In this document: in pieces, positions 1-64,000 of the stretch
Layout of the letters: each line of letters opens with the position of its first letter
Position numbering within the stretch: position 1 is the stretch's first letter
Assembly (NCBI GenBank): GCA_964019335.1
Contig: OZ025648.1
Span: 744,001-808,000 of the forward strand
Length of the DNA stretch: 64,000 nt
From: Diplonema japonicum
Taxonomy: Eukaryota; Protista; Euglenozoa: Diplonemea
Reading direction: 5' to 3'
Translations under genes and position numbers: made by a program
The notes under the pieces: generated by a model
Database searches by the model: none
The model's input: only the letters and a program-made list of their open reading frames with translations
What the model was told of the DNA's origin: nothing

Positions 1-661
1 TGTCCCAGTCTCTTAGGTGAACGGGAGGGAAAAAAAAAAAAAAAAAAGGTAGTTTCCACTACCTCTTTGGATCATCATAGACGTCAACATACTGTGCTTT
101 TTTTTTCGAATCGCAAGCTGCTTCCTCGATGGCGGCACTTGATGGGGCCCCGAAGCCTTGACGCATGCTGCCGTCGGAAGGGACATCGTTGGCTTGTACC
201 ACACACACGCAGTGGCAAGAAACGTTATGCGCTCTTTTTCCATCTCCCTCATTACTTGCAAGCCCCGTTTTTAGAGGACACACCTCGGAGCCAAAACAGC
301 TCCGTTACGCAAACAAAGAATAGTCCGTCTTGTTTTTCTTTTTCTTTTTTTTTTTTTCTTCTTTCCGTATTAACAACAGTATATTGCCGTGTACTAAAAA
401 GAAAGAAAGGGGGAGAAAAAAAAAAGAAGGGGTATTATGTTTTTTGATCGATTTTTTCTTAATACACGGAACAAGAAAAAAAGGATCCCCCCCCCCCCCC
501 CCCTGCGCTTTCTCTCTCGCTTTATTATTTCCGGTCTGTTCTTTGCTTTTCTTTCTCTCTTTCTTCATGTTTGAATTTTCCTTCCTCCCACAAAAGGAGA
601 AAAAGAAAAAAAAGAAGGGGGGAAAAAAAAACAGGAATAAAGGGGAAAAAAAAAGAAAAAA

Positions 662-1205
662 ATGGCCGACGAATCAAAATGGGTTGAAATTTGGGACTTA
701 TTTGACTCGAAAAAAGCTGGTGCAATTTCAAAATCCGACTTTTTGGCGTGTGTGAGATCTTTGGGAAGGAAGTACACCGAAAAGGTATCACATTTTTTTT
801 TTTATTCTCCATTTTTTTTCTTCCTTCATATAGGACATGAATGAAAAAACCGCCGGTCTCCCCGATCCAGTCCCTAAAGATCAGTTTTTAGCTTTTATGA
901 AGGAACCATACACGGGGCCCACTGCTGAAGACTTGAAAACGGCTCTTACTGCCTTCGATGGGAAAGACAGTGGATCGCTGCCAATCAGCCAAATTAACAT
1001 GATGCTGAAGGGGATGGGCGATAAGCTGACAGACGAAGAGGCGCAAATCATTCTGGACGGACTCCCACAGGAGGGTGGGCAGGTCAATATCGAAAAAATG
1101 ATAGAATTCCTCAACCCCCCCCTCCCTTCGACCACACCAAACATGGACGAACTCAGAAAAGAAATTGAGTTAGAAGAGGCGGCTGCGATCGCTGCTGGAA
1201 ACTAG
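662..1205 (+). CDS. Calmodulin/myosin-light-chain-like EF-hand protein (~164 aa, 2 exons: 662-784, 834-1205)
   Basis: WDLFDSKKAGAISKSDF, VRSLG, AFDGKDSGSL and MGDKLTDEE match the calmodulin/MLC pattern. Removing GTAT..TAG intron 785-833 joins ORFs 662 and 837 in frame. Confidence 0.88.
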
Positions 1206-1327
1206 ATAGATGTCCCCCCCCCCCCCCCTTGTTGTCTTTCCTTAGTGTTTGTTTGTTTGTGTGTTCCATTCTTTTTCTGTCTTTGCTGCCACCTCCCCAC
1301 ACACACACAACAGTCGACACGTTCAAC

Positions 1328-4300
1328 ATGATGCTTGTATTGGCGGTTGCCGCTCTCAGCGGCACCTGCAAGCTCTCTGCTTGGGAACAAGCAATTCTCG
1401 ATAAACACAATGAATGGAGGGGCAACACACAGCCCGCTGCCAAAGACATGTTCAAAGTGCGTTGGGACACAACCATTGCCACCAACATGGCCAACCACAT
1501 CAACAGATGCGACACAAACTGGCCTCACTCCGACCAGGACACTTACAGGAAGAACGTTGGTGGGTACGAGTTCCTTGGTGAGAATCTTGCATACTGTGCA
1601 GGCACGGCTTGCGAGGCGTTGATGAGTGATGGCATTCCCGGGTACCTTGGGCAGAGTTGGTGGGATGAGAAGGATGACTACAACTGGTACACTGACAAAT
1701 CCAATGGTGGTGTGACTTCGCATTACACACAAATGTCTTCTTCCAACATCTACGCCATTGGGTGTGCTGCTGTGAAGTGTCCATCTCCCGGTCCTTATGG
1801 TTGGAGTGGTGAATGGTGGGAGTTTGGGTGCCAGTATGGTGAAAGGGGACAAGGTTACTGGATTGGCACAAAGCCATTTGAGCAAGGGTCTGGTGGTCTC
1901 ATTGAACCTGCCGATTCTGTCTACACCAAGAACCCTGATCTGTGCAAGGATGCAGGCAGCACACCACCAACACCTCCCACACCCCCGACACCTCCCACTC
2001 CACCAACACCTCCTACACCGCCCGCTGGTGGATCTAGCTGCCCGCTCTCTGCTTGGGAACAGGCAATTCTTGACAAGCACAACGAGTGGAGGAGTGACAC
2101 ACAGCCCCCTGCAAAGGACATGTTCAAAGTGCGTTGGGACACAACCATTGCCACCAACATGGCCAACCACATCAACAGATGCGACACAAACTGGCCTCAC
2201 TCCGACCAGGACACTTACAGGAAGAACGTTGGTGGGTACGAGTTCCTTGGTGAGAATCTTGCATACTGTGCAGGCACGGCTTGCGAGGCGTTGATGAGTG
2301 ATGGCATTCCCGGGTACCTTGGGCAGAGTTGGTGGGATGAGAAGGATGACTACAACTGGGCCACTGATAAATCCAATGGTGGTGTGACTTCGCATTACAC
2401 ACAGATGTCTTCTTCCAACATCTACGCCATTGGGTGTGCTGCTGTGAAGTGTCCATCTCCCGGTCCTTATGGTTGGAGTGGTGAATGGTGGGAGTTTGGG
2501 TGCCAGTATGGTGAGAGGGGACAAGGTTACTGGATTGGCACAAAGCCATTTGAGCAAGGGTCTGGTGGTCTCATTGAACCTGCTGATTCTGTCTACACCA
2601 AGAACCCTGCTCTGTGCAAAGATGCAGGCAGCACGCCCCCGACTCCTCCCACACCACCAACACCTCCCACACCCCCGACTCCTCCCTCTCCACCAACACC
2701 TCCTACACCGCCCGCTGGTGGATCTAGCTGCCCGCTCTCTGCTTGGGAACAGGCAATTCTCGACAAGCACAACGAGTGGAGGGGTGACACACAGCCCCCT
2801 GCAAAGGACATGTTCAAAGTGCGTTGGGACACAACCATTGCCACCAACATGGCCAACCACATCAACAGATGCGACACAAACTGGCCTCACTCCGACCAGG
2901 ACACTTACAGGAAGAACGTTGGTGGGTACGAGTTCCTTGGTGAGAATCTTGCATACTGTGCAGGCACGGCTTGCGAGGCGTTGATGAGTGATGGCATTCC
3001 CGGGTACCTTGGGCAGAGTTGGTGGGATGAGAAGGATGACTACAACTGGGCCACTGATAAATCCAATGGTGGTGTGACTTCGCATTACACACAGATGTCT
3101 TCTTCCAACATCTACGCCATTGGGTGTGCTGCTGTGAAGTGTCCATCTCCCGGTCCTTATGGTTGGAGTGGTGAATGGTGGGAGTTTGGGTGCCAGTATG
3201 GTGAGAGGGGACAAGGTTACTGGATTGGCACAAAGCCATTTGAGCAAGGGTCTGGTGGTCTCATTGAACCTGCTGATTCTGTCTACACCAAGAACCCTGC
3301 TCTGTGCAAAGATGCAGGCAGCACGCCCCCGACTCCTCCCACACCACCAACTCCACCCACCCCCCCAACACCCCCGACACCTCCCACTCCACCAACACCT
3401 CCTACTCCACCAACACCTCCTACACCGCCCGCTGGTGGATCTAGCTGCCCGCTCTCTGCTTGGGAACAGGCAATTCTCGACAAGCACAACGAGTGGAGGA
3501 GTGACACACAGCCCCCTGCAAAGGACATGTTCAAAGTGCGTTGGGACACAACCATTGCCACCAACATGGCCAACCACATCAACAGATGCGACACAAACTG
3601 GCCTCACTCCGACCAGGACACTTACAGGAAGAACGTTGGTGGGTACGAGTTCCTTGGTGAGAATCTTGCATACTGTGCAGGCACGGCTTGCGAGGCGTTG
3701 ATGAGTGATGGCATTCCCGGGTACCTTGGGCAGAGTTGGTGGGATGAGAAGGATGACTACAACTGGGCCACTGATAAATCCAATGGTGGTGTGACTTCGC
3801 ATTACACACAAATGTCTTCTTCCAACATCTACGCCATTGGGTGTGCTGCCGTGAAGTGTCCATCTCCCGGTCCTTATGGTTGGAGTGGTGAATGGTGGGA
3901 GTTTGGGTGCCAGTATGGTGAGAGGGGACAAGGTTACTGGATTGGCACAAAGCCATTTGAGCAAGGGTCTGGTGGTCTCATTGAACCTGCTGATTCTGTC
4001 TACACCAAGAACCCTGCTCTGTGCAAAGATGCAGGCAGCACGCCCCCGACTCCTCCCACACCACCAACACCTCCCACACCCCCGACACCTCCCACTCCAC
4101 CAACACCACCAACACCTCCTACTCCACCAACACCTCCTACTCCACCAACTCCTCCCACGCCACCGACACCGCCTACCCCTCCTACTCCTGCAACACCAAA
4201 ACCAACGACGACCTCTGACGTGGATGAGTGTACAGCTGATGCTTGCGGTGCCGACCAAACGTGCACGGACCCTGACAAGAGAGTGACAGGCGACTACATC

Positions 4301-5275
4301 TGCCAATGCAAAAAGGCACCCAAGATCACTACCACAGGCGCCAAGGCCAGCTGCGTGATCGATGAATGCGCCGCCGCACCCTGTGGTTCCGAGCAGGACT
4401 GCAACGACCCCAACACAGCTGCTGACTCGCTTCTCGACTACATGTGTTCGTGCCCCAACGACGCCGCCACGAAGAACAAGGGCAGCCAGGTGCCGAAGTG
4501 CGTGGTCGACGAGTGCGACAAGACGCCATGCGGGACCCAAGCCTGCAAGGACAAGGACACGAAACCGAGTTCCATGAACGACTTCACGTGCACGTGCGCC
4601 AATGGGAAGGCGAACCACGGCGGGGTTGCGGTGTGCGAGACGGGCACTGTCGATGAGTGCACCCTGAGCAACCCGTGCCCTACAGGACAGACGTGTGTGG
4701 ACCCCGCACAAACCGCACTCAGCATGAAGGACTACGTGTGCAGCTGCAAGGTGGGCGCTGGCAGTGCGGTAGGCATGTCTGCGAAGTGCAGCATCGACGA
4801 GTGCGACGCCTCACCATGCGGGCCCGGCCAGACATGCAAGGATGCCAACATGGACATGGCTGGCGACTATGCTTGTTTCTGCGCAGGTGGCGGGGAAGGG
4901 TCCACAGGCAAGCCGCAGACCTGTGGCTATGACGAATGCAAAATGAAGGCCGACCCCTGCGAAGGGCAGGAGTGCAACGACCCCGTGCAAGAGCTCGAGT
5001 CGCTGTCAGATTTTAAGTGCAAGTGTGGTGATGTAGAAACACAGGGCGGCCCTGCGAAGTGCAAGGATGACTCCAGCACACCCTGGTGGCCCATCTTGCT
5101 GGGTATCCTCCTCCCGCTGTTGCTTTCTGCAGGCCTCGCAGCCGCCTTTATAATGAAGAAGAAGAAGCGTGTCTCGATGAATAACTTTATGGAAGAGGCG
5201 GTTAACACTGATTCGATGACCCCGTCCCGTGGCAGTGGCAGTGGGAACCAGGCGTATGAAACGACTACCATTTGA
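1328..5275 (+). CDS. Type I membrane protein: signal peptide, 4 CAP (SCP/PR-1) domains with TPP linkers, 6 EGF-like repeats, TM helix, short tail
   Basis: Hydrophobic N-terminus MMLVLAVAALS. CAP motifs HNEWR, GENLA, HYTQM, IGCA occur four times. Six DEC..PC..Q.C.DP..D[YF].C.C repeats. TM WWPILLGILLPLLLSAGLAAAFI followed by KKKKR. Confidence 0.92.
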   Translation: MMLVLAVAALSGTCKLSAWEQAILDKHNEWRGNTQPAAKDMFKVRWDTTIATNMANHINRCDTNWPHSDQDTYRKNVGGYEFLGENLAYCAGTACEALMSDGIPGYLGQSWWDEKDDYNWYTDKSNGGVTSHYTQMSSSNIYAIGCAAVKCPSPGPYGWSGEWWEFGCQYGERGQGYWIGTKPFEQGSGGLIEPADSVYTKNPDLCKDAGSTPPTPPTPPTPPTPPTPPTPPAGGSSCPLSAWEQAILDKHNEWRSDTQPPAKDMFKVRWDTTIATNMANHINRCDTNWPHSDQDTYRKNVGGYEFLGENLAYCAGTACEALMSDGIPGYLGQSWWDEKDDYNWATDKSNGGVTSHYTQMSSSNIYAIGCAAVKCPSPGPYGWSGEWWEFGCQYGERGQGYWIGTKPFEQGSGGLIEPADSVYTKNPALCKDAGSTPPTPPTPPTPPTPPTPPSPPTPPTPPAGGSSCPLSAWEQAILDKHNEWRGDTQPPAKDMFKVRWDTTIATNMANHINRCDTNWPHSDQDTYRKNVGGYEFLGENLAYCAGTACEALMSDGIPGYLGQSWWDEKDDYNWATDKSNGGVTSHYTQMSSSNIYAIGCAAVKCPSPGPYGWSGEWWEFGCQYGERGQGYWIGTKPFEQGSGGLIEPADSVYTKNPALCKDAGSTPPTPPTPPTPPTPPTPPTPPTPPTPPTPPTPPTPPAGGSSCPLSAWEQAILDKHNEWRSDTQPPAKDMFKVRWDTTIATNMANHINRCDTNWPHSDQDTYRKNVGGYEFLGENLAYCAGTACEALMSDGIPGYLGQSWWDEKDDYNWATDKSNGGVTSHYTQMSSSNIYAIGCAAVKCPSPGPYGWSGEWWEFGCQYGERGQGYWIGTKPFEQGSGGLIEPADSVYTKNPALCKDAGSTPPTPPTPPTPPTPPTPPTPPTPPTPPTPPTPPTPPTPPTPPTPPTPPTPATPKPTTTSDVDECTADACGADQTCTDPDKRVTGDYICQCKKAPKITTTGAKASCVIDECAAAPCGSEQDCNDPNTAADSLLDYMCSCPNDAATKNKGSQVPKCVVDECDKTPCGTQACKDKDTKPSSMNDFTCTCANGKANHGGVAVCETGTVDECTLSNPCPTGQTCVDPAQTALSMKDYVCSCKVGAGSAVGMSAKCSIDECDASPCGPGQTCKDANMDMAGDYACFCAGGGEGSTGKPQTCGYDECKMKADPCEGQECNDPVQELESLSDFKCKCGDVETQGGPAKCKDDSSTPWWPILLGILLPLLLSAGLAAAFIMKKKKRVSMNNFMEEAVNTDSMTPSRGSGSGNQAYETTTI
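1373..4192 (+). repeat. Four near-identical intragenic CAP+linker repeats (periods 672, 690, 717 bp)
   Basis: Units start at ~1373, 2045, 2735 and 3452. They differ by a few substitutions and by the number of 9-bp Thr-Pro-Pro units. Confidence 0.95.
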
Positions 5276-5461
5276 ATTTCCCATATTTCTTCCTTTCCTT
5301 TCCCCCTTCCCCTCTCTCTCTAATTCTAGGCAATCAGGAGCCTGCTCTTACAGGGAAGCTGGAAAAAAAAAAAAGAAACGAAAAAAAAAAAGATAAAAAA
5401 AAATTTTTTTTTTACCGCCACCCCTCTCCCCATCCTCTATTTCCAAAGTAAACCTTCGCTT

Positions 5462-5526
<65 letters not shown>

Positions 5527-5768
5527 CTTTCAATTGGATTCTCCTTTTTTTTTTGCAGATGCTTGTCTTAAGAAGATTGAGCCGTGCTTTTTTTTTTTTT
5601 TTTTTTTTTCTTTTTTTTTGGAGAAGAGAATTTGAAAAAAGAAGAAAAAAAAGAGGAAAGAAATGGGAAAATAAACGAGTTAGGTGGAAATGAGGCATCT
5701 CTCGGGTTTTGGTATCTGAGGGAAAAAAAAAAAACAGAAAACAGAAAAAAGAAGAGAGAAAAGGGCAA

Positions 5769-5799
<31 letters not shown>

Positions 5800-7081
5800 G
5801 GTTTCTCTCCCCCTCCCTTTCTTTTTCTGTCGTAGGCGTAATGTATCTCCCTTCCTGAGCATATGAATTCCTGATCCATCCCTTCCCCTTTCCCTTCCCC
5901 CGATCCCTGAATTTTATCGAAAACAGAAATGTGGACTCATTGTCTAATATACAGGTCCCCTTAATCCAGCAGTAGTTTAAGCAGATTAACAGTTTCTAAT
6001 ATATCCCTGACCCATTCTCCAAGTCCCCGTTCAAAAAAGTATTTATTTGTACTTTTTCAATATCTTTTCTGAAGAGGATAGCAATTTAAAAAAAAAAAGA
6101 ATTTCTGTTTTTTTTTTTTTTTTCAATTCATGGCAAGAAGACATACAGATTTCAAAGATTACAAAACTCTCGCGTTCTTACACAACTAAAACAAGAACAC
6201 CCCTCCCCCCCCCCCCCCCCCACCTTAAAGAGAAGGAAACAATAGGAAATGAGAGTTTTTTTTTTTCATTGTTTGTTTGATTTTTTTTTTTTAGTTATTT
6301 ATTTGTTTCAAAGTTAAAATTGTTGTCGCAAAAAAAAAAAAAAAAATGTTGTTATTTATATTTTTACTTTCTACCTTTACCCCCCTTTTTTTTTCGTCCT
6401 TCTCTGCATTAAATTTCGCGAGAGGTGGTGAAAGGTGGTGGATGGAATACAAAAAAGAAGAAAAAAAAACATTTTGAAGTGCCAAGGTGCTTTATTCTAA
6501 GCGCAACAAATACTTAGCACTACTTTTTTTTTCCTTCTTTTTTTGCTCAAGAAAAAAAATATCACCACTTCTCTTTTTAAATGCCTCTTTTTTTTTTCGA
6601 CCAGCCGCATCATGCATCCACTTCCCCCCCCCCCTTTTTTTTCCGAAACAAACCCGATTGATCTGCAAGTTTAAAAATGTGTGGTTTTTTTTTTTCTTTT
6701 CTTAAAATGTGGAATTTCGTATTATCTTTGTTTCATGGTGTGATTTACAGGACAGTCAGTGTGCGTTTTTTTTTTCTTTTTTTTTTCTTTAATAGAAGAG
6801 GGTGCTTCTTTGAACCAGTGTCAATAATTAAAGGTGCGGTTTCTCATACTTTTTATTTTCTTTTTTTTATTTTCTTCTCCCCCCCCCCTTTTTTTCCCCA
6901 GCTGCTAACAGTGCTTGAAATGCAATTCTTGCATTTAAAAAAGGGCTTTCCCCCCCTCCTTTTTAGGCGTCCTGCCACATACCGCAGGTACCCTTAAATG
7001 TCTCTTTTTTCTTTTTTTTTTTTTTTTTTTTTTTTTCCTACTCCTCTCTTTGCCTTTTTATTTTCTTTACCAACAATTCTA

Positions 7082-7260
7082 AAGCTGCAGTTTCTGTTAT
7101 TGGTTGCTCTCACAAGCCGCTCAAGGCGGTGAGTGCGAGAGACTACTGCTCAGCTGCACAGCAGACAGTAGCGCTGTTACAAGGATAGCACTTCTAGCGG
7201 CACGCTGCAAGGAGTGGCTCATCAAAACAGCCGAGTAGACCGGCAGCTTCAGGGCTGCAG
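7082..7260 (+). ncRNA. Candidate structured RNA element (multi-branch, 5-6 hairpins), family unknown
   Basis: Compositionally balanced island among homopolymers, with abutting stems. Mismatches read as G-U pairs on the + strand. A closing stem pairs 7101-7109 with 7233-7242. Confidence 0.45.
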
Positions 7261-7791
7261 GTTCTCTTCAAAGGCATCCTTTTTTTTTTCTTTCCCTTTC
7301 TTCTTCCTGCCCACCCTTTTTTTTTTCTCCCCGCCCCCCTCCCTCTTTTTTTTCTCTCTTCGTTCCTTTTATTTCAATTTTTGTGAGTTCTCCAAGCTGT
7401 CCTGCCCTGAGCCTGTGGTATATCCTTTGCCTTACCGTGGGCCGGAATTAAAAAAAAAAAAAGAGAAAAAAAAAAGAAGAAAAACAACAAATAATAAAAA
7501 AAAAAATGATAAATTTCCGTGCGGGACGGGTTCTCACCGAGAAAAAAGGAAGAAGAACAAAAAAAGAAGAGGGAAGAAAAAAAGAAGAAAAAAAAGGAAA
7601 AAAAAACCCGAGGGAGCAAACTGTTCTATTTAAAAAGAGAAGGGGGGGAAAAAAAAGTCAAAAAAAAATCCATTGTATTTTTTTTTTTCGTTTGCTAACT
7701 CCCACAAAAAAAATTTTCTTTTCTTTTTTTTTTCTTTCCCTACCCAAAAAAAAAAAAAAAAAAGGAGGGAAAACACCCACAAAAAAAAAAA

Positions 7792-8595
7792 ATGTCGAAC
7801 CAACCAGTTAGGAGCACCACAGCAAGCGGCAGCGGCAGTGCCGTGTACGAAAGCGAAAGGGCGGTGGAAGAGTACCTCCAGTTTCACTACGGTGGTGAAA
7901 AATGCATGCCTTACTCTTTCGGGCCCGCGGGAGCGTTGGATTTCGCGCAGAGATGCGGGAAAATCTGCAACAAGTTCGCCCGTGACGACCGCAAAAGAGT
8001 GGCCTACGACATCGGGTGTGCTGTAGGAGCAACCTCCTTCGAGCTCAGCAAAGAGTTCGAGACCGTTATTGGGGTAGATTTCAGCCATGCGTTCATCGCA
8101 GCTGCAAACACGATGAAGGAAAAGAAGGAAATGCCGTACAAATCCACCGAAATCGCAGACATCAGAACCCCGCACACTGCCGTTCTACCCCCCGACACAA
8201 AGCCGGAAAAGGCTTCTTTTCGTCAAGGGGACGCATGTGATCTAGGTGACATTGGTGAAATAGATTGCATGGTTGCTGCCAATCTTCTCTGCAGGCTCCC
8301 CAAACCCATTGCATTCCTCCATAAAGCTATTGAATGCATCGCCCCTGGAGGCATTCTGGTACTTGTTTCACCGTTTTCCTGGTTATCTGAGTACACGGCA
8401 AAGGAAAACTGGATCGGGGGCTACGTGGATGAAAACGGCAATGCTGTTGAGTCTGCTGCGGAATGCTCCAAAATCCTCTCTCCCCACTTCGAACTTGTAC
8501 ACAGGCAGGACGAGCCGTTCCTCATTAGAGAGCACGCGAGAAAATTCCAATATGGGGTGTCTGACTGCACTGTGTGGAGGAAGAAGGAAGCGTGA
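7792..8595 (+). CDS. SAM-dependent methyltransferase, stand-alone OvoA C-terminal-like (putative mercaptohistidine N-methyltransferase)
   Basis: YES..EYLQFHYG, DIGCAVG..SFEL, GVDFS, FRQGDAC, ANLLCRL, SPFSW..YT..NWIGG and PFLIREHARKFQ match the ovothiol methyltransferase domain. Confidence 0.82.
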   Translation: MSNQPVRSTTASGSGSAVYESERAVEEYLQFHYGGEKCMPYSFGPAGALDFAQRCGKICNKFARDDRKRVAYDIGCAVGATSFELSKEFETVIGVDFSHAFIAAANTMKEKKEMPYKSTEIADIRTPHTAVLPPDTKPEKASFRQGDACDLGDIGEIDCMVAANLLCRLPKPIAFLHKAIECIAPGGILVLVSPFSWLSEYTAKENWIGGYVDENGNAVESAAECSKILSPHFELVHRQDEPFLIREHARKFQYGVSDCTVWRKKEA

Positions 8596-8992
8596 TTTTT
8601 TTTTTTTTTTTTTTTTGTGTATACCCCCTCGGTTTTTTTTTTTTTTTCCTCGAAACTCATAAGGGCTATCCTCACCCCCATATGCCTTTTCATATTTCGG
8701 AAGAATAAGGAGGGGAAAGAGTGTTTTTTTTTTTGTTTTTTGTATGGATGTTGGTGATAGGGTGGAAAGAAAGAGGTCGTGGGGGGGTCTGGATAAAAAA
8801 AAATTTTTTTTTTGCTAGCTTTTTTTTTTTTTTTTTTTCCCCACCGACTTCTCAGATATTTAAAAAAAAAAATTCACCCTCACCCACACGTATTACTCTC
8901 GTTTTTCTTTTCTTTTTTCTTTTTTCTTTTTTTTTTTTGACATTTCTCCCTCTTTCGTTGGGATACCTCCCTCATGGTCTTTTTTTTAGTCT

Positions 8993-9034
<42 letters not shown>

Positions 9035-9416
9035 TCCGAAGTATTTTTCAAAAATAAAAATAAGAAGAGAACACACGGGTAAACGTAAAACAAAAAAAAG
9101 GGGTGGGTTGGACAAAAAGGAAAGGAAAAAAAAAGAACAAAAAAAAAAAGAGCGGGTACAAAACAAAACAAAAAAAGAAATAGAACAAAAAAATTAAAAT
9201 AAATGAGCCGAGTTTTTATTTTATTTCATTTGTTCGTTTTCTATTTCAAAGAAGAGAACCAACTGGCTGTACTCTTTCCTTCCCCCTCTTTTTTTTTTTT
9301 TTCTCTTTTTTCTTTCCCAAGTCTCTGAAAGCCCCCTTTTTTTTTCCTTTATTCAGTACACACTGTACCCCGCAAGGCAAAAATCATAATTCACCAGGGG
9401 AAAAAAAGAAAAAAAA

Positions 9417-12400
9417 ATGACAGCCATGGCCGACTGTGCAGTGAACATAGGTACTATGCGAAAAAGCGAACTTGAAAAAATATTGGAAAATGCAAAACGG
9501 CATAACGTAGACAGCGTACTGCTGATAGGTGGGAACGCGCAAAAATCCAAAGCCTGCTTGGAGCTCGCGCGAGACGAAACTCTTGTCAAAATAGGTGTGA
9601 AAATGGTGTGCTGTGCGGGTGTGCATCCAACCGAGTCGCTCTCCTGGAACGACAGCACCGAACAGACTCTGATATCTTGTCTGTCCGACCCGCTCTGTGT
9701 GGCAGTGGGTGAATGCGGCCTTTCATACGTAAAAGATGCCCCACCTCAGGAGGTTCAAAAATGGGTGTTTTCCCGACAAGTCTCGCTTGCTCAAAAACTT
9801 TCCCTCCCCATCTTTGCACACCAGCGTGGCCACTCCCAACACGATCTCCTCTCAACCCTCACCCCGGAGATGTACCCTTCAACGGTCATTCATTGTTTTA
9901 CAGGTTCCCTCGAGACCCTGCGCACCTACCTAACCTCAGGGTGCTGCGTGTCGTTCTCAGGATGGCTCGCACTTAAAGACAAAGGCTTCCCTTTAAGACA
10001 TTCCCTTTCAAAGATCCCCATTGCTTCGTACTTGAAGCAGATATTATTAGAGACAGACACACCGTTTTTAAAGCCCGACCTGTATGATACGGATGTGAAG
10101 TGTTCGGAGAAAAAAGAAAGCAGCGAACCCGCAGATGTTGTGCTGGTGGCGAAGTGTTTCAGCGAGGTGTCGGGGCTTTCGGAACAAGAGGTTCGGAAGG
10201 CGACGCACGACAACTTCTGGAGGATGTTCGGGAGGAAGGGTGGCCACGGCCATGGTACTGTGGTCAGGGTGCAGCATGGATCGGGTAAGAAAAAGAAGAA
10301 CTATTCGTCGGACGCGCCGAAGTTCATTGTGCCGCACACGCTCGCACGTCTTGCGAAGCAAATGCGCGGTGTGGGCATCGACACCATCATGATGAACACC
10401 AACGGCGTCGCGAAGCTGCTTGAAGCAGCAACCACTGAGAACCGCATCATCCTTTTACGGCATGCGAAAAGCATCTCAACAGAACGCCTCGACACCACAA
10501 AGTGGCTGAAGCTGAGCTCCGACCACACCCGCGAACAAGTCGCGCAAGTCCTCTCCACCTACAACTTGTACCCCAACGAGTCGGATCTCCAAAAACGATG
10601 CGTCGTCTGCAACGCCTGCAAATGGCATCGTGAAACGCACAGCAACGCCCGCAGCGAGATAGGCGACATCGCTGCCAACCACAAGATCTTCCGTTGCGGG
10701 GGGTGCAGGAAGCTGTACTGGGAGGGGGGTATTTTCCGAAAGGCGCAGAAGCACTTCAGAGCCCTCTACATCGACAAGAAGGAAGGCACTGAGGAGAACG
10801 AGGAGAGCCCCGTCTCGCCACCTCCCTGCAAGGAGCGCTGCAAGAAACAAGGTGCTGCGAAGAACTTAAGCAAGAAGGAAGTACACCTGCTGTTCATCCA
10901 CAACAGGTACGGTGTCGTACTGTTCGAAGCTCTGGGGAAATCAACGGCAGGTGCTAAATGGGAAATAGCCAAGACCCACGTGCTAGAACTAGGGGACAGA
11001 CCCTACTCAAGGAAGCCGGAGGTGGACCCTGCATCGGAGGTGAACTGGGACGAAGCAGTGATGCAAGCAGTGAAGCGGCTTGCCCGAGTGTATCTTGGCC
11101 TAGAGGTGAAGCGGAGCCAGGTGCGACCGGCAATCGACTCCGAGACAGGTGAGGAGATCGTGAAGGGGCGCAGGACGTACTTTGTAGTCCAGCTCTTCGA
11201 CAGTGACTCCGCTCCAAAGGGCACCGATGGGGCGCGGCCGCCCCTGTCCGGCGAGGATTTCTGGCTGCGCAGCTCATGCCCCTTCACTTTCGTCGCCAAC
11301 CTCAACGATGCCTCAGGCATGGTCAAGCGCAGCATGCCGGGCAGTGCAGGCAAGGTCGATGTCGTTGGCTCTGCTGTTCTCAAGTGGATGTCTCTAAGGA
11401 TCTTCACCAAGAAGATAGCTAACATACCCCGCACTGCGGCCCCCGTTGTCCTCGATGCCAGCTCCGAGCTGCTCAACTTCACCGCCGCCACCGCACACGG
11501 CGAGTACATCACATCCATAGCACAAGTTACAACCAAGCTGCGTTCCAAAGGAGTCGCACACCCTGACCACACGAGGGCACTATGGGACTGGCGCCCGAGG
11601 CATCTGGGAGGGTCCTACGTGCCGTCCGTCGAGAAGTACCTTGAAAAAGACGACCCCCCACCCGACCCAAGTGCGGGCATGCTGACCCCGATGAGACTGT
11701 GGCGGTGGTTCAACACAAACATCACACCACATGAAGGGGCGATACTAGCAAAGGTGAAGGCGATCCAGAAGCAGGTTCAGAGCGTAGTGGGGGAGGTGGT
11801 GGTGTTTGGCAGCACCGCGACAGGAGTAGCGGACAAGGACAGCTACGATGTGGACATGCAAGTGGTAGGTGCGTGGGATGAAGAAAACGAGAAGCAGCAC
11901 CTCATGGAACTGGCGGACAAGCTTCAAGCATCTGACATATTCGAAGTGGGGGAAATAACACCTGTACTCTCTGCGAGGGTCCCGGTGCTGAAAACCTTTG
12001 TGGGAACTGTTCCTGTGGACTTCACACTACGTTGCGAAGGGTGCTTCAACTCAAAGCTGTTCCGTGCTTACTTCGAACAGAAGCCATTTGTCCGCCCTTT
12101 GGCGTATGTTGTAAAGCGTTGGGGTGCGTGGTCCGGTGTCAAGTCACGAACGGTAGGCTGGTTCACTTCATACAGCTTACAACTGCTGCTGATCTACTCC
12201 CTCCTCCACAGTGGGTCCGTCGTCTTCGAGCCGTTGGAGAAAACAGTGCCTGTGATCGATAGTTACTCTGACGTTACGGGTGTTACCGACGCGCAGGTTG
12301 GGACGGCACTTGGTTACTTCTTCTGGTACTATGGGTGGAAGCATGACTGGGACAATGACGTGGTTTGTATTATGTCGCCAGTGCAAAAAGGTGTTCCGCT

Positions 12401-12624
12401 GACGAAGGCTGAGCTAGGGTGGGAGGATGCCCCTGCTGCAGTGCGCGACCCTTTTGAACAAGACCTCAACCTTACAAGGCGAAGCAAGGATAAGATATTG
12501 ACTGATGTATGTTTGAGGACGGGGAAAAAAAAAAAAAAAATCACAGATTTCACGGAGGTTTCGATTGTCGTATTCTGCGCTTGAGTCAGGTGGCCTGCAG
12601 TCCCTGTTTAGCGACACTGGGTAG
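9417..12624 (+). CDS. TatD nuclease + Mut7-C-like domain + possible degenerate Nudix fold + Cid1/TUTase nucleotidyltransferase fusion (exons 9417-12506, 12547-12624)
   Basis: TatD: GVHP, GECGL, HQR, IHCFTG, LETDTP. Mut7-C: LARLAKQMRGVGIDT, RCVVCN, CGGCRKLYWEG. NTase: FGSTATG..DVD, ARVPVLK, VDF, VKRWG, TSYSL, DPFEQDLNL. Intron 12507-12546 (GTATGT..CAG). Confidence 0.88.
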
Positions 12625-12879
12625 ATATCCAGTGGTGTCTTGGGTCGTTTTTTATTTATTTATATTCTCCCCTTCTCTCCTCCATTTTTTTTAATCTCCC
12701 TTCGTTCTTCTCTTTCCTTTCAAAGGATGCAGGGAGGGTGTCGAGAGAGAGAAACAAACCCGGGAGAATGAAAAAAAAAAAAAGAAGAAGAAAGAAGGAT
12801 TTTAAAAAAAAAAAAAGAAAGAAACACCTGCGTGTTTCTAGACTTCTTGTTCACTCGTTCTCTCACATTGTATTTAAAC

Positions 12880-12914
<35 letters not shown>

Positions 12915-13103
12915 CCTCGCCAGTTCTTTCTCCGCAGTATCGTGTGGAAACATTTTTTTTTTTTCCCTCTTTTTTTTTTTGATAAAAAAGAACACGCCTC
13001 CACTACACAAAACCACGTTATTCCCCCCCCCCCTATTTTCTTCTTTTTAAAAAAAAAAAAGGGAGGGGTGTTGGGTTAACCCCACCAATCTAAAAAAAGA
13101 AAA

Positions 13104-13885
13104 ATGTTGTTGATGGGGAAAACCAATGTGTTCCGGCAAGTAGGCGATCTGCTGCATCTGATGTCTGTGCTCATTGTGTTATATAAAATGTTGAGGTTGA
13201 AGTCTTGCGTGGGTCTCTCGTTGAAGAGCCAATTCGCATATGCTATTGTGTTCACAGCAAGATACCTGCCTACAATCTTCCACACACAATCGTTGTACCT
13301 TCTGGCCATGAAGCTGTTCTTTTTATCGACCAGCTGGTTCATAGTCTATTTAATGAGGTTCAAAATCCCATACAAAGCGTCTTACGACCCGAAGCTCGAC
13401 AGTTTCAAGATGCGATATTTGTTCATGGCCGCTGCCTTCATGGCTCTTATTTTTCATTATGACAATCCTCACCTTTTTATCGAGGTATGGGAGAATAAAA
13501 AATAAAAAAAAGAATTCTCAAAAAAAAATTTTTTTTTCAGATGCTGTGGACGTTCAGCGAATACCTCGAGGCGGTTGCCATCATGCCACAACTCCTCCTT
13601 CTCAACACGATAATCGAGCAAGGCAGGCCTTGGGAACTACTTACTTCGCATTACGTGTTCTGTCTTGGCCTCTACAGGTTTTTCTACGTTATCAATTGGA
13701 TCTATCGATACATTTACGAAAGTATGTAGTGCAATAGGGGGGGGGGGGGGGTGAAAGAAAACCACTCAGATCGCTGGAACTGGGTTGATACCACGTCCGG
13801 GATAATCCAAACCCTGCTTTATGCCGACTTCTTCTACACCTATATCAACGGCCTCGCTAAGTTGCGAGTAAGTTTGCCCAAATGA
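13104..13885 (+). CDS. ERD2: ER lumen protein-retaining (KDEL/HDEL) receptor (exons 13104-13484, 13541-13721, 13770-13885)
   Basis: [48 protein letters not shown] and [13 protein letters not shown]. Two GT-AG introns restore the full frame. Confidence 0.95.
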
Positions 13886-14135
13886 TTTTTTTTTTCTCTT
13901 TTTTTTTTCTCCATCCCCCTTCGCCACCCCCCTTTTTTTTTAAAAAAAAAAAAGTGTACAATATTTTAAGAATTAAAAAAAAAAAAAGAAGAAGAAGAAG
14001 AAGAAGGAACGAGAAAAAACTTTTTTAAAAAAAGGGGATAATGGAAAAAAAGAATAAAAAGAGGGGAATGAAAAAAACAAAAGAAAATTGCTCGTGTGCA
14101 CTCATGAGATGAGATTGTTTGCCAAGTTAGCCTTC

Positions 14136-14168
<33 letters not shown>

Positions 14169-14272
14169 TTTGGCAATCTGCTTTTTCTTTTTCCCCTTCA
14201 CTTTTTGCATTTTTTTTTCTTTCTCGTTCTCACTACCCTACAGTTCACTTTCTCAGCAACGACTGAGCAGAC

Positions 14273-17200
14273 ATGACGAGCTTCACACGGGTCGGCACTG
14301 TGCTTGCAGTGGCCAGCATGGTGGGGTGCCAGTGCACCGGGATGGGTGGCCCATGGTACGACTCCGCAACAGAGGACGTGATGACGGTGAGCGAAGCGGG
14401 GTGCGTGCTGAGCAGCAAGTACGGAAAGGTTCGCGTGACGGGGAAGAAGGTGTCCCCCGAGGGAGGACTGCTTGCCGCTATCGGTGTGGAGGGCCAGTGG
14501 GACTCCTTCGGCTCGCGCATCAAGTGGAGCAACGGGGTGACGTGGACGAAGAAGGTCGGCACCGAGGAGCTGCTGACGGAGCTGCGGGACCTGAAGGACA
14601 AGCACTCCGACGCGATGGGCAGGATCGACGCTCTTGAGACGACCGTGACGCGTCTCTCGTCGTGCTGCAACTCCACTTCACCTGGGACGCCCACTTCCCC
14701 TGCTGATGTCGATGCCCTGAAGCAGTCCCTTGACGACCTGAGCGAGCGGGTGGACCTCCTGAACAAGTCGCGCACCGGCCCCGCAGGCCGCGACGGCTAC
14801 TGCATGACCACCCCGAACACCACCGAGGTCTACGTCCCGAAGCAGGTCTTCGTCCACAACAGATACACCCCGACCTCGACCTGCACAGGGGAGACCGTCA
14901 ACGATGACGGCTGCCGCTGGTCCTTCCACATGGAGAAGGTGCTGAACATCAGGGTGGGCGACACACTTGTCTTCTGGCGCCACGACTCGAAGGTGCACGA
15001 CCTGTGGGAGTTCCAGACAGAGGCCGCCTTCGACGGATGCGACTTCTCAAAGGCGACCCTGCGTGTCGGCTCCACCGAGTTCGCCAGCTTTGAAGACACC
15101 AGAAACTACACCATGACCTTCACTGCTGCGGGAGACCACTTCTTCGGGGCGAAGTTCCCCGACTCAATGGTCACCAACGAGGTGAAGAAGAGGGAGCTGT
15201 GCTGGGATCCTACAGACCCCCCCACCGGGGCTGTCGCGGGGCAGATGCTCGGGTTTGGTGAGGGCTCGAAGATCACGATCCGTGTCCTGGACCCCACGAA
15301 GGAGGAGATGGTGACTTGCCCGCTTTACGACCCCTCGAAGTACGGTGTGAAGGACGGGAAGGCCGCCGACTCGGAGTCTGTGGAGAAGCTGAAGGGGACG
15401 GTGGCCGCCTTGGGGCGCCAGCTCATCTTGGCGGAGGCGAGGACGGCGGAGCGGGTGCGCGAGCAAGGGCAGTCCGGGCTGACGCTGACACGGTCTGTGG
15501 AGCAAGGCTCCGACGCCTACTACGAGCCGAGCTACGGGTCGATGGGGGCGGCGAACATCCACAACCACGCGAACACACACCACACGATAGGCCTCGGGGA
15601 GTTCGGGGCTGTCCTGAACGGTGTGCAGTTCACGACACGCCACAACGACTACTCCTTGGTGCAGCCCGACCCGACGCTGAGCCCCGACGACTACAAGAGC
15701 GAGTGGCCCCCGAAGGCCTCTGCGATCGAAGGCCCGGAGGTTCCTCCGGCGGTGCTGGGCGCTGGGACGGTCCCCGAACAGGTGGCCGAGATGAGGGAGT
15801 GGTTCAAGGCCTTCCACACGCAGAACAAGACGCACCGGAACTACCCCGACTACTTCAAACCTGTGTTGTGCTACCTCGAGGGGACGTGGGCGGAGCCAGC
15901 GGAGGAGGTGGCGGAACCCTTCAACTCCGAGAGGCACCACATCGACGCCGACTCGTGGATGGACCTGCACGAGAAGCTGAACTTCATGTTCAACAATGGA
16001 CAGAAGCACATCCTGGAGAACCTTGCCTTCCTCCCGACCGCGATCCGCGGGATCCGCGAGGGGACCGTGTTCGAGCCACGCGAGGCACAATGGTTCTACA
16101 GGATCTCCTGCAGGCCGGTGAAGAACGATATCCCGACAGAGCGGTTCAGGGTGAAGAACGACCTGCACGTGCAGATGAAGCAGTACAAACCTGCGACGAG
16201 GAAGGAGCTCGGCTCGACCCCTCACGCCTTGTTTGAGATGAACCCGAAGCTGCAGGCGGACTGGGCACCCGGGGCGAAGTGGAAAAGAGGCGCCACTACA
16301 ATGGAGTACGTGGACGAACTGATGTCGGACATCCCTGGGTTTGACGGACCACAGGCGTCACTCATGACGGACGAGTCGTTCGGGGTGCTGTGCGAGACGC
16401 TGAACGGGACGACAACACTCGACACGGCGCGGTACACGCGACACTTCTCCCTCGGGCACATCGACGCAATGGGGCGGACCGCGAAGAGGCGTGGCTTCAA
16501 CGACTACCTCTTCGCGGCGCAGACGACGCACCCGAAGGTGTCGCCCTTGACGACCTGTGGGAACCCCGACTTCGACGGGAGGAACACGGTGGCCCCGGAC
16601 CCGGTGGACACAGCGAGGCAGGCAGAGTGCCAGAAGATCACGACGAGGGAGGGGTGCACGACGACCTGGGAGGCGGCGGAGGTGAAGGCGGCGGAAGGGG
16701 CGAAGTGCTCATGGGCCGGGGCGAAGGTCGGCTGCATCTACAAGAAGTGCTGGACGCAGCGCTGGTCGTACGCGATCCCCCTCGAGGTCGTGTACCTCAC
16801 CCCACTCCTGAAGTGGAACCCTTACAACATCGAGTACCACGAGAAGAAGACCCCCGGCTACGACGCGGTGAAGAAGATGACAACGAACACAGGGCTCTCT
16901 CCAGGGACACCCTTCAAGGGAAGCAGGCAGGACCTGTTCTTCAGAACCCCTGCAGAGCTGTTCAAGGATCAACTGCACCCGGACCCCGCCGACTCGTCGG
17001 GGGGCGAGACCTTCGTGGAGGACAAGAACGGGGTGGTGAGGAAGACGCGGGCCTCGGGGACCTGGGTGTTCACCCCGGAGATCGAAGGGGTGGGGGCCGT
17101 GCGGACGAGGTACCCCGTGTTCCCTGTCCACGAGCATGGGAACACGGTCTGGAAGGAGGCAAAGGCTGTGGCGGACCTGGTGATGATGAAGGACACGAAC

Positions 17201-17563
17201 GCGGACGTGCGGGAGGTGATCAACGAGGCAAGAGGGGGCGGGTTCGGGGTGGAGCTGAGGCTGGGTGGCGGGGGCCACGACCACTACATCAAGATCGAGC
17301 CGGAGGAGCTGGAGCAGGCCCGGGCCGGGACCAAGACAGAGTTCCTGAAGATCAGCGACACACGCAACGCCCACGCCCACACCGTGATGGTGGTATACGA
17401 CCGCACTGCAAAGAAGTGGAACCTCAAGGCATGCAATCAGAACAACAACTTCGTCCCTTGCCCAGCCAGCGTCATCGCCTCCGGTGGCTGCGCCTCGTCC
17501 CCCGTCAACTGCTGCGCAGGGAAGTGCCCCGACGGACACTTCTACCTCGCACCGCCATTCTGA
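14273..17563 (+). CDS. Secreted His/Cys-rich multidomain protein with a phytocyanin-like domain, array copy 1 (1096 aa)
   Basis: Long intronless GC3-rich ORF. Signal-like N-terminus and coiled coil. Cupredoxin-like IRVGDTLVF..HDL..FDGCDF..FTAAGDHFF. His-rich core IHNHANTHH, RHNDY; C-terminal HDH/HAH/CPDGH. Confidence 0.88.
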   Translation: MTSFTRVGTVLAVASMVGCQCTGMGGPWYDSATEDVMTVSEAGCVLSSKYGKVRVTGKKVSPEGGLLAAIGVEGQWDSFGSRIKWSNGVTWTKKVGTEELLTELRDLKDKHSDAMGRIDALETTVTRLSSCCNSTSPGTPTSPADVDALKQSLDDLSERVDLLNKSRTGPAGRDGYCMTTPNTTEVYVPKQVFVHNRYTPTSTCTGETVNDDGCRWSFHMEKVLNIRVGDTLVFWRHDSKVHDLWEFQTEAAFDGCDFSKATLRVGSTEFASFEDTRNYTMTFTAAGDHFFGAKFPDSMVTNEVKKRELCWDPTDPPTGAVAGQMLGFGEGSKITIRVLDPTKEEMVTCPLYDPSKYGVKDGKAADSESVEKLKGTVAALGRQLILAEARTAERVREQGQSGLTLTRSVEQGSDAYYEPSYGSMGAANIHNHANTHHTIGLGEFGAVLNGVQFTTRHNDYSLVQPDPTLSPDDYKSEWPPKASAIEGPEVPPAVLGAGTVPEQVAEMREWFKAFHTQNKTHRNYPDYFKPVLCYLEGTWAEPAEEVAEPFNSERHHIDADSWMDLHEKLNFMFNNGQKHILENLAFLPTAIRGIREGTVFEPREAQWFYRISCRPVKNDIPTERFRVKNDLHVQMKQYKPATRKELGSTPHALFEMNPKLQADWAPGAKWKRGATTMEYVDELMSDIPGFDGPQASLMTDESFGVLCETLNGTTTLDTARYTRHFSLGHIDAMGRTAKRRGFNDYLFAAQTTHPKVSPLTTCGNPDFDGRNTVAPDPVDTARQAECQKITTREGCTTTWEAAEVKAAEGAKCSWAGAKVGCIYKKCWTQRWSYAIPLEVVYLTPLLKWNPYNIEYHEKKTPGYDAVKKMTTNTGLSPGTPFKGSRQDLFFRTPAELFKDQLHPDPADSSGGETFVEDKNGVVRKTRASGTWVFTPEIEGVGAVRTRYPVFPVHEHGNTVWKEAKAVADLVMMKDTNADVREVINEARGGGFGVELRLGGGGHDHYIKIEPEELEQARAGTKTEFLKISDTRNAHAHTVMVVYDRTAKKWNLKACNQNNNFVPCPASVIASGGCASSPVNCCAGKCPDGHFYLAPPF

Positions 17564-18819
17564 TAGAGGCCATAGTGATGAAGTGAAGGGGAAAAAAAAA
17601 AAGTAAAACGAATCATAAACCAATTCCTGTATTTTTTTTTCTTCCGATTATGTTTTTCTTTCCATTCGTTTTCTTCCCCCTCCAAGTTTCATTTGTTTTT
17701 GAACGGCTGTAGCTGTGATGTAGCATGAGCTTAAGGTTCGCTGTTCGTGTATCACCAACCCCAGTTTTTTTTTTGTTCTTGGATAATCAAGTAAGACTGG
17801 TTTGGGGTTCTATTGTTTAAGAAGAAGAAAAAAAAGAGAAACAAATGATGAATAAAGACAAAGGAGAGGAAAGGAGGCAGAAGAGAAGGGAAAAGAAAAC
17901 CAACAAAAAAAGAAGAAGAAAAAAGATAGCGTTGTAATTTTAATTTTACCCTCTAATATATCCACACAGAGCTCTTGGGTGGGCTTTGGGAATTTTTGGA
18001 TGTCAGTTGAAGATTTAGATTTTAGAATCCAGCCTTTTTAGGTGTGAATTTTGATTCTTATGATTAAAAAAAAGAACAAAGAACAAAGCAGGATATTCCA
18101 GAACACATGGTTTAAAAAAAGAAGAAGAAGAAAATGGGGGAAAACAAAGCAGCCATTGTGGATTGGTGTTGTGGGTTGCTGCTAACACTTCCCACCCTGT
18201 GACAATTTTATCTCCCCCCCTTTATTTTTGCGGCATTATCTTTGATGTCATAACTTTGCAAATATTCCTCTTTTTTTTTTAATATTTTTATTTTATTTAT
18301 TTTCTATTTATTCCCTCCCTCCTATCTCTGCTAAAAGAAGAAGAAAATGTAAAGAAAATAAAGAGAAAAACAAAAGGGATAACCTCTGCTGGATTTGCTT
18401 TTTTTTTTTCTTCTTTCTTTTTCCCTTTTTTTTAAATGCATGCTTGTACCCCCCCCCTTCATTCCGAGGCCTTGTGGTCAGAGATCGAGTGTAAAACAAA
18501 AACTGAAGGAAGGAAAAGGAAAAAAAATCTGAAGAGGGAAAACCCCCCCCCCCGAAAAAGAAGAAAGAAGCGTCGTGGTAACGCAAAAATCGTAAAATAA
18601 TTTCTGTTTTTTTGCTGTTATCCTCTCCTTCTTCCTCTTCTTCTTCTTCTCCTTCTTCATCCTTCCCTTACCTTTCTTTCTATTCCTCTTCTTTTATTTC
18701 AAGATAAACATGAAAAAAAAGGACTAAGAAAATACCAATAAAATGGCGTCATAAAACGCCACACTCGAGACCTCCTCCTTCGCTTCCCCTTCCCCTTCCC
18801 CACTTACTACCGTGTTGAG

Positions 18820-18847
18820 CATTATTTACCTTTTTCTTCCGTTTTAG
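18820..18847 (+). promoter_or_regulatory. Candidate trans-splice acceptor (pyrimidine tract + AG) upstream of array copy 2; recurs at +4610 and +9220
   Basis: ..tttacctttttcttccgttttAG lies 38 nt before the ATG. Similar pyrimidine-AG sites precede the genes at 9417, 32457 and 60066. Confidence 0.45.
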
Positions 18848-18885
18848 TTCAAAAAAAAGAATCAAAAAAAATCAGAAGACACACG

Positions 18886-21800
18886 ATGAGCTTCACACGG
18901 GTCGGCACTGTGCTTGCAGTGGCCAGCATGGTGGGGTGCCAGTGCACCGGGATGGGTGGCCCATGGTACGACTCCGCAACAGAGGACGTGATGACGGTGA
19001 GCGAAGCGGGGTGCGTGCTGAGCAGCAAGTACGGAAAGGTTCGCGTGACGGGGAAGAAGGTGTCCCCCGAGGGAGGACTGCTTGCCGCTATCGGTGTGGA
19101 GGGCCAGTGGGACTCCTTCGGCTCGCGCATCAAGTGGAGCAACGGGGTGACGTGGACGAAGAAGGTCGGCACCGAGGAGCTGCTGACGGAGCTGCGGGAC
19201 CTGAAGGACAAGCACTCCGACGCGATGGGCAGGATCGACGCTCTTGAGACGACCGTGACGCGTCTCTCGTCGTGCTGCAACTCCACTTCACCTGGGACGC
19301 CCACTTCCCCTGCTGATGTCGATGCCCTGAAGCAGTCCCTTGACGACCTGAGCGAGCGGGTGGACCTCCTGAACAAGTCGCGCACCGGCCCCGCAGGCCG
19401 CGACGGCTACTGCATGACCACCCCGAACACCACCGAGGTCTACGTCCCGAAGCAGGTCTTCGTCCACAACAGATACACCCCGACCTCGACCTGCACAGGG
19501 GAGACCGTCAACGATGACGGCTGCCGCTGGTCCTTCCACATGGAGAAGGTGCTGAACATCAGGGTGGGCGACACACTTGTCTTCTGGCGCCACGACTCGA
19601 AGGTGCACGACCTGTGGGAGTTCCAGACAGAGGCCGCCTTCGACGGATGCGACTTCTCAAAGGCGACCCTGCGTGTCGGCTCCACCGAGTTCGCCAGCTT
19701 TGAAGACACCAGAAACTACACCATGACCTTCACTGCTGCGGGAGACCACTTCTTCGGGGCGAAGTTCCCCGACTCAATGGTCACCAACGAGGTGAAGAAG
19801 AGGGAGCTGTGCTGGGATCCTACAGACCCCCCCACCGGGGCTGTCGCGGGGCAGATGCTCGGGTTTGGTGAGGGCTCGAAGATCACGATCCGTGTCCTGG
19901 ACCCCACGAAGGAGGAGATGGTGACTTGCCCGCTTTACGACCCCTCGAAGTACGGTGTGAAGGACGGGAAGGCCGCCGACTCGGAGTCTGTGGAGAAGCT
20001 GAAGGGGACGGTGGCCGCCTTGGGGCGCCAGCTCATCTTGGCGGAGGCGAGGACGGCGGAGCGGGTGCGCGAGCAAGGGCAGTCCGGGCTGACGCTGACA
20101 CGGTCTGTGGAGCAAGGCTCCGACGCCTACTACGAGCCGAGCTACGGGTCGATGGGGGCGGCGAACATCCACAACCACGCGAACACACACCACACGATAG
20201 GCCTCGGGGAGTTCGGGGCTGTCCTGAACGGTGTGCAGTTCACGACACGCCACAACGACTACTCCTTGGTGCAGCCCGACCCGACGCTGAGCCCCGACGA
20301 CTACAAGAGCGAGTGGCCCCCGAAGGCCTCTGCGATCGAAGGCCCGGAGGTTCCTCCGGCGGTGCTGGGCGCTGGGACGGTCCCCGAACAGGTGGCCGAG
20401 ATGAGGGAGTGGTTCAAGGCCTTCCACACGCAGAACAAGACGCACCGGAACTACCCCGACTACTTCAAACCTGTGTTGTGCTACCTCGAGGGGACGTGGG
20501 CGGAGCCAGCGGAGGAGGTGGCGGAACCCTTCAACTCCGAGAGGCACCACATCGACGCCGACTCGTGGATGGACCTGCACGAGAAGCTGAACTTCATGTT
20601 CAACAATGGACAGAAGCACATCCTGGAGAACCTTGCCTTCCTCCCGACCGCGATCCGCGGGATCCGCGAGGGGACCGTGTTCGAGCCACGCGAGGCACAA
20701 TGGTTCTACAGGATCTCCTGCAGGCCGGTGAAGAACGATATCCCGACAGAGCGGTTCAGGGTGAAGAACGACCTGCACGTGCAGATGAAGCAGTACAAAC
20801 CTGCGACGAGGAAGGAGCTCGGCTCGACCCCTCACGCCTTGTTTGAGATGAACCCGAAGCTGCAGGCGGACTGGGCACCCGGGGCGAAGTGGAAAAGAGG
20901 CGCCACTACAATGGAGTACGTGGACGAACTGATGTCGGACATCCCTGGGTTTGACGGACCACAGGCGTCACTCATGACGGACGAGTCGTTCGGGGTGCTG
21001 TGCGAGACGCTGAACGGGACGACAACACTCGACACGGCGCGGTACACGCGACACTTCTCCCTCGGGCACATCGACGCAATGGGGCGGACCGCGAAGAGGC
21101 GTGGCTTCAACGACTACCTCTTCGCGGCGCAGACGACGCACCCGAAGGTGTCGCCCTTGACGACCTGTGGGAACCCCGACTTCGACGGGAGGAACACGGT
21201 GGCCCCGGACCCGGTGGACACAGCGAGGCAGGCAGAGTGCCAGAAGATCACGACGAGGGAGGGGTGCACGACGACCTGGGAGGCGGCGGAGGTGAAGGCG
21301 GCGGAAGGGGCGAAGTGCTCATGGGCCGGGGCGAAGGTCGGCTGCATCTACAAGAAGTGCTGGACGCAGCGCTGGTCGTACGCGATCCCCCTCGAGGTCG
21401 TGTACCTCACCCCACTCCTGAAGTGGAACCCTTACAACATCGAGTACCACGAGAAGAAGACCCCCGGCTACGACGCGGTGAAGAAGATGACAACGAACAC
21501 AGGGCTCTCTCCAGGGACACCCTTCAAGGGAAGCAGGCAGGACCTGTTCTTCAGAACCCCTGCAGAGCTGTTCAAGGATCAACTGCACCCGGACCCCGCC
21601 GACTCGTCGGGGGGCGAGACCTTCGTGGAGGACAAGAACGGGGTGGTGAGGAAGACGCGGGCCTCGGGGACCTGGGTGTTCACCCCGGAGATCGAAGGGG
21701 TGGGGGCCGTGCGGACGAGGTACCCCGTGTTCCCTGTCCACGAGCATGGGAACACGGTCTGGAAGGAGGCAAAGGCTGTGGCGGACCTGGTGATGATGAA

Positions 21801-22173
21801 GGACACGAACGCGGACGTGCGGGAGGTGATCAACGAGGCAAGAGGGGGCGGGTTCGGGGTGGAGCTGAGGCTGGGTGGCGGGGGCCACGACCACTACATC
21901 AAGATCGAGCCGGAGGAGCTGGAGCAGGCCCGGGCCGGGACCAAGACAGAGTTCCTGAAGATCAGCGACACACGCAACGCCCACGCCCACACCGTGATGG
22001 TGGTATACGACCGCACTGCAAAGAAGTGGAACCTCAAGGCATGCAATCAGAACAACAACTTCGTCCCTTGCCCAGCCAGCGTCATCGCCTCCGGTGGCTG
22101 CGCCTCGTCCCCCGTCAACTGCTGCGCAGGGAAGTGCCCCGACGGACACTTCTACCTCGCACCGCCATTCTGA
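18886..22173 (+). CDS. Same secreted protein, array copy 2 (1095 aa)
   Basis: Translation identical to copy 1 except the start (MSF vs MTSF). Confidence 0.88.
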   Translation: MSFTRVGTVLAVASMVGCQCTGMGGPWYDSATEDVMTVSEAGCVLSSKYGKVRVTGKKVSPEGGLLAAIGVEGQWDSFGSRIKWSNGVTWTKKVGTEELLTELRDLKDKHSDAMGRIDALETTVTRLSSCCNSTSPGTPTSPADVDALKQSLDDLSERVDLLNKSRTGPAGRDGYCMTTPNTTEVYVPKQVFVHNRYTPTSTCTGETVNDDGCRWSFHMEKVLNIRVGDTLVFWRHDSKVHDLWEFQTEAAFDGCDFSKATLRVGSTEFASFEDTRNYTMTFTAAGDHFFGAKFPDSMVTNEVKKRELCWDPTDPPTGAVAGQMLGFGEGSKITIRVLDPTKEEMVTCPLYDPSKYGVKDGKAADSESVEKLKGTVAALGRQLILAEARTAERVREQGQSGLTLTRSVEQGSDAYYEPSYGSMGAANIHNHANTHHTIGLGEFGAVLNGVQFTTRHNDYSLVQPDPTLSPDDYKSEWPPKASAIEGPEVPPAVLGAGTVPEQVAEMREWFKAFHTQNKTHRNYPDYFKPVLCYLEGTWAEPAEEVAEPFNSERHHIDADSWMDLHEKLNFMFNNGQKHILENLAFLPTAIRGIREGTVFEPREAQWFYRISCRPVKNDIPTERFRVKNDLHVQMKQYKPATRKELGSTPHALFEMNPKLQADWAPGAKWKRGATTMEYVDELMSDIPGFDGPQASLMTDESFGVLCETLNGTTTLDTARYTRHFSLGHIDAMGRTAKRRGFNDYLFAAQTTHPKVSPLTTCGNPDFDGRNTVAPDPVDTARQAECQKITTREGCTTTWEAAEVKAAEGAKCSWAGAKVGCIYKKCWTQRWSYAIPLEVVYLTPLLKWNPYNIEYHEKKTPGYDAVKKMTTNTGLSPGTPFKGSRQDLFFRTPAELFKDQLHPDPADSSGGETFVEDKNGVVRKTRASGTWVFTPEIEGVGAVRTRYPVFPVHEHGNTVWKEAKAVADLVMMKDTNADVREVINEARGGGFGVELRLGGGGHDHYIKIEPEELEQARAGTKTEFLKISDTRNAHAHTVMVVYDRTAKKWNLKACNQNNNFVPCPASVIASGGCASSPVNCCAGKCPDGHFYLAPPF

Positions 22174-23495
22174 TAGAGGCCATAGTGATGAAGTGAAGGG
22201 GAAAAAAAAAAAGTAAAACGAATCATAAACCAATTCCTGTATTTTTTTTTCTTCCGATTATGTTTTTCTTTCCATTCGTTTTCTTCCCCCTCCAAGTTTC
22301 ATTTGTTTTTGAACGGCTGTAGCTGTGATGTAGCATGAGCTTAAGGTTCGCTGTTCGTGTATCACCAACCCCAGTTTTTTTTTTGTTCTTGGATAATCAA
22401 GTAAGACTGGTTTGGGGTTCTATTGTTTAAGAAGAAGAAAAAAAAGAGAAACAAATGATGAATAAAGACAAAGGAGAGGAAAGGAGGCAGAAGAGAAGGG
22501 AAAAGAAAACCAACAAAAAAAGAAGAAGAAAAAAGATAGCGTTGTAATTTTAATTTTACCCTCTAATATATCCACACAGAGCTCTTGGGTGGGCTTTGGG
22601 AATTTTTGGATGTCAGTTGAAGATTTAGATTTTAGAATCCAGCCTTTTTAGGTGTGAATTTTGATTCTTATGATTAAAAAAAAGAACAAAGAACAAAGCA
22701 GGATATTCCAGAACACATGGTTTAAAAAAAGAAGAAGAAGAAAATGGGGGAAAACAAAGCAGCCATTGTGGATTGGTGTTGTGGGTTGCTGCTAACACTT
22801 CCCACCCTGTGACAATTTTATCTCCCCCCCTTTATTTTTGCGGCATTATCTTTGATGTCATAACTTTGCAAATATTCCTCTTTTTTTTTTAATATTTTTA
22901 TTTTATTTATTTTCTATTTATTCCCTCCCTCCTATCTCTGCTAAAAGAAGAAGAAAATGTAAAGAAAATAAAGAGAAAAACAAAAGGGATAACCTCTGCT
23001 GGATTTGCTTTTTTTTTTTCTTCTTTCTTTTTCCCTTTTTTTTAAATGCATGCTTGTACCCCCCCCCTTCATTCCGAGGCCTTGTGGTCAGAGATCGAGT
23101 GTAAAACAAAAACTGAAGGAAGGAAAAGGAAAAAAAATCTGAAGAGGGAAAACCCCCCCCCCCGAAAAAGAAGAAAGAAGCGTCGTGGTAACGCAAAAAT
23201 CGTAAAATAATTTCTGTTTTTTTGCTGTTATCCTCTCCTTCTTCCTCTTCTTCTTCTTCTCCTTCTTCATCCTTCCCTTACCTTTCTTTCTATTCCTCTT
23301 CTTTTATTTCAAGATAAACATGAAAAAAAAGGACTAAGAAAATACCAATAAAATGGCGTCATAAAACGCCACACTCGAGACCTCCTCCTTCGCTTCCCCT
23401 TCCCCTTCCCCACTTACTACCGTGTTGAGCATTATTTACCTTTTTCTTCCGTTTTAGTTCAAAAAAAAGAATCAAAAAAAATCAGAAGACACACG

Positions 23496-26400
23496 ATGAG
23501 CTTCACACGGGTCGGCACTGTGCTTGCAGTGGCCAGCATGGTGGGGTGCCAGTGCACCGGGATGGGTGGCCCATGGTACGACTCCGCAACAGAGGACGTG
23601 ATGACGGTGAGCGAAGCGGGGTGCGTGCTGAGCAGCAAGTACGGAAAGGTTCGCGTGACGGGGAAGAAGGTGTCCCCCGAGGGAGGACTGCTTGCCGCTA
23701 TCGGTGTGGAGGGCCAGTGGGACTCCTTCGGCTCGCGCATCAAGTGGAGCAACGGGGTGACGTGGACGAAGAAGGTCGGCACCGAGGAGCTGCTGACGGA
23801 GCTGCGGGACCTGAAGGACAAGCACTCCGACGCGATGGGCAGGATCGACGCTCTTGAGACGACCGTGACGCGTCTCTCGTCGTGCTGCAACTCCACTTCA
23901 CCTGGGACGCCCACTTCCCCTGCTGATGTCGATGCCCTGAAGCAGTCCCTTGACGACCTGAGCGAGCGGGTGGACCTCCTGAACAAGTCGCGCACCGGCC
24001 CCGCAGGCCGCGACGGCTACTGCATGACCACCCCGAACACCACCGAGGTCTACGTCCCGAAGCAGGTCTTCGTCCACAACAGATACACCCCGACCTCGAC
24101 CTGCACAGGGGAGACCGTCAACGATGACGGCTGCCGCTGGTCCTTCCACATGGAGAAGGTGCTGAACATCAGGGTGGGCGACACACTTGTCTTCTGGCGC
24201 CACGACTCGAAGGTGCACGACCTGTGGGAGTTCCAGACAGAGGCCGCCTTCGACGGATGCGACTTCTCAAAGGCGACCCTGCGTGTCGGCTCCACCGAGT
24301 TCGCCAGCTTTGAAGACACCAGAAACTACACCATGACCTTCACTGCTGCGGGAGACCACTTCTTCGGGGCGAAGTTCCCCGACTCAATGGTCACCAACGA
24401 GGTGAAGAAGAGGGAGCTGTGCTGGGATCCTACAGACCCCCCCACCGGGGCTGTCGCGGGGCAGATGCTCGGGTTTGGTGAGGGCTCGAAGATCACGATC
24501 CGTGTCCTGGACCCCACGAAGGAGGAGATGGTGACTTGCCCGCTTTACGACCCCTCGAAGTACGGTGTGAAGGACGGGAAGGCCGCCGACTCGGAGTCTG
24601 TGGAGAAGCTGAAGGGGACGGTGGCCGCCTTGGGGCGCCAGCTCATCTTGGCGGAGGCGAGGACGGCGGAGCGGGTGCGCGAGCAAGGGCAGTCCGGGCT
24701 GACGCTGACACGGTCTGTGGAGCAAGGCTCCGACGCCTACTACGAGCCGAGCTACGGGTCGATGGGGGCGGCGAACATCCACAACCACGCGAACACACAC
24801 CACACGATAGGCCTCGGGGAGTTCGGGGCTGTCCTGAACGGTGTGCAGTTCACGACACGCCACAACGACTACTCCTTGGTGCAGCCCGACCCGACGCTGA
24901 GCCCCGACGACTACAAGAGCGAGTGGCCCCCGAAGGCCTCTGCGATCGAAGGCCCGGAGGTTCCTCCGGCGGTGCTGGGCGCTGGGACGGTCCCCGAACA
25001 GGTGGCCGAGATGAGGGAGTGGTTCAAGGCCTTCCACACGCAGAACAAGACGCACCGGAACTACCCCGACTACTTCAAACCTGTGTTGTGCTACCTCGAG
25101 GGGACGTGGGCGGAGCCAGCGGAGGAGGTGGCGGAACCCTTCAACTCCGAGAGGCACCACATCGACGCCGACTCGTGGATGGACCTGCACGAGAAGCTGA
25201 ACTTCATGTTCAACAATGGACAGAAGCACATCCTGGAGAACCTTGCCTTCCTCCCGACCGCGATCCGCGGGATCCGCGAGGGGACCGTGTTCGAGCCACG
25301 CGAGGCACAATGGTTCTACAGGATCTCCTGCAGGCCGGTGAAGAACGATATCCCGACAGAGCGGTTCAGGGTGAAGAACGACCTGCACGTGCAGATGAAG
25401 CAGTACAAACCTGCGACGAGGAAGGAGCTCGGCTCGACCCCTCACGCCTTGTTTGAGATGAACCCGAAGCTGCAGGCGGACTGGGCACCCGGGGCGAAGT
25501 GGAAAAGAGGCGCCACTACAATGGAGTACGTGGACGAACTGATGTCGGACATCCCTGGGTTTGACGGACCACAGGCGTCACTCATGACGGACGAGTCGTT
25601 CGGGGTGCTGTGCGAGACGCTGAACGGGACGACAACACTCGACACGGCGCGGTACACGCGACACTTCTCCCTCGGGCACATCGACGCAATGGGGCGGACC
25701 GCGAAGAGGCGTGGCTTCAACGACTACCTCTTCGCGGCGCAGACGACGCACCCGAAGGTGTCGCCCTTGACGACCTGTGGGAACCCCGACTTCGACGGGA
25801 GGAACACGGTGGCCCCGGACCCGGTGGACACAGCGAGGCAGGCAGAGTGCCAGAAGATCACGACGAGGGAGGGGTGCACGACGACCTGGGAGGCGGCGGA
25901 GGTGAAGGCGGCGGAAGGGGCGAAGTGCTCATGGGCCGGGGCGAAGGTCGGCTGCATCTACAAGAAGTGCTGGACGCAGCGCTGGTCGTACGCGATCCCC
26001 CTCGAGGTCGTGTACCTCACCCCACTCCTGAAGTGGAACCCTTACAACATCGAGTACCACGAGAAGAAGACCCCCGGCTACGACGCGGTGAAGAAGATGA
26101 CAACGAACACAGGGCTCTCTCCAGGGACACCCTTCAAGGGAAGCAGGCAGGACCTGTTCTTCAGAACCCCTGCAGAGCTGTTCAAGGATCAACTGCACCC
26201 GGACCCCGCCGACTCGTCGGGGGGCGAGACCTTCGTGGAGGACAAGAACGGGGTGGTGAGGAAGACGCGGGCCTCGGGGACCTGGGTGTTCACCCCGGAG
26301 ATCGAAGGGGTGGGGGCCGTGCGGACGAGGTACCCCGTGTTCCCTGTCCACGAGCATGGGAACACGGTCTGGAAGGAGGCAAAGGCTGTGGCGGACCTGG

Positions 26401-26783
26401 TGATGATGAAGGACACGAACGCGGACGTGCGGGAGGTGATCAACGAGGCAAGAGGGGGCGGGTTCGGGGTGGAGCTGAGGCTGGGTGGCGGGGGCCACGA
26501 CCACTACATCAAGATCGAGCCGGAGGAGCTGGAGCAGGCCCGGGCCGGGACCAAGACAGAGTTCCTGAAGATCAGCGACACACGCAACGCCCACGCCCAC
26601 ACCGTGATGGTGGTATACGACCGCACTGCAAAGAAGTGGAACCTCAAGGCATGCAATCAGAACAACAACTTCGTCCCTTGCCCAGCCAGCGTCATCGCCT
26701 CCGGTGGCTGCGCCTCGTCCCCCGTCAACTGCTGCGCAGGGAAGTGCCCCGACGGACACTTCTACCTCGCACCGCCATTCTGA
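23496..26783 (+). CDS. Same secreted protein, array copy 3 (1095 aa)
   Basis: Translation identical to copy 2, offset exactly 4610 bp. Confidence 0.88.
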   Translation: MSFTRVGTVLAVASMVGCQCTGMGGPWYDSATEDVMTVSEAGCVLSSKYGKVRVTGKKVSPEGGLLAAIGVEGQWDSFGSRIKWSNGVTWTKKVGTEELLTELRDLKDKHSDAMGRIDALETTVTRLSSCCNSTSPGTPTSPADVDALKQSLDDLSERVDLLNKSRTGPAGRDGYCMTTPNTTEVYVPKQVFVHNRYTPTSTCTGETVNDDGCRWSFHMEKVLNIRVGDTLVFWRHDSKVHDLWEFQTEAAFDGCDFSKATLRVGSTEFASFEDTRNYTMTFTAAGDHFFGAKFPDSMVTNEVKKRELCWDPTDPPTGAVAGQMLGFGEGSKITIRVLDPTKEEMVTCPLYDPSKYGVKDGKAADSESVEKLKGTVAALGRQLILAEARTAERVREQGQSGLTLTRSVEQGSDAYYEPSYGSMGAANIHNHANTHHTIGLGEFGAVLNGVQFTTRHNDYSLVQPDPTLSPDDYKSEWPPKASAIEGPEVPPAVLGAGTVPEQVAEMREWFKAFHTQNKTHRNYPDYFKPVLCYLEGTWAEPAEEVAEPFNSERHHIDADSWMDLHEKLNFMFNNGQKHILENLAFLPTAIRGIREGTVFEPREAQWFYRISCRPVKNDIPTERFRVKNDLHVQMKQYKPATRKELGSTPHALFEMNPKLQADWAPGAKWKRGATTMEYVDELMSDIPGFDGPQASLMTDESFGVLCETLNGTTTLDTARYTRHFSLGHIDAMGRTAKRRGFNDYLFAAQTTHPKVSPLTTCGNPDFDGRNTVAPDPVDTARQAECQKITTREGCTTTWEAAEVKAAEGAKCSWAGAKVGCIYKKCWTQRWSYAIPLEVVYLTPLLKWNPYNIEYHEKKTPGYDAVKKMTTNTGLSPGTPFKGSRQDLFFRTPAELFKDQLHPDPADSSGGETFVEDKNGVVRKTRASGTWVFTPEIEGVGAVRTRYPVFPVHEHGNTVWKEAKAVADLVMMKDTNADVREVINEARGGGFGVELRLGGGGHDHYIKIEPEELEQARAGTKTEFLKISDTRNAHAHTVMVVYDRTAKKWNLKACNQNNNFVPCPASVIASGGCASSPVNCCAGKCPDGHFYLAPPF

Positions 26784-28105
26784 TAGAGGCCATAGTGATG
26801 AAGTGAAGGGGAAAAAAAAAAAGTAAAACGAATCATAAACCAATTCCTGTATTTTTTTTTCTTCCGATTATGTTTTTCTTTCCATTCGTTTTCTTCCCCC
26901 TCCAAGTTTCATTTGTTTTTGAACGGCTGTAGCTGTGATGTAGCATGAGCTTAAGGTTCGCTGTTCGTGTATCACCAACCCCAGTTTTTTTTTTGTTCTT
27001 GGATAATCAAGTAAGACTGGTTTGGGGTTCTATTGTTTAAGAAGAAGAAAAAAAAGAGAAACAAATGATGAATAAAGACAAAGGAGAGGAAAGGAGGCAG
27101 AAGAGAAGGGAAAAGAAAACCAACAAAAAAAGAAGAAGAAAAAAGATAGCGTTGTAATTTTAATTTTACCCTCTAATATATCCACACAGAGCTCTTGGGT
27201 GGGCTTTGGGAATTTTTGGATGTCAGTTGAAGATTTAGATTTTAGAATCCAGCCTTTTTAGGTGTGAATTTTGATTCTTATGATTAAAAAAAAGAACAAA
27301 GAACAAAGCAGGATATTCCAGAACACATGGTTTAAAAAAAGAAGAAGAAGAAAATGGGGGAAAACAAAGCAGCCATTGTGGATTGGTGTTGTGGGTTGCT
27401 GCTAACACTTCCCACCCTGTGACAATTTTATCTCCCCCCCTTTATTTTTGCGGCATTATCTTTGATGTCATAACTTTGCAAATATTCCTCTTTTTTTTTT
27501 AATATTTTTATTTTATTTATTTTCTATTTATTCCCTCCCTCCTATCTCTGCTAAAAGAAGAAGAAAATGTAAAGAAAATAAAGAGAAAAACAAAAGGGAT
27601 AACCTCTGCTGGATTTGCTTTTTTTTTTTCTTCTTTCTTTTTCCCTTTTTTTTAAATGCATGCTTGTACCCCCCCCCTTCATTCCGAGGCCTTGTGGTCA
27701 GAGATCGAGTGTAAAACAAAAACTGAAGGAAGGAAAAGGAAAAAAAATCTGAAGAGGGAAAACCCCCCCCCCCGAAAAAGAAGAAAGAAGCGTCGTGGTA
27801 ACGCAAAAATCGTAAAATAATTTCTGTTTTTTTGCTGTTATCCTCTCCTTCTTCCTCTTCTTCTTCTTCTCCTTCTTCATCCTTCCCTTACCTTTCTTTC
27901 TATTCCTCTTCTTTTATTTCAAGATAAACATGAAAAAAAAGGACTAAGAAAATACCAATAAAATGGCGTCATAAAACGCCACACTCGAGACCTCCTCCTT
28001 CGCTTCCCCTTCCCCTTCCCCACTTACTACCGTGTTGAGCATTATTTACCTTTTTCTTCCGTTTTAGTTCAAAAAAAAGAATCAAAAAAAATCAGAAGAC
28101 ACACG

Positions 28106-31100
28106 ATGAGCTTCACACGGGTCGGCACTGTGCTTGCAGTGGCCAGCATGGTGGGGTGCCAGTGCACCGGGATGGGTGGCCCATGGTACGACTCCGCAAC
28201 AGAGGACGTGATGACGGTGAGCGAAGCGGGGTGCGTGCTGAGCAGCAAGTACGGAAAGGTTCGCGTGACGGGGAAGAAGGTGTCCCCCGAGGGAGGACTG
28301 CTTGCCGCTATCGGTGTGGAGGGCCAGTGGGACTCCTTCGGCTCGCGCATCAAGTGGAGCAACGGGGTGACGTGGACGAAGAAGGTCGGCACCGAGGAGC
28401 TGCTGACGGAGCTGCGGGACCTGAAGGACAAGCACTCCGACGCGATGGGCAGGATCGACGCTCTTGAGACGACCGTGACGCGTCTCTCGTCGTGCTGCAA
28501 CTCCACTTCACCTGGGACGCCCACTTCCCCTGCTGATGTCGATGCCCTGAAGCAGTCCCTTGACGACCTGAGCGAGCGGGTGGACCTCCTGAACAAGTCG
28601 CGCACCGGCCCCGCAGGCCGCGACGGCTACTGCATGACCACCCCGAACACCACCGAGGTCTACGTCCCGAAGCAGGTCTTCGTCCACAACAGATACACCC
28701 CGACCTCGACCTGCACAGGGGAGACCGTCAACGATGACGGCTGCCGCTGGTCCTTCCACATGGAGAAGGTGCTGAACATCAGGGTGGGCGACACACTTGT
28801 CTTCTGGCGCCACGACTCGAAGGTGCACGACCTGTGGGAGTTCCAGACAGAGGCCGCCTTCGACGGATGCGACTTCTCAAAGGCGACCCTGCGTGTCGGC
28901 TCCACCGAGTTCGCCAGCTTTGAAGACACCAGAAACTACACCATGACCTTCACTGCTGCGGGAGACCACTTCTTCGGGGCGAAGTTCCCCGACTCAATGG
29001 TCACCAACGAGGTGAAGAAGAGGGAGCTGTGCTGGGATCCTACAGACCCCCCCACCGGGGCTGTCGCGGGGCAGATGCTCGGGTTTGGTGAGGGCTCGAA
29101 GATCACGATCCGTGTCCTGGACCCCACGAAGGAGGAGATGGTGACTTGCCCGCTTTACGACCCCTCGAAGTACGGTGTGAAGGACGGGAAGGCCGCCGAC
29201 TCGGAGTCTGTGGAGAAGCTGAAGGGGACGGTGGCCGCCTTGGGGCGCCAGCTCATCTTGGCGGAGGCGAGGACGGCGGAGCGGGTGCGCGAGCAAGGGC
29301 AGTCCGGGCTGACGCTGACACGGTCTGTGGAGCAAGGCTCCGACGCCTACTACGAGCCGAGCTACGGGTCGATGGGGGCGGCGAACATCCACAACCACGC
29401 GAACACACACCACACGATAGGCCTCGGGGAGTTCGGGGCTGTCCTGAACGGTGTGCAGTTCACGACACGCCACAACGACTACTCCTTGGTGCAGCCCGAC
29501 CCGACGCTGAGCCCCGACGACTACAAGAGCGAGTGGCCCCCGAAGGCCTCTGCGATCGAAGGCCCGGAGGTTCCTCCGGCGGTGCTGGGCGCTGGGACGG
29601 TCCCCGAACAGGTGGCCGAGATGAGGGAGTGGTTCAAGGCCTTCCACACGCAGAACAAGACGCACCGGAACTACCCCGACTACTTCAAACCTGTGTTGTG
29701 CTACCTCGAGGGGACGTGGGCGGAGCCAGCGGAGGAGGTGGCGGAACCCTTCAACTCCGAGAGGCACCACATCGACGCCGACTCGTGGATGGACCTGCAC
29801 GAGAAGCTGAACTTCATGTTCAACAATGGACAGAAGCACATCCTGGAGAACCTTGCCTTCCTCCCGACCGCGATCCGCGGGATCCGCGAGGGGACCGTGT
29901 TCGAGCCACGCGAGGCACAATGGTTCTACAGGATCTCCTGCAGGCCGGTGAAGAACGATATCCCGACAGAGCGGTTCAGGGTGAAGAACGACCTGCACGT
30001 GCAGATGAAGCAGTACAAACCTGCGACGAGGAAGGAGCTCGGCTCGACCCCTCACGCCTTGTTTGAGATGAACCCGAAGCTGCAGGCGGACTGGGCACCC
30101 GGGGCGAAGTGGAAAAGAGGCGCCACTACAATGGAGTACGTGGACGAACTGATGTCGGACATCCCTGGGTTTGACGGACCACAGGCGTCACTCATGACGG
30201 ACGAGTCGTTCGGGGTGCTGTGCGAGAACGTAAACGGGACGGCAACACTCGACACATCACGGTACACGCGACACTTCTCTCAGGCAGGCATTGACGCAAT
30301 GGGCCGCACAGGCAAGAGGCGTGGCTTCAACGACTACCTCTTCGCAGCACAGACGACGCACCCGAAGGTGTCGCCCTTGTCAACCTGTGGGAACCCCGAC
30401 CTCGACGGGAGGGGCGCGGTGGCCCCCAACGCTGACGACCAAGCAAGGCAGACAGAGTGTGCATCCATCTTCGAGAGGAAACTGTGCGTCGTGAAGACCT
30501 GGGAAGGAAACGAAGTACAAGGAGCGGAAAGCGCAAAGTGCTCATGGCTTGGCTTAGCTGCCGGCGGCTGCATCTACAAGAAGTGCTGGACGCAGCGCTG
30601 GTCGTACGCGATCCCCCTCGAGGTCGTGTACCTCACCCCACTCCTGAAGTGGAACCCTTACAACATCGAGTACCACGAGAAGAAGACCCCCGGCTACGAC
30701 GCGGTGAAGAAGATGACAACGAACACAGGGCTCTCTCCAGGGACACCCTTCAAGGGAAGCAGGCAGGACCTGTTCTTCAGAACCCCTGCAGAGCTGTTCA
30801 AGGATCAACTGCACCCGGACCCCGCCGACTCGTCGGGGGGCGAGACCTTCGTGGAGGACAAGAACGGGGTGGTGAGGAAGACGCGGGCCTCGGGGACCTG
30901 GGTGTTCACCCCGGAGATCGAAGGGGTGGGGGCCGTGCGGACGAGGTACCCCGTGTTCCCTGTCCACGAGCATGGGAACACGGTCTGGAAGGAGGCAAAG
31001 GCTGTGGCGGACCTGGTGATGGGCGACAAGAGTGGTTACGTAAACAGGATCATCAACGAGCCAAGAGGGGGCGGGTTCGGGGTGGAGCTGAGGCTGGGTG

Positions 31101-31396
31101 GCGGGGGCCACGACCACTATGTTCGCGTTGAGCCGGAGGAGCTGGAGCAGGCACTGGCTGGGACCAAGACAGACTTCTTGAAGGTGAGCACAGAAAGCAA
31201 CGCCCACGCCCACACCGTCCACATTCAGTACGACGGTGCTGCAAAGACATGGAAAATACTCACATGCACTCAGGAGGGAAATTGGGTCGCTTGCCCAAGC
31301 GGTGTGTTCCTCTCTGGGGGTTGTGCTGCTTCACCTGTTGATTGCTGTGCTCATAAATGCCCAGATGGGCACTCAACCTTGGGAACGTCTTTCTAA
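28106..31396 (+). CDS. Divergent paralog/mosaic, array copy 4 (1096 aa)
   Basis: Matches the other copies up to 30227, diverges at 30228-30564 and 31022-31396, and matches in between. Confidence 0.88.
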   Translation: MSFTRVGTVLAVASMVGCQCTGMGGPWYDSATEDVMTVSEAGCVLSSKYGKVRVTGKKVSPEGGLLAAIGVEGQWDSFGSRIKWSNGVTWTKKVGTEELLTELRDLKDKHSDAMGRIDALETTVTRLSSCCNSTSPGTPTSPADVDALKQSLDDLSERVDLLNKSRTGPAGRDGYCMTTPNTTEVYVPKQVFVHNRYTPTSTCTGETVNDDGCRWSFHMEKVLNIRVGDTLVFWRHDSKVHDLWEFQTEAAFDGCDFSKATLRVGSTEFASFEDTRNYTMTFTAAGDHFFGAKFPDSMVTNEVKKRELCWDPTDPPTGAVAGQMLGFGEGSKITIRVLDPTKEEMVTCPLYDPSKYGVKDGKAADSESVEKLKGTVAALGRQLILAEARTAERVREQGQSGLTLTRSVEQGSDAYYEPSYGSMGAANIHNHANTHHTIGLGEFGAVLNGVQFTTRHNDYSLVQPDPTLSPDDYKSEWPPKASAIEGPEVPPAVLGAGTVPEQVAEMREWFKAFHTQNKTHRNYPDYFKPVLCYLEGTWAEPAEEVAEPFNSERHHIDADSWMDLHEKLNFMFNNGQKHILENLAFLPTAIRGIREGTVFEPREAQWFYRISCRPVKNDIPTERFRVKNDLHVQMKQYKPATRKELGSTPHALFEMNPKLQADWAPGAKWKRGATTMEYVDELMSDIPGFDGPQASLMTDESFGVLCENVNGTATLDTSRYTRHFSQAGIDAMGRTGKRRGFNDYLFAAQTTHPKVSPLSTCGNPDLDGRGAVAPNADDQARQTECASIFERKLCVVKTWEGNEVQGAESAKCSWLGLAAGGCIYKKCWTQRWSYAIPLEVVYLTPLLKWNPYNIEYHEKKTPGYDAVKKMTTNTGLSPGTPFKGSRQDLFFRTPAELFKDQLHPDPADSSGGETFVEDKNGVVRKTRASGTWVFTPEIEGVGAVRTRYPVFPVHEHGNTVWKEAKAVADLVMGDKSGYVNRIINEPRGGGFGVELRLGGGGHDHYVRVEPEELEQALAGTKTDFLKVSTESNAHAHTVHIQYDGAAKTWKILTCTQEGNWVACPSGVFLSGGCAASPVDCCAHKCPDGHSTLGTSF

Positions 31397-32456
31397 AGGG
31401 TTAACCCCCCCCCCCCCCCCCACCCCCCTCCCCACCTGCTGATTCTTGTCTGGATGTTCTTTGATTCTTTTGATCCCGCGATTTTTTTAAAGTCGCGCTT
31501 TTCTTCTCTATTTCTTCGTCCCCTAGCTTTTTTTTTTTTTCTCAGTAACCTTTTTGGTTTAAAAATATGAATTTGAACGTCTGGATTTTTTTTATCTCTG
31601 TCAGAACAGAAGAAAGAAACAGGGGAAAATAAAGCAAAAAAAAAAAAAGAAAAAAAAAAAAAAAAACTGTATTTTATGTGTTGACCAAACGTGCAAAAAA
31701 GAAAAGAAAAAATAGAAAGAAAGAAAAACAAAGTTGCATCTTCTATTCTATTATTTTTTTTCGAAGTCTCCCCCCCCCCAAAAAAAAAACGAGGGTGTAA
31801 AGGGATGAAGCATTAATGTGTTTCACTCTTGTTCCCCTTTTTTACAAGAAGGGTAAGGGCGGGGGGGCAGGGGCGATTTTTTTTTTACTAGCAAGCAAAC
31901 TTCTTCGATTTCTTCTTCGTTTTGCTGTGGCTAGTCTTTTTGGGAAAGCGGTCACTGTCGCATCTTTCATCCTCTGATGCTGTGTTGGTCTTAAATGTAA
32001 GTATCCCCCTTTTTTTGAAGCGTCCTGCCATATACTGCAGGTACCCTTAAACGTCTCTTTTTTTTTCACCTTCCAACTAGAGATATGAGGTGATAACTCC
32101 CCCTGCTTCCGGTAGTGGGTCTTCGTTCCCTTTCTCTTTATGCGCCCTTCCATTTTATCTAGCTCCTTTGAAGAATGTAACACTTCAGCTTTCTTTTATT
32201 TTATAAGTTGGCTCTCTCTCTTTAAAAAAAAAAAGGTCTCTCTCTTTCTTTTTCCTTTATTTATTTCTTGCGGTATCCTTGTTGTGCCTTTCTCCCCCCC
32301 CCCCCCCCCCTTCTTAAACCGGTGTGCAATTTTTTTTCTTCCCCCTTCCCCCTTTTTTTTTAAAAAAGATTTATTCTTTCAGAATACAAAAATACACCCC
32401 ACCACCACCACCACACATTACACCCTCACACCCCAGAATTTAAAAAAAAAAAAAAA

Positions 32457-33548
32457 ATGGCTCCATGTTTACAACCGGTATCATTGATGCATTTGAACAG
32501 GGAAAGCGAGGGAATTAAATTCTTGAGGCTGCTGCGAAAGCCGAAAAATGTCGGGGAGGTTGTGCAAGCGATGTGGGAGCGTGTGGACACGGTGGTGCGG
32601 GACCCGTTCGCGCGGGAGGAAGGCGACGACGAGAGGTACCTGACCCTGCTGAAAGGCCTCCACCGGAGGGGCGCAGAATTCTCCGAGAGATCCGTCACAG
32701 AAATCTTAATCGCATGCGCCATGCTTGGCCTGACACGGTGCATCTCCGTCGTCGCAAAGCAACCCTTCGTCGACCCCAACGGAAAAGTAGGCAGTGTTAC
32801 ACCTCTGATGGCCGCAATATGCGGTGGCAACATCGCATGCCTGAAAGAACTCCTGTCCCACCCTACCATGGACGTTAACCTGGTATCGTCGGGCGATTCC
32901 CCATTGAGCGTGTGCGTTAAGAACGGATTATCGGAATGTCTTGCTCACTTAGTGGCACACCCTGCTATTTCTTTAAACACCCCTGTAGCTGGTGAAACTG
33001 TATTGTCAATGGCCGTTCGGTACGGGCAGATAGACTGTTTACATATTCTTCTTAATCATAAGAATATCGACATTAATGCAAGGAATGGAGAGGCGGTGAG
33101 GCTTGCGTTGAAATCGAGCAACGGGACGGTCTTGTCGGCCTTGTTGAACCATAGAAATGTTGATCCGAATATTGTTTTGGAGGATGGAGCGCTGGATGGG
33201 AACTTAGGGTGTCTGGACATGATCTTATCACATGCCTCTTTGAAGGAGGTAAGGTTTCCGGGTTTTCTTATCGCTGCCGTGAAGTGTAAGAACCTGCCGT
33301 TGTTGAGGAGGCTCTTGTCCTTGCCTTGTTTGGACGTGAATGCCGAGGCAAAGGGTACTACTGCGCTGATAGCCGCTGCTAAGTTCGGTCGCACTGACTG
33401 CCTTCGGCTCCTGCTTGACCATCCTCAAATCGATATCCATCTGAAGTCATCTGTTGGCGACACCGCACTCACGACTGCCCTGAGCTCAGGTCAAAACCAT
33501 TGTGTGAAAATGCTGATGTGGGAGGTTTACCACAAACATTTTTACTGA
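32457..33548 (+). CDS. Ankyrin-repeat protein (363 aa)
   Basis: Repeated ankyrin motifs TPLMAA, SPLSVC, TVLSMA, TALIAAA, TALTTA with LL.HP.ID.N endings. Confidence 0.9.
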   Translation: MAPCLQPVSLMHLNRESEGIKFLRLLRKPKNVGEVVQAMWERVDTVVRDPFAREEGDDERYLTLLKGLHRRGAEFSERSVTEILIACAMLGLTRCISVVAKQPFVDPNGKVGSVTPLMAAICGGNIACLKELLSHPTMDVNLVSSGDSPLSVCVKNGLSECLAHLVAHPAISLNTPVAGETVLSMAVRYGQIDCLHILLNHKNIDINARNGEAVRLALKSSNGTVLSALLNHRNVDPNIVLEDGALDGNLGCLDMILSHASLKEVRFPGFLIAAVKCKNLPLLRRLLSLPCLDVNAEAKGTTALIAAAKFGRTDCLRLLLDHPQIDIHLKSSVGDTALTTALSSGQNHCVKMLMWEVYHKHFY

Positions 33549-34309
33549 TTTTTTTTTTTTTTTTTTTGATACAGCCTGTTCTGCTCAACGGGGTAGCGGT
33601 TTTCTTTTTTTTTTTTTTTTATGATATGATTTTTTTTTTCTGTCGTTTCTTCTTCCCCCCCCCCCTCCTTTTTTATTTGAAGACTGTTTACACCATTATA
33701 ACGAGAAACAAAAAAAAAAACGAGCAAACAAAACTAAAAAATTCAATAGCAACAAAAAAAAGGGGGGTGTTTTTGTAATGAACTTCCCCCCCCCCCCCCC
33801 CCCTTCCCCTATCCCACCCCTGCCCTTTAATTTTATCTTCTCCCTCTCAGTCATAGGGATGGGATTCATTGATGATAAGTTGGGTTGGAAAAAAAAAAAA
33901 AAAAAGAAAAAAAAAAACTGAAGAAGCCCTTCTGTACATAACACCGGCTGATTTCTTTTTTCTTTTTTTTTCCTAATCAAAGAAGAGAACAACCACAAAA
34001 CACAAAAAAAAAAAAAAAAAAAAAAAAAAAAGCGCAAATTCCCACAATTCACGCGAGGCCAGAATGGAGCTGATTGGCTATGTTGAATAAGAACATTTAT
34101 TGTCAAAAAAAAAAGTTAAAAGAAAAAAGAGAATAATGCTAATAAAACCTTCCATTCCTTTTTTTTTCTCCCCCCCTTTTTTTTGTTTTAACAATATTAT
34201 TGTCGAGACTATAAAATAAAAAAAAAACTAGTTGATGGCAGCGTAATGAGCTATTTTATTAGGTAAAAATTTCCACTCGTGCGCACAAACAAAATGAAGC
34301 GCCAAAACT

Positions 34310-34368
<59 letters not shown>

Positions 34369-34900
34369 GCGCAATTATTAGCAAAAAAGGACGGGCCAGC
34401 ACCTGTGTCTTGCTTTTAGCACCTAAAAGAAAAAAAAAAAGAACCAAATCTATATCAATGTTGTGCACAAACAACTTTTTTTTTCTTCTTCTTTTTAAGA
34501 CGATACACATTACACCCCCAACTTGGCTAGAAAAAAGAAAAAAGAAAAAATAGAAGTTGTGTGAAGCTACATTGTAATGTAATGCGGCTTTTGCCAGCTC
34601 TGAGGCCTCTGTAAATAATACTTGGAATGTAAAAACCTACTATTATCGTGGTCCAAAGGGCTAGGTTCTTGATCTCCTCTCGTATCAGCGAGGACAACTA
34701 AAAGGAGAGGAGAGGGCGAAGAAGAAGAAGAAAACCCCCTCAAATCGCTCATATTACCACTCACTTAATCCCCTCCCTCCTATCTTCTCCGAGGTTTTAC
34801 CCTATAGTTTCTTTCTTGTGGTATATAATTTTTTTTTTTTTTATTTCCACTTGTGAACAACTGCACTTATTATTTCTCCCCCTCTTCTGCTGGTTTTCTT

Positions 34901-34931
<31 letters not shown>

Positions 34932-34954
34932 TTCTCAAATCGGCGTCGAAGAAA

Positions 34955-35510
34955 GAAATAGCTATTTATTGCCAACAAATAATGAGTCATTATTTAACTC
35001 GAGTTCCCGAATTTTTTGCACTCGGACCCGCAGGGCCCTCGTGCAAAAAAACGGTAACGAGTGTTAAATAATGGCTCATTTGGCGGCAAGTAAGTCGTTT
35101 TATTTCACTTTTCGTCATTTGAGTCACTCACTCTTCACTGCTTTCACTGCTGATTTTTTTCACGCAGGTCAGCTTTTTGGGGATTTTCCTAAGGTAATAC
35201 AGGGTAGCTATTTCGCCGTGGCATTTAAAGGGGAAGTAAAGCACTTATTCCCACTTTTAAGGGCTGGAATGGCCTCAGAAGGCCAAAAATAGTCAAAATA
35301 TCCCCACCCCAAAAAAAGTTTTTCAAGGGGTTGGGTGCATTTTTTTCCACGACAAGACCCATTTTTTCACTCTGAAGGGCCATTATTTAACTGCAAAATC
35401 TCATTATTTAACTAGTTAAATAATGGCCGTTTCGCGTTAAATAATGGCCATTTCGCGTTAAATAATGAGGCCCCTAGTGAGTGAAGAAAATGACGAAGAG
35501 TGAAATAAAA
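34955..35510. mobile_element. Non-autonomous palindromic DNA element (possibly Crypton-like)
   Basis: ~120-bp imperfect hairpin at 34969-35089. 34-bp inverted repeats at 35098-35131 and 35477-35510. Seven copies of CATTATTTAAC/GTTAAATAATG. No coding capacity seen. Confidence 0.6.
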
Positions 35511-35838
35511 ACAAAAAAAAAAAAGCTTTTTTTTTTTTTTTTCCATCTTAAGCCGAGTGAGAGACACCTGGAAAAGCACAGAGTGAGGCGGTACCCCCCC
35601 TTTTTTTTCATCCTTCCCTTTTCTACTTTTTTACCCTCTTTCTTTTCCATCCGTATATGCGCATCGGAAGAGAAAGAGCAACAGAAAGCCCTCTTGGATC
35701 ATAAATAATTCCTTGAGGCCGAGGCAGATGCGGTCTTTTTTTTCTTCTTTTTTTTTCTTCCACTTTATATTTGCTACGCCCCATTCTCTAACCCCGTTGT
35801 TGGCCCCTTCCGTAAGGAGGACAGAGGGAAATGCTATT

Positions 35839-35869
<31 letters not shown>

Positions 35870-36713
35870 CCGAACTGGTCCCCCAAATTCCCATTTAGCA
35901 CCCTTAGAGCATTACGGATTTCGCGTAACGGGGTTTTAGAGATGTGGAGGGTCGTTTTTTTATTTTTTTATATTTTTTGAAGTTGAAAAAAAAAAGAAAA
36001 TAATCGCATCTCGGCCTTGCCATTTAAAAAAAAAAAAAAAAAAAAAAGAAAAAGATGAAAAAAATTATTTCCTCCTTTTTTTTTCCTTCCTCCTTTTTTC
36101 TTCTTTCTTTCTTTTTTTTTTCTTCTTATTGGGTGTGGGTTGCTAGCAACGTTCCACTCTATCATCATCAGAACAATATTCTTGAACATTATTCGTTTCT
36201 TTTTTCTTTTTTTTTGTTGTTGTTATTGTTTAGTTGAAAAAAAACTGCCTATTAGATAAAACTGGCATTTCTTTTTTTCGCCTATTTTCTTTTAGCCTTG
36301 GGGGGGGGGGGGGGGGGGGGATGTGTTGTTACAAAATCTTTTAATGACCAATATGTTCCTACTTGTGCCGAGCAAAAAAAAATTGTGTTCGTGCGAATAA
36401 CTACCTAACATATAAGTCTTGAAAGAGTTGGCCCCCCCCCCTTTTTTTTCTTTAGCCGTTTCTGTTCCGTTTTGCGAGATTCTGTAGGTTCCCCCTTTAA
36501 TTCTAGCTCTCCCTCCTCCAACACAATTCACACCTTAAAAACCATGACCTGAAACGAGAAGGGTGCGGAAAATGAAGAAGAAGAAGAAGAAAAAAAAAAA
36601 AAAAAAAAAAAACCTTCCCCCCTCTGGTTGCACGTTCCATGAGTTTTTTCAATTTCCTTTTATTTAATTCTTGAGCAGCTCTCTTAAAGAAATTTTGGCT
36701 GGTCCGTCCGCTG

Positions 36714-36726
36714 GAAATAAAGTATC

Positions 36727-36771
<45 letters not shown>

Positions 36772-36810
36772 CCAAGCGTTGCTGGGCGTGAAAATCAGGT
36801 ACTTTATTTC
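36714..36810. repeat. Inverted repeat (19/20 match) interrupted by an expanded T run; probable element terminus
   Basis: gaaataaagtatctgatttt ... aaaatcaggtactttatttc flanks the small stem gccaagc-gtt-gctgggc. Confidence 0.6.
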
Positions 36811-37534
36811 ACGTCCACACGTCATTTTCAAGCACAATGGCCTACAGGAAGGTGAGAGCGGTTTTTGCACCTACCACTCGCTCAAGCCGAATAGAAAAAC
36901 ACGGCCAATTGTCGAACACCCCATCAGATATTTTAAATATCTGTGCGGTCAAGAACTCGAGTTCCTCCACCTGGACAAGCTGCCCAGAACCGTATTCAGT
37001 AAAGACTCGATCCAAATTCTTTGCGAGAGCAGCACATCATTAAATAAAATGTAGCACTGAATAAAAATCAGAGCATGATTTCACTTGTGGGGGGACCACG
37101 CGTAAGATCAGGCTATCTGATTTTTGTTTCATTTAATAAATAGCTATTTTTTTTTTCCCTCTTTCTTTTTTCTTTTTATACACAACTTCAATCAAGGGCT
37201 ACCATCATAGGAGTTTCTTTCTTTTTTTTTTCTTCTTTTGTTTCTCTTTTTTTTTTATATTTGTATTCAACAAGTACTATGCTCGTTTCTTGTAAGAGCA
37301 AAAAAAAGAGTAGTGGTGAGGCATGCAGTATTCATCCCAGGATTTATACCTGTGTGCACAAACAAATGCTACAAATCCACTCTTTTTCTTTTTGTTTTGT
37401 TTTGTTGCAAACGAGACTTTGACTTGTCTAAACAAAAAAAGAAAAAAAAAGAAGAAAAAAAAGGGGGGGGGAAAGGATGCTGACAATTTGTTTGCAGGTT
37501 ATAAACTTCTGCCTTGGTAGTTCAGGAAAACGAG

Positions 37535-37567
<33 letters not shown>

Positions 37568-40113
37568 ACCTTGTTGTCGGTTTACAGTAAGGAAAAATAT
37601 ATATGTCACTCTTGAAAAAGGTTCCATTTTTCTTTTTTTTTTTTACCTTGCCATTGTGTATGTCATCGTGTGACGCGAAAAAAAAAAAAAAAAAAAAAAA
37701 AGTGTATGTTTACATAAATCGTAAAGTACCCAACATCACCCATCATCCTTGTTTGTAGGCCCCACCCATAAGGGCCACCAAGGGTAGTTCTCTCGCAGCA
37801 TGGCTTAAGAGAGAAACGGGAATTGAAAAAGAAAAAAGAAGGAAAAAAAAACAAAACAAAAAAACAAAAAACAACCACAAATCAAAACAAAAAAAAAAAA
37901 AAAAAAAGAAGGAAAAGACGAAGCGTTAAAGTGAAAACTAAACAGTTACGTGGTTACTGGAATTCTTTTTTTTTTTCTTTTTTCTTTTTTTTTTTTTTTT
38001 AAAGCAAACCGCACGAGCGCCGAATATTGGTTTTGCGCCCATCTGTAAATCAGGTAGAAAGCGCTTGTGTCAACGTATACTAGCCTCCTTTATTTCTTTA
38101 TATTATATTTATATATATATTTTTTAAATTCAACTCGAGCCGGTTTTTCAAGGGTGGGAGGGAAAGTAAGATTTACTTTATGTCACACCCAGACTTTATA
38201 TATTGGGAAGGAAGCAGAAGGATACAAAAGCAGAGGTGTCGAACGGTTCTTCCGCTCCCCCGCACAGAAACCACTGCATACAAAAATTGGTTTCCCCTGC
38301 CACCACACGGGACCATAATGGTATCTTTATTTTTCACTTTTATAAACAGCTATTTTTTTTTCTTTCTGTTCCATTGTATTTAAAACAAAAAAAGGGGGGG
38401 GGGAGGGTATTTCCCCCCCTTTTTTTTTCTTTCTGTGAAAAAGCAGGAAAGGGACGCGACAACGGGCCTCAGCTCTGTTTGGGGGGACAACGAAAAATAT
38501 GCGAGGCGCGTGAAATTGTTTTTTTTTCTTCTCTTTTTTTTTCTTTTTTTTTCTTTTTTTTTTTTTTTAGAGCTGAGTCCGTTTCTCTTTTTCTCTTTTC
38601 TTTTCAAAAATTATAAAAAAAAAAAAACTAAATTACTCGAATCGCAAAACATGCCGGGGGGGGGGGGGGGGGGGGAATGGTTTATATTATTTTTTTATTT
38701 TTTATTTTTTATTTTTTATTTTTTACTACATTAGAGCACCTTTAGGAGGAGGTGCAAACATTACAATCACAGAAATAGGCTCTAACATCTTTTTCTTGTG
38801 GTTTTTTTTTTCTTTTTTTTTAAATGTCTCTTTTTTTTTTTTTTTTTTTTTTTTTTTCATGGGGCGGCAAGACCTTTGACCAGGTTAGGTGCGTAACGAC
38901 ACCTCCCCTTAAGTGTCATTTCAAGGAAGTACGTTCCAGGGTGATGCCCAGCAGAATAAGGCATGCGGCGAGCGCCTTGAGACAACGAAATCGTACTTTC
39001 GCCTTGACGTTAAAATGTTAAAAGATTGAATTGAAGAGGGAGTATTCCCCCTCGCACTCTTATATTTCCCCCCCCTCTTTTTCTCCCCCCCCCTCTTGTT
39101 TAATTACTCAAAAAAAAACCTCCTCTCTTTTAAGAAAAAAAAAGTAAGTAATTTCCCCTTTATCTAACTCCTCCGTTTTCCTTTTTTTTTTTGTTTGTTA
39201 CAAATATTTATCTTTCAAAAAAAAAATGAATTTATAACTATATGCAACTTGTGCCGAGCAAAAAAAAAAAAAAAAAAAAAAAAAAACATTCGCAGTTGCT
39301 CGTGCGAACGACGAAAACATATAGTCATAAAGAATTATTTTTATTTTATTTTTTTCCTTCCTCTCTTTCCTCTTCAAAGAGGTAGCATCATAGAACTGTG
39401 ATTACATGTTATTCCATTTTCTTTTTTATGTTTTTTTTTTTTCTTCTTTTTTTTCTGTTTTTTCCGCACGCATCTCTAAAACCCTTTTAGCACTGTTGTG
39501 TCCGTAAGCAGAAAATTACTTTTTTTTTTCTTCTCCTTTAAACAGCTGCTGCAATGAACTCGTTTCGCGAGTCTCTTCAATGCTTACGTGTTTTTCTTCT
39601 TCTTTTTTTCTTCGCCAGTTGGTTTTTATCTGTTGTTCTGCTTGCTGCGAATGCTGGTCAGACTGGTTGGAGATATGGGGTGTTTTTTTGTTTTTTTTTT
39701 TTTTTATTCTCCCAGGTGCATGTGGCGATACCCCAAGCGAAGCCCAAATGCGAGGGTCCCTCCAACAAATTAGTTCAATTTTTTTTCCCCCCCATCCCAA
39801 GAACAAACCATACGAAGAAAAGAACATGAGGTGAGGGGACGAACACCCATCGATTCACCCTCCACCCACCCCTCCCCCAGCTCTTTCTCTTCTGTTTTTA
39901 AATAAAAAAAAGGAAATCCACATCAAAAGAGATAAAGAGAATTATACAAAAAAAGAGAAAGAAAAAGAAAGAAAGAAAGGAAAAGGGGCAAGAAAGGGGG
40001 TGAAAGTAAAGAAGAGAGAAAAGAATGAAACAAAAAAAAAAAGAATTTCACTCTGGGGGTATGGGGAGGGAGGGGGGAAGGTACTAGGAGAGAATTCGGA
40101 GGGTATTGGAAAA

Positions 40114-40144
<31 letters not shown>

Positions 40145-40860
40145 CTGTTTCAACGAAACAAAAGAAAAATCAGAAAGCATGCGGAGACGATAAACCGTAT
40201 TTGTACTTTAAAAAAAAAAAAAAAAAAAAAAAAGAAACGGAGGGAAATGTTCCCAAATCCAAAAGATTTTTGTCTTGGAGTCTTATTCCGATCCGAGATT
40301 AATTTAATTTCGTAATTTTTAATTTCTTTTCTTCCTTTAACTCTCAAGTTACCGTACAAACGCATTTTTTTTTTTCGTTTCTATAAATATAAATTCGGTG
40401 TACTCGGGAATAATAATAAAAAAAATAATAACTGCAATCAAAACAAAATCAAACCCCCCCCCAAAAAAAAGAACGATAAACAATCCTCCGGAAAGGTTTA
40501 AAAATTACTAAAAGAAAGAAAGAAAGAAAGAAAAAAGAAAATCCAATTACCCTTTTATCCTCCCGCAACACCTTCCTTTTTTGAGTGTTTCACATTTTTA
40601 TTTGTTACAGTTAAACCTCCTTCCTCAGACCTTCTATTGCAATTTTCTTCTTTTTTTTCTCTTCTTTCATCCCCCTACCTTTTTTTTTTTTCGTAACACC
40701 CTTCCCCGGGAAGGGTAACACATCAAACCAAAAAAAGAAAAAAAAAAAGCACGGGTGAAAAAAAAAAAGGAAAGAAAAAGAAAGAAAAAAAGAATATCCA
40801 TGCTCAAACTTGAGCAACTGACTCCCCATCATTTTTTTTTTTTTTTTTTTTTTTTCTTCT

Positions 40861-40898
<38 letters not shown>

Positions 40899-41043
40899 CC
40901 AAGATGCCCAGAACACACATCCACAGAAAACAACAACAAAAAAAAAAGAGAAAAAAAAAGAAAAAAAAAAACATATGTCGCGTAACGCATAACGAATTAA
41001 AAAAAAAAGTTTTTTTAAAAAAAAAAAATATTAAAAGGTAACC

Positions 41044-44000
41044 ATGAGTAGCGATGGCGATCTACTGATGGAGGTAGAGAAGATAACGGGGAAGGAGAAG
41101 GAAAAGGAAGCTGAAAACATCCTGCAGGAAATCTTGAGGGTAAGCACCCAGGACAGCTTTCCCTCAGAAATGCCCGCAAGAGAAACTACCACAACAATCC
41201 CGTCGGCCAGGGAACAGTCGTTGTACCTCGATCCAGAACTCTGCGACAAGCTAACGAGGATACCAAACGCGGAAAAAGAAAATTTCGTGCAGTACTTTCT
41301 AACAGCAATAGGCCACAACAGAGGCTCTCAGTCAGACGTTATCAAAGAAGCAACTACATGGATCGACGCAAACAGAGCAAATCAATCTGAACGCTCCCAA
41401 TCCGCCTTTACAGACCTCAAAATCCGATTCAGCGATGGGATCGACTACGCAAAATCCCTCGAAGGCCTCAGCAAAATCGATTTTTGGGGACCTGACTACA
41501 CACCCGACTGTTCAGTCAGAGAAATGGCCCAAAAACTAGAAGTCTGGAGCACCCCAAAAGGCAGGTGTTGGTCTAAAGAAGAAGTCGCAGATGTCATAAC
41601 CCTACAAAATATCGAATCGACTGTCATTGCTCAGTTTGAGAAAACCGCGATTCCCATCTACATCTACACGTCAGCGATGTATCGAAAAGTTCTCTGGGCT
41701 GTATGGGTACCCTCGCAGGAGAGGTGGTCTGAGATAAAATACCATGCAGAACTGGAGAAGGAGTACCGCCCTCACGAAAGATCCCTCACTATAAAAAGCA
41801 AAAAAGCACTGCGAGAAATCGCAGCAGCCTACAAGGTCAAGATGGAACACGTCGACCCCTCCCCTTCCCCCATCAAGGATCGATTCTACAATCTTGACGG
41901 ACTGCGAGGAAAGCTTCAGTCCGGTGACGTGTACTACCTCATACGCTCCACTGATGAATACGACTCCGTCTCCCCCATTAAAAATTCCGTAGCGTGGGTG
42001 TCATCACCTGAAATGTATTTCAACGACCCTGTGTTTGGAATAGATGCTTTTATGCCACCATCACGTGTTTTTGAGTATCTCGAATCAAGGCCGCGAGATG
42101 AGACAACTCACCGCACGCAATGGAACTGTAAACCAAAGGGGACATCGACAGGAGACGCGCTTATTAAGGAATGTTATGCGGAACCCAATCAGAGCACGTA
42201 CAATAAAAATTTGCATGCAAAGTTTATCCAGCTTCTCGACAACACCCCGTCATCGGGGAAGACGGCACCGCTTCGGTTGATTATGAACGAGAAGTTGAAG
42301 GATTCGGGGCAGAAACCCACCCCGCAGGACATCGCACACGCTTTGGAACTGCAGGAGCTTGAATGGTCGAACAACCAGGGCAAAAAAAAAACATTTGTAG
42401 TTGGGTTGTCGGGGTTCCCCCGTCTCATTGTCGACACGGCGTACCCCCACGCTTGCACAGACTTATTTCGTGTGTATCATGAGTGTATCGAACAACCCTA
42501 CCATCTTCTCAACGCCACCATGCGGAACGTGCAATCTGGTTCTGCTGCCGTCACTATCGATATCCGAACTAGTAAGTACCGTGGGCATTATGTGTGTAAA
42601 GAGGTGAACCCTCGTAAAGGAAACCCTGTCCCCCTCTATCAGGAACCCAACAAACATCGTGCCATCTGGAAGGAGAACGAAACGTGGTGTATTACACATG
42701 CGAACGGAAAATCCGAGTTTCATGTTGACTACGAGGACTGCAAGATGAAGATCGGGACATGGATGCTGGAAGACGTCCGCCCCCTCATGTGGTACCTCGA
42801 GAAGGGCCTTGAAAGCATCCCGCTTGAGAAAGAAATTGTTAAAAGCTATCGAGGTCTTGCTGATGTGACCCTTGCCCGGGACATATACAGCCCTGGCGGC
42901 CTTGTCATGTGGGGTGCGTACAGTTCAAGCTCAGCAGATCAAGCGACCGCCACGTGGTTCGCAATGCAGGAAGGCTCTGCTGCTGTGTTCACCCTACGCG
43001 GCCGAAGCTGTAAAATGATTGCTGATTATTCGAGATTCGCGCGTGAGATGGAATACCTGTACCCACCTAACATCTGTTTCCAAGTCAAAACCATGCTGAC
43101 GGAAGACCAGCAGCAGATCCTTGGCCGCGAGGGTCTCCAGCTATACGAACTCGACGAAGTGGATGACCTCGAAGCTCTGTCCATCTACATCACACAAAAC
43201 ATCAACTCCGCCATCACGGGGCAGGGCATGGGGTTGGTCAACCAGTTGGTCTCTGTGATCCAAGCGCTGGTTAACAAAGAACTGCTCGATGCACTCGAGC
43301 ACGCTGTGGCACCAAGCAAACCCCTGCTGCAAAAGGAGTACGGCATGGAGATGGCAAAGAGGCTGAAGGTGCTCGCCGAGCAGAACACGCTTCCCATCGA
43401 CGACGACGACAAAGACGGTGTCTCCGTTGTGCTGAACGACAGCCTGATCAGTGCCGCGAGCGATGGCTACAACGACGCTGTCGAGAAGCTCATCGAACTG
43501 GGTGCGAACTCAGACACACGATGCGCCGACGGGTGGTACCCAGTGGAGCACGCTCTCATCGGCGGGCACCTCAACGTCACGCAGCTCCTTCTAAAACATG
43601 CCAACCTCGGCACCGAAACGGAGTTTGTAAAGCACGTCGACGAGACAGGTTCCACACCTTTGCACAGGATGGCCGAGGCAGGGCATGAAAAGGCCGTTAT
43701 CCTCCTTCTGCGCATTGGGGCCGACCCTCTCGCGAGGAACAAACAGAAGCAGACACCTGCCGAGCTCGCCTTTGCTGGCAAGCACACTGACCTCGTCCAC
43801 CTGCTAAAACCCAGTCAGGTGCTCGGCGAGGCAGAGATGCAGAAGATGCGGAAGTACTGGCGATCGTCGCATTACTCCAGCGATGACAGGCGTTCGCGGT
43901 TCACAGAATCGGACAAAGGTGTGGAGTGTGTGCCATATGGGATCAGAACCTCGACGCAGGCGATGGAACAGAAGAAGACATCTGAGGACAGCTTTGCAAT

Positions 44001-47000
44001 TGCGGAAGGGCTGAAGCTATGGAGAACGCCGAAGGGCGAAGCGTGGGAAGGCGATGCTGTAATCGACCTTGTGGAGGACGCGAGGTGGACGGTAGGCAGG
44101 AAGGACGGAGTGGCATGGCGTGTAGCGGTGCCACTATTCATCCACACAGCCTCCATCTATCACACCACCATCTGGGCCGTGTGGGTGGCACAGCCCGAGC
44201 GTGTAATCGATGGGTGGTGGAAAGTCATTGAGAACACGGAAGACTTCGAGGGAGCCTTCGCAACGGAGGGACGGTCAGAGGACAGCCTGCAGCTCAACCA
44301 ACGCTGCGTCAACGCGATAGCAAACACCCTCACGAAGACCCCCGACGAGGTGCCCAAGCTCTTCCATGCCGTGAACCCGAAGACCAAACGAGGTCTCTAC
44401 GGCTTCACGACCACTAGCCCCGGCGAGGAGTGCACCGAGAAGGATCTCATCATATTTAGGTTCCGTGCAGGTGATGTGCAGGCCGCACGTTCATTCAGCT
44501 CGTGCGTTGCGTGGCTCCCCGCACCCGATAAAGCTTTCGTGAATGAAGACATCCTGCCGCTGTTCAGCGTGCTAGAATATATCTACTCGAGAACCCCAAC
44601 GGAGCCTCTAAAAGGCAAAGACGGCGGGAAGGGATGGGAATGCTGCCTTGCTCCTAGCAAGGACCTCCCGGACATCATATCCTCGGTCAGAACAAGGATA
44701 CGACAGCACAACCCGCAGACTTCTGATGAATCAGACCTGGAGTTGTACAAGGAGGTCGAAGAAAGAGTGAACAAGCTGGACAGCACACTGCTGACGGAGA
44801 CGTTCAAAGCGAAGATAAAACCGAGAAACGCACACGCGGACGACGTTGTCCCGACTCTGGACATGATATCCCAGGCGCTTGACATTCAACAACTGACGTT
44901 CAAAGACGGCGGCCTGAAGTTCATGCTTGCCTTGACGGGGCCGAAGAAGACGATAGCATACGAAATTCTCAAAGACGGCACTCCCGAAGTCAATGTCATC
45001 CACCTACACAGGGTATGCCGCCCTATGGGGTGCATGCCGTCCGACTACTTAGGGATAACCGCAGCGAACCTAATCAACGATCGAACGGAAATAAAACTGG
45101 AAATCGCGAAGAAAAGCACGATGGAGTACGCAGGTGTTTACAATCTGGTGCACCCTGGCGACGATGCCGAGTCTATGTATAACCAATCTCGCCGTGGAAG
45201 ACGCAGGGGTGTCAGGTCCACAACCACAGGTCCGATGTTAAACTCAACCCTGAGCTTCAGCGGCGACTTAGTAGGCTCGGAGAGTATTCATGCTTCCAAT
45301 GAGTTCGAAATTGAAGCCGACGAGTTCAGAAGGAAGGAAACGCCATCTCTGTCCGCTAGATGGTCTCGAAAGCGCGACGCATGGATCGTTATCACAAACT
45401 CCGGGAAACATGCTATTTCAGCGGAAGATGTTACCCTCCATCTTGGGAATTACATGACATCCTCTGTCCGGCCTCTTATGATGTCTGTTCAGTTCGCATT
45501 GGACGACATGATGATCGGGTCACGTCCGCCACCGTTGTACAGGGCTTCTTTAAACGCGAATTTAGCTAAGGACACGGCGATTATCTGGAGCTCGATGATA
45601 TCTGCTAGCGAGTCGCACACCATGGTGGAGTCGATGTTCAAGGAGGACGATGGGGCGACCATCTTCACGCTGTCGTGTACCTCTGCGAAGCCCATTTCTG
45701 ATTATTCTCGTTTCGGGCGTGAAATGGAATGGGCGGTGCCCCCCAACTGCGTGTTCGAACGGAAGGATGACAATCTCATCGAGGCGAACGACAACAGAGC
45801 GTTGAGCTTGTTCATTCAAGACAAGATCTCGTCGCTGTCTGCGAAGACAGAAAACTCCGATGTCATCAACCAACTGTTGTCCGCAAAGCAAAACCTAAAC
45901 CAAAACAACGTCCACAAGGCGTTGGAGATTATCTTGGAACCTGGCGATCCTGAAAGACCGGTATGGCATATGGGGGAGAAGGGAGAAGGGGGGGGGGGAA
46001 AGTTAACCACAGCTCATTGAGGACGATGACGGCTTCACAATCGCCAAAAAAACACTCCAATGCGGTGCAGACCCTATCTATGTCACCCGTGCTTTGTACA
46101 AGGCGGCGAAGGAGGGGTATTACAAGTGCGTCCCGCACTTGATGGAGTTAGGCGCCAATGTGAATGCAAAAGAGGACAGCATTGGGATGACCCCCGTGGA
46201 GCTTGCTATATTGGGAGGACACGAATATGTCATACAGGTATGTGGGGGGAAAAAAGAAGAAGGGAAAAAAACCAAACCTTTTCGTGCAGCATCTTCGATC
46301 TTGTTCTTCCGTGTCCATATCGCTCCCGGATGTCCGAAGCTACGCCGCGAGCGGTGAGGAGCTGGCTGTGCTTCTCATCCACACTTTGGAGAAAAGTGAA
46401 GGCAAGGCGGCGTCCGTACTGGTGGCGGACAGAGACGGGAAGTTTCCCATCAACCTTGCCAACGAGAACGGACACAAGTACACGGTCTACTTGTTAAAAA
46501 CTCTGGTACTGTCTTTTAAAAAAAAAAAAAAAAAAGAAGAAATCCACAACAACAGATGCTGGAAGTGGGGAAGTCCCTGCGTGAGATAGACAACGTGTAC
46601 TCGATGAGCCTCATAGACGTGCTGAGAGAGGCAATCGAAGCAGGGGAGAGCAAGGCGGCCATGGCCCTCCTGAAAACAATGGACAAGGTGCGGGAGAAAA
46701 ACGGGGTGAAAAACTGTCTGCACTACGCAAGCCAAAAGTTCACCCAAGGACAGGGGATACAGGTGCTGCGAGAGCTGACAAGAAAAGGCACACCACTCAT
46801 CAACATGATCGACCAGTCATCATGGTCTCCCTTGCGGTACGCAGTGGACGCGGGCAACACGCAAGCTGTGGAGATCCTTCTTGCAGCGGGTGCGAACCCC
46901 TACATCCCTGACAAGCATGGGAACCCCATCACAAGCCAAGCAAAGTCTGACGGAACTATAAGAGCACGCCTTCACGAGTATTTTGAAGACCGCTGGGCCA

Positions 47001-49141
47001 GCGCCCACGGTATTTACAAACACCTCCGTGCAGATGTGAAGGAAAAACTGGAGGAATTGGCGTCGATGTTCTTGCAGTCACCTGAAGAGCTTGTCGAAGT
47101 CCGCAAGGAATACCTGTTCTGGAGGGACGACAGGGGCAGCATCAACAAAGTTTGCTACAACTTCATCGCGAACGGGCCCAAGGGAGAGGGCGTGGACGAG
47201 CTCAGCGCGAGAATCACACAATGGAGGTCGCGATTTGAGAACAGCACCGAGAATGTATAATTTTCAAAAAAAAAAAAAAAATATTGCAGATTCAACTTCA
47301 CGAGACGACAAAGAGGAAGGACCTCACCAAAGCTTGGCTCGAAGCCTGGGACAGTCTCAAAGCCGACTCCGAAGCAGAGATGAAGTACATGAACGACATG
47401 CACCACGGGGTCACGCATGGTAAACGGTGGGATTTCGTGAGGATCGCGAAAGTGTTGAACTCGGTTTTATTGTTTCTCTCCGGGGTATGTTCCGAGAAAA
47501 AAGGAGGAAAAAAAAAAATAAATGCACAACAGTTCTACGTTCTCCTGTCTGTCCCTTACTACATTTTCGCAAACGAGGAGGTCGGGACGCTCTGCACGGC
47601 GATAGATGCTGTTCTATACAGTTTGTACGCTGTGAACTTTGTCATCAATATAAAGGTTAGAAAAAAATTTTAAAAAAAAAAAAGAAGAAAAAAAAAAAAA
47701 AAACCAGGCACGTCCTAACACGGTCGAGATCGACACCGCCTCGCCTAGCAAGGAGGAGAAGGACGACTCTCTCACGAAGGAGAACGACGCCGAACGCGAG
47801 GACCGCGTCACCCTCATAAAAATTACGTACCTCCGGAAAGGTTTGATGCTCGTCCCGATCCTCCCGCTACGCGCCTTCGGAACGAACCCTTTACTAAGAC
47901 TGAACCTTCTCCTCGGCTATACCCATTGCTACAAACTAAACGAACTCGGCTTCTTACAAGACAACGTAATGCAAATGTCATGGGTCCTCATGCTTGCTTG
48001 CTACGTCTCATATCTGACAGGACTTGTTCAACTTGCAGGCGAATGGGGTGTATGCAGCTCTGCCAATACTAGCGGTTTCTGGCAATGTCAATACTACACG
48101 TTAAGGCTCTTTGCAGGGTGGGATGTGTATAGAACCAGCACCAATGAAGAGACGGGCATCGTGGTACTAGCGGTCATTGTGACACTGATAGGGTTCGCAA
48201 CACGAGCGTTGTTCATAGCAGCGGTGATACGTTTGGTAGAAACGAGAAACCCCCGAAAGAAAGCTTACCGAGACAAGGTTGAAGAAGTACTAGACTGTCT
48301 ATCACACGCAAAGCCCGAGGTTCAACAAATCGCGCTAGACTACTACAAACTATGCTGGCGAACACGCGGTACCGTCGACCTCGTCCAGACCTCCGAGGTC
48401 CTCGGCCCGTTGTACCCCTTACTACAGTACATGGTGGAGTCCGCCACTGCAATCGAAGTTAAGATGAAAATCCCGCTTCTCAACAGGGTGACAATCGACA
48501 AGCTCACCGACGTCATCTCCTCCTTCAGGTACATGCTCGCTCCAAAAGGAGTGATGTTCTTTTCGCAAGGTGATGAATCGACGCACATGTATTTTATATT
48601 GTCAGGGTCGGTTGAGGTGTATGTGGGAAATCATTGTTTTGTGGCAAGACTGTCAAAAGGAGATTATTTCGGTGAGGTGGGGCTCATCACCAAAAGGAAA
48701 CGCAACGCATCGGTCATGGCAAGCTCAGATTGCGAATTATACCAATTCGACGAGGGTGCGTTCGCGGAGCTGTTGAGCAACAAAGATGTTCACTCTGAGA
48801 TCATTAAAGTGGCGTCGGATAGGAAACATGATTCTGATCCTATTCTGAACCATCTTGCGCTGCACACGCTTGACGACACTGAAGCTTTGTACTCCACCTC
48901 CTCGCAGACTGTGAACTGGGATCTTGACGGGGTCGTGTCGATCCGTTCTGCTGATTTCAACCATCCGCCCCCCCTTCCTTCGCAGCCTTTGATCGCCTCT
49001 CCTATTGCACCTCGTGAGCGGGAACACCGGAAGGTAAAAAAAGGAAGGTGGGTTAAACCCCGTGGGCACAGCCAGTCAACCACATTGACCAACCCCTCAC
49101 ATCCTTCTAACCCGTTGGCGCTCACCCATAAGCACACTCAG

Positions 49142-49174
<33 letters not shown>

Positions 49175-49281
49175 CGGGAAAAAAAAAAAAAAAAAACCAG
49201 AATGAAGGGGATCTCGAGTTGGCGAGCCACAGCAGCACCATGAGTGCTCACGGAGACGGGCATGTTTGGGATGAGGATTGA
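41044..49281 (+). CDS. ADP-ribosyltransferase / ankyrin / 6TM cyclic-nucleotide-binding ion channel fusion, ~2629 aa, 8 exons (41044-45960, 46013-46237, 46290-46505, 46556-47254, 47290-47484, 47533-47655, 47708-49141, 49201-49281)
   Basis: Seven 35-59-nt phase-0 GT..CAG introns join all fragments in frame. ART motifs YRG/YSSSS/EME and YRA/ISAS/EME. Ankyrin repeats, six hydrophobic segments, a C-linker and a CNBD (QGD..MYFILSG.V..GDYFGEVGL..RNASV). Confidence 0.82.
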
Positions 49282-50520
49282 TTTGATTTTTTTTTTCCCC
49301 CTTCTATGTCTATTACACGTTCCCTATGGCCATATATATATTATTTTTTTCCTTTTTTTCTTCTTTTTTTTTTCGTAGTGGTGGGAAACATTGGGAGTAC
49401 ATCAGATGTGTTGTTCGCTGTTTGACCTCCTTGTCGGTCATCACCGGTAACAACCTAGTGGAAGAACGTATTGCAGATGCTCAAGGTGACGAACAGGCAA
49501 ATTGCTGGGGTTGAGCTGCACACCGCACGCATTAAGGACGCGCCGCGGAATGCAGAACTCGGCCGAGGTGCGCCCCTGTAATCAACTGGCCTCCTTTATC
49601 TCACATATAAGTTATCGATTTTTTTTTTTTTTTTAATATTTAAGATCGGTGTGGTGTAAACCCCCTCGATTTTTTTTTCCCCCTTCTTTTGGGGCCATGT
49701 GGTTCTCTGAACCCGCCTCTAAAAAAGCAGGCGTGCGCGTCCTTTTTTTATTTTTTTATTAATTTTTTTTTTGCCTTGGAAATCACTTTAAATCGGCCTT
49801 TCCCATCCCCCCCCCCCCCCCCCCACCAGGATTGGCTTCGGATGTAGTTTCCTTTGGAAAAAAAAAACCAACGTCCTGTACAGTTCTGTAGGAGGGAAGG
49901 AAGAAAAAAAAAGAAAAAAAAAAGGGTTTCAAAGAATACAGGTTACAGTTTTTTCCCTCTTTTTTTTGACATCCCCCCCCCCCCCCCCGACTCTGCGAGT
50001 TGCTTTTTTTTCTAGCTTTTTTTTTAATACTATTGCACCTGAGTGAGTGAGAGGAAAGGGGGAAAAAAGGACAATAAAAAAAAACCCCTCTTACGCAGCT
50101 TTATTAGGAGGGTCCTGGTTATCTTCCCGAAAGGTTAGTAACGTACTCCTTCAAAAAAAAATGAACCTGTGAGCCCTCCCATTTTTTCTTTTTTTTTTTT
50201 TTTGCGCCTCAAAATCCCAGGGGAAAAAAAACCACCTTTTTTTCCCCCCGGGATTTCTCGAGCTAACTTTGTTCTTTTTTTTTTTTTTCCCGCCTAAACA
50301 TCGCCTTTTTTTATTTAAAAAAAACCAACCTTACCCTTCTCCCCGCCACTTCGTTTGCGTAGAACAAAAAAAAAAGAAAAAAAAAAGAAAAAAAAAAGTA
50401 TAAGACTCAGATTCTAAGAATTGTTTCCAACAAGGGGGTTTTTTCCTTGAGGGTTTGCCTATCTGTCGGTACATTTTGAATCGAATTTCTGAGTCTATAG
50501 AGAAAAAAAGGAAGAAAAAG

Positions 50521-50553
<33 letters not shown>

Positions 50554-50712
50554 AATCAGAGTAAACTTTTTTTTTTTTTTTTTTTTTTTATATTTGGTTC
50601 TGTTCCTTCACATCTGTTCCGGCTTATTTTTTTTTTTTTTTTTTTTTTATATTTTTTGGCTTTCCCTCCCCCCACCCACCTGCCCTCGGAAAACACAACA
50701 AAAGGCCACACA

Positions 50713-50766
<54 letters not shown>

Positions 50767-50769
<3 letters not shown>

Positions 50770-52318
50770 TCTGCAAAAGAAGACCATGCAGACTTAAGAA
50801 AAGCTCTGGATAGCTCGGATCTGGACAAAGTTAAAGAGATTGTAAGAAACAGCGGATGCCCGGAAGAATGCCGATATGAAATGTGGAAGATGGTTCTAGG
50901 TGTCAAGGAAGAAGGCACCTTAAGAACCGGCGACGTAGATATGAACAGTCTCCAAATGGACACCGAACTCCTCCTCCAAGGCAAGAGCGACGGAAACCTC
51001 AGCAAAAAGGACGTAGAGGACGTTTTAGTAGACTACTGCATCTGTCGAGGCACCACATATTCCATAGAACTCACAGATCTCATAGGACCGCTCATATCCC
51101 TTCAAGGCGTCACAACTGTAGGCTGCTCCGGACTGCTTAAAGCAATATGCAGTCAATACGCCCCTTTCCTTCATTACCCAACATCATCACCTATTGGAGA
51201 AGCCGCGACTGAAGCAACACAAGTTGACACATATAACCTTCTAATCAGGCTTTTACTTCAGTACCATGATGCGGTGTTGTGCACCCATTTGGACAGAAAT
51301 AAATGCGATACGGGCGAACTGGTTACATGGTTGAACGGGATATTTGTGAACCAACTTGGTTCGGAGTCGATTCATCCTTTGTGGGATGTTTTTTTTTCGG
51401 ATCCCGACCAACTTCTCTCTACTTTTTTCGGTCTGGCCGTGTTGGTTGGAAACAGAACGGAGCTCTTAGAAGCTTCAGGAGAACAAGCTGTCACCGAAAC
51501 TCTTGGTGCAATTTCCATTCCGTCAGGGGTTGACTCTATTAATAGTCTTTTACAATCCGCAGCGGAATTTCGAAAAGCAACACCGCCTTCTGCTTGTATG
51601 CGAATTCTGAAACTGTTTAACCCCATTGGGAGTATTAACCAAGAGCTCCATGACGAGCTGATCACATGTGTTGTCCTACCGATTGAAAGCGAAGAACTCA
51701 TCGAAGTGTTCAAAAAACGCCAAGCTCCCCGATCGTCTCTTAAGTTCATGGTGTTGGACTGCAGAGCATTGAAAAGCTACAACTTCGCACGACTTCCCAC
51801 TGCAGTACACGTTGGCCCCAATGTCGGGTACGAACCTACAAAATTATCGGAAATGCTTGAACGGTTCGAAGGCGCGCGGGGATCGCATTTCTGTTTAATG
51901 GGTACCGGGAGGGGGATACAAGCTGAGCTCAATCTGCTCAATGTCCTTGCGTTGCGATTTGTGTCAAATGGGTTCAGTCATATTGGTGTTGCTGTGGACG
52001 GGTTTAAGGGAGTCATCCCATTCATCAAAGCAGATCTTATAGAATTTGTTAGGGAAACCGTCGACCCTCAGCCCCCCACCCCGTCAAAGGGGCTTGAGGA
52101 TAGTACAGTCATAGAGGGTGATGCCAAGCCCCACAGTCTGGCGTCTCTTAAAGAAGTCGACACAGCGGCGCTGAAGAAAGCTGCGAATGAGAAGGCCGAC
52201 AAGGTCAAAAAATGGGGGCGCGGTCTGCTTGAAAAATGGACGTCGGGAGCCGGGGCAGAAACATCTCAGCAACCCGCCCAAAAACAAGAACAGTCGTCGA
52301 GATTTGGTGGTATGTGTG

Positions 52319-52351
<33 letters not shown>

Positions 52352-53029
52352 CTGAGAATAAAAAAAAAAAAAAAAAAGGCTATTTCGGAGGCAAAACAAG
52401 TCAGAAAGATGTGCCCTCGACAGCTTCCAAGAAGACAGCTTCTCCCAAGACCGTTGCCGCAAAGCCATCCAACGAGGTGTGTTATTAAAAAAAGGGGGGA
52501 AATAAAATAAAAATAAAATAAATAAACAGCAAGAGCCGGCCTTCGCTCTTGTCGGTCACGACTCAGGGGATTCTGATGACGATTTCCAGCTCATATCCCA
52601 TCCTACCAGGGTGGAGGGCGGTGGGTATGTGATAATTTGTTATAATTACTGTATTTTCTTTTTTTTTTTAAATCCCCCTTCCCCCCGCAGTCCTGAAGAA
52701 CCCGCACCAGTTGAAGCCCCTGTTGTCGCAGAGGAGGAAAAAGAGATTGAAGAAGAAAAACCAGAGGCGAAAGAAGAAGAGCCCAAGAAGGAAAGAGAAG
52801 AAGTACAGGAAGAAGTGGTGGCACCTGAGGTGAAGAAAGAAGAAAAGAAGGCGGTGGACTACGACGATGACATCTTTGGAGACGTGACCCCCGAGGAACT
52901 TGCCAGCAGCAAGGCAGCAGAAAACACAACAGAAGAAAAGAGCGCGTCCCCCTCAACTGCTTCCCCTAAGAAGGACGACATGGATATTTTCGCGGATGAT
53001 TTCAATATCGATGATATTGAACTGTATGT

Positions 53030-53082
<53 letters not shown>

Positions 53083-53148
53083 AGGCCCAGCGACAAAAAG
53101 GTTACGAAGACGTCCGACAAAGATGATCTTGATGATCTGTTTAATTAA
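50767..53148 (+). CDS. TBC1D23: TBC1D23-like protein (TBC + rhodanese-like domain, acidic tail); introns 52310-52378, 52477-52529, 52625-52690, 53024-53084
   Basis: RLLLQYHD..LC..LD, LWD, VLDCR..YN..LPTA.H and HFCLMGTG match TBC1D23. Removing the introns gives a continuous frame ending DDLDDLFN*. Confidence 0.78.
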
Positions 53149-53784
53149 AAAAAAAAAAAAATCTGGCTGTGATTTTTTGCCCTATGAACGTAGAAACACA
53201 ATTTTTCTCTCTGTTTTTTTTTTTTTCTTCTCCCTTCTTATTCTCCCTTTTCTCTTCTTCGCTGAAAGTGTTTTTTTTTTTTTTTTTTTTTTGCAAGAAC
53301 GAGTCTTTGACTTGTCTAAACAAAAGGGGAACGTTGGCAACGTGTTTCGGGTTGACAAACTTCTCCAGGTTTTACCCGGCAAGTACAAACAACGGCCAGT
53401 TCCTCTTTTTTTTCGTTCTTTTTTTTATTATTATACTCTACGGGAAGAGGGAAGGAGAGAGAGATATTCATCGAATTCTTTTTTTTTTTGTAAAATAATT
53501 AAAACACTTTTTCTTTAAACCCCCCCCCCCCCCAGTGTGAGTTTCTAAAGATTTATACCCTGTCGGTTTTCTTTCCTTTTTCTTCTTTTTTTATTGCCAC
53601 CACCTTGCCGTATTATGTTTCCCTGAACTTCTCACCCCCCCCCCCCCCCCGCCTTACCTGGTCTTGGATCTATTTTTTTTTTTTTTTTTGCAAACACACT
53701 CATATCATCAAAAGGAGAAATTTGAAAGGGAGAAAAAAAAATGAGAATAAGAATACAATAGAAATCAGGAGAAGAAAGAAGACC

Positions 53785-55599
53785 ATGGCAAACGTCTGCA
53801 AGGCGGCGTACGGAAAATGCAGATCTTTCGCCCAAGCATTGGCGGTCCACAACCATTTTATACACCGGGGGAGCCACGGGATAGAGGAGAACGCCCTGGG
53901 GCTGTTCTCTAAGATTGAAGGAAGAAAGGACGCGGAAGCCGCCATAGAGAACGTCTACCTGCCCATCGGCCAACGAGAAATAACCTATGTGAAAGAAAAA
54001 ATGAAGGAAAACGGCTGCGGGGAGAATGACATCTCAGAAGTGGCCTCGAGAATGAAAAGAATAACACAGCAAAGCTTGAAAATCAACAACGGAACCATCC
54101 ATCTCCCGGAAGGTGAGAAGGGAGTCGCCTTACAAGCCGTGGCCAAGCTACTGTTCAATCCCTCAAACGACAGGCTCCTCAACCTCTACAAATGCGACGC
54201 TGATGAAATCAGCAGATTCTCTAAAACACCTTCTGTCTCCCTGTGCGCGGACTTCCGTGAGAAAGTCCACAGGATCAAGGCTGGAATTCTAGTCGCCGAG
54301 AGAAGCAACACCTCTATTATGAAGGCAACAACAGCATTCCACACGGAGCCCCCTCTTCCAGAAGAGACGCGAACGGATAAAAACCACCCCAACAACAACG
54401 TAATCCCCCCCGATTTTTCATTATGTTCCACAAGACAGGAATTGCAGCTAAACAAACTGCCTGTTTTAACGCTTAACGAGACAGCCTTGGAGGGGTACCT
54501 AGCCAGCTTGACGTGGCTACCAAACGGCCCGCCGAAAATATCTGAAGAACATCCAAGCCTCGCGGGAGAATTATCCCAATGGATGGAAACCTACACATGC
54601 TCCCCTAAGGTGTTGAAGGCGGCCGCTACGCTGGCGTCGATCGCGGGCAACGAGGAACCTCGTTTCACAAATGACATTCTGAAACTAATTCAGAAGCACA
54701 TGATATACGTGCAGCATGATGTGCAGCTGCTGTGCTTGACGTGTTGCCTCTACGAACACACGGACGGAGGACAGCCTGCGAGATCTGCAGCAGTCTTGAA
54801 AGGTGTATCACGTGTTTACAATATGAAATCAGGCGTTTCGTTCAAATACGCGCTTCTGGCCTTGGAGAGCGGGTGCCGTCAAGGCATCGCGCGCAGCACA
54901 GTCCTTTCAAACTTCATCCGTGTACTATGTAAAACAAACTACAACGCCCCCAAAGCGTCGCGGTTGTGCGTTGTTGCTGCGTCATTATGCCCGGAAGTCT
55001 TGGGTGACACTTTGGTGCAGCTTGCAAAATGTGTCAAATGGTGCGAGAAACCTATTATCCACCCTACCTCAGCCATCAATGCGCTGCGTGCTGTTGCAAC
55101 TGTTCCAAAGCATCTTCGGGATGATAAAACCCTGGCTGCCATGGTGATGGTGAATAAAACCGTGGCGGCCGACACCCCTGTGTGGGTGCGGAGGGGGAGC
55201 ATCGCGCCCCGTGATGCTGTTGATGTGGTCTACCACACTGTGGCAAGCGGGTATCGTCTTATGCCCTCTGCTGTGTTTGAATCCTTGATTGTATATGCGT
55301 CCGATCACCCAGACAGCACAGTGCCCGAGCTTATCCGGCTTGTCCGCGCCCTTGCTACTGCGCAGGTCACATTTTCTTTGTCCAAGGTGGTTGCTCGGCT
55401 GGTTAAGGATGCGAGGCGTGCGCCTCTTTCTGCTCGTCAGGTCGACGCGCTTGTGGGGCGCCTTGCGAAGACTGGTCTAGGTGTGCCGCACGAACTCTTG
55501 TTGCAACTTCACACAAAAAGCGACATTGTGTGGGAACTGAAACCCAGGATGAACCTCCGGAGCTATGGGGAGTCCTCTCAAAGCTTTTTGCGAATCTGA
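53785..55599 (+). CDS. Uncharacterised, probably alpha-helical protein (604 aa)
   Basis: Long intronless ORF with coding-like composition, starting at ATG 53785 after an A-rich leader. No family recognised. Confidence 0.78.
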   Translation: MANVCKAAYGKCRSFAQALAVHNHFIHRGSHGIEENALGLFSKIEGRKDAEAAIENVYLPIGQREITYVKEKMKENGCGENDISEVASRMKRITQQSLKINNGTIHLPEGEKGVALQAVAKLLFNPSNDRLLNLYKCDADEISRFSKTPSVSLCADFREKVHRIKAGILVAERSNTSIMKATTAFHTEPPLPEETRTDKNHPNNNVIPPDFSLCSTRQELQLNKLPVLTLNETALEGYLASLTWLPNGPPKISEEHPSLAGELSQWMETYTCSPKVLKAAATLASIAGNEEPRFTNDILKLIQKHMIYVQHDVQLLCLTCCLYEHTDGGQPARSAAVLKGVSRVYNMKSGVSFKYALLALESGCRQGIARSTVLSNFIRVLCKTNYNAPKASRLCVVAASLCPEVLGDTLVQLAKCVKWCEKPIIHPTSAINALRAVATVPKHLRDDKTLAAMVMVNKTVAADTPVWVRRGSIAPRDAVDVVYHTVASGYRLMPSAVFESLIVYASDHPDSTVPELIRLVRALATAQVTFSLSKVVARLVKDARRAPLSARQVDALVGRLAKTGLGVPHELLLQLHTKSDIVWELKPRMNLRSYGESSQSFLRI

Positions 55600-55772
55600 A
55601 ACAAGAAAAAAAAAAAAGAAAAAAAAAACTGCTGCTGCAGTTCCGAGCTTCTTATATTGTATTTTGCTTTTAAAAAAAAAAAAAAAACCGAATGAAAAAA
55701 ACTGACAAAAAAAAAGGTGGGAAGGAGAACGGAGGGGGGTCTTTTTTTTTAAAAAAAGAGGAAAAAAAGAAA

Positions 55773-56971
55773 ATGGAGCCTTTTAAAGACCCGTTCGAGG
55801 TGGTCCTTGAAGACGGAGCCTCCACATCGCTCGCCCCGCAGCCTGGGTACCGGTTGAAGCTTACTTACGTGGCTTTGCAAAACGGAGACGAGGCATGGGT
55901 GATGGTGGATGGGAAGCCGCTGGCGCTTGTGAGAACCGAAGGGCACGGCGTGGTGCTGTCGATTGTACTGGAAAAGAGTGCGACAATCTCCGTGAGAGGC
56001 GGGAAGGTGGTGGTGTTCATGTACTGGGAGCTATACAACAGCAGCGCACTGTATGCTGATTATGGTATGATTACAAAAAAAAAAAAAAAAAAAGAGAAAA
56101 AAAAATAACAACAGAATCAAGCGACAGTGAAGACCTCCCCACAATTGGTGACAAGAAATTTCATTGGAACGGCATCCCGGACTTCCAGGGAAAACTCCAA
56201 AGCGAACCAGAACCACCGCTGCTGGTTGCTGCAGAGGACGCTGTGGAACCCCCTGCTCGGGCAGTGGGCATGGACGTGACACCTCCAAGAATGTTTGCTT
56301 TAGTACCCTCGTCATCCCCCGAGGTATATTCCCTTCGGAGAAAAAAAAAAAAAATTCCCCAGAGAAGCGCGTCTCGATCTGAAGACGAAGGAGGTTACTT
56401 TGTAAAGATTCCATCTCAATCTTCCCCCACGCTGCCGACCGTTCCGAGAAAGGTGTTTGCTGTTGTGCAGGAAACGAGCGTTAAAAAGGAAGCACCTGTT
56501 GTTTCATCATCTGTACCCCCCTCGCCTTCACCTGTTGTTCTCGCTGCGGCACCGGTGCTGCCGAAAGAAACTGAAATGGTGTTCCCCACCCCGCAGCATG
56601 GCAGGGCAGTGCCGAAAGGTGTTTTAAAACGGCGGTCAAGGTTGCTGCGGGTGTCGAAGTCACCTCGGATGTCCCCCAAATCCTCACCTACATCCACCCC
56701 GAAGAAACGGAAGGTAATCTTCAACCCTAGATCTCCAGACATCCGGTTTATCTCGCCACCTCTCAGTTCCATCCACAAGGCCTTCTCAGGGGGTCTGCTT
56801 GATCTCGGTGTGCCATTGCTCACCGACCTCAAGCACGCGATTCCCGACCAGCCGGTTCAGCAGGAAAACATCTCTTCGCCCAACCAAACATCCGGCCGGA
56901 AACCCATCCACATCCCCCACCTGCAACCTGTGGTCACCCCAAAGGCACTACGTCCGACCGTGATCGAATGA
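55773..56971 (+). CDS. Nucleoplasmin-like N-terminal domain protein with S/P/basic tail and PP1-docking-like motifs; introns 56065-56114 and probably 56324-56362
   Basis: Beta-rich LKLTYVAL..PLALVR..VVLSIVL..ISVRGGKVVVFMY followed by acidic ESSDSED. The intron joins ORFs 55692 and 56243 in frame. Confidence 0.68.
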
Positions 56972-57351
56972 AAGACTTTTTTTTTTTTTTCTCTTTTTTT
57001 CTTTCTTAAATTTTTTTTAAAAAAAAGCTTCTCTTCTCCTCCCTTTTCAAGTTGTCTTGTTTATCTGAAATTTTCCTTGAAGTAGAAAGAAGTGTTTTTT
57101 TTTTTTTTTTCTTTTTTTTTTTCCGCAAAAAAAAAGAGGGAAAAAAAAGGGGAAGGGGGGAGAAAAAAAAAAAGAGGAAATCAGTATTTTTCTTTTCTTT
57201 TCTTTTTTTTTTTGTCAGCTTTTTTTTTTTTACTGGTTTTCTTTTTTTTTTTTTCGTATCGCACTAGATTTTCGTATCAGGTGTTGGGGGGAGGGGGAGA
57301 AGAAAAACGAAAAGCGGAAAGAAGGAAAAGAAAAGAGAATAAAGTGCTAAA

Positions 57352-58457
57352 ATGCACCCCAACCTCGTCACGATGTATGAAGGGTTCAAAAGGTACGACC
57401 AAGGGGGCACAGGCACTGTACGAGATGAAGTATTTCTCCGGCAAGTGAGGGATGCCAGTGGGGAAGTTCCTTCAGTCGAAACGCTTCTGCCGCAGTTTAG
57501 GTCGAAGGTATACCCAGGAAGGGTGGACTACTTGGGTTTTATAGAACACTTGAATGTGCTGGTTTCCAAGCAAGTCACGCAGCTTAAAGAGCAGTCCACT
57601 CTCCCCAGCGGCAGGGCAACACCAATGACGCCGACAAACTTCGTAGAACTACCACCTGAGAACCCTGTGGAGCACCAGCTGCAGACGCAGATCCTTCTTC
57701 ACCAACGGCAGCAGCATACACCGCCGAAACGTTATGCCCTTCCTGTTTCACAGCGGCGGCAGCGATCCCCCTCCACTCCGCAGCAGCAATACCAACCACA
57801 ACATCAAAACAAGCAACCACAGCACCATGCCCAGGACAGCCGTGAGGTGTGCCACCGCAACATTATATCATTCTAACTTACAACAACACAGTACCAGACA
57901 CAGAGGGAACGGGGTTTTCTTGAACCCGCAGAGGATGAGCGGCCGTCTGTCATTCCTATGAAGGTGCGGAGTGAGCAGCCACAGACCAGCATCAGCACAC
58001 AGCCCTTACCCGTGAAAGTGAAGGAGCCGCAGTTGTCGATGGGAAGTTCACATCCCTTGATGCAGAGCAGGCAAGATGTTGAAGCACCGCAACCTCAGCT
58101 GCAAGTGCACAGTGTCCCGTACGGCGCACAGGCTACTTCACATGCCAACACCAACCAGCAGGACGAGGATCGCACTCCCACCCGCTCCCTGCCTGCGCAA
58201 GAAGATGATCTGCCCATCAAAGCCCTTTTCAACCACCTTGATGCGTATGCACCCTTAACCATCACGACATAACAACAGCGACGGCGACGGAGTCGTTACC
58301 TACGACGAGCTGTACAATGCACTGAAGTCACGTGGCGTGGCACCTAAAGAAGATGAGTACGATGCAGCCTTCGAGCAGGTGGACAAGACTGCAGCAGGGT
58401 TTTTGAACTATCAGCAGTTTAACGGGCTGTTAAAAATGTTAGTGCCAGAAGAAGACG

Positions 58458-58491
<34 letters not shown>

Positions 58492-58566
58492 GCAGCAGCA
58501 ACAACATCAACAACAACAACAGCAGCAGCAGCAGCAACAACATCAACAACAACAACAGCAGCAGCA

Positions 58567-58598
<32 letters not shown>

Positions 58599-59845
58599 AG
58601 CAGCAGCAACAACAGCAGCAGCAACAGCTTCGGGTGCAGCAACAACAACAGCTGCAGCAATTGCAAGAACAAATTGATCAGCAACAGCAACTGAAACAAC
58701 AGCAATGGCAACTCCATCAGGAACAAAAGAGGCAACAGCAGTTACATCAACAACAACAACAGCAGCAGCAGCATCAACAGCAGCAGCAGCAGCAACAACA
58801 GCAGCAGCAGCATCAAAAAAAGCTGCAATCGTCACCGCCCCCTCGCCAGCCATCTCCGGGGCGTCCCAGCACACCTACGAAACGCGCTGAAGGCCTGTAC
58901 CCCCAGACAGGGAGGGCAGGCGAGGTCAACAAAATTATTAGCAAGCTGATGCCGTACTCTGGGAGGATCCTGCAGTTGTGCAACCTACAAGACCACACGA
59001 GGTGCGGGTACATCGCGCTGTCGAAGCTTCAGGAGCTGATGGGACAGTGCGGTGTGACCTTCACACATCCTCAGGTGCTGCTCGTAATGGGTGACAGGGT
59101 GAGCCGTAGCGAACCTGATCCGACAATCGACTACATTGACCTCATCAGTGTTATCATGACGCATGAAGCGGGGTGTTCTGCTGTGCCTGCTGTTGCTGTG
59201 CCTGCCAAGGCATCGTCGAGATCACCGTCGTTGGTGTTGTCGCCTTCCCCTACACCTGCACAGGACAGGACGCCACCTAGTCAGGTGAGAACACGGTCAA
59301 GGTCAGTGAACAGGGCGAGGAGCGTGGCAACCCGAGTGCGGTCTCCCTCACCAGCGATGATGCAGGCGAGCGTGAGCGACAGAACACAAGACGTGAGAAC
59401 AGTGCGGACTGCGATGAAGAAGCTGCTCGGTGGGGAAGCAGCCGTGAAGGTACATGCCGCGCTGGAGGACATGGTGAAGAAGGGGTCGAAATCTGCCCCT
59501 ATGGGTTACATGCGATCACAAGACTTCAGCAGAGCCCTTGCAGGACTCTACAAAGCGAAAGGACAGGACCCTATACGCAGTGTCATCAGCCAGGCCATAA
59601 AGGTCGGCAAAGTCCCCTTCTCTGTCATTGACACCCCCTCAAAATTTGAGGCGGCTGCCGCAGCCGCCGCTCAGTCTATCGCCCGTTCCTCTTCTTGCCA
59701 GCTGGTCGACTACCGTTACTTCCTAGCAGAGACTCGCTTGCAGCCCTCGTCTCCGTCAAGACGCACCCAACCACGCCTTTCTACTGTGGATGGGTATCGT
59801 GGTTTTCTCTCATCGCAGTTGAAGCCCTCTGTCCCGATGCCTTGA
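57352..59845 (+). CDS. Multi-EF-hand, polyglutamine protein; introns 57847-57891, 58245-58278
   Basis: Splicing the 34-nt intron creates the canonical EF loop DADGDGVVTYDE. Other EF-like loops are YDQGGTGTV, VDKTAAGFLNY and QDHTRCGYI. Confidence 0.85.
58460..58816 (+). repeat. CAG/CAA polyglutamine-coding tract
   Basis: ~120 codons dominated by CAG/CAA. Confidence 0.95.
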
Positions 59846-60065
59846 GCCTCATGCTGCAATAGAGCGAACCGATAGTTTTAACTGTCGAGAATACGGGCTT
59901 TTGGAGAAAGCCTAGAAGAGAAAAGAAAAAAAAAATCGGAGTAATTATTTAGACAATTTTCACCTTTCTCCCGTAGATTCTTAACTAGATGTTTATAGAT
60001 TCCCCCATACTTTTTTTGTATCGGTTTTCCGCCCAACACACCATCACTCAGAGGGGCTAGGTGTC

Positions 60066-62703
60066 ATGGATGCTGGCTCTGAAACTGTTGCCAATGTGGT
60101 GGGGGAGATGGCAGGAAAGAAGGGGTTGCGGCATGCGTTCGACACGGTGATGACTGGGATGCTGTCGGTGTGCGACAGGCAGGAACTGCACGCTGTGGTA
60201 TTGCAGTGGGCAGAGGAAAACGCAGTGCTTGCCCTCCCTCCTTTGGACGGGTCGGAGGGGTCAAGCACACATGACTACTACGAGTCGAGAAGCACCAGCT
60301 CTGACGAAGACAAGAAGAGGCAACAAACAAACAACAACAACAATTTCAAGAGTAACAGGATGGCCCTGATGCCCGTGTCGAAGCCTCAGCCAGCACAGCC
60401 TGTGAAGAAAGTACCTATGAAGCCGACACCGAAGACCCCGAACAGACGCCACCCTGCCCCCCGCTGCCCCCCATGGCTTGCCCATGCGGGGCTCCCCACC
60501 GACGGGTCCATCCCCTCTTCAAGTGAGATCACTGCGTTTGCGAACTTCGTGGGTGCAACTAACAGCGAGGTCTCGGCTAGGTCGTCAATGAGGATGTCGT
60601 TGCAGAAGCTTGTGCAACTTCTGGTGTGTCAGGAAGCTATCTTGAAAGTCATCGGTGGCTGGGCCTCCGGGTTGGCCACCTTCACCAGCACCCTCGACCT
60701 TGTTGTCGAAGCTCCCACCGAGACCAGCATTCTGGATCAGATCTCAACAGCCCTTCGTGACCTTGGCGTCCTGTCGGAGTTTAAGATGGTGAGCGGCTTC
60801 TCTGCGCTCCGTCTCTCGAGTGACGCGTTGGCCAGCGCCGTCTGGGGGCAGCAGCAGGTCCTGTCCCACACAAGCCGTCAGGTTCAGCAAGGCTTCGACG
60901 TGCTCATCTTCTCTGAATGCCCCGGTTCCACAGGGCCTTTCAATTCCCGCAGTGCTACCACCAGAATCTCCTCTCGCCTGAACAAGTACCCTGGACATAA
61001 GAAGACCGCGATCGTCATCCGCTCCATTATCGAGAAGACGAACATCGGTGAGCAGCAGGGTGGCGTCAACGGCTTCCTCATCCTGCTCATGTTCGTGGCA
61101 TTCCTCGAAGAGCACAAAACGCATTCCGAGATAGCCGACTCCGGTTGGGTGCTGCGGCAGTTCTTCCAATTCTACTCGTCCTTCTCTTACAAGACGAGAA
61201 CCATTGTCCCCATTCCCTCTCCAGGCACCTCTGCCTTCATCCCTAAAGTGGACCCCCAGTCGCAGCTCTCTATCATGGACCCTCTAGGCACGTCAGGTCA
61301 GGGCTACACACCGTACAATGTCGCCGCAGGCGTCACAAAGTTGAACCAGCTGACCGGTACACTGCAGTACATCAACATGTTGATCCTGAGGTACGACAAG
61401 GACCCGCGTGGCACACCGCTCCTCCCCAATCTGGTGGCGTGCGGTGAGTCGCTGTGGAAGCGCCACGCGTGGTTGCGCAAAGGTCTTGAGGTTACGAAGC
61501 CCCTCGCCGTCAGCGTAGCGCAGTGCGTGGCAGACTTCCTCGAGAACCCCGCAAACTTGCAAGCAAAGGAGGAACTGGTGAAGATAGCAGCATGGGAACC
61601 CATGGACAACTCACTGACCACAAAATTACAGCTCATCACAAAGGTTGTCAACCAGCAGAACTCGCCGCTTGCACATTTCAGGGAGCACGTCCCGCAGCTA
61701 GTGGAGGCCTTGGCGCAGTACAAGGACGTCCCAGAGGTGCAGGAACACTACCGCCGCTCAGTGAAGACAAGCGTGACGAGGGAGTTCGTCATCACCATCA
61801 CAAGGGAGATCGCGGACTTCATCACAGACCCCGCCAACTGCAAGTACAAAGCAGAACTGATGACAGTGACATTGAAGGCCGTGGACGAGGAGACCGCGAA
61901 TGAACGTGTCACGTTACTACTGGAGAAGGTGGCAGAACGCCCTGGGTCAGTGCTGAAGGAATTCAGGCCTGTGATGAAATCGCTGCTGAATACAATAAGC
62001 GTATCGACCCTGTCGGGTGATGAGGAACTGGACAAGCAAAACTTCAGAATCTTGCAGCAGATGGTGACGCCTGAGATGGCCAGCAGGGTCGCAGCAGAAG
62101 CAGCGGACTTTCTGGAAGAGCTGGCGAAAAGTGATAAAAGAGATGAATTCATGAAACAACTTATTGGTAACGGTGAATGGAGCCCCCGGCAGAACTTCAC
62201 TGCATACATCAGAATCTTCAACCAGATGAAGATGAGAGGCGGGACATCTGTCCTGTCTGGTGTGTCACCTAGTGTTATCCCTGTATTGGCGAAGGTTTTG
62301 GACGAATTCAGCGACTACCCGGAGGTTAGGGAAAATCGAAGGCGTGCTGCTGCCGCTTCCTTCACGAAGGATCTTGCAGTAGCCATCAAGAAGGACACGT
62401 TGGCCTTCATTGCAAGGCCCGACAACGAGAGATTCGTCACACAGCTTAAAACCAGCCACAAGGATATCAATGAGGAGCTGTTGAGGGCACTGTGCAACGA
62501 GCCTGGCTCGAGGCTGTCTGATTTTAGAGGAGAGAAGGGGATGGAAGAGGTATATTGAGGAGGATAAAAAAAAAATTTTTTTTTTAAAAATAAATGCGCA
62601 GCTCAACTGCCTTCTTAAACCGTTCAATGACGATCCTGAACTTCTTGTTGCCAACCAGCAGATAGCTGAATCCGTATTTGCGAATTTACGGCTTGAGGAT
62701 TAG
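60066..62703 (+). CDS. Trf4/PAPD5-like nucleotidyltransferase-fold protein (degenerate active site) with four C-terminal helical repeats; intron 62550-62601
   Basis: EITAF.NFV, VIGGWASGLATFTSTLDLVV, GGVNGF..LM, GWVLRQFFQFY, LSIMDP..NVA. The intron completes the last repeat. The start codon is uncertain. Confidence 0.75.
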
Positions 62704-64000
62704 AATATGGTAGTGTTGGCATTTCTTTTCTTTTTTACCACAGTGAGCACCCCCATGCACACTGAAATTTTATCGAGTTTTTTTTTTTTTCTTCCTTTTT
62801 TTTCTTTTCTTTTTTTATTCCCTTGCTTTCGCAAGCTCCCAATGAAGAAGGAGGGAAAACAAAGAAGAAGAAGAAAAAAAAAAGGAAAAAAAAAAGACTC
62901 ATACACCTTATTCAAGAGATATGATGGGTGTGTGATCTTTTTCTTTTTTTTTTTTTTTTGGTCGATTTGTTTGATTCCCTCTTCCCCTTTTTCGTTAGAA
63001 ATCTTTTTTAAAAAAAAGAAATTGAAGAAATGTATACACAGGGGAGCACACCTTTATTTCTTCTTCTTTTCTTCTTCTTCTTCTCTTTCTTCCTCCTTAC
63101 TTCGCTTTTTTGTCACCTAGCATTCTTTTTAAAGACATTTTTTTTTTTTCTGTTACACTCATCCATCCATTCCCGAAGGAAAGGGAAAGGGGTATTTAAA
63201 AAAAGAAAAAAAAAGAAACTGAACTGGTGTGTGCTAGCAGTTGTGATGGAGAGGGAAAAAAAAAAGAAAAAAGGATTAGCTTCTTAATTTCCATTATTTA
63301 TTCTTTTTTACCCCCTTTTCCTCCCTCCTTCCCCCCTCACCCTGATCATTTTCCACGGTAGGAACCATAGTTTTTTGTCGTGGGCCATTGACGCTGTACA
63401 AAAAAAGGGTCTAAAAATCAATAGGCAGAGGGGAAGGAGGGAGAAAAAACAAATATATAAGCCCAGAGGAAAAAAAAGAAAGTAGCAAGCTCTCCCCGTA
63501 CACTTTAGAAATATTACTGGAGAGATTCCCCCCCCCCCCCCCCCCTTCTGTTTTTTCCACACCCCTCTTTTCTCCGCCTTTTCAAAAACCCTTTTTTTTA
63601 AAGCTATGTTTGTGAAAATTATGGTTACTGCTCTCCACCAAAAAAAAAAAGAAAGTTACGGGACAGCATCTTCTATTTATTTGAATTTATTTATTTTATT
63701 TTTTCTATTTTCCCCGTTTTTAACGGCGTACTGTGCTGCAGGGTTTTTTTTTTTTTTTTTTTTTTTATTGTTCCCTCAAGAGGGATCTACTCATGTGTTG
63801 CTAACTATGAAAACCCCCCAGAAATCTAGTAAAAAAAAAAAAAGAAATCTACGGATACTCCCATCATATGTTTTAGCGAATTTTTTTTTTCCCCTTCCCC
63901 TCCTCTTTCTTTTGCAGCGATCCATGAAAAAAAAAAGAAGCTTTTACAACAATCCTTTTATTTGCTCTCTCTCCCTCTCCCTTTCTCTCCTCTCTCTCTC

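Follow-up and report, generated by a model that had tools for sequence, protein, structure and literature searches.

How a 3′ splice site is chosen where there is no pyrimidine tract is a general question, and in intron-rich organisms that also splice a leader onto their mRNAs it is joined by a second, namely how the leader is kept off internal acceptors. Both are raised by a 64,000 nt stretch of the Diplonema japonicum genome (the window), whose 16 genes all lie on a single strand and in which a first-pass annotation had recognized 20 very short introns with purine-rich fill, proposing that this fill is a code that stops internal acceptors from capturing the leader. The A-rich tract and short introns of D. 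japonicum are already known, having been described together with a full U2 snRNP set and U2AF1/2 (Thakur et al., 2025; PMC12621601). In published work, splicing of minigenes across species was poor. The available main text of that paper mentions neither spliced leader nor outron and so holds no cis-versus-leader comparison, and a text search of the accessible part of the PMC10161547 supplement returned nothing on acceptor, outron or U2. More widely, U2 introns without a tract are frequent among fungi and in some protists, the tract being typical rather than universal (PMC2483917).

All statistics given here are drawn from the one 64 kb window, with 20 introns spread over 8 genes and 11 of the introns coming from two genes (Table 1). 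A brute-force scan for GT–AG pairs proved too noisy and gene models were used instead; in our own models, from 785 to 62601, the introns are 34–69 nt long with a median of 51 nt (n=20). The 11 intervals for which the first-pass annotation quoted positions all start with GT and end with AG, and it is for these 11 that identity with its set of 20 can be checked. Rfam gave no family, and hence no U2 or leader RNA gene, in 56,900 of the 64,000 bases; a homologue search with exon 1 of the KDEL receptor gene gave no match, and a metagenome scan with a TBC alignment no related locus.

Table 1. Introns of the window, with sequence features and the basis on which each was placed
Interval	Strand	Length (nt)	Sequence features	Gene	Basis
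785..833	+	49	GTATCA..TAG, pyrimidine-rich throughout	calmodulin/myosin-light-chain-like	predicted
12507..12546	+	40	GTATGT..A16..CAG	TatD/Mut7-C/nucleotidyltransferase	sequence pattern only, weakest case
13485..13540	+	56	A-rich, then T9 CAG	KDEL receptor	PF00810 collinearity
13722..13769	+	48	G15, then A-rich, CAG	KDEL receptor	KDELR2 collinearity and in-frame stop
45961..46012	+	52	G/A-rich, 3′ end TTAACCACAG		Trinity protein P0014 identity
46238..46289	+	52	5′ half purine, 3′ end mixed		P0014 identity
46506..46555	+	50	GTACTG..A18..ACAACAG		P0014 identity
47255..47289	+	35	A16		P0014 identity
47485..47532	+	48	A/G-rich, in frame without stop		P0014 identity
47656..47707	+	52	donor GTTAGA, almost pure A		P0014 identity
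49142..49200	+	59	T30, then A18, then CCAG; predicted U–A hairpin, −12.5 kcal/mol		P0014 identity; fold
52310..52378	+	69	T32, then A16, AAG acceptor; predicted U–A hairpin, −14.6 kcal/mol		Trinity protein P0001 identity; X2 record 9
52477..52529	+	53	GTGTGT..A-rich..AACAG		P0001 identity; X2 record 9
52625..52690	+	66	pyrimidine-rich, conventional tract		P0001 identity; X2 record 9
53024..53084	+	61	A51, then CAG		P0001 identity
56065..56114	+	50	A-rich, ACAACAG		X1 record 7 (run guessed to be RNA)
56324..56362	+	39	CCCTT..A14..CCCCAG, in frame without stop		predicted
57847..57891	+	45	A/C-rich, the only CTAAC (at −19)		spliced in Trinity protein P0023
58245..58278	+	34	shortest, without homopolymer run, weak donor; splits EF-hand loop		D. 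ambulator P0024 match
62550..62601	+	52	A10 T10 A5, GCAG		predicted

Splicing of the junctions had been set beforehand as a test, and 13 of the 20 show it by transcript-type evidence, 12 through identical Trinity proteins and one through a contig; three more are placed by collinear homologues and four are predicted only. The spliced models agree with P0014 at 2629/2629 aa (seven introns) and with P0001 at 710/710 aa (four introns), P0023 equals its gene model over 291 aa, and all three of the fully identical proteins are listed in EukProt under Diplonema_japonicum accessions. Among the contigs, X2 record 9 has 193 letters between 52308 and 52690, which matches removal of three introns (52310, 52477 and 52625), and X1 record 7 joins 56063 directly to 56114, a skip of 50 nt. 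This contig comparison covered 44800–56900 (12,101 of the 64,000 bases; four of the seven listed runs), seven of the 20 introns lying beyond it; the run data are contigs, which cannot reveal 5′ ends or leader junctions, and no run is on record as RNA, that status being a guess for the X1 run.

That the intervals are errors of assembly, or are not spliced at all, is a negligible possibility, and transcript-type support refutes it at 13 junctions. Twelve junctions are crossed by identical transcript-derived proteins; the X7 contig spans 44800–47654, including five introns, with no differing letter and no gap, and the X6 and X7 contigs cross two further introns. What speaks for an artefact is that introns 785, 12507, 56324 and 62550 are placed by reading frame or pattern alone, and that one isoform keeps one intron. 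Retention of 785–833, which has EF-hand matches in both flanking exons, would truncate the ORF to 60 of 164 aa, and retention of 62550–62601 would end it two codons past the donor; with 12507–12546 retained the ORF length is unchanged at 1055 aa, and near 56324–56362 the X1 and X2 contig pieces stop at 56321 and restart at 56357, a weak hint. In the KDEL receptor gene, PF00810 positions 1–85 stop 7 aa ahead of the 13485–13540 junction and the match resumes at 92, and there is no space for 16 codons at 13722–13769 since exon 2 runs to KDELR2 residue 173 and residue 5 of exon 3 matches residue 179. The spliced junction of 58245–58278 agrees with the D. ambulator protein P0024, and it is the D. 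japonicum isoform P0023 that keeps this intron. The very short, spliced GT–AG introns of D. japonicum are real.

The intron termini are GT...AG in 20/20, with no other type among them, and the earlier description of the ends is borne out: donors are mostly GTAT (16/20), acceptors mostly CAG (18, with one TAG and one AAG), 11/20 introns finish in AACAG, CACAG or ACCAG, and the CTAAC motif reported in 57847–57891 is there and is absent from the other 19. The donor is GTATG in 11/20, with G at +5 in 14/20 and an exon-final G in 15/20, an extended donor that could pair with U1 as judged against a general consensus rather than against the species' own U1. The acceptor is the first CAG or TAG at least 30 nt past the donor in 19/20 introns, a threshold set after the shortest intron (34 nt) had been seen and a rule that the one AAG acceptor violates; AAGs at least 30 nt from the donor are passed over in five introns and used in one. 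Predicted folding is weaker than −3.3 kcal/mol in 14/20, the two strongest folds being U–A hairpins, and stable pairing between the two intron ends, a non-canonical trait of hemistasiid and euglenid introns, was not found in the set. The D. japonicum introns described by Thakur et al. (2025; PMC12621601) resemble ours in being short, in their CAG acceptor and (G)/GTATG donor, in a tract where A is the most frequent base and in a weak YTRAY motif, this last being present in 13.9 % of them, although their published median length is 41 nt. Introns of Giardia, Trichomonas and Yarrowia likewise have no 3′ pyrimidine tract and an AC-rich end before the AG, but in them a strong branch motif stands at a constant spacing from it (PMC2483917), whereas here YTRAY occurs in 3/20 introns and at three distances (−10, −19 and −24).

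The fill of these introns is dominated by A. At −20 to −4 A makes up 0.618 of positions, compared with 0.300±0.052 in length-matched intergenic windows (0/5000 simulations), and picking by eye does not account for this excess, since for the two genes with transcript-complete intron sets (11 introns) A is 0.68. A exceeds T in 16/20 introns (sign test, P=0.012) and has its maximum at −16 to −12, where 13–16 of the 20 introns carry it at each position. The first-pass annotation had spoken of purine fill up to the acceptor; purines do exceed 50 % of the body in 14/20, but beside the acceptor the fill is A, with G at 6 % from −20 to −4 and located mainly in the 5′ part (17 %), and that wording was dropped. 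A strand-symmetric fill had been named as a refuting result, and within the window the fill is not symmetric: A and T runs of at least 7 nt number 17 and 7 in introns against 144 and 157 in same-strand intergenic DNA (Fisher, P=0.035). Those intergenic runs, with 28 of C and 7 of G in addition, are almost all A or T, so that purging of T runs would leave A.

A simple reading is that the A runs are products of slippage and that base identity is unselected. Homopolymers abound in the noncoding DNA here and intron length follows homopolymer content (Spearman 0.83, n=20), as this reading would have it, but we consider it very unlikely given the difference in A:T runs, the size of the A excess, and a composition that changes according to how far a position lies from the acceptor or the ATG. 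Same-strand intergenic DNA, at A 0.30 and T 0.35, has no A bias, a finding that tells against a simple transcription-strand mutation bias. The A fill is the same upstream of start codons: at −20 to −4 the A fraction is 0.62 for acceptors, and for 14 start codons it is 0.61 (P=0.87).

Within introns A climbs toward the 3′ end, from 0.45 to 0.62 (paired P=0.044). We note that this rise could equally mean an A-binding factor. A changed specificity, with U2AF2 or another 3′-site factor binding A-rich RNA and the A tract replacing the pyrimidine tract as a positive signal, would suit the peak at −16 to −12 and the order of runs in 49142 and 52310, where a long T run and a long A run coexist and the A run lies on the 3′ side; the only intron seen retained (58245–58278) has no A run, and Thakur et al. 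interpret the tract as pointing to a flexible spliceosome (PMC12621601). Against it, 785–833 and 52625–52690 have 12 % A at −20 to −4 and the latter is spliced, and the retained intron, a single case, is also the shortest and has a weak donor; this explanation too appears improbable.

The account that we prefer, and to which we give an even chance of being right in all its parts together, is that a strong donor and the first YAG suffice, with A as a spacer and soft selection against U and C. Removal would be by the major (U2) spliceosome, which would match a strong G/GTATG donor to the nearest downstream YAG from about 30 nt onwards and would need no pyrimidine tract. The 3′ part, rich in A, would serve as an unstructured, YAG-free spacer that also offers several branch adenosines, and the A/C-rich stretch beside the AG is probably common to cis and leader acceptors. 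The fill likely lengthens by homopolymer slippage and would then be filtered by the soft selection against U and C, to which 5′ UTRs would be subject as well; its reason is probably that, in polycistronic RNA, leader addition is favoured where a U tract is followed by AG.

Pyrimidine tracts are not wholly missing from the set. Intervals 785–833 and 52625–52690 had been listed as the only clearly pyrimidine-rich introns, and both are so, but the list omits 49142–49200 and 52310–52378, which have the longest U tracts (30 and 32 T), situated in their 5′ halves with an A run after them. Pyrimidines reach at least 0.7 at −20 to −4 in 2/20 introns, a pattern other than that of metazoan-style U2AF65 tracts, and intron bodies are 0.35 pyrimidine against a background of 0.54 (0/4000). 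Strong tracts are present in 4/20, ending 0 or 23 nt ahead of the AG, and three of these four introns are confirmed as spliced in full-length transcripts. Random windows give an expectation of 8.07 (242/5000), yet 39 of 125 intergenic CAGs have such a tract, a difference from the introns that is not significant (Fisher, P=0.43), and the cis/leader code put forward in the first-pass annotation, taken strictly, is not supported by this comparison. The depletion of U is strong at −20 to −4 (1/4000) and not significant at −45 to −21 (434/4000), where the putative leader tracts lie. The bias against U is a tendency with exceptions and not a strict code.

A leader acceptor was taken to be the AG that first follows a pyrimidine tract, a definition that makes these sites circular for the tract and partly so for low G; their tract-to-AG distance is 0–32 nt. 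Over the 10 nt before the AG, cis acceptors (A 0.51, C 0.27) and the 13 putative leader acceptors (A 0.45, C 0.28) are alike. Two further observations were dropped. One is that 13 of 14 genes have a pyrimidine tract ahead of them, since 89 % of random 170 nt intergenic windows hold one; the other is T-richness after stop codons (589/4000).

A cis-versus-leader code in a looser form, in which the A fill mainly denies internal acceptors a tract, the leader is then added only at gene starts and any remaining U tract would be masked in a hairpin by the adjoining A run, is in our judgement possible but doubtful. It is in keeping with the pyrimidine-poor introns and the shortfall of strong tracts relative to random windows, and with a pyrimidine block 80–140 nt upstream of start codons (0.68 at −140 to −81 before the ATG; 21/4000, 13 genes). 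Tract mutations reduce trans-splicing in Trypanosoma brucei (PMC2879531), the cis introns of trypanosomatids, all of which have tracts, do give leader–exon 2 RNAs (PMC11613528), and leader-capturing introns of Schistosoma are longer and more U-rich, with longer tracts (PMC5832876). Of T runs of at least 9 nt, 4/6 in introns but 10/111 in intergenic DNA have an A run of at least 9 nt within 12 nt (P=0.002), and the two longest of the intronic ones form the most stable predicted hairpins; this statistic is confounded, since 12/20 introns carry an A run of at least 9 nt anyway, and it was dropped as independent evidence. The code is also at odds with the four introns whose strong tract lies at a leader-like distance, two of them without a masking A run, with the non-significant comparisons at intergenic CAGs and at −45 to −21, with the identical A fill upstream of start codons and with the likeness of cis and putative leader acceptors beside the AG. 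Furthermore, the other five diplonemids studied prefer C in the tract (PMC12621601), and a single C-rich tract serves cis introns and outrons alike in Euglena (PMC11170887), so that leader-using relatives do without such a code.

A rule of U-tract placement, by which the A/C-rich stretch next to the AG occurs at both kinds of acceptor, the upstream U tract belongs to leader acceptors only and the few long intronic U tracts are hidden in U–A hairpins with the adjoining A run, strikes us as conceivable but rather unlikely. Were it true, U-tract placement would be a sequence rule for choosing cis or trans splicing in an intron-rich, polycistronic genome. D. japonicum, with thousands of natural A-tract introns and a U-tract minority, makes the cis/trans idea directly testable with leader-junction reads.

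Other leader-splicing organisms offer partial parallels. In Schistosoma mansoni the leader less often captures introns that are short and U-poor and have short tracts, which is the logic of the first-pass annotation, although this is a statistical trend in an animal, drawn from leader-trapping reads, with no replacement by an A tract (PMC5832876). Euglena gracilis, which like D. japonicum belongs to the Euglenozoa, also combines cis with leader splicing and has CAG acceptors and a tract of unusual composition, though unlike here that tract is C-rich (PMC11170887). The trypanosomatid cis introns (PAP1, DBP2B and RBP20) are GT–AG introns within polycistronic, leader-processed RNA, as here, and cis and trans splicing can share one acceptor in those organisms; they are confined to three genes and universally have tracts (PMC11613528), whereas the introns described here are many and mostly tract-less.

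We recognize 16 protein genes in the window, all on the + strand and separated by homopolymer-rich spacers; published work on Diplonema papillatum (PMC10161547) describes unidirectional gene arrays, mRNAs that essentially all bear a leader, and 5′ UTRs some 70 nt long. The gene models contain 20 GT-AG introns in eight genes, 34–69 nt long (median 51), and every intron and composition count of our own is limited to this window. The introns are real: 12 are spliced in same-species transcript proteins and one more in a contig, in line with the splicing that the first-pass annotation inferred, three are set by homology and four (785, 12507, 56324 and 62550, with 12507 the weakest) come from inference alone. 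The two KDEL receptor introns are placed by collinearity with PF00810 and KDELR2. Three of the gene models are identical to proteins whose EukProt accessions bear the label Diplonema japonicum, and D. ambulator is the label on a 68 % relative of one such protein. As to genomic presence, a contig of X7 (like X1, X2 and X6, a sequencing run whose contigs were compared with 44800–56900) spans five introns without differences or gaps, and we give an artefact almost no weight.

Features of the window (P0001, P0014 and P0023 are Trinity transcript-derived proteins labelled D. japonicum)
Position	Feature	Observation
1328–5275	Gene	1315 aa; four CAP (cysteine-rich secretory) domains, Pro/Thr linkers, cysteine-rich repeats; likely C-terminal membrane anchor
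9417–12624	Gene	TatD DNase, Mut7-C RNase and Cid1-like nucleotidyltransferase fused in a single 1055-aa ORF
14273–31396	Four tandem near-identical genes	1095–1096 aa product, signal-like N terminus, ~4610-nt spacing; first copy without Pfam match
33549–41043	No called gene	7.5 kb inside the unidirectional array
41044–49281	Gene	2629 aa; ankyrin repeats, ADP-ribosyltransferase (PF01129), cyclic-nucleotide-binding domain; DIPPA_15853 among relatives found; all 7 introns phase 0; with these removed, identical to P0014 (2629/2629)
~49420–49560, 53320–53390	Intergenic	In 4/4 runs compared, contigs pile up to very high depth with numerous loose ends, suggesting high-copy dispersed repeats
50714–50766	A run	A54 includes A of start codon at 50767
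50767	Gene	Four introns removed, including one with AAG acceptor; identical to P0001 (710/710)
52308 to 52690	Three introns	X2 contig has 193 letters, as expected with all three removed
56065–56114	Intron	Exactly 50 nt skipped by X1 contig (run guessed to be RNA)
57352	Gene	P0023 matches all 291 residues with 57847–57891 removed and 58245–58278 retained
58245–58278	Shortest intron, 34 nt	Lacks a homopolymer run and has a weak donor; spliced form in D. ambulator protein; retention in isoform P0023 shortens 804-aa protein to 291 aa, breaking inside EF-hand loop
60066	Gene	Weak match to polymerase palm domain also present in 9417–12624 ORF

The A-tract feature is already known for D. japonicum, since Thakur et al. 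(2025; PMC12621601) mapped 10,131 introns (98.33 % canonical, median 41 nt, with RT-PCR checks) that have (G)/GTATG donors, CAG acceptors, YTRAY in 13.9 % and a tract region in which A is commonest, the other five species preferring C; U2AF1/2 are present. In the window donors are GTAT in 16/20 introns (GTATG in 11/20), acceptors are CAG in 18/20 and YTRAY occurs in 3/20. The acceptor is the first CAG or TAG at least 30 nt from the donor in 19/20, with the 30-nt threshold chosen post hoc. Positions −20 to −4 are 62 % A, 17 % T, 15 % C and 6 % G, and the 5′ part is 45 % A, 31 % T, 17 % G and 7 % C. A factor binding A at the 3′ site is an unlikely reader of this region. Length-matched intergenic windows (tandem-duplicate spacers counted once, one short stretch omitted and 150 nt beside coding DNA removed) have A at 0.30±0.05 and reach 0.618 in 0/5000 draws; that the fill is neutral seems to us less likely still. 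Intron length correlates with homopolymer content (rho 0.83), and predicted folding is weaker than −3.3 kcal/mol in 14/20.

The best explanation of the splicing, base composition and first-YAG pattern, to which we would give an even chance, is donor–YAG recognition of short introns, with an A-rich spacer produced by slippage and soft selection. In general, splice sites can be recognized across a short intron, and unconstrained adenosines can serve as branch points. A strong donor would pair with the first YAG, making a tract unnecessary, and the A-rich part may be both an open spacer and a source of branch adenosines. The fill would grow by slippage and then undergo soft selection against U and C, a filter probably common to 5′ UTRs; removal of T leaves A because nearly every intergenic run is of A or T.

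The first-pass annotation proposed that purine- or A-filled introns keep the spliced leader off internal acceptors, a code that in strict form is doubtful. The fill is strand-asymmetric within the window, as that idea expects (A : T runs 17 : 7 in introns versus 144 : 157 intergenic, p 0.035), intron bodies are pyrimidine-poor (0.35 versus 0.54; 0/4000) and the region 81–140 nt before the ATG is pyrimidine-rich (0.68; 21/4000, 13 genes). However, strong tracts (at least 13 pyrimidines per 15 nt) occur in 4/20 introns; random windows predict 8.07 (242/5000), and such tracts precede 39/125 intergenic CAGs (p 0.43). In introns 49142–49200 and 52310–52378 the tract stops 23 nt short of the AG, inside the 0–32 nt range of putative leader sites, but full-length transcripts have both introns removed. 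U depletion is strong at −20 to −4 (1/4000) but not significant at −45 to −21 (434/4000), where C is depleted (0/4000). A fill is moreover common to regions upstream of start codons (0.61 versus 0.62 at introns, 14 genes; A is 0.56 at −40 to −1, 0/4000). Putative leader acceptors, defined by the AG that comes first downstream of a gene's last strong tract and assignable for 13/14 genes, resemble cis acceptors in their last 10 nt (A 0.45, C 0.28 versus A 0.51, C 0.27), although this definition is circular for the tract and gives no evidence of the true leader addition position. The code might be rescued if the long U tracts of these two introns, 49142–49200 and 52310–52378, pair with the neighbouring A runs, as folding predicts (−12.5 and −14.6 kcal/mol, more stable than the predicted fold of any other of the 20 introns). 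An A run neighbours 4/6 intronic T runs versus 10/111 intergenic ones, but a comparable A run is present anyway in 12/20 introns, which weakens the association. We note that A runs often abut the ATG and that T runs directly follow several stop codons.

Schistosoma offers a precedent, as introns captured by the leader are longer and more U-rich (PMC5832876). The idea is plausible; in this window it looks like at most a soft bias. In flatworms an acceptor commonly serves both cis and trans splicing (PMC12582326), in Euglena a C-rich tract marks cis introns and outrons alike (PMC11170887), and trypanosomatid cis introns contain tracts and yield leader–exon 2 RNAs (PMC11613528). Tract mutants lower trans-splicing in T. 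brucei (PMC2879531), and U2 introns without a tract are widespread (PMC2483917). In trypanosomes, translation is correlated with A-rich tracts in UTRs (PMC12304876), possibly a separate reason for A-rich 5′ UTRs. The main text of Thakur et al. (PMC12621601) has no match to 'spliced leader' or 'outron', and a literature search, with subscription papers largely outside its coverage, found no comparison of cis and leader acceptors in any diplonemid.

For the largest gene, the top named homologue at NCBI is DIPPA_15853 of D. papillatum (42 %). ENA records for homologues of the ankyrin/ADP-ribosyltransferase and TBC genes (41044–53148) share longest-contig values of 233868 and 1147133, hinting that the two adjoin in other assemblies. 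Runs X1 and X2, whose labels name other organisms, contain spliced contigs ~94–99 % like 44800–56900 with variants common to both, which suggests that these samples include a close relative or strain.

Follow-up and report, generated by a model that had tools for sequence, protein, structure and literature searches.

The MPsome (mitochondrial 3' processome) has RET1 as its TUTase subunit. In this complex 3' ends are trimmed by the exonuclease DSS1, as reported in 10.1101/350256, and uridylation is likewise tied to 3'-5' trimming or decay in Drosophila TRUMP (Tailor with Dis3L2), TUT4/7 with DIS3L2 and TUT1 with USB1, according to PMC7988573. MUT-7 and EXD3 are exoribonucleases whose Mut7-C domain attaches to RNA and makes their exonuclease degrade it faster (PMC11347159). 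As for TatD nucleases, of which class I is defined by a (G/A)xN motif, human TATDN1/3 and the E. coli paralogues have been characterised mainly on DNA and display AP-endonuclease activity (PMC10085689). Here we analyse a window of 64,000 nucleotides from the diplonemid Diplonema japonicum (contig OZ025648.1, positions 744,001 to 808,000), in which Pfam and a predicted model place TatD, Mut7-C, a Nudix fold and a terminal nucleotidyltransferase, in this order, on one chain.

Gene structure and transcript

The locus is a transcribed diplonemid gene with one spliced transcript and one polypeptide (Table 1). Its two coding exons translate identically to the EukProt protein P0002 of D. japonicum, obtained from a transcriptome, and single contigs cover the whole coding region (exon 1 is spanned by single contigs in runs X1, X5, X7 and X9), which bears out the single chain proposed in the initial annotation. 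All the motifs quoted there are found in the frame starting at 9417, and its end coordinate is the true one, set by the stop of exon 2; the unspliced frame stops at 12584, inside exon 2, because it enters the 40-nt intron and reads through it. Exon 2 holds four residues (R1033, L1037, S1038 and G1045) that are invariant in 8/8 family members. A frameshift at the 16-A run was considered and rejected, the run sitting within the intron.

Table 1. Features of the fusion gene, numbered along the window
Feature	Position	Strand	Basis
Spliced-leader trans-splice acceptor AG	9396..9397	+	Leader letters in X7 and X9 contigs
5' UTR, 19 nt	9398-9416	+	Between leader acceptor and ATG
Coding exon 1, residues 1-1030	9417..12506	+	Exact translation to P0002 1-1030
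TatD TIM-barrel nuclease, class I	9429..10232	+	PF01026
Mut7-C with Cys4 zinc site	10317..10766	+	PF01927
Nudix-fold domain, residues 483-664, predicted inactive	10863..11408	+	AlphaFold2 model, Foldseek, VIA-align, ESM Atlas
Helical connector, residues 684-724, invariant R720 and W723	11466..11588	+	Model helices, conservation
Cid1/RET1-type terminal nucleotidyltransferase	11724..12506	+	Pfam; RET1/TUT4 relatives; last helix in exon 2
Cis intron, 40 nt, GT..AG, containing a 16-A run	12507..12546	+	Skipped by X7, X9, X11 and X12
Coding exon 2 with the stop codon, residues 1031-1055; final transferase helix	12547..12624	+	Equals P0002 1031-1055

Fourteen runs were examined, and the four that skip the intron were taken as RNA-derived solely on that ground; contigs of X1, X3 and X5 retain it. 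The X7 and X9 contigs carry nine non-genomic letters preceding 9397, which agree with the 3' terminus of the spliced leaders that PMC3795323 lists for euglenozoans, and they span 9397-12506 in one piece, with the intron skipped and no internal loose end. An internal spliced-leader site splitting the reading frame, raised initially as a possible objection, is thus not seen in these leader-bearing contigs, keeping in mind that contig assembly drops rare variants and that a rare internal site could escape such evidence. The count of upstream pyrimidines is not discriminating because the acceptor actually used scores only 13, against at most 18/20 for internal AGs and 19-20 for four AGs at 9320-9375. 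In exon 1, 28 of the 38 differences between run X11 and the window are synonymous, where 30% would be expected. Fusion of adjacent genes by an assembly or annotation artefact, which the unusual architecture alone might suggest, can practically be dismissed in view of the single open frame, the identical transcriptome protein, the leader-bearing contigs across it and the recurrence of the same domain order in eight divergent proteins. No Rfam family was found at positions 5000-15000 of the window. The neighbouring genes encode an ovothiol-type methyltransferase and a KDEL receptor and give no functional hint.

A family of eight fusion proteins

The same architecture occurs in eight proteins, of which the four that are named are all diplonemid; this count comes from a HMMER library search, word-index searches confined to fixed protein-length windows having recovered only 2, 1 and 4 of the eight. 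Pairwise identity within the family is only 29-33%, yet the catalytic residues of both enzymes are kept. The domains announced in the initial annotation were recovered by Pfam, above its curated cut-offs, for TatD, Mut7-C and the Cid1-type transferase, and by fold only for the Nudix domain. Three of the eight members, the window protein not among them, add a C-x9-C-x5-C-x3-H (CCCH) finger whose Pfam scores lie below the cut-offs; monophyly of these three was rejected, as Mut7-C groups them with a support of 86 and the transferase tree does not. A full-length AlphaFold2 model built from two sequences (pLDDT 31) was set aside.

As to whether the architecture had already been characterised, no earlier description was found in the openly available literature searched: neither TatD with Mut7-C, nor TatD with a nucleotidyltransferase, nor, by title or abstract, this fusion among papers on fused TUTases and exonucleases. 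The fusion is not described in the accessible part of PMC12699882, the word TatD is absent from PMC9181182, and "Mut7" is absent from the supplementary files of PMC10161547 and from the portion available for PMC12699882.

The TatD nuclease and the N terminus

The TatD nuclease looks intact, as judged from its predicted active-site residues, which are conserved. The TatD_DNase match covers residues 16-272 (E 3e-47, 161.7 bits for a cut-off of 27), and PF01026 is matched in every member. The N-terminal HxH is replaced by the (G/A)xN motif, A8-x-N10 in the window protein, which is found in six of the eight members, this stretch missing from the other two models. Beyond this motif and H70, the metal ligands E99, H135, H159 and D214 are kept in 8/8 and E212 in 7/8 (P0018, whose start is truncated, has a Gly there); together they correspond to E. 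coli E91, H127, H152, E201 and D203, in agreement with the metal-site motifs first noticed. The closest NCBIfam model is the E. coli-type TatD, the match scoring below the whole-protein cut-off of that model.

In diplonemid mitochondria, module ends have to be trimmed and supplied with U (PMC12699882), the named members are all diplonemid and the transferase is RET1-like, all of which could fit an enzyme of mitochondrial U-appendage editing that trims module transcripts and appends U tracts. However, the start of the protein is fixed by the leader site and a presequence would find no space, as residue 6 already belongs to the first TatD strand; the first 35 residues comprise 3-9 acidic residues and 0-3 Arg in all eight members. 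Furthermore, the published mitochondrial TUTase candidates are, in the part of the source covered, other proteins that stand alone (680 and 416 aa; DIPPA_04001 and DIPPA_34584 being the U-appendage candidates), as do the three mitochondrial TatD proteins listed there. A mitochondrial U-appending role, suggested at the outset, is thus unlikely, and we give very little credence to the editing enzyme as such.

Mut7-C and the origin of the fusion

Mut7-C spans residues 301-445 (E 2e-21), gives a profile match to the solved MUT-7 CTD 8q66 (E 5e-4) and, as initially reported, keeps its four zinc cysteines (C395, C398, C427 and C430), which are all present in 8/8 members. No PF01612 (DEDD exonuclease) match precedes it in any of the eight, and TatD holds that place. 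The statement that Mut7-C follows a DEDD exonuclease in EXD3, MUT-7 and Nibbler stands for the first two, while Nibbler is described as having no Mut7-C (PMC11347159). Mut7-C itself was rejected as the nuclease. Even in MUT-7 and EXD3 this domain is an RNA-binding helper (PMC11347159).

In the Mut7-C tree, obtained by a short search over 154 columns with unstarred support, the fusion is sister to 19 proteins (SH-aLRT 90); a DEDD exonuclease domain is found in 16 of the 18 scanned, and the three named ones are alveolate. The loss of acidic residues noticed earlier is real, since the first acidic site of the window protein is Pro306, but not special to the fusion: Pro replaces the first Asp in 7/8 fusion proteins, 15/19 sister proteins and 0/27 others. 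Because the domain groups with DEDD+Mut7-C proteins and has the Asp-to-Pro change in common with them, the acid loss is inherited, and the place of the exonuclease was likely taken over by TatD. The sequences thus support descent of the fusion Mut7-C from a DEDD+Mut7-C (EXD3/MUT-7-like) lineage, which fits the earlier proposal that TatD took the place of the DEDD domain. The fusion likely arose from an EXD3/MUT-7-like gene in which DEDD was swapped for TatD and a euglenozoan TUTase was gained.

A Nudix fold without its catalytic box

The middle domain is predicted to be a Nudix fold serving as an inactive binding module. Residues 483-727, modelled with AlphaFold2 on eight sequences (pLDDT 73.6), retrieved by Foldseek only Nudix structures among the matches listed (prob 1.00, E 1e-5), with RNA-bound RppH among the top ones, and VIA-align superposed it on a Nudix structure with a Z of 11.7 (rmsd 2.9 Å, 116 aligned). 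The ESM Atlas Nudix feature reaches 0.95 for the counterpart in P0019, with NUDIX in 12 of 30 matches, and 0.83 for the domain of the window protein. The fold is detected only through fold searches and the Atlas: at the sequence level, neither a Pfam or PDB match nor a PF00293 match at E 10 was obtained, and scanning metagenomes with this domain gave 367 pattern matches and no relative. The helical connector lies outside the region covered by the fold matches.

The Nudix box consensus comprises Gly, Glu, Arg-Glu and two further Glu. The window protein has R554, L555, V558 and Y559 in place of Arg-Glu..Glu-Glu; none of the eight members has Arg-Glu plus both later Glu in register, P0020 retaining only the last two Glu. 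An active Nudix hydrolase was rejected on account of this decay, and the dead Nudix-like domain of the initial annotation is borne out by the modelled fold. CFIm25 is a non-catalytic Nudix fold that binds RNA.

Such a domain might instead sense a nucleotide or a 5' end in an end-healing enzyme, whose TatD would strip a damaged or blocked RNA 3' terminus and whose transferase would rebuild or mark the end. The presence of RppH among the Foldseek matches speaks for this, although RppH does not lead the wider alignment (Z 10.1 vs 11.7). E. coli TatD takes damaged nucleotides off DNA ends (PMC4176340), and fusions of TatD with an RNA 3'-phosphate cyclase (PF01137) link TatD to RNA ends independently; they make up 8 of the 10 non-family matches of the first search, seven of these eight being named as Phytophthora, and this search took only proteins of 580-1847 aa and so favoured fusions. 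As the protein has no ligase or kinase domain and the neighbouring genes are unrelated, we regard end healing as improbable.

The terminal nucleotidyltransferase

The best reading of the transferase is that of a RET1/TUT4-like enzyme, whose use of UTP is predicted from the conserved RET1 contacts and the tree. MTPAP-like_central (778-885), NTP_transf_2 (782-837) and PAP_assoc (962-1016; PF03828, 29.2 bits for a cut-off of 22.6) all score above the Pfam curated cut-offs, and G798-S799, D811, D813, D868, N878, Y919, D1011 and E1014 are each kept in 8/8 members, so that the GS, DxD and third Asp first reported are intact. According to PMC5159558, RET1 contacts UTP through N483, T522, Y524, D654 and E657 and has the triad D310, D312 and D473; these align in order with N878, T917, Y919, D1011 and E1014, and with D811, D813 and D868. 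In the tree, the transferase joins RET1-like, TUT4-like and euglenid proteins, separate from TUT4/7-like ones, with a support of 99 (FastTree, 99 rows; SH-aLRT 99 on 30 chosen rows).

The same architecture could carry a transferase adding A or mixed tails, in a TRAMP-like or Gld2-like trim-and-adenylate enzyme. GLD2 structures rank directly below RET1 and TUT4, the best solved relatives; the Glu of the recognition loop is found outside TUTases as well, and the window protein is without the Cid1-type His after the loop. Nor is D-x-x-E diagnostic of UTP: several proteins not belonging to the TUTase group have the motif, and it is mostly absent from five in-group proteins. Residue 904, at the position of a second RET1/TUT4 lysine, which has a triphosphate role, is Lys in none of the eight members, and P0003 and P0016 have R872 and S918 changed and one residue missing from the recognition loop. 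A-adding relatives inside the clade are possible because no known euglenozoan mitochondrial or nuclear poly(A) polymerase was identified among the tree rows. Nevertheless, with the recognition loop, N878, T917 and Y919 in register with RET1 and the placement among RET1/TUT4-like proteins, A or mixed tailing appears quite improbable. Still less probable is a DNA-end enzyme, whose TatD would incise AP sites or resect DNA ends and whose transferase would add nucleotides to DNA: TatD proteins are indeed AP endonucleases and DNA exonucleases (PMC10085689), but the accessory parts here are all of RNA type, namely Mut7-C, the CCCH finger and a Cid1-family transferase with N878 (RET1 N483).

Proposed function

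From these features, the fusion probably acts outside the mitochondrion, trimming the 3' ends of RNA and uridylating them. Single-stranded RNA would be gripped by Mut7-C together with the Nudix fold and, where present (three members), the CCCH finger; TatD would then remove 3' nucleotides and, in the manner of E. coli TatD, probably halt close to a duplex, and the transferase would put U on the trimmed 3'-OH. The U tail may either flag the RNA so that this chain degrades it further or fix a mature end. Within this trim-and-uridylate reading, our first, tentative guess for the substrate is RNAi-pathway small RNAs, Dicer, Argonaute, Piwi and RdRP homologues being reported in D. papillatum (PMC10161547). 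More speculative, and rather unlikely, is a small-RNA maturase in which the dead Nudix domain would hold the 5' end in an RppH-like manner and Mut7-C the body, while TatD would trim the 3' end to a measured length and the TUTase cap the product; its TatD would be the first dedicated to RNA processing, ruler, trimmer and tailer would for the first time be united in one polypeptide, and the enzyme would define a diplonemid-specific small-RNA pathway.

Known systems divide the opposing reactions of trimming and uridylation among subunits, and a natural fusion makes their coupling testable through two point mutants of one protein. It also lets a dedicated RNA role be tested directly for TatD, a nuclease family of ancient origin that is usually classed with DNA repair, and would clearly exemplify the replacement of DEDD beside Mut7-C by an unrelated nuclease fold. 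In diplonemids, marine protists that are abundant and have an RNAi gene set, small-RNA biology is little studied, and the fusion is a lineage-restricted candidate for it.

Comparison with known systems

Class I TatD nucleases such as E. coli TatD and human TATDN1 have the (G/A)xN motif and the metal ligands in common with the fusion, but they are stand-alone and studied mainly on DNA, whereas the TatD of the fusion is joined to RNA-handling domains. The oomycete TatD-RNA 3'-phosphate cyclase fusions (P0004-P0011), on which our literature search found no paper, likewise join TatD to an RNA 3'-end enzyme, with another partner and without Mut7-C, Nudix fold or transferase. The predicted fold of the middle domain is that of Nudix hydrolases (RppH, ADP-ribose pyrophosphatases, trypanosome MERS1), but the box has decayed in all eight fusion proteins.

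Kinetoplastid RET1/TUT4 have the triad and the UTP-recognition residues in register with the fusion and lie on the same branch of the tree, but the fusion is without their inserted middle domain and C2H2 finger and bears no mitochondrial-targeting sign. Compared with the MPsome, it is one chain and not a complex, with TatD and not the RNase II-like DSS1. TRUMP, TUT4/7 with DIS3L2 and TUT1 with USB1 couple uridylation to 3'-5' trimming or decay, as the fusion is predicted to do, with separate polypeptides and unrelated nuclease folds; in the fusion, TUTase and nuclease are joined in one chain and the nuclease is TatD. Finally, the fusion resembles the MUT-7/EXD3/Nibbler exoribonucleases in having an exonuclease, putative in the fusion, followed by a Cys4 Mut7-C, and its Mut7-C groups with DEDD+Mut7-C proteins. 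Its exonuclease is nevertheless a TatD TIM barrel and not DEDD, nothing precedes TatD in the window protein, and a Nudix fold and a transferase are added, so that the fusion is not a member of this group.

Transcript and domain organization

From the ATG at 9417, the unspliced reading frame runs for 1055 codons without a stop until 12584, and a protein collection search showed it to be identical over 98% of its length to the EukProt Diplonema japonicum protein, with mismatches confined to the final 25 residues. This discrepancy is due to a short cis intron, and translation of exons 1 and 2 gives exactly residues 1–1030 and 1031–1055 of the EukProt protein, with the stop at 12624. The intron is absent from the contigs of sequencing runs X7, X9, X11 and X12 and present in those of X1, X3 and X5; X1 may itself be the run from which the window derives. 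The contigs of X7 and X9, two samples from one study, start at 9397 and are preceded by nine extra letters, which agree with the 3′ end of spliced leaders known from Euglenozoa (PMC3795323). This junction leaves a 5′ UTR of 19 nt and therefore fixes the N-terminus. Both contigs cover the coding region in a single piece with no internal loose end, which upholds the initial annotation of one ORF unsplit by an internal spliced-leader site; the chance of an artefact is negligible. Synonymous changes account for 28 of 38 differences in X11 and for all 7 in X12, where chance would give 30%; these contigs are of low depth, and their differences possibly include errors.

The N-terminus leaves no space for a presequence, and the candidates published for mitochondrial U-appending are different, stand-alone proteins (PMC12699882), so that this role, raised initially, is very improbable.

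Features of the fusion gene and of its neighbors (window positions, or residues of the protein)
Feature	Position	Strand	Remarks
Cis intron	12507-12546 (40 nt)	+	GT and AG ends
TatD	residues 16-272	+	Pfam, above cut-off
Mut7-C	residues 301-445	+	Pfam, above cut-off
Cid1-type transferase	residues 778-1016	+	Pfam, above cut-off
CAP-domain protein	1328-5275	+	1315 aa; four CAP domains with Pro-Thr-rich linkers, cysteine-rich repeats, hydrophobic stretch at C-terminus; looks like a surface protein
Stand-alone methyltransferase	7792-8595	+	OvoA C-terminal domain (TIGR04345, 206 bits, cut-off 170); suggests a split ovothiol pathway
KDEL-receptor (ERD2) gene	13104-13600	+	directly 3′ of the fusion gene; short intron apparently near 13490-13540
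Four tandem ORFs	14273-31396	+	1095-1096 aa, spacing ~4.6 kb; N-terminus of the first is hydrophobic, and neither Pfam nor NCBIfam gave a match for it
ART-ankyrin ORF	41044-46020	+	1658 aa; ankyrin repeats together with an ADP-ribosyltransferase (ART) domain; lies among further ankyrin ORFs
Transferase-like ORF	60066-62558	+	830 aa; resembles the transferase families of the fusion weakly, below cut-off (PF22600, E 0.003; PF03828, E 0.06); catalytic motifs apparently degenerate; possibly an inactive Trf4/Cid1-like protein

TatD, Mut7-C and the transferase, all annotated initially, occur in one protein. Profile searches gave no match for residues 483–664. A structure model of residues 483–727 built from an 8-sequence alignment (pLDDT 73.6) matched only Nudix proteins among the Foldseek matches listed, with RppH and ADP-ribose pyrophosphatase on top (E 1e-5). 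VIA-align against 48,161 chains reached a Z of 11.7 (rmsd 2.9 Å, 116 residues), and the best 50 listed are Nudix-fold chains, most by title; AraR, NrtR, the MUTYH C-terminal domain and a few others we take to be of this fold. The Atlas score was 0.95 for the counterpart in family member P0019, with NUDIX in 12 of 30 matches, and only 0.83 for the window's own protein. Compared with the Nudix box consensus, the catalytic-helix positions are R554, L555, V558 and Y559, and none of the 8 members keeps the full set. In agreement with the dead Nudix box first suspected, the model indicates a Nudix fold with a decayed catalytic box at residues 483–664, not an active hydrolase.

A lineage-restricted family

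A profile of residues 290–1030 and the Flectonema counterpart, searched against 1.84 billion cluster representatives, gave 3132 matches at E to 0.001. Among the best 150 of these, seven proteins scored 220–1473 bits and the next 112 bits; together with P0003, the family comprises at least 8 distinct proteins, sharing the order TatD, Mut7-C, middle domain, transferase (8/8) and 29–33% identical to the window's protein. The other proteins of the analysis set each match at most one of the five domain profiles. Four members are named, from Diplonema japonicum, Flectonema neradi (two paralogues) and Artemidia motanka; the other four are ENA records. In the best 150 of 3132, the architecture is absent from named proteins of kinetoplastids, euglenids and D. 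papillatum. This range is a lower bound, since 150 matches were examined and close relatives lie inside clusters. The fusion is real and lineage-restricted. In three members (P0019, P0020, P0021), a C-x9-C-x5-C-x3-H finger follows Mut7-C and precedes the Nudix fold, with a below-cut-off Pfam E of 0.015–0.11 in two.

The literature within our scope, which stopped short of subscription papers, bioRxiv supplements and InterPro, holds no description of this architecture, nor do the supplements, in part, of two diplonemid papers (PMC12699882, PMC10161547); to this extent it is not already characterized. Each single domain and the trim-and-tail principle are already known.

Catalytic domains and their ancestry

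The TatD domain belongs to class I, as marked by its (G/A)xN motif (PMC10085689). As initially proposed, it retains its metal site, with E99, H135, H159 and D214 in 8/8 members and E212 in 7/8; among these conserved residues are the counterparts of E. coli TatD E91, E201 and D203, needed for exonuclease activity (PMC4176340). The E. coli enzyme degrades single strands of either DNA or RNA, starting at the 3′ end (PMC4176340). A DNA role of the fusion is improbable. In a length-limited search, the closest long proteins by TatD are oomycete fusions with RNA 3′-terminal phosphate cyclase (P0004–P0011, seven named Phytophthora), a second, independent TatD fusion with an RNA-end enzyme, on which no paper was found among the literature matches listed.

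A tree built from 53 Mut7-C domains (short search, unstarred support) places the 8 fusion domains together (SH-aLRT 90), with 19 proteins as their sister group (90). Three named proteins among the 19 belong to Vitrella, Chromera and Perkinsus, the Perkinsus one bearing the annotation 'Exonuclease mut-7'; 16 of the 18 scanned carry a DEDD exonuclease domain. Pro occupies the first acidic site in 7/8 fusion members, 15/19 sister proteins and 0/27 others. The acidic loss first noted stands; it was therefore inherited from an EXD3-like lineage and is not fusion-specific. These acidic residues differ between species (PMC5499597). Mut7-C proteins P0102, P0122 and P0147 have an added La or tRNA-editing domain, further RNA-end-related partners.

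The transferase retains G798, S799, D811, D813, D868, R854, N878, Y919, D1011, E1014 and N1018 in 8/8 members, bearing out the intact GS, DxD and third Asp; these residues align with the RET1 triad and UTP contacts N483, Y524, D654 and E657, and T917 corresponds to T522, a match found in the window's protein and 3 other members (RET1 residues from PMC5159558). Against a confident UTP call stand the Asp-x-x-Glu loop, found also outside the transferase group, the absence of Lys at position 904 (0/8) and drift at three positions in P0003 and P0016. A-tailing is unlikely. In a FastTree of 99 domains (107 matched, 8 left out as partial or duplicate), the fusion transferases form one group (99) inside a 54-row branch (99) with RET1-like, TUT4-like and euglenid proteins, and a quick IQ-TREE search of 30 chosen rows agrees (99). 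The trees are rooted at midpoint only, with no topology test, and no donor is claimed.

Predicted function

One transcript encodes four domains with two intact active sites and one decayed. The substrate would be RNA, to which three parts point alike: Mut7-C, the CCCH finger and the Cid1-type transferase. TatD may trim RNA 3′ ends, to which the transferase would add U. The protein is probably a trim-and-uridylate enzyme; end healing is an unlikely reading. Small RNAs as substrates are our guess; homologues of Dicer, Argonaute, Piwi and RdRP occur in D. papillatum (PMC10161547). In MUT-7 and EXD3, Mut7-C is an RNA-binding domain that accelerates degradation (PMC11347159). The fusion lacks the DEDD domain and is not a member of that family. 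The logic parallels TRUMP, TUT4/7-DIS3L2 and TUT1-USB1 (PMC7988573) and the trypanosome 3′ processome (10.1101/350256), all of which act as separate chains.

Follow-up and report, generated by a model that had tools for sequence, protein, structure and literature searches.

Does one diplonemid gene join ADP-ribosyltransferase (ART) domains to a cyclic-nucleotide-gated type of ion channel and, if so, does its product work as a channel, an enzyme or both? The question is raised by a locus in a 64,000-nucleotide stretch of Diplonema japonicum DNA (the window; contig OZ025648.1), where a sequence-only reading had proposed a 'chanzyme' hidden by seven small introns. Such channel-enzyme fusions are rare: CFTR, TRPM2, TRPM6/7 and the alveolate channel-cyclases.

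The ART modules, ankyrins and channel-type part are the product of one spliced gene (Table 1). Translations of all eight exons are identical, letter for letter, to slices of P0007, a Trinity 'complete' ORF in EukProt (EP01064 Diplonema japonicum, 2629 aa), and add up without internal stops (1639+75+72+233+65+41+478+26 = 2629 aa). The seven introns lie where they had been placed: all start with GT, end with CAG, measure 35-59 nt and sit in phase 0, leaving a single 2629-aa frame. Introns 1, 2 and 5 are listed GT..AG joints; introns 3, 4, 6 and 7, which fall in masked A/T runs, were deduced from the offsets of the contigs, which skip 50, 35, 48+52 and 59 nt. What the introns conceal is the link to the channel and not the ARTs themselves, since both ART domains sit inside the unbroken 4.9-kb exon 1. 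Transcripts vary: X2, which shares its sample with X6, retains introns 1-5 in one 6699-nt contig, and X7 and X8 (both study P3 runs examined) carry an extra A behind 42381, a frameshift with which the frame would stop 34 codons later, upstream of ART1.

It is scarcely credible that polycistronic read-through or a de Bruijn assembly join has merged two genes. Contigs are not single molecules, and several of the gene models predicted from genomes are short or divided (P0011+P0020, P0014+P0169, DIPPA_15853); against this, all seven introns are spliced out in frame within single 8-kb contigs of two studies (X6 record 10, 8039 nt; X7 record 12, 8141 nt), each spanning 41039 to beyond the stop codon, and the same fusion occurs in transcriptomes of six species. 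Two of the split models, P0011 and P0014, are Rhynchopus-like genome models with an intron at the position of intron 1, into which they run and then stop, and a low-sensitivity search found no stand-alone channel homologue. Because genome gene callers split it, the gene is easy to miss.

Table 1. Features of the locus, in positions of the window.
Feature	Positions	Strand	Basis
Long T tract then AG, candidate spliced-leader acceptor 5' of ATG	40835..40904	+	sequence
Complete gene from start ATG to stop codon (8 exons, 2629 aa)	41044..49281	+	transcript contigs, P0007 match
Exon 1 (aa 1-1639): module 1, ankyrin repeats 1, module 2 through ART2	41044..45960	+	P0007 slice
Possible WWE-like domain, module 1 (aa about 215-307; W218, W228, E238), lead only	41686..41964	+	structural matches
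Conserved N-domain of the family and helical stretch leading to ART1, with beta-rich insert and without a named fold	41965..42753	+	alignment, model
ART1, R-S-E class (R603, S628-x-S630, E668-x-E670)	42754..43113	+	Pfam, PDB sequence matches, motif
Ankyrin repeats 1	43438..43818	+	Pfam Ank_2 E 2.4e-16
Module 2 N-domain, duplicates module 1 including W/W/E pattern	44173..45080	+	BLASTP, N1 profile
ART2, decayed copy (R1500, S1520-x-S1522, E1560-x-E1562)	45436..45768	+	similarity to ART1
Intron 1 (52 nt)	45961..46012	+	listed joint, 3 runs
Ankyrin repeats 2 (exons 2-4)	46073..46942	+	Pfam Ank matches, exons 2 and 4
Intron 2 (52 nt)	46238..46289	+	joint in X6, X7, X8; also X12 (another organism)
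Intron 3 (50 nt)	46506..46555	+	contig offsets
Intron 4 (35 nt)	47255..47289	+	contig offsets 6102 to 6104 across 47254-47291
S1-S4 (aa about 2068-2202, exons 5-7); invariant S4 Arg R2189-x-N-x-L	47434..47938	+	model, invariant columns
Intron 5 (48 nt)	47485..47532	+	listed joint
Intron 6 (52 nt)	47656..47707	+	contig offsets
S5, pore helix, S6; filter position LFAGWD, only G2262 invariant there	47966..48244	+	model, Atlas, alignment
C-linker and CNBD (FGE 2446-2448, R2457, C-helix R2497)	48245..48832	+	Pfam, VIA
Intron 7 (59 nt)	49142..49200	+	contig offsets

Full-length orthologues with ART, ANK and cNMP_binding (P0007, P0008, P0012, P0015, P0019 and P0024) come from six diplonemid species in five genera, four Diplonemidae-type plus Namystynia, and all share the order first proposed, ART-ANK-ART-ANK-6TM-CNBD. 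The channel part is missing from the transcript models of Flectonema (all three) and from both models of D. papillatum. The ART module itself is mobile: 81 paralogue rows have the same N-domain, some of them with other partners (a tubulin domain in P0016, kinase in P0107, Cache in P0111, WWE in P0025), a pattern that agrees with the gain of a sensor by an enzyme family. A published orthogroup table has one copy of the gene in each of its four diplonemids, and 36 of the 40 differences displayed in relatives are synonymous; together with the strong conservation of ART1, this leaves the suggested immunity or cell-death role unsupported, and nothing supports a toxin role either.

The ART motifs were located correctly, with Y602-R-G at 42847, YSSSS at 42919 and E668-M-E670 at 43045-43053 in ART1, and Y1499-R-A at 45538 and E1560-M-E1562 at 45721-45729 in ART2. 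ART1 scores 41.3 bits with Pfam ART (cut-off 22.3), matches PDB sequences 6dre (E 0.0014) and 2gwl (E 0.0034), and has R+S+E and ExE in 10/10 orthologue rows, which upholds its R-S-E (ARTC) class. It is the best-conserved part of the protein (mean identity 73%, 65 of 120 positions invariant in six orthologues), and its rows form one short-branched clade (SH-aLRT 95). Its split beta-sheet ART fold is assigned from sequence only, because AlphaFold, given a 9-row alignment, left the domain unfolded (pLDDT 24-40). From its ExE, a motif typical of arginine transferases, ART1 is predicted to be an ARTC mono-ART whose target is probably arginine. ART2 is 29% identical to ART1 (BLASTP, E 6e-23) and stays under the Pfam cut-off at 16.6 bits. 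Its full triad is intact in D. japonicum; across orthologues, which are 35% identical here, ExE is present in 10/10 rows, Arg in 9/10 by HMM column (10/10 by eye) and the first Ser in 5/10. The 'ART pair' of the original proposal is weakened to an asymmetric one with a decayed second member.

Upstream of ART1, residues 306-500 are 51% identical among the six orthologues, and the model is well folded across much of the N-domain and lead-in. The N-domain of module 2 is recognizably that of module 1 (BLASTP 23%, E 6e-12; N1 profile E 9.8e-30). Models give a weak hint of a WWE-like (ADP-ribose-reader) fold ahead of each ART: WWE-domain entries are 7-8 of 50 VIA rows, at Z 4.1-5.2, inside the tool's background range, and W/W/E is shared by 90% or more of 22 rows. 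Sequence comparisons are weak (hhalign 0.43%; Pfam WWE in 1/22 rows, E 0.024), and a PDB profile search with the WWE-like region returned no matches. Beside ART domains elsewhere, Pfam WWE is above cut-off in P0025 and below it in P0130, P0143, P0154 and P0158. The sequence-only reading had overlooked this duplicated N-terminal domain with its possible WWE-like fold, as well as the large diplonemid ART family from which the module comes and the alveolate fusions.

The C-terminal part is a member of the CNG/HCN/SthK channel family, in keeping with the CNBD-channel ancestry first proposed. S6, C-linker and CNBD stand in tandem, the C-linker/CNBD compares with SthK 4d7s at VIA Z 20.2 (rmsd 2.1 over 151), and P0020, an orthologue fragment, matches SthK over S6-CNBD with E 3e-13. 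The CNBD (Pfam cNMP_binding, E 1.3e-19) has GE of FGE in 6/6 orthologues, the phosphate-binding Arg in 5/6 (Sulcionema is without it) and a C-helix Arg invariant in alignment A3; these residues predict the liganded type and do not distinguish cAMP from cGMP.

Whether the membrane part conducts ions is harder to say. The model contains six membrane helices and a pore helix (39-68, 74-96, 126-142, 157-173, 183-206, 217-231 and from 245, the last three being S5, pore helix and S6), with the four helices of S1-S4 at low confidence (pLDDT <50), and Atlas relates it at 0.94 to an Ion_trans cluster (181/256 features; cluster 31% Ion_trans). A cNMP-gated non-selective cation channel, with gating tied to ART activity through, for example, auto-ADP-ribosylation or a local Ca2+/voltage change, would fit the retention of six helices, pore helix, filter Gly, C-linker and CNBD in 6/6 species, the reach of P0020 matches to CNGB1/CNGB3 into the membrane part, and the fact that CNG channels conduct without GYG; we nonetheless regard it as unlikely, since the filter segment varies among orthologues save for that Gly, and S4 has a single invariant Arg with at most one or two more scattered basic residues. 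The Arg/Lys at every third residue of S4 that marks voltage-gated channels was not found. With Foldseek, some 470 columns can be aligned to HCN4 (E 9e-17), HCN1, SthK and CNG, but whole-model TM-scores are only about 0.3; Pfam Ion_trans has no match on the D. japonicum protein and 14.3 bits in just 1/6 orthologues, and hydropathy of the D. japonicum protein gives 3 membrane peaks. S5-pore-S6 is the least conserved part (22% identity, 3/98 positions invariant in six orthologues), which does not prove lost conduction, because helices in membranes often diverge more quickly than enzymes do and the comparison included no control diplonemid channel of known function. A TxGYG-type filter, measured against the K+ channel consensus TXGYGD as the available text of PMC3283738 gives it, is present in 0/6 orthologues, and a K+-selective channel (KCNG/EAG/AKT) was rejected on this ground. 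Of the term 'chanzyme', the single peptide stands; ion conduction, which the term requires, is weakened by the lost filter motif and the poorly conserved pore, and we rate it somewhat below an even chance.

Since the usual ion filter has been lost, we favour, at about even confidence, a membrane-anchored mono-ADP-ribosyltransferase for signalling, whose activity or substrate access would be switched by cAMP or cGMP. The membrane part would oligomerise as its relatives do and keep the N-terminal arm, in the cytosol, next to the CNBD ring, and cyclic nucleotide binding would shift the C-linker/CNBD. ART1 would then move ADP-ribose from NAD+, probably onto arginine (ExE), while ART2 may be a relaxed or pseudo-catalytic copy for NAD-binding or scaffolding, and the WWE-like domains might read the mark and provide feedback. 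If ions flow at all, they would do so non-selectively and as a secondary effect. Any allostery would be long-range or between subunits, because about 1400 residues part ART1 from S1.

That long spacer suits an uncoupled tether, in which the channel-like part does no more than position the ART arm (constitutive, or proteolytically freed as is the TRPM7 kinase) and the CNBD serves only assembly or trafficking. For the TRPM6/7 kinase, both cleavage and decoupling from gating are described in the available text of PMC11479946, and most paralogues are the same module without the channel, the channel profile, compared with 166 proteins, having matched the orthologue set alone; yet CNBD ligand residues kept in 5/6 species exceed a passive anchor's need. 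Namystynia retains the fusion, as does the Diplonema/Rhynchopus/Sulcionema group, and we consider a bare tether decidedly improbable. Even less probable by far is that ART1 is mainly an NAD+ glycohydrolase, its free ADP-ribose a local messenger that the WWE-like domains sense to gate the pore (TRPM2-like, with a built-in ligand source): its nearest solved relatives are protein-modifying ARTs, its ExE points to arginine transferases, and the WWE assignment is weak. What would fit is the WWE-like fold upstream of ART1, as some ARTCs mostly hydrolyse NAD+ and WWE domains read ADP-ribose (available text of PMC10789625).

How does the favoured membrane-anchored enzyme compare with known systems? 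As in TRPM2 (NUDT9-H), TRPM6/7 (kinase) and CFTR, a channel-type membrane domain and an enzyme share one chain; unlike in these, the scaffold is of the CNBD family (CNG/HCN/SthK-like), the enzyme is N-terminal and conduction is unproven. A channel linked to ADP-ribose metabolism is TRPM2's feature too (PMC11479946, available text), but the diplonemid enzyme is predicted to write ADP-ribose, not hydrolyse it. In the source text available, the alveolate adenylyl cyclase/K+ channel fusions (Paramecium, Plasmodium ACalpha) are a closer precedent than the TRPM chanzymes named at first, as protist six-helix channel-like domains with a signalling enzyme, their conduction backed by one study only (PMC3283738). 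Their product is cAMP and a GXG motif follows their TMD6, whereas the diplonemid protein has a normal pore position, a predicted cNMP sensor and ARTs. With CNBD channels (SthK, CNGA/B, HCN, AKT1) it shares S1-S6, C-linker and CNBD; it differs in its enzymatic N-terminus of 2000 aa, in the single invariant Arg of S4 and in the absence of a TxGYG filter. Its ankyrins precede the channel, unlike those of plant AKT1, which follow the CNBD. R, SxS and ExE align with ARTC mono-ARTs, namely the T6SS effector 6dre/6drh (which we take to be Tre1), SpvB 2gwl (presumably arginine-specific, as Tre1) and vertebrate ecto-ARTs. Unlike these, the protein is predicted to be cytosolic and membrane-anchored, without delivery domain or toxin signs; the ARTCs of humans lie in the lumen or outside the cell (PMC10789625, available text). 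A possible reader adjoining an ADP-ribose writer recalls WWE-bearing PARPs and E3 ligases (PARP11/14, RNF146, DTX1, HUWE1, TRIP12), except that the writer is an ARTC, not a PARP, and the WWE assignment is unconfirmed by sequence.

The literature searched contained no ART paired with a CNBD channel, as the sequence-only reading had held, and no channel-enzyme fusion whose enzyme writes ADP-ribose or whose scaffold is of the CNBD family; the pairing is apparently undescribed. It is also unlikely that this is the first cyclic-nucleotide-gated channel with a built-in ADP-ribose writer (ART1) and reader (WWE-like), a single tetramer in which cAMP/cGMP would both open a non-canonical pore and activate arginine ADP-ribosylation in the cytosol, with signalling by cNMP, NAD+ and ions joined in the diplonemid last common ancestor. 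If true, the favoured enzyme would provide a direct route from cAMP/cGMP to the ADP-ribosylation of arginine inside the cell, a reaction whose cytosolic writers are poorly known in eukaryotes, and a natural example of how a channel scaffold can be turned into the sensor of an enzyme. The locus also exposes a large unannotated ARTC family in the diplonemids, an abundant marine lineage.

The gene consists of eight exons that read as one frame of 2629 aa, as the sequence-only reading had proposed, and all seven introns lie where it had placed them (GT..CAG, 35-59 nt, every one in phase 0). Exon by exon (8 of 8), the translation is identical to the corresponding part of P0007, which EukProt lists under Diplonema japonicum as a complete Trinity ORF and which was possibly built from the same RNA data as sequencing run X6 or X7. 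We compared the gene with eight of 14 runs (X1, X3, X5, X9, X10 and X14 were left out). Single contigs, which are not single molecules, cover ATG to stop in X6 (8039 nt, study P2) and X7 (8141 nt, study P3); both runs, like X8, are treated as RNA solely from their absent introns, none being on record as RNA. Three introns appear as listed GT..AG joints; the remaining four, with their A/T runs masked, were placed by contig offsets. One contig of X2, a run from the same sample as X6, keeps introns 1-5. Intron 2 is also bridged in X12 (another organism), and coverage of the gene is patchy in X11, X12 and X13. Two separate genes were considered and rejected.

One A-run in exon 1 differs between studies. 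A form with an additional A is the only contig form in X7 and X8 (both study P3), and X6, X2 and X4 agree with the window. With the extra A behind 42381, translation would stop near aa 480, ahead of ART1. A homopolymer error may explain this form, or one culture line may carry a null allele; in the latter case the study P3 culture can do without the gene. Scanning the window for a leader-like motif turned up none, an uninformative result. The purine-rich 3' ends of the cis-introns are unlike the T tract ahead of the gene, and this contrast may be what sets cis apart from trans acceptors.

Features of the gene and other loci in the window
Position	Feature	Observation
1169-5275	1368-aa frame	four CAP-family stretches
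9390-12584	1064-aa frame	TatD DNase, Mut7-C RNase and non-canonical poly(A) polymerase/TUTase domains
14267-31396	four tandem copies, period 4610 nt	~1100-aa Cys-rich protein with signal-peptide-like start; first three copies 100% identical over stretches compared; no Pfam match in three copies scanned
40835-40904	long T tract	precedes gene
41044-49281 (+)	ART-channel gene	ART1, ankyrins, ART2, ankyrins, S1-S6, C-linker, CNBD
42371-42381	A-run in exon 1	
45961-49200	seven cis-introns	all with purine/A-rich 3' ends (55-95% purine)
49396-49560	candidate dispersed repeat or mitochondrial insert	directly past gene; once in window; short contigs pile up in 4/4 runs compared, summed depth in thousands
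58259-59845	528-aa frame	EF-hand
59985-62558	857-aa frame	weak MTPAP-like palm match

Pfam ART, ankyrin and cNMP_binding domains are found together in full-length proteins from six species in four genera (D. japonicum, D. ambulator, Rhynchopus euleeides, R. humris, Sulcionema specki and Namystynia karyoxenos). One and the same order was recovered in all six (N-domain, ART, N-domain, ART, channel, CNBD) with profiles built from these same orthologues, which show order and not independent detection. In the excerpted text of the D. papillatum genome paper (PMC10161547), orthogroup OG0015862 is listed as a 'diplonemid gain', single-copy in each of four diplonemids and missing from the other 26 taxa, and its representative, DIPPA_15853, is annotated as 'hypothetical protein'. 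The channel part is absent from three Flectonema transcript models, both D. papillatum models and three genome models. Two of these genome models run on into intron 1 and stop there, and their C-terminal pieces are filed separately, on contigs equal in length (P0020 and P0169); such read-through accounts for those two, not for protein record P0009 or the Flectonema models. In P0021, a D. papillatum DIPPA_15853 isoform, ART2 is followed by endonuclease/reverse-transcriptase domains; this extension is probably a retroelement in intron 1, and introns of this kind are described in the same excerpts (PMC10161547). Stand-alone channel homologues were sought by shared-word searches, which are weak; all that they brought up was generic CNBD proteins or part of this very gene. 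An artefact, in which the joined frame would not be a real gene, might draw on the channel-less models; set against six full-length orthologues, we give it next to no weight. The fusion is old and conserved.

Exon 1 carries a tandem duplication (ART regions 29% identical, E 6e-23; N-domains 23%, E 6e-12). ART1 lies above the Pfam ART cut-off (41.3 vs 22.3 bits), and its best PDB sequence matches are 6dre/6drh (E 0.0014) and 2gwl/2gwm (E 0.0034). R, SxS and ExE line up in the alignments to 6dre/6drh, and ART1 is predicted to belong to the proposed R-S-E class. All 20 ART1 and ART2 rows of our survey retain ExE, a motif that points to arginine as acceptor. An ADP-ribose-producing hydrolase, which would share the ART domain, is very improbable beside this. 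The R-S-E residues form the ARTC triad, according to the part of PMC10789625 available. The suggestion of an ART pair holds for two copies, but not for equal standing. No region is better conserved across the six orthologues than ART1 (73%, 65/120 positions invariant); ART2 stands at 35% (11/111). Across the survey (150 rows, after dropping six isoform/near-duplicate records and rows with <65 of 84 columns), R, S and E are all kept in 10/10 ART1 and 5/10 ART2 rows, the ten orthologue rows containing near-identical pairs, and in 71/81 paralogues and 45/49 other rows. The HMM misaligned two ART2 rows, in both of which Arg is present by eye and Ser is missing. In a quick ART tree (117 columns, half of the forks open), ART2 rows lie on long branches. 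A PDB sequence search with ART2 alone was uninformative, and AlphaFold, run on a nine-row alignment, did not fold the domain over ART1 (pLDDT 24-40). In X11 and X12, 36 of the 40 differences listed (75 in all) are synonymous.

The region ahead of each ART is a family-wide domain that the earlier reading overlooked. In module 1 (N-domain plus ART1), this N-domain is modelled confidently over much of aa 212-475. Among the 50 best VIA rows, eight are WWE-domain entries, seven of these on aa 215-308; the highest are HUWE1 (Z 5.2, rmsd 2.9 over 66) and TRIP12 (Z 4.8), values within background, followed by RNF146, DTX1, PARP14 and PARP11. A 22-row alignment has one invariant W, with another W and an E at >=90%; Pfam WWE matches one of these rows (E 0.024). 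A profile search of PDB gave no match, hhalign against a five-row WWE alignment gave 0.43%, Foldseek with module 1 had no match at E<=0.001, and for the N-domain Atlas gave leads below 0.9 only. We lean towards a WWE-like N-domain. This module is part of a large family: 277 clusters match at E<=0.001, of which the best 150 were surveyed. Named members among the top-scoring matches looked up are diplonemid, and three weaker ART-only matches are euglenid. Some diplonemid paralogues (P0016, P0107, P0111, P0025) are joined instead to a tubulin GTPase domain, a kinase, a Cache domain or WWE, and others, including P0054/P0060/P0069/P0083/P0089 and P0045/P0073/P0092, fall into groups whose membrane helices are C-terminal or N-terminal. 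Three ENA proteins (P0130, P0143, P0158) combine N-terminal membrane helices, weak ANK, weak WWE and an ARTC domain, and on these predicted domains are a separate membrane-anchored WWE-ART type.

The proposed ion-channel ancestry of the C-terminal part was well founded. Pfam cNMP_binding matches the CNBD at E 1.3e-19, the orthologue fragment P0020 matches SthK at E 3e-13 (CNG and HCN next), and the C-linker/CNBD reaches Z 20.2 in VIA (rmsd 2.1 over 151 residues). Five of six orthologues retain the phosphate-binding Arg. The model has six long helices and a pore helix, and Foldseek aligns ~470 columns to HCN4 (E 9e-17), with TM-scores of only ~0.3 because S1-S4 have pLDDT <50. Atlas groups S3-S6 with Ion_trans clusters (0.94). 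Pfam Ion_trans is found in one of six orthologues, below cut-off, and a PDB sequence search with S3-S6 alone was uninformative (best E 0.71). S1-S4 (22%, 4/141 invariant) and S5-pore-S6 (22%, 3/98 invariant) are the least conserved regions, with no control channel for scale. The filter position reads LFAGWD, LFLGWD, NMLGRD, TLLGY, NMLGRD and ATSGW, with only Gly in common, and S4 has one invariant Arg. The K+ filter consensus in the part of PMC3283738 seen, TXGYGD, is absent from all six orthologues. The fold matches, the Ion_trans cluster and the drifted filter and S4 therefore describe a part derived from a CNBD channel, with motifs of neither a K+-selective nor a voltage-gated channel; both of these candidates were rejected. 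On its sequence, the channel part may or may not conduct ions. A four-copy prediction of S5-pore-S6-C-linker scored 0.17 (mark 0.32), too low to weigh for or against assembly. A conducting chanzyme is in keeping with the pore helix and channel descent; beside the drifted filter, we consider it unlikely.

Selection has held the enzyme tightly and kept the ligand site and membrane fold, with the filter drifting. An ART family member gaining a cNMP-sensing membrane scaffold fits better than a channel gaining an enzyme. An uncoupled tether is improbable beside the kept ligand site. The immunity role raised earlier is opposed by the single copy in all four diplonemids of the orthogroup table (excerpts of PMC10161547), a slow ART1 and the lack of a delivery domain, and a toxin or immunity gene was rejected on these grounds. 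Our joint reading, held with about even confidence, is that the protein would assemble as an oligomer at the membrane, where cNMP would move the CNBD ring against the ankyrin arm; ART1 would be the writer, ART2 a relaxed copy and the WWE-like domains possible readers.

The claim that no example is described agrees with full-text literature searches, in which no paper on an ART-channel fusion was found; these covered few subscription journals, mostly as listings or abstract starts, and the supplements of one paper. Sequences of the fusion are public and unannotated. The architecture is real and conserved, and apparently undescribed. Known channel-enzymes, in the portions of the sources available, include CFTR, TRPM6/7 and TRPM2 (PMC11479946) and alveolate cyclase/K+-channel fusions (PMC3283738), and it is with the channel-enzymes that the ART-channel gene belongs.
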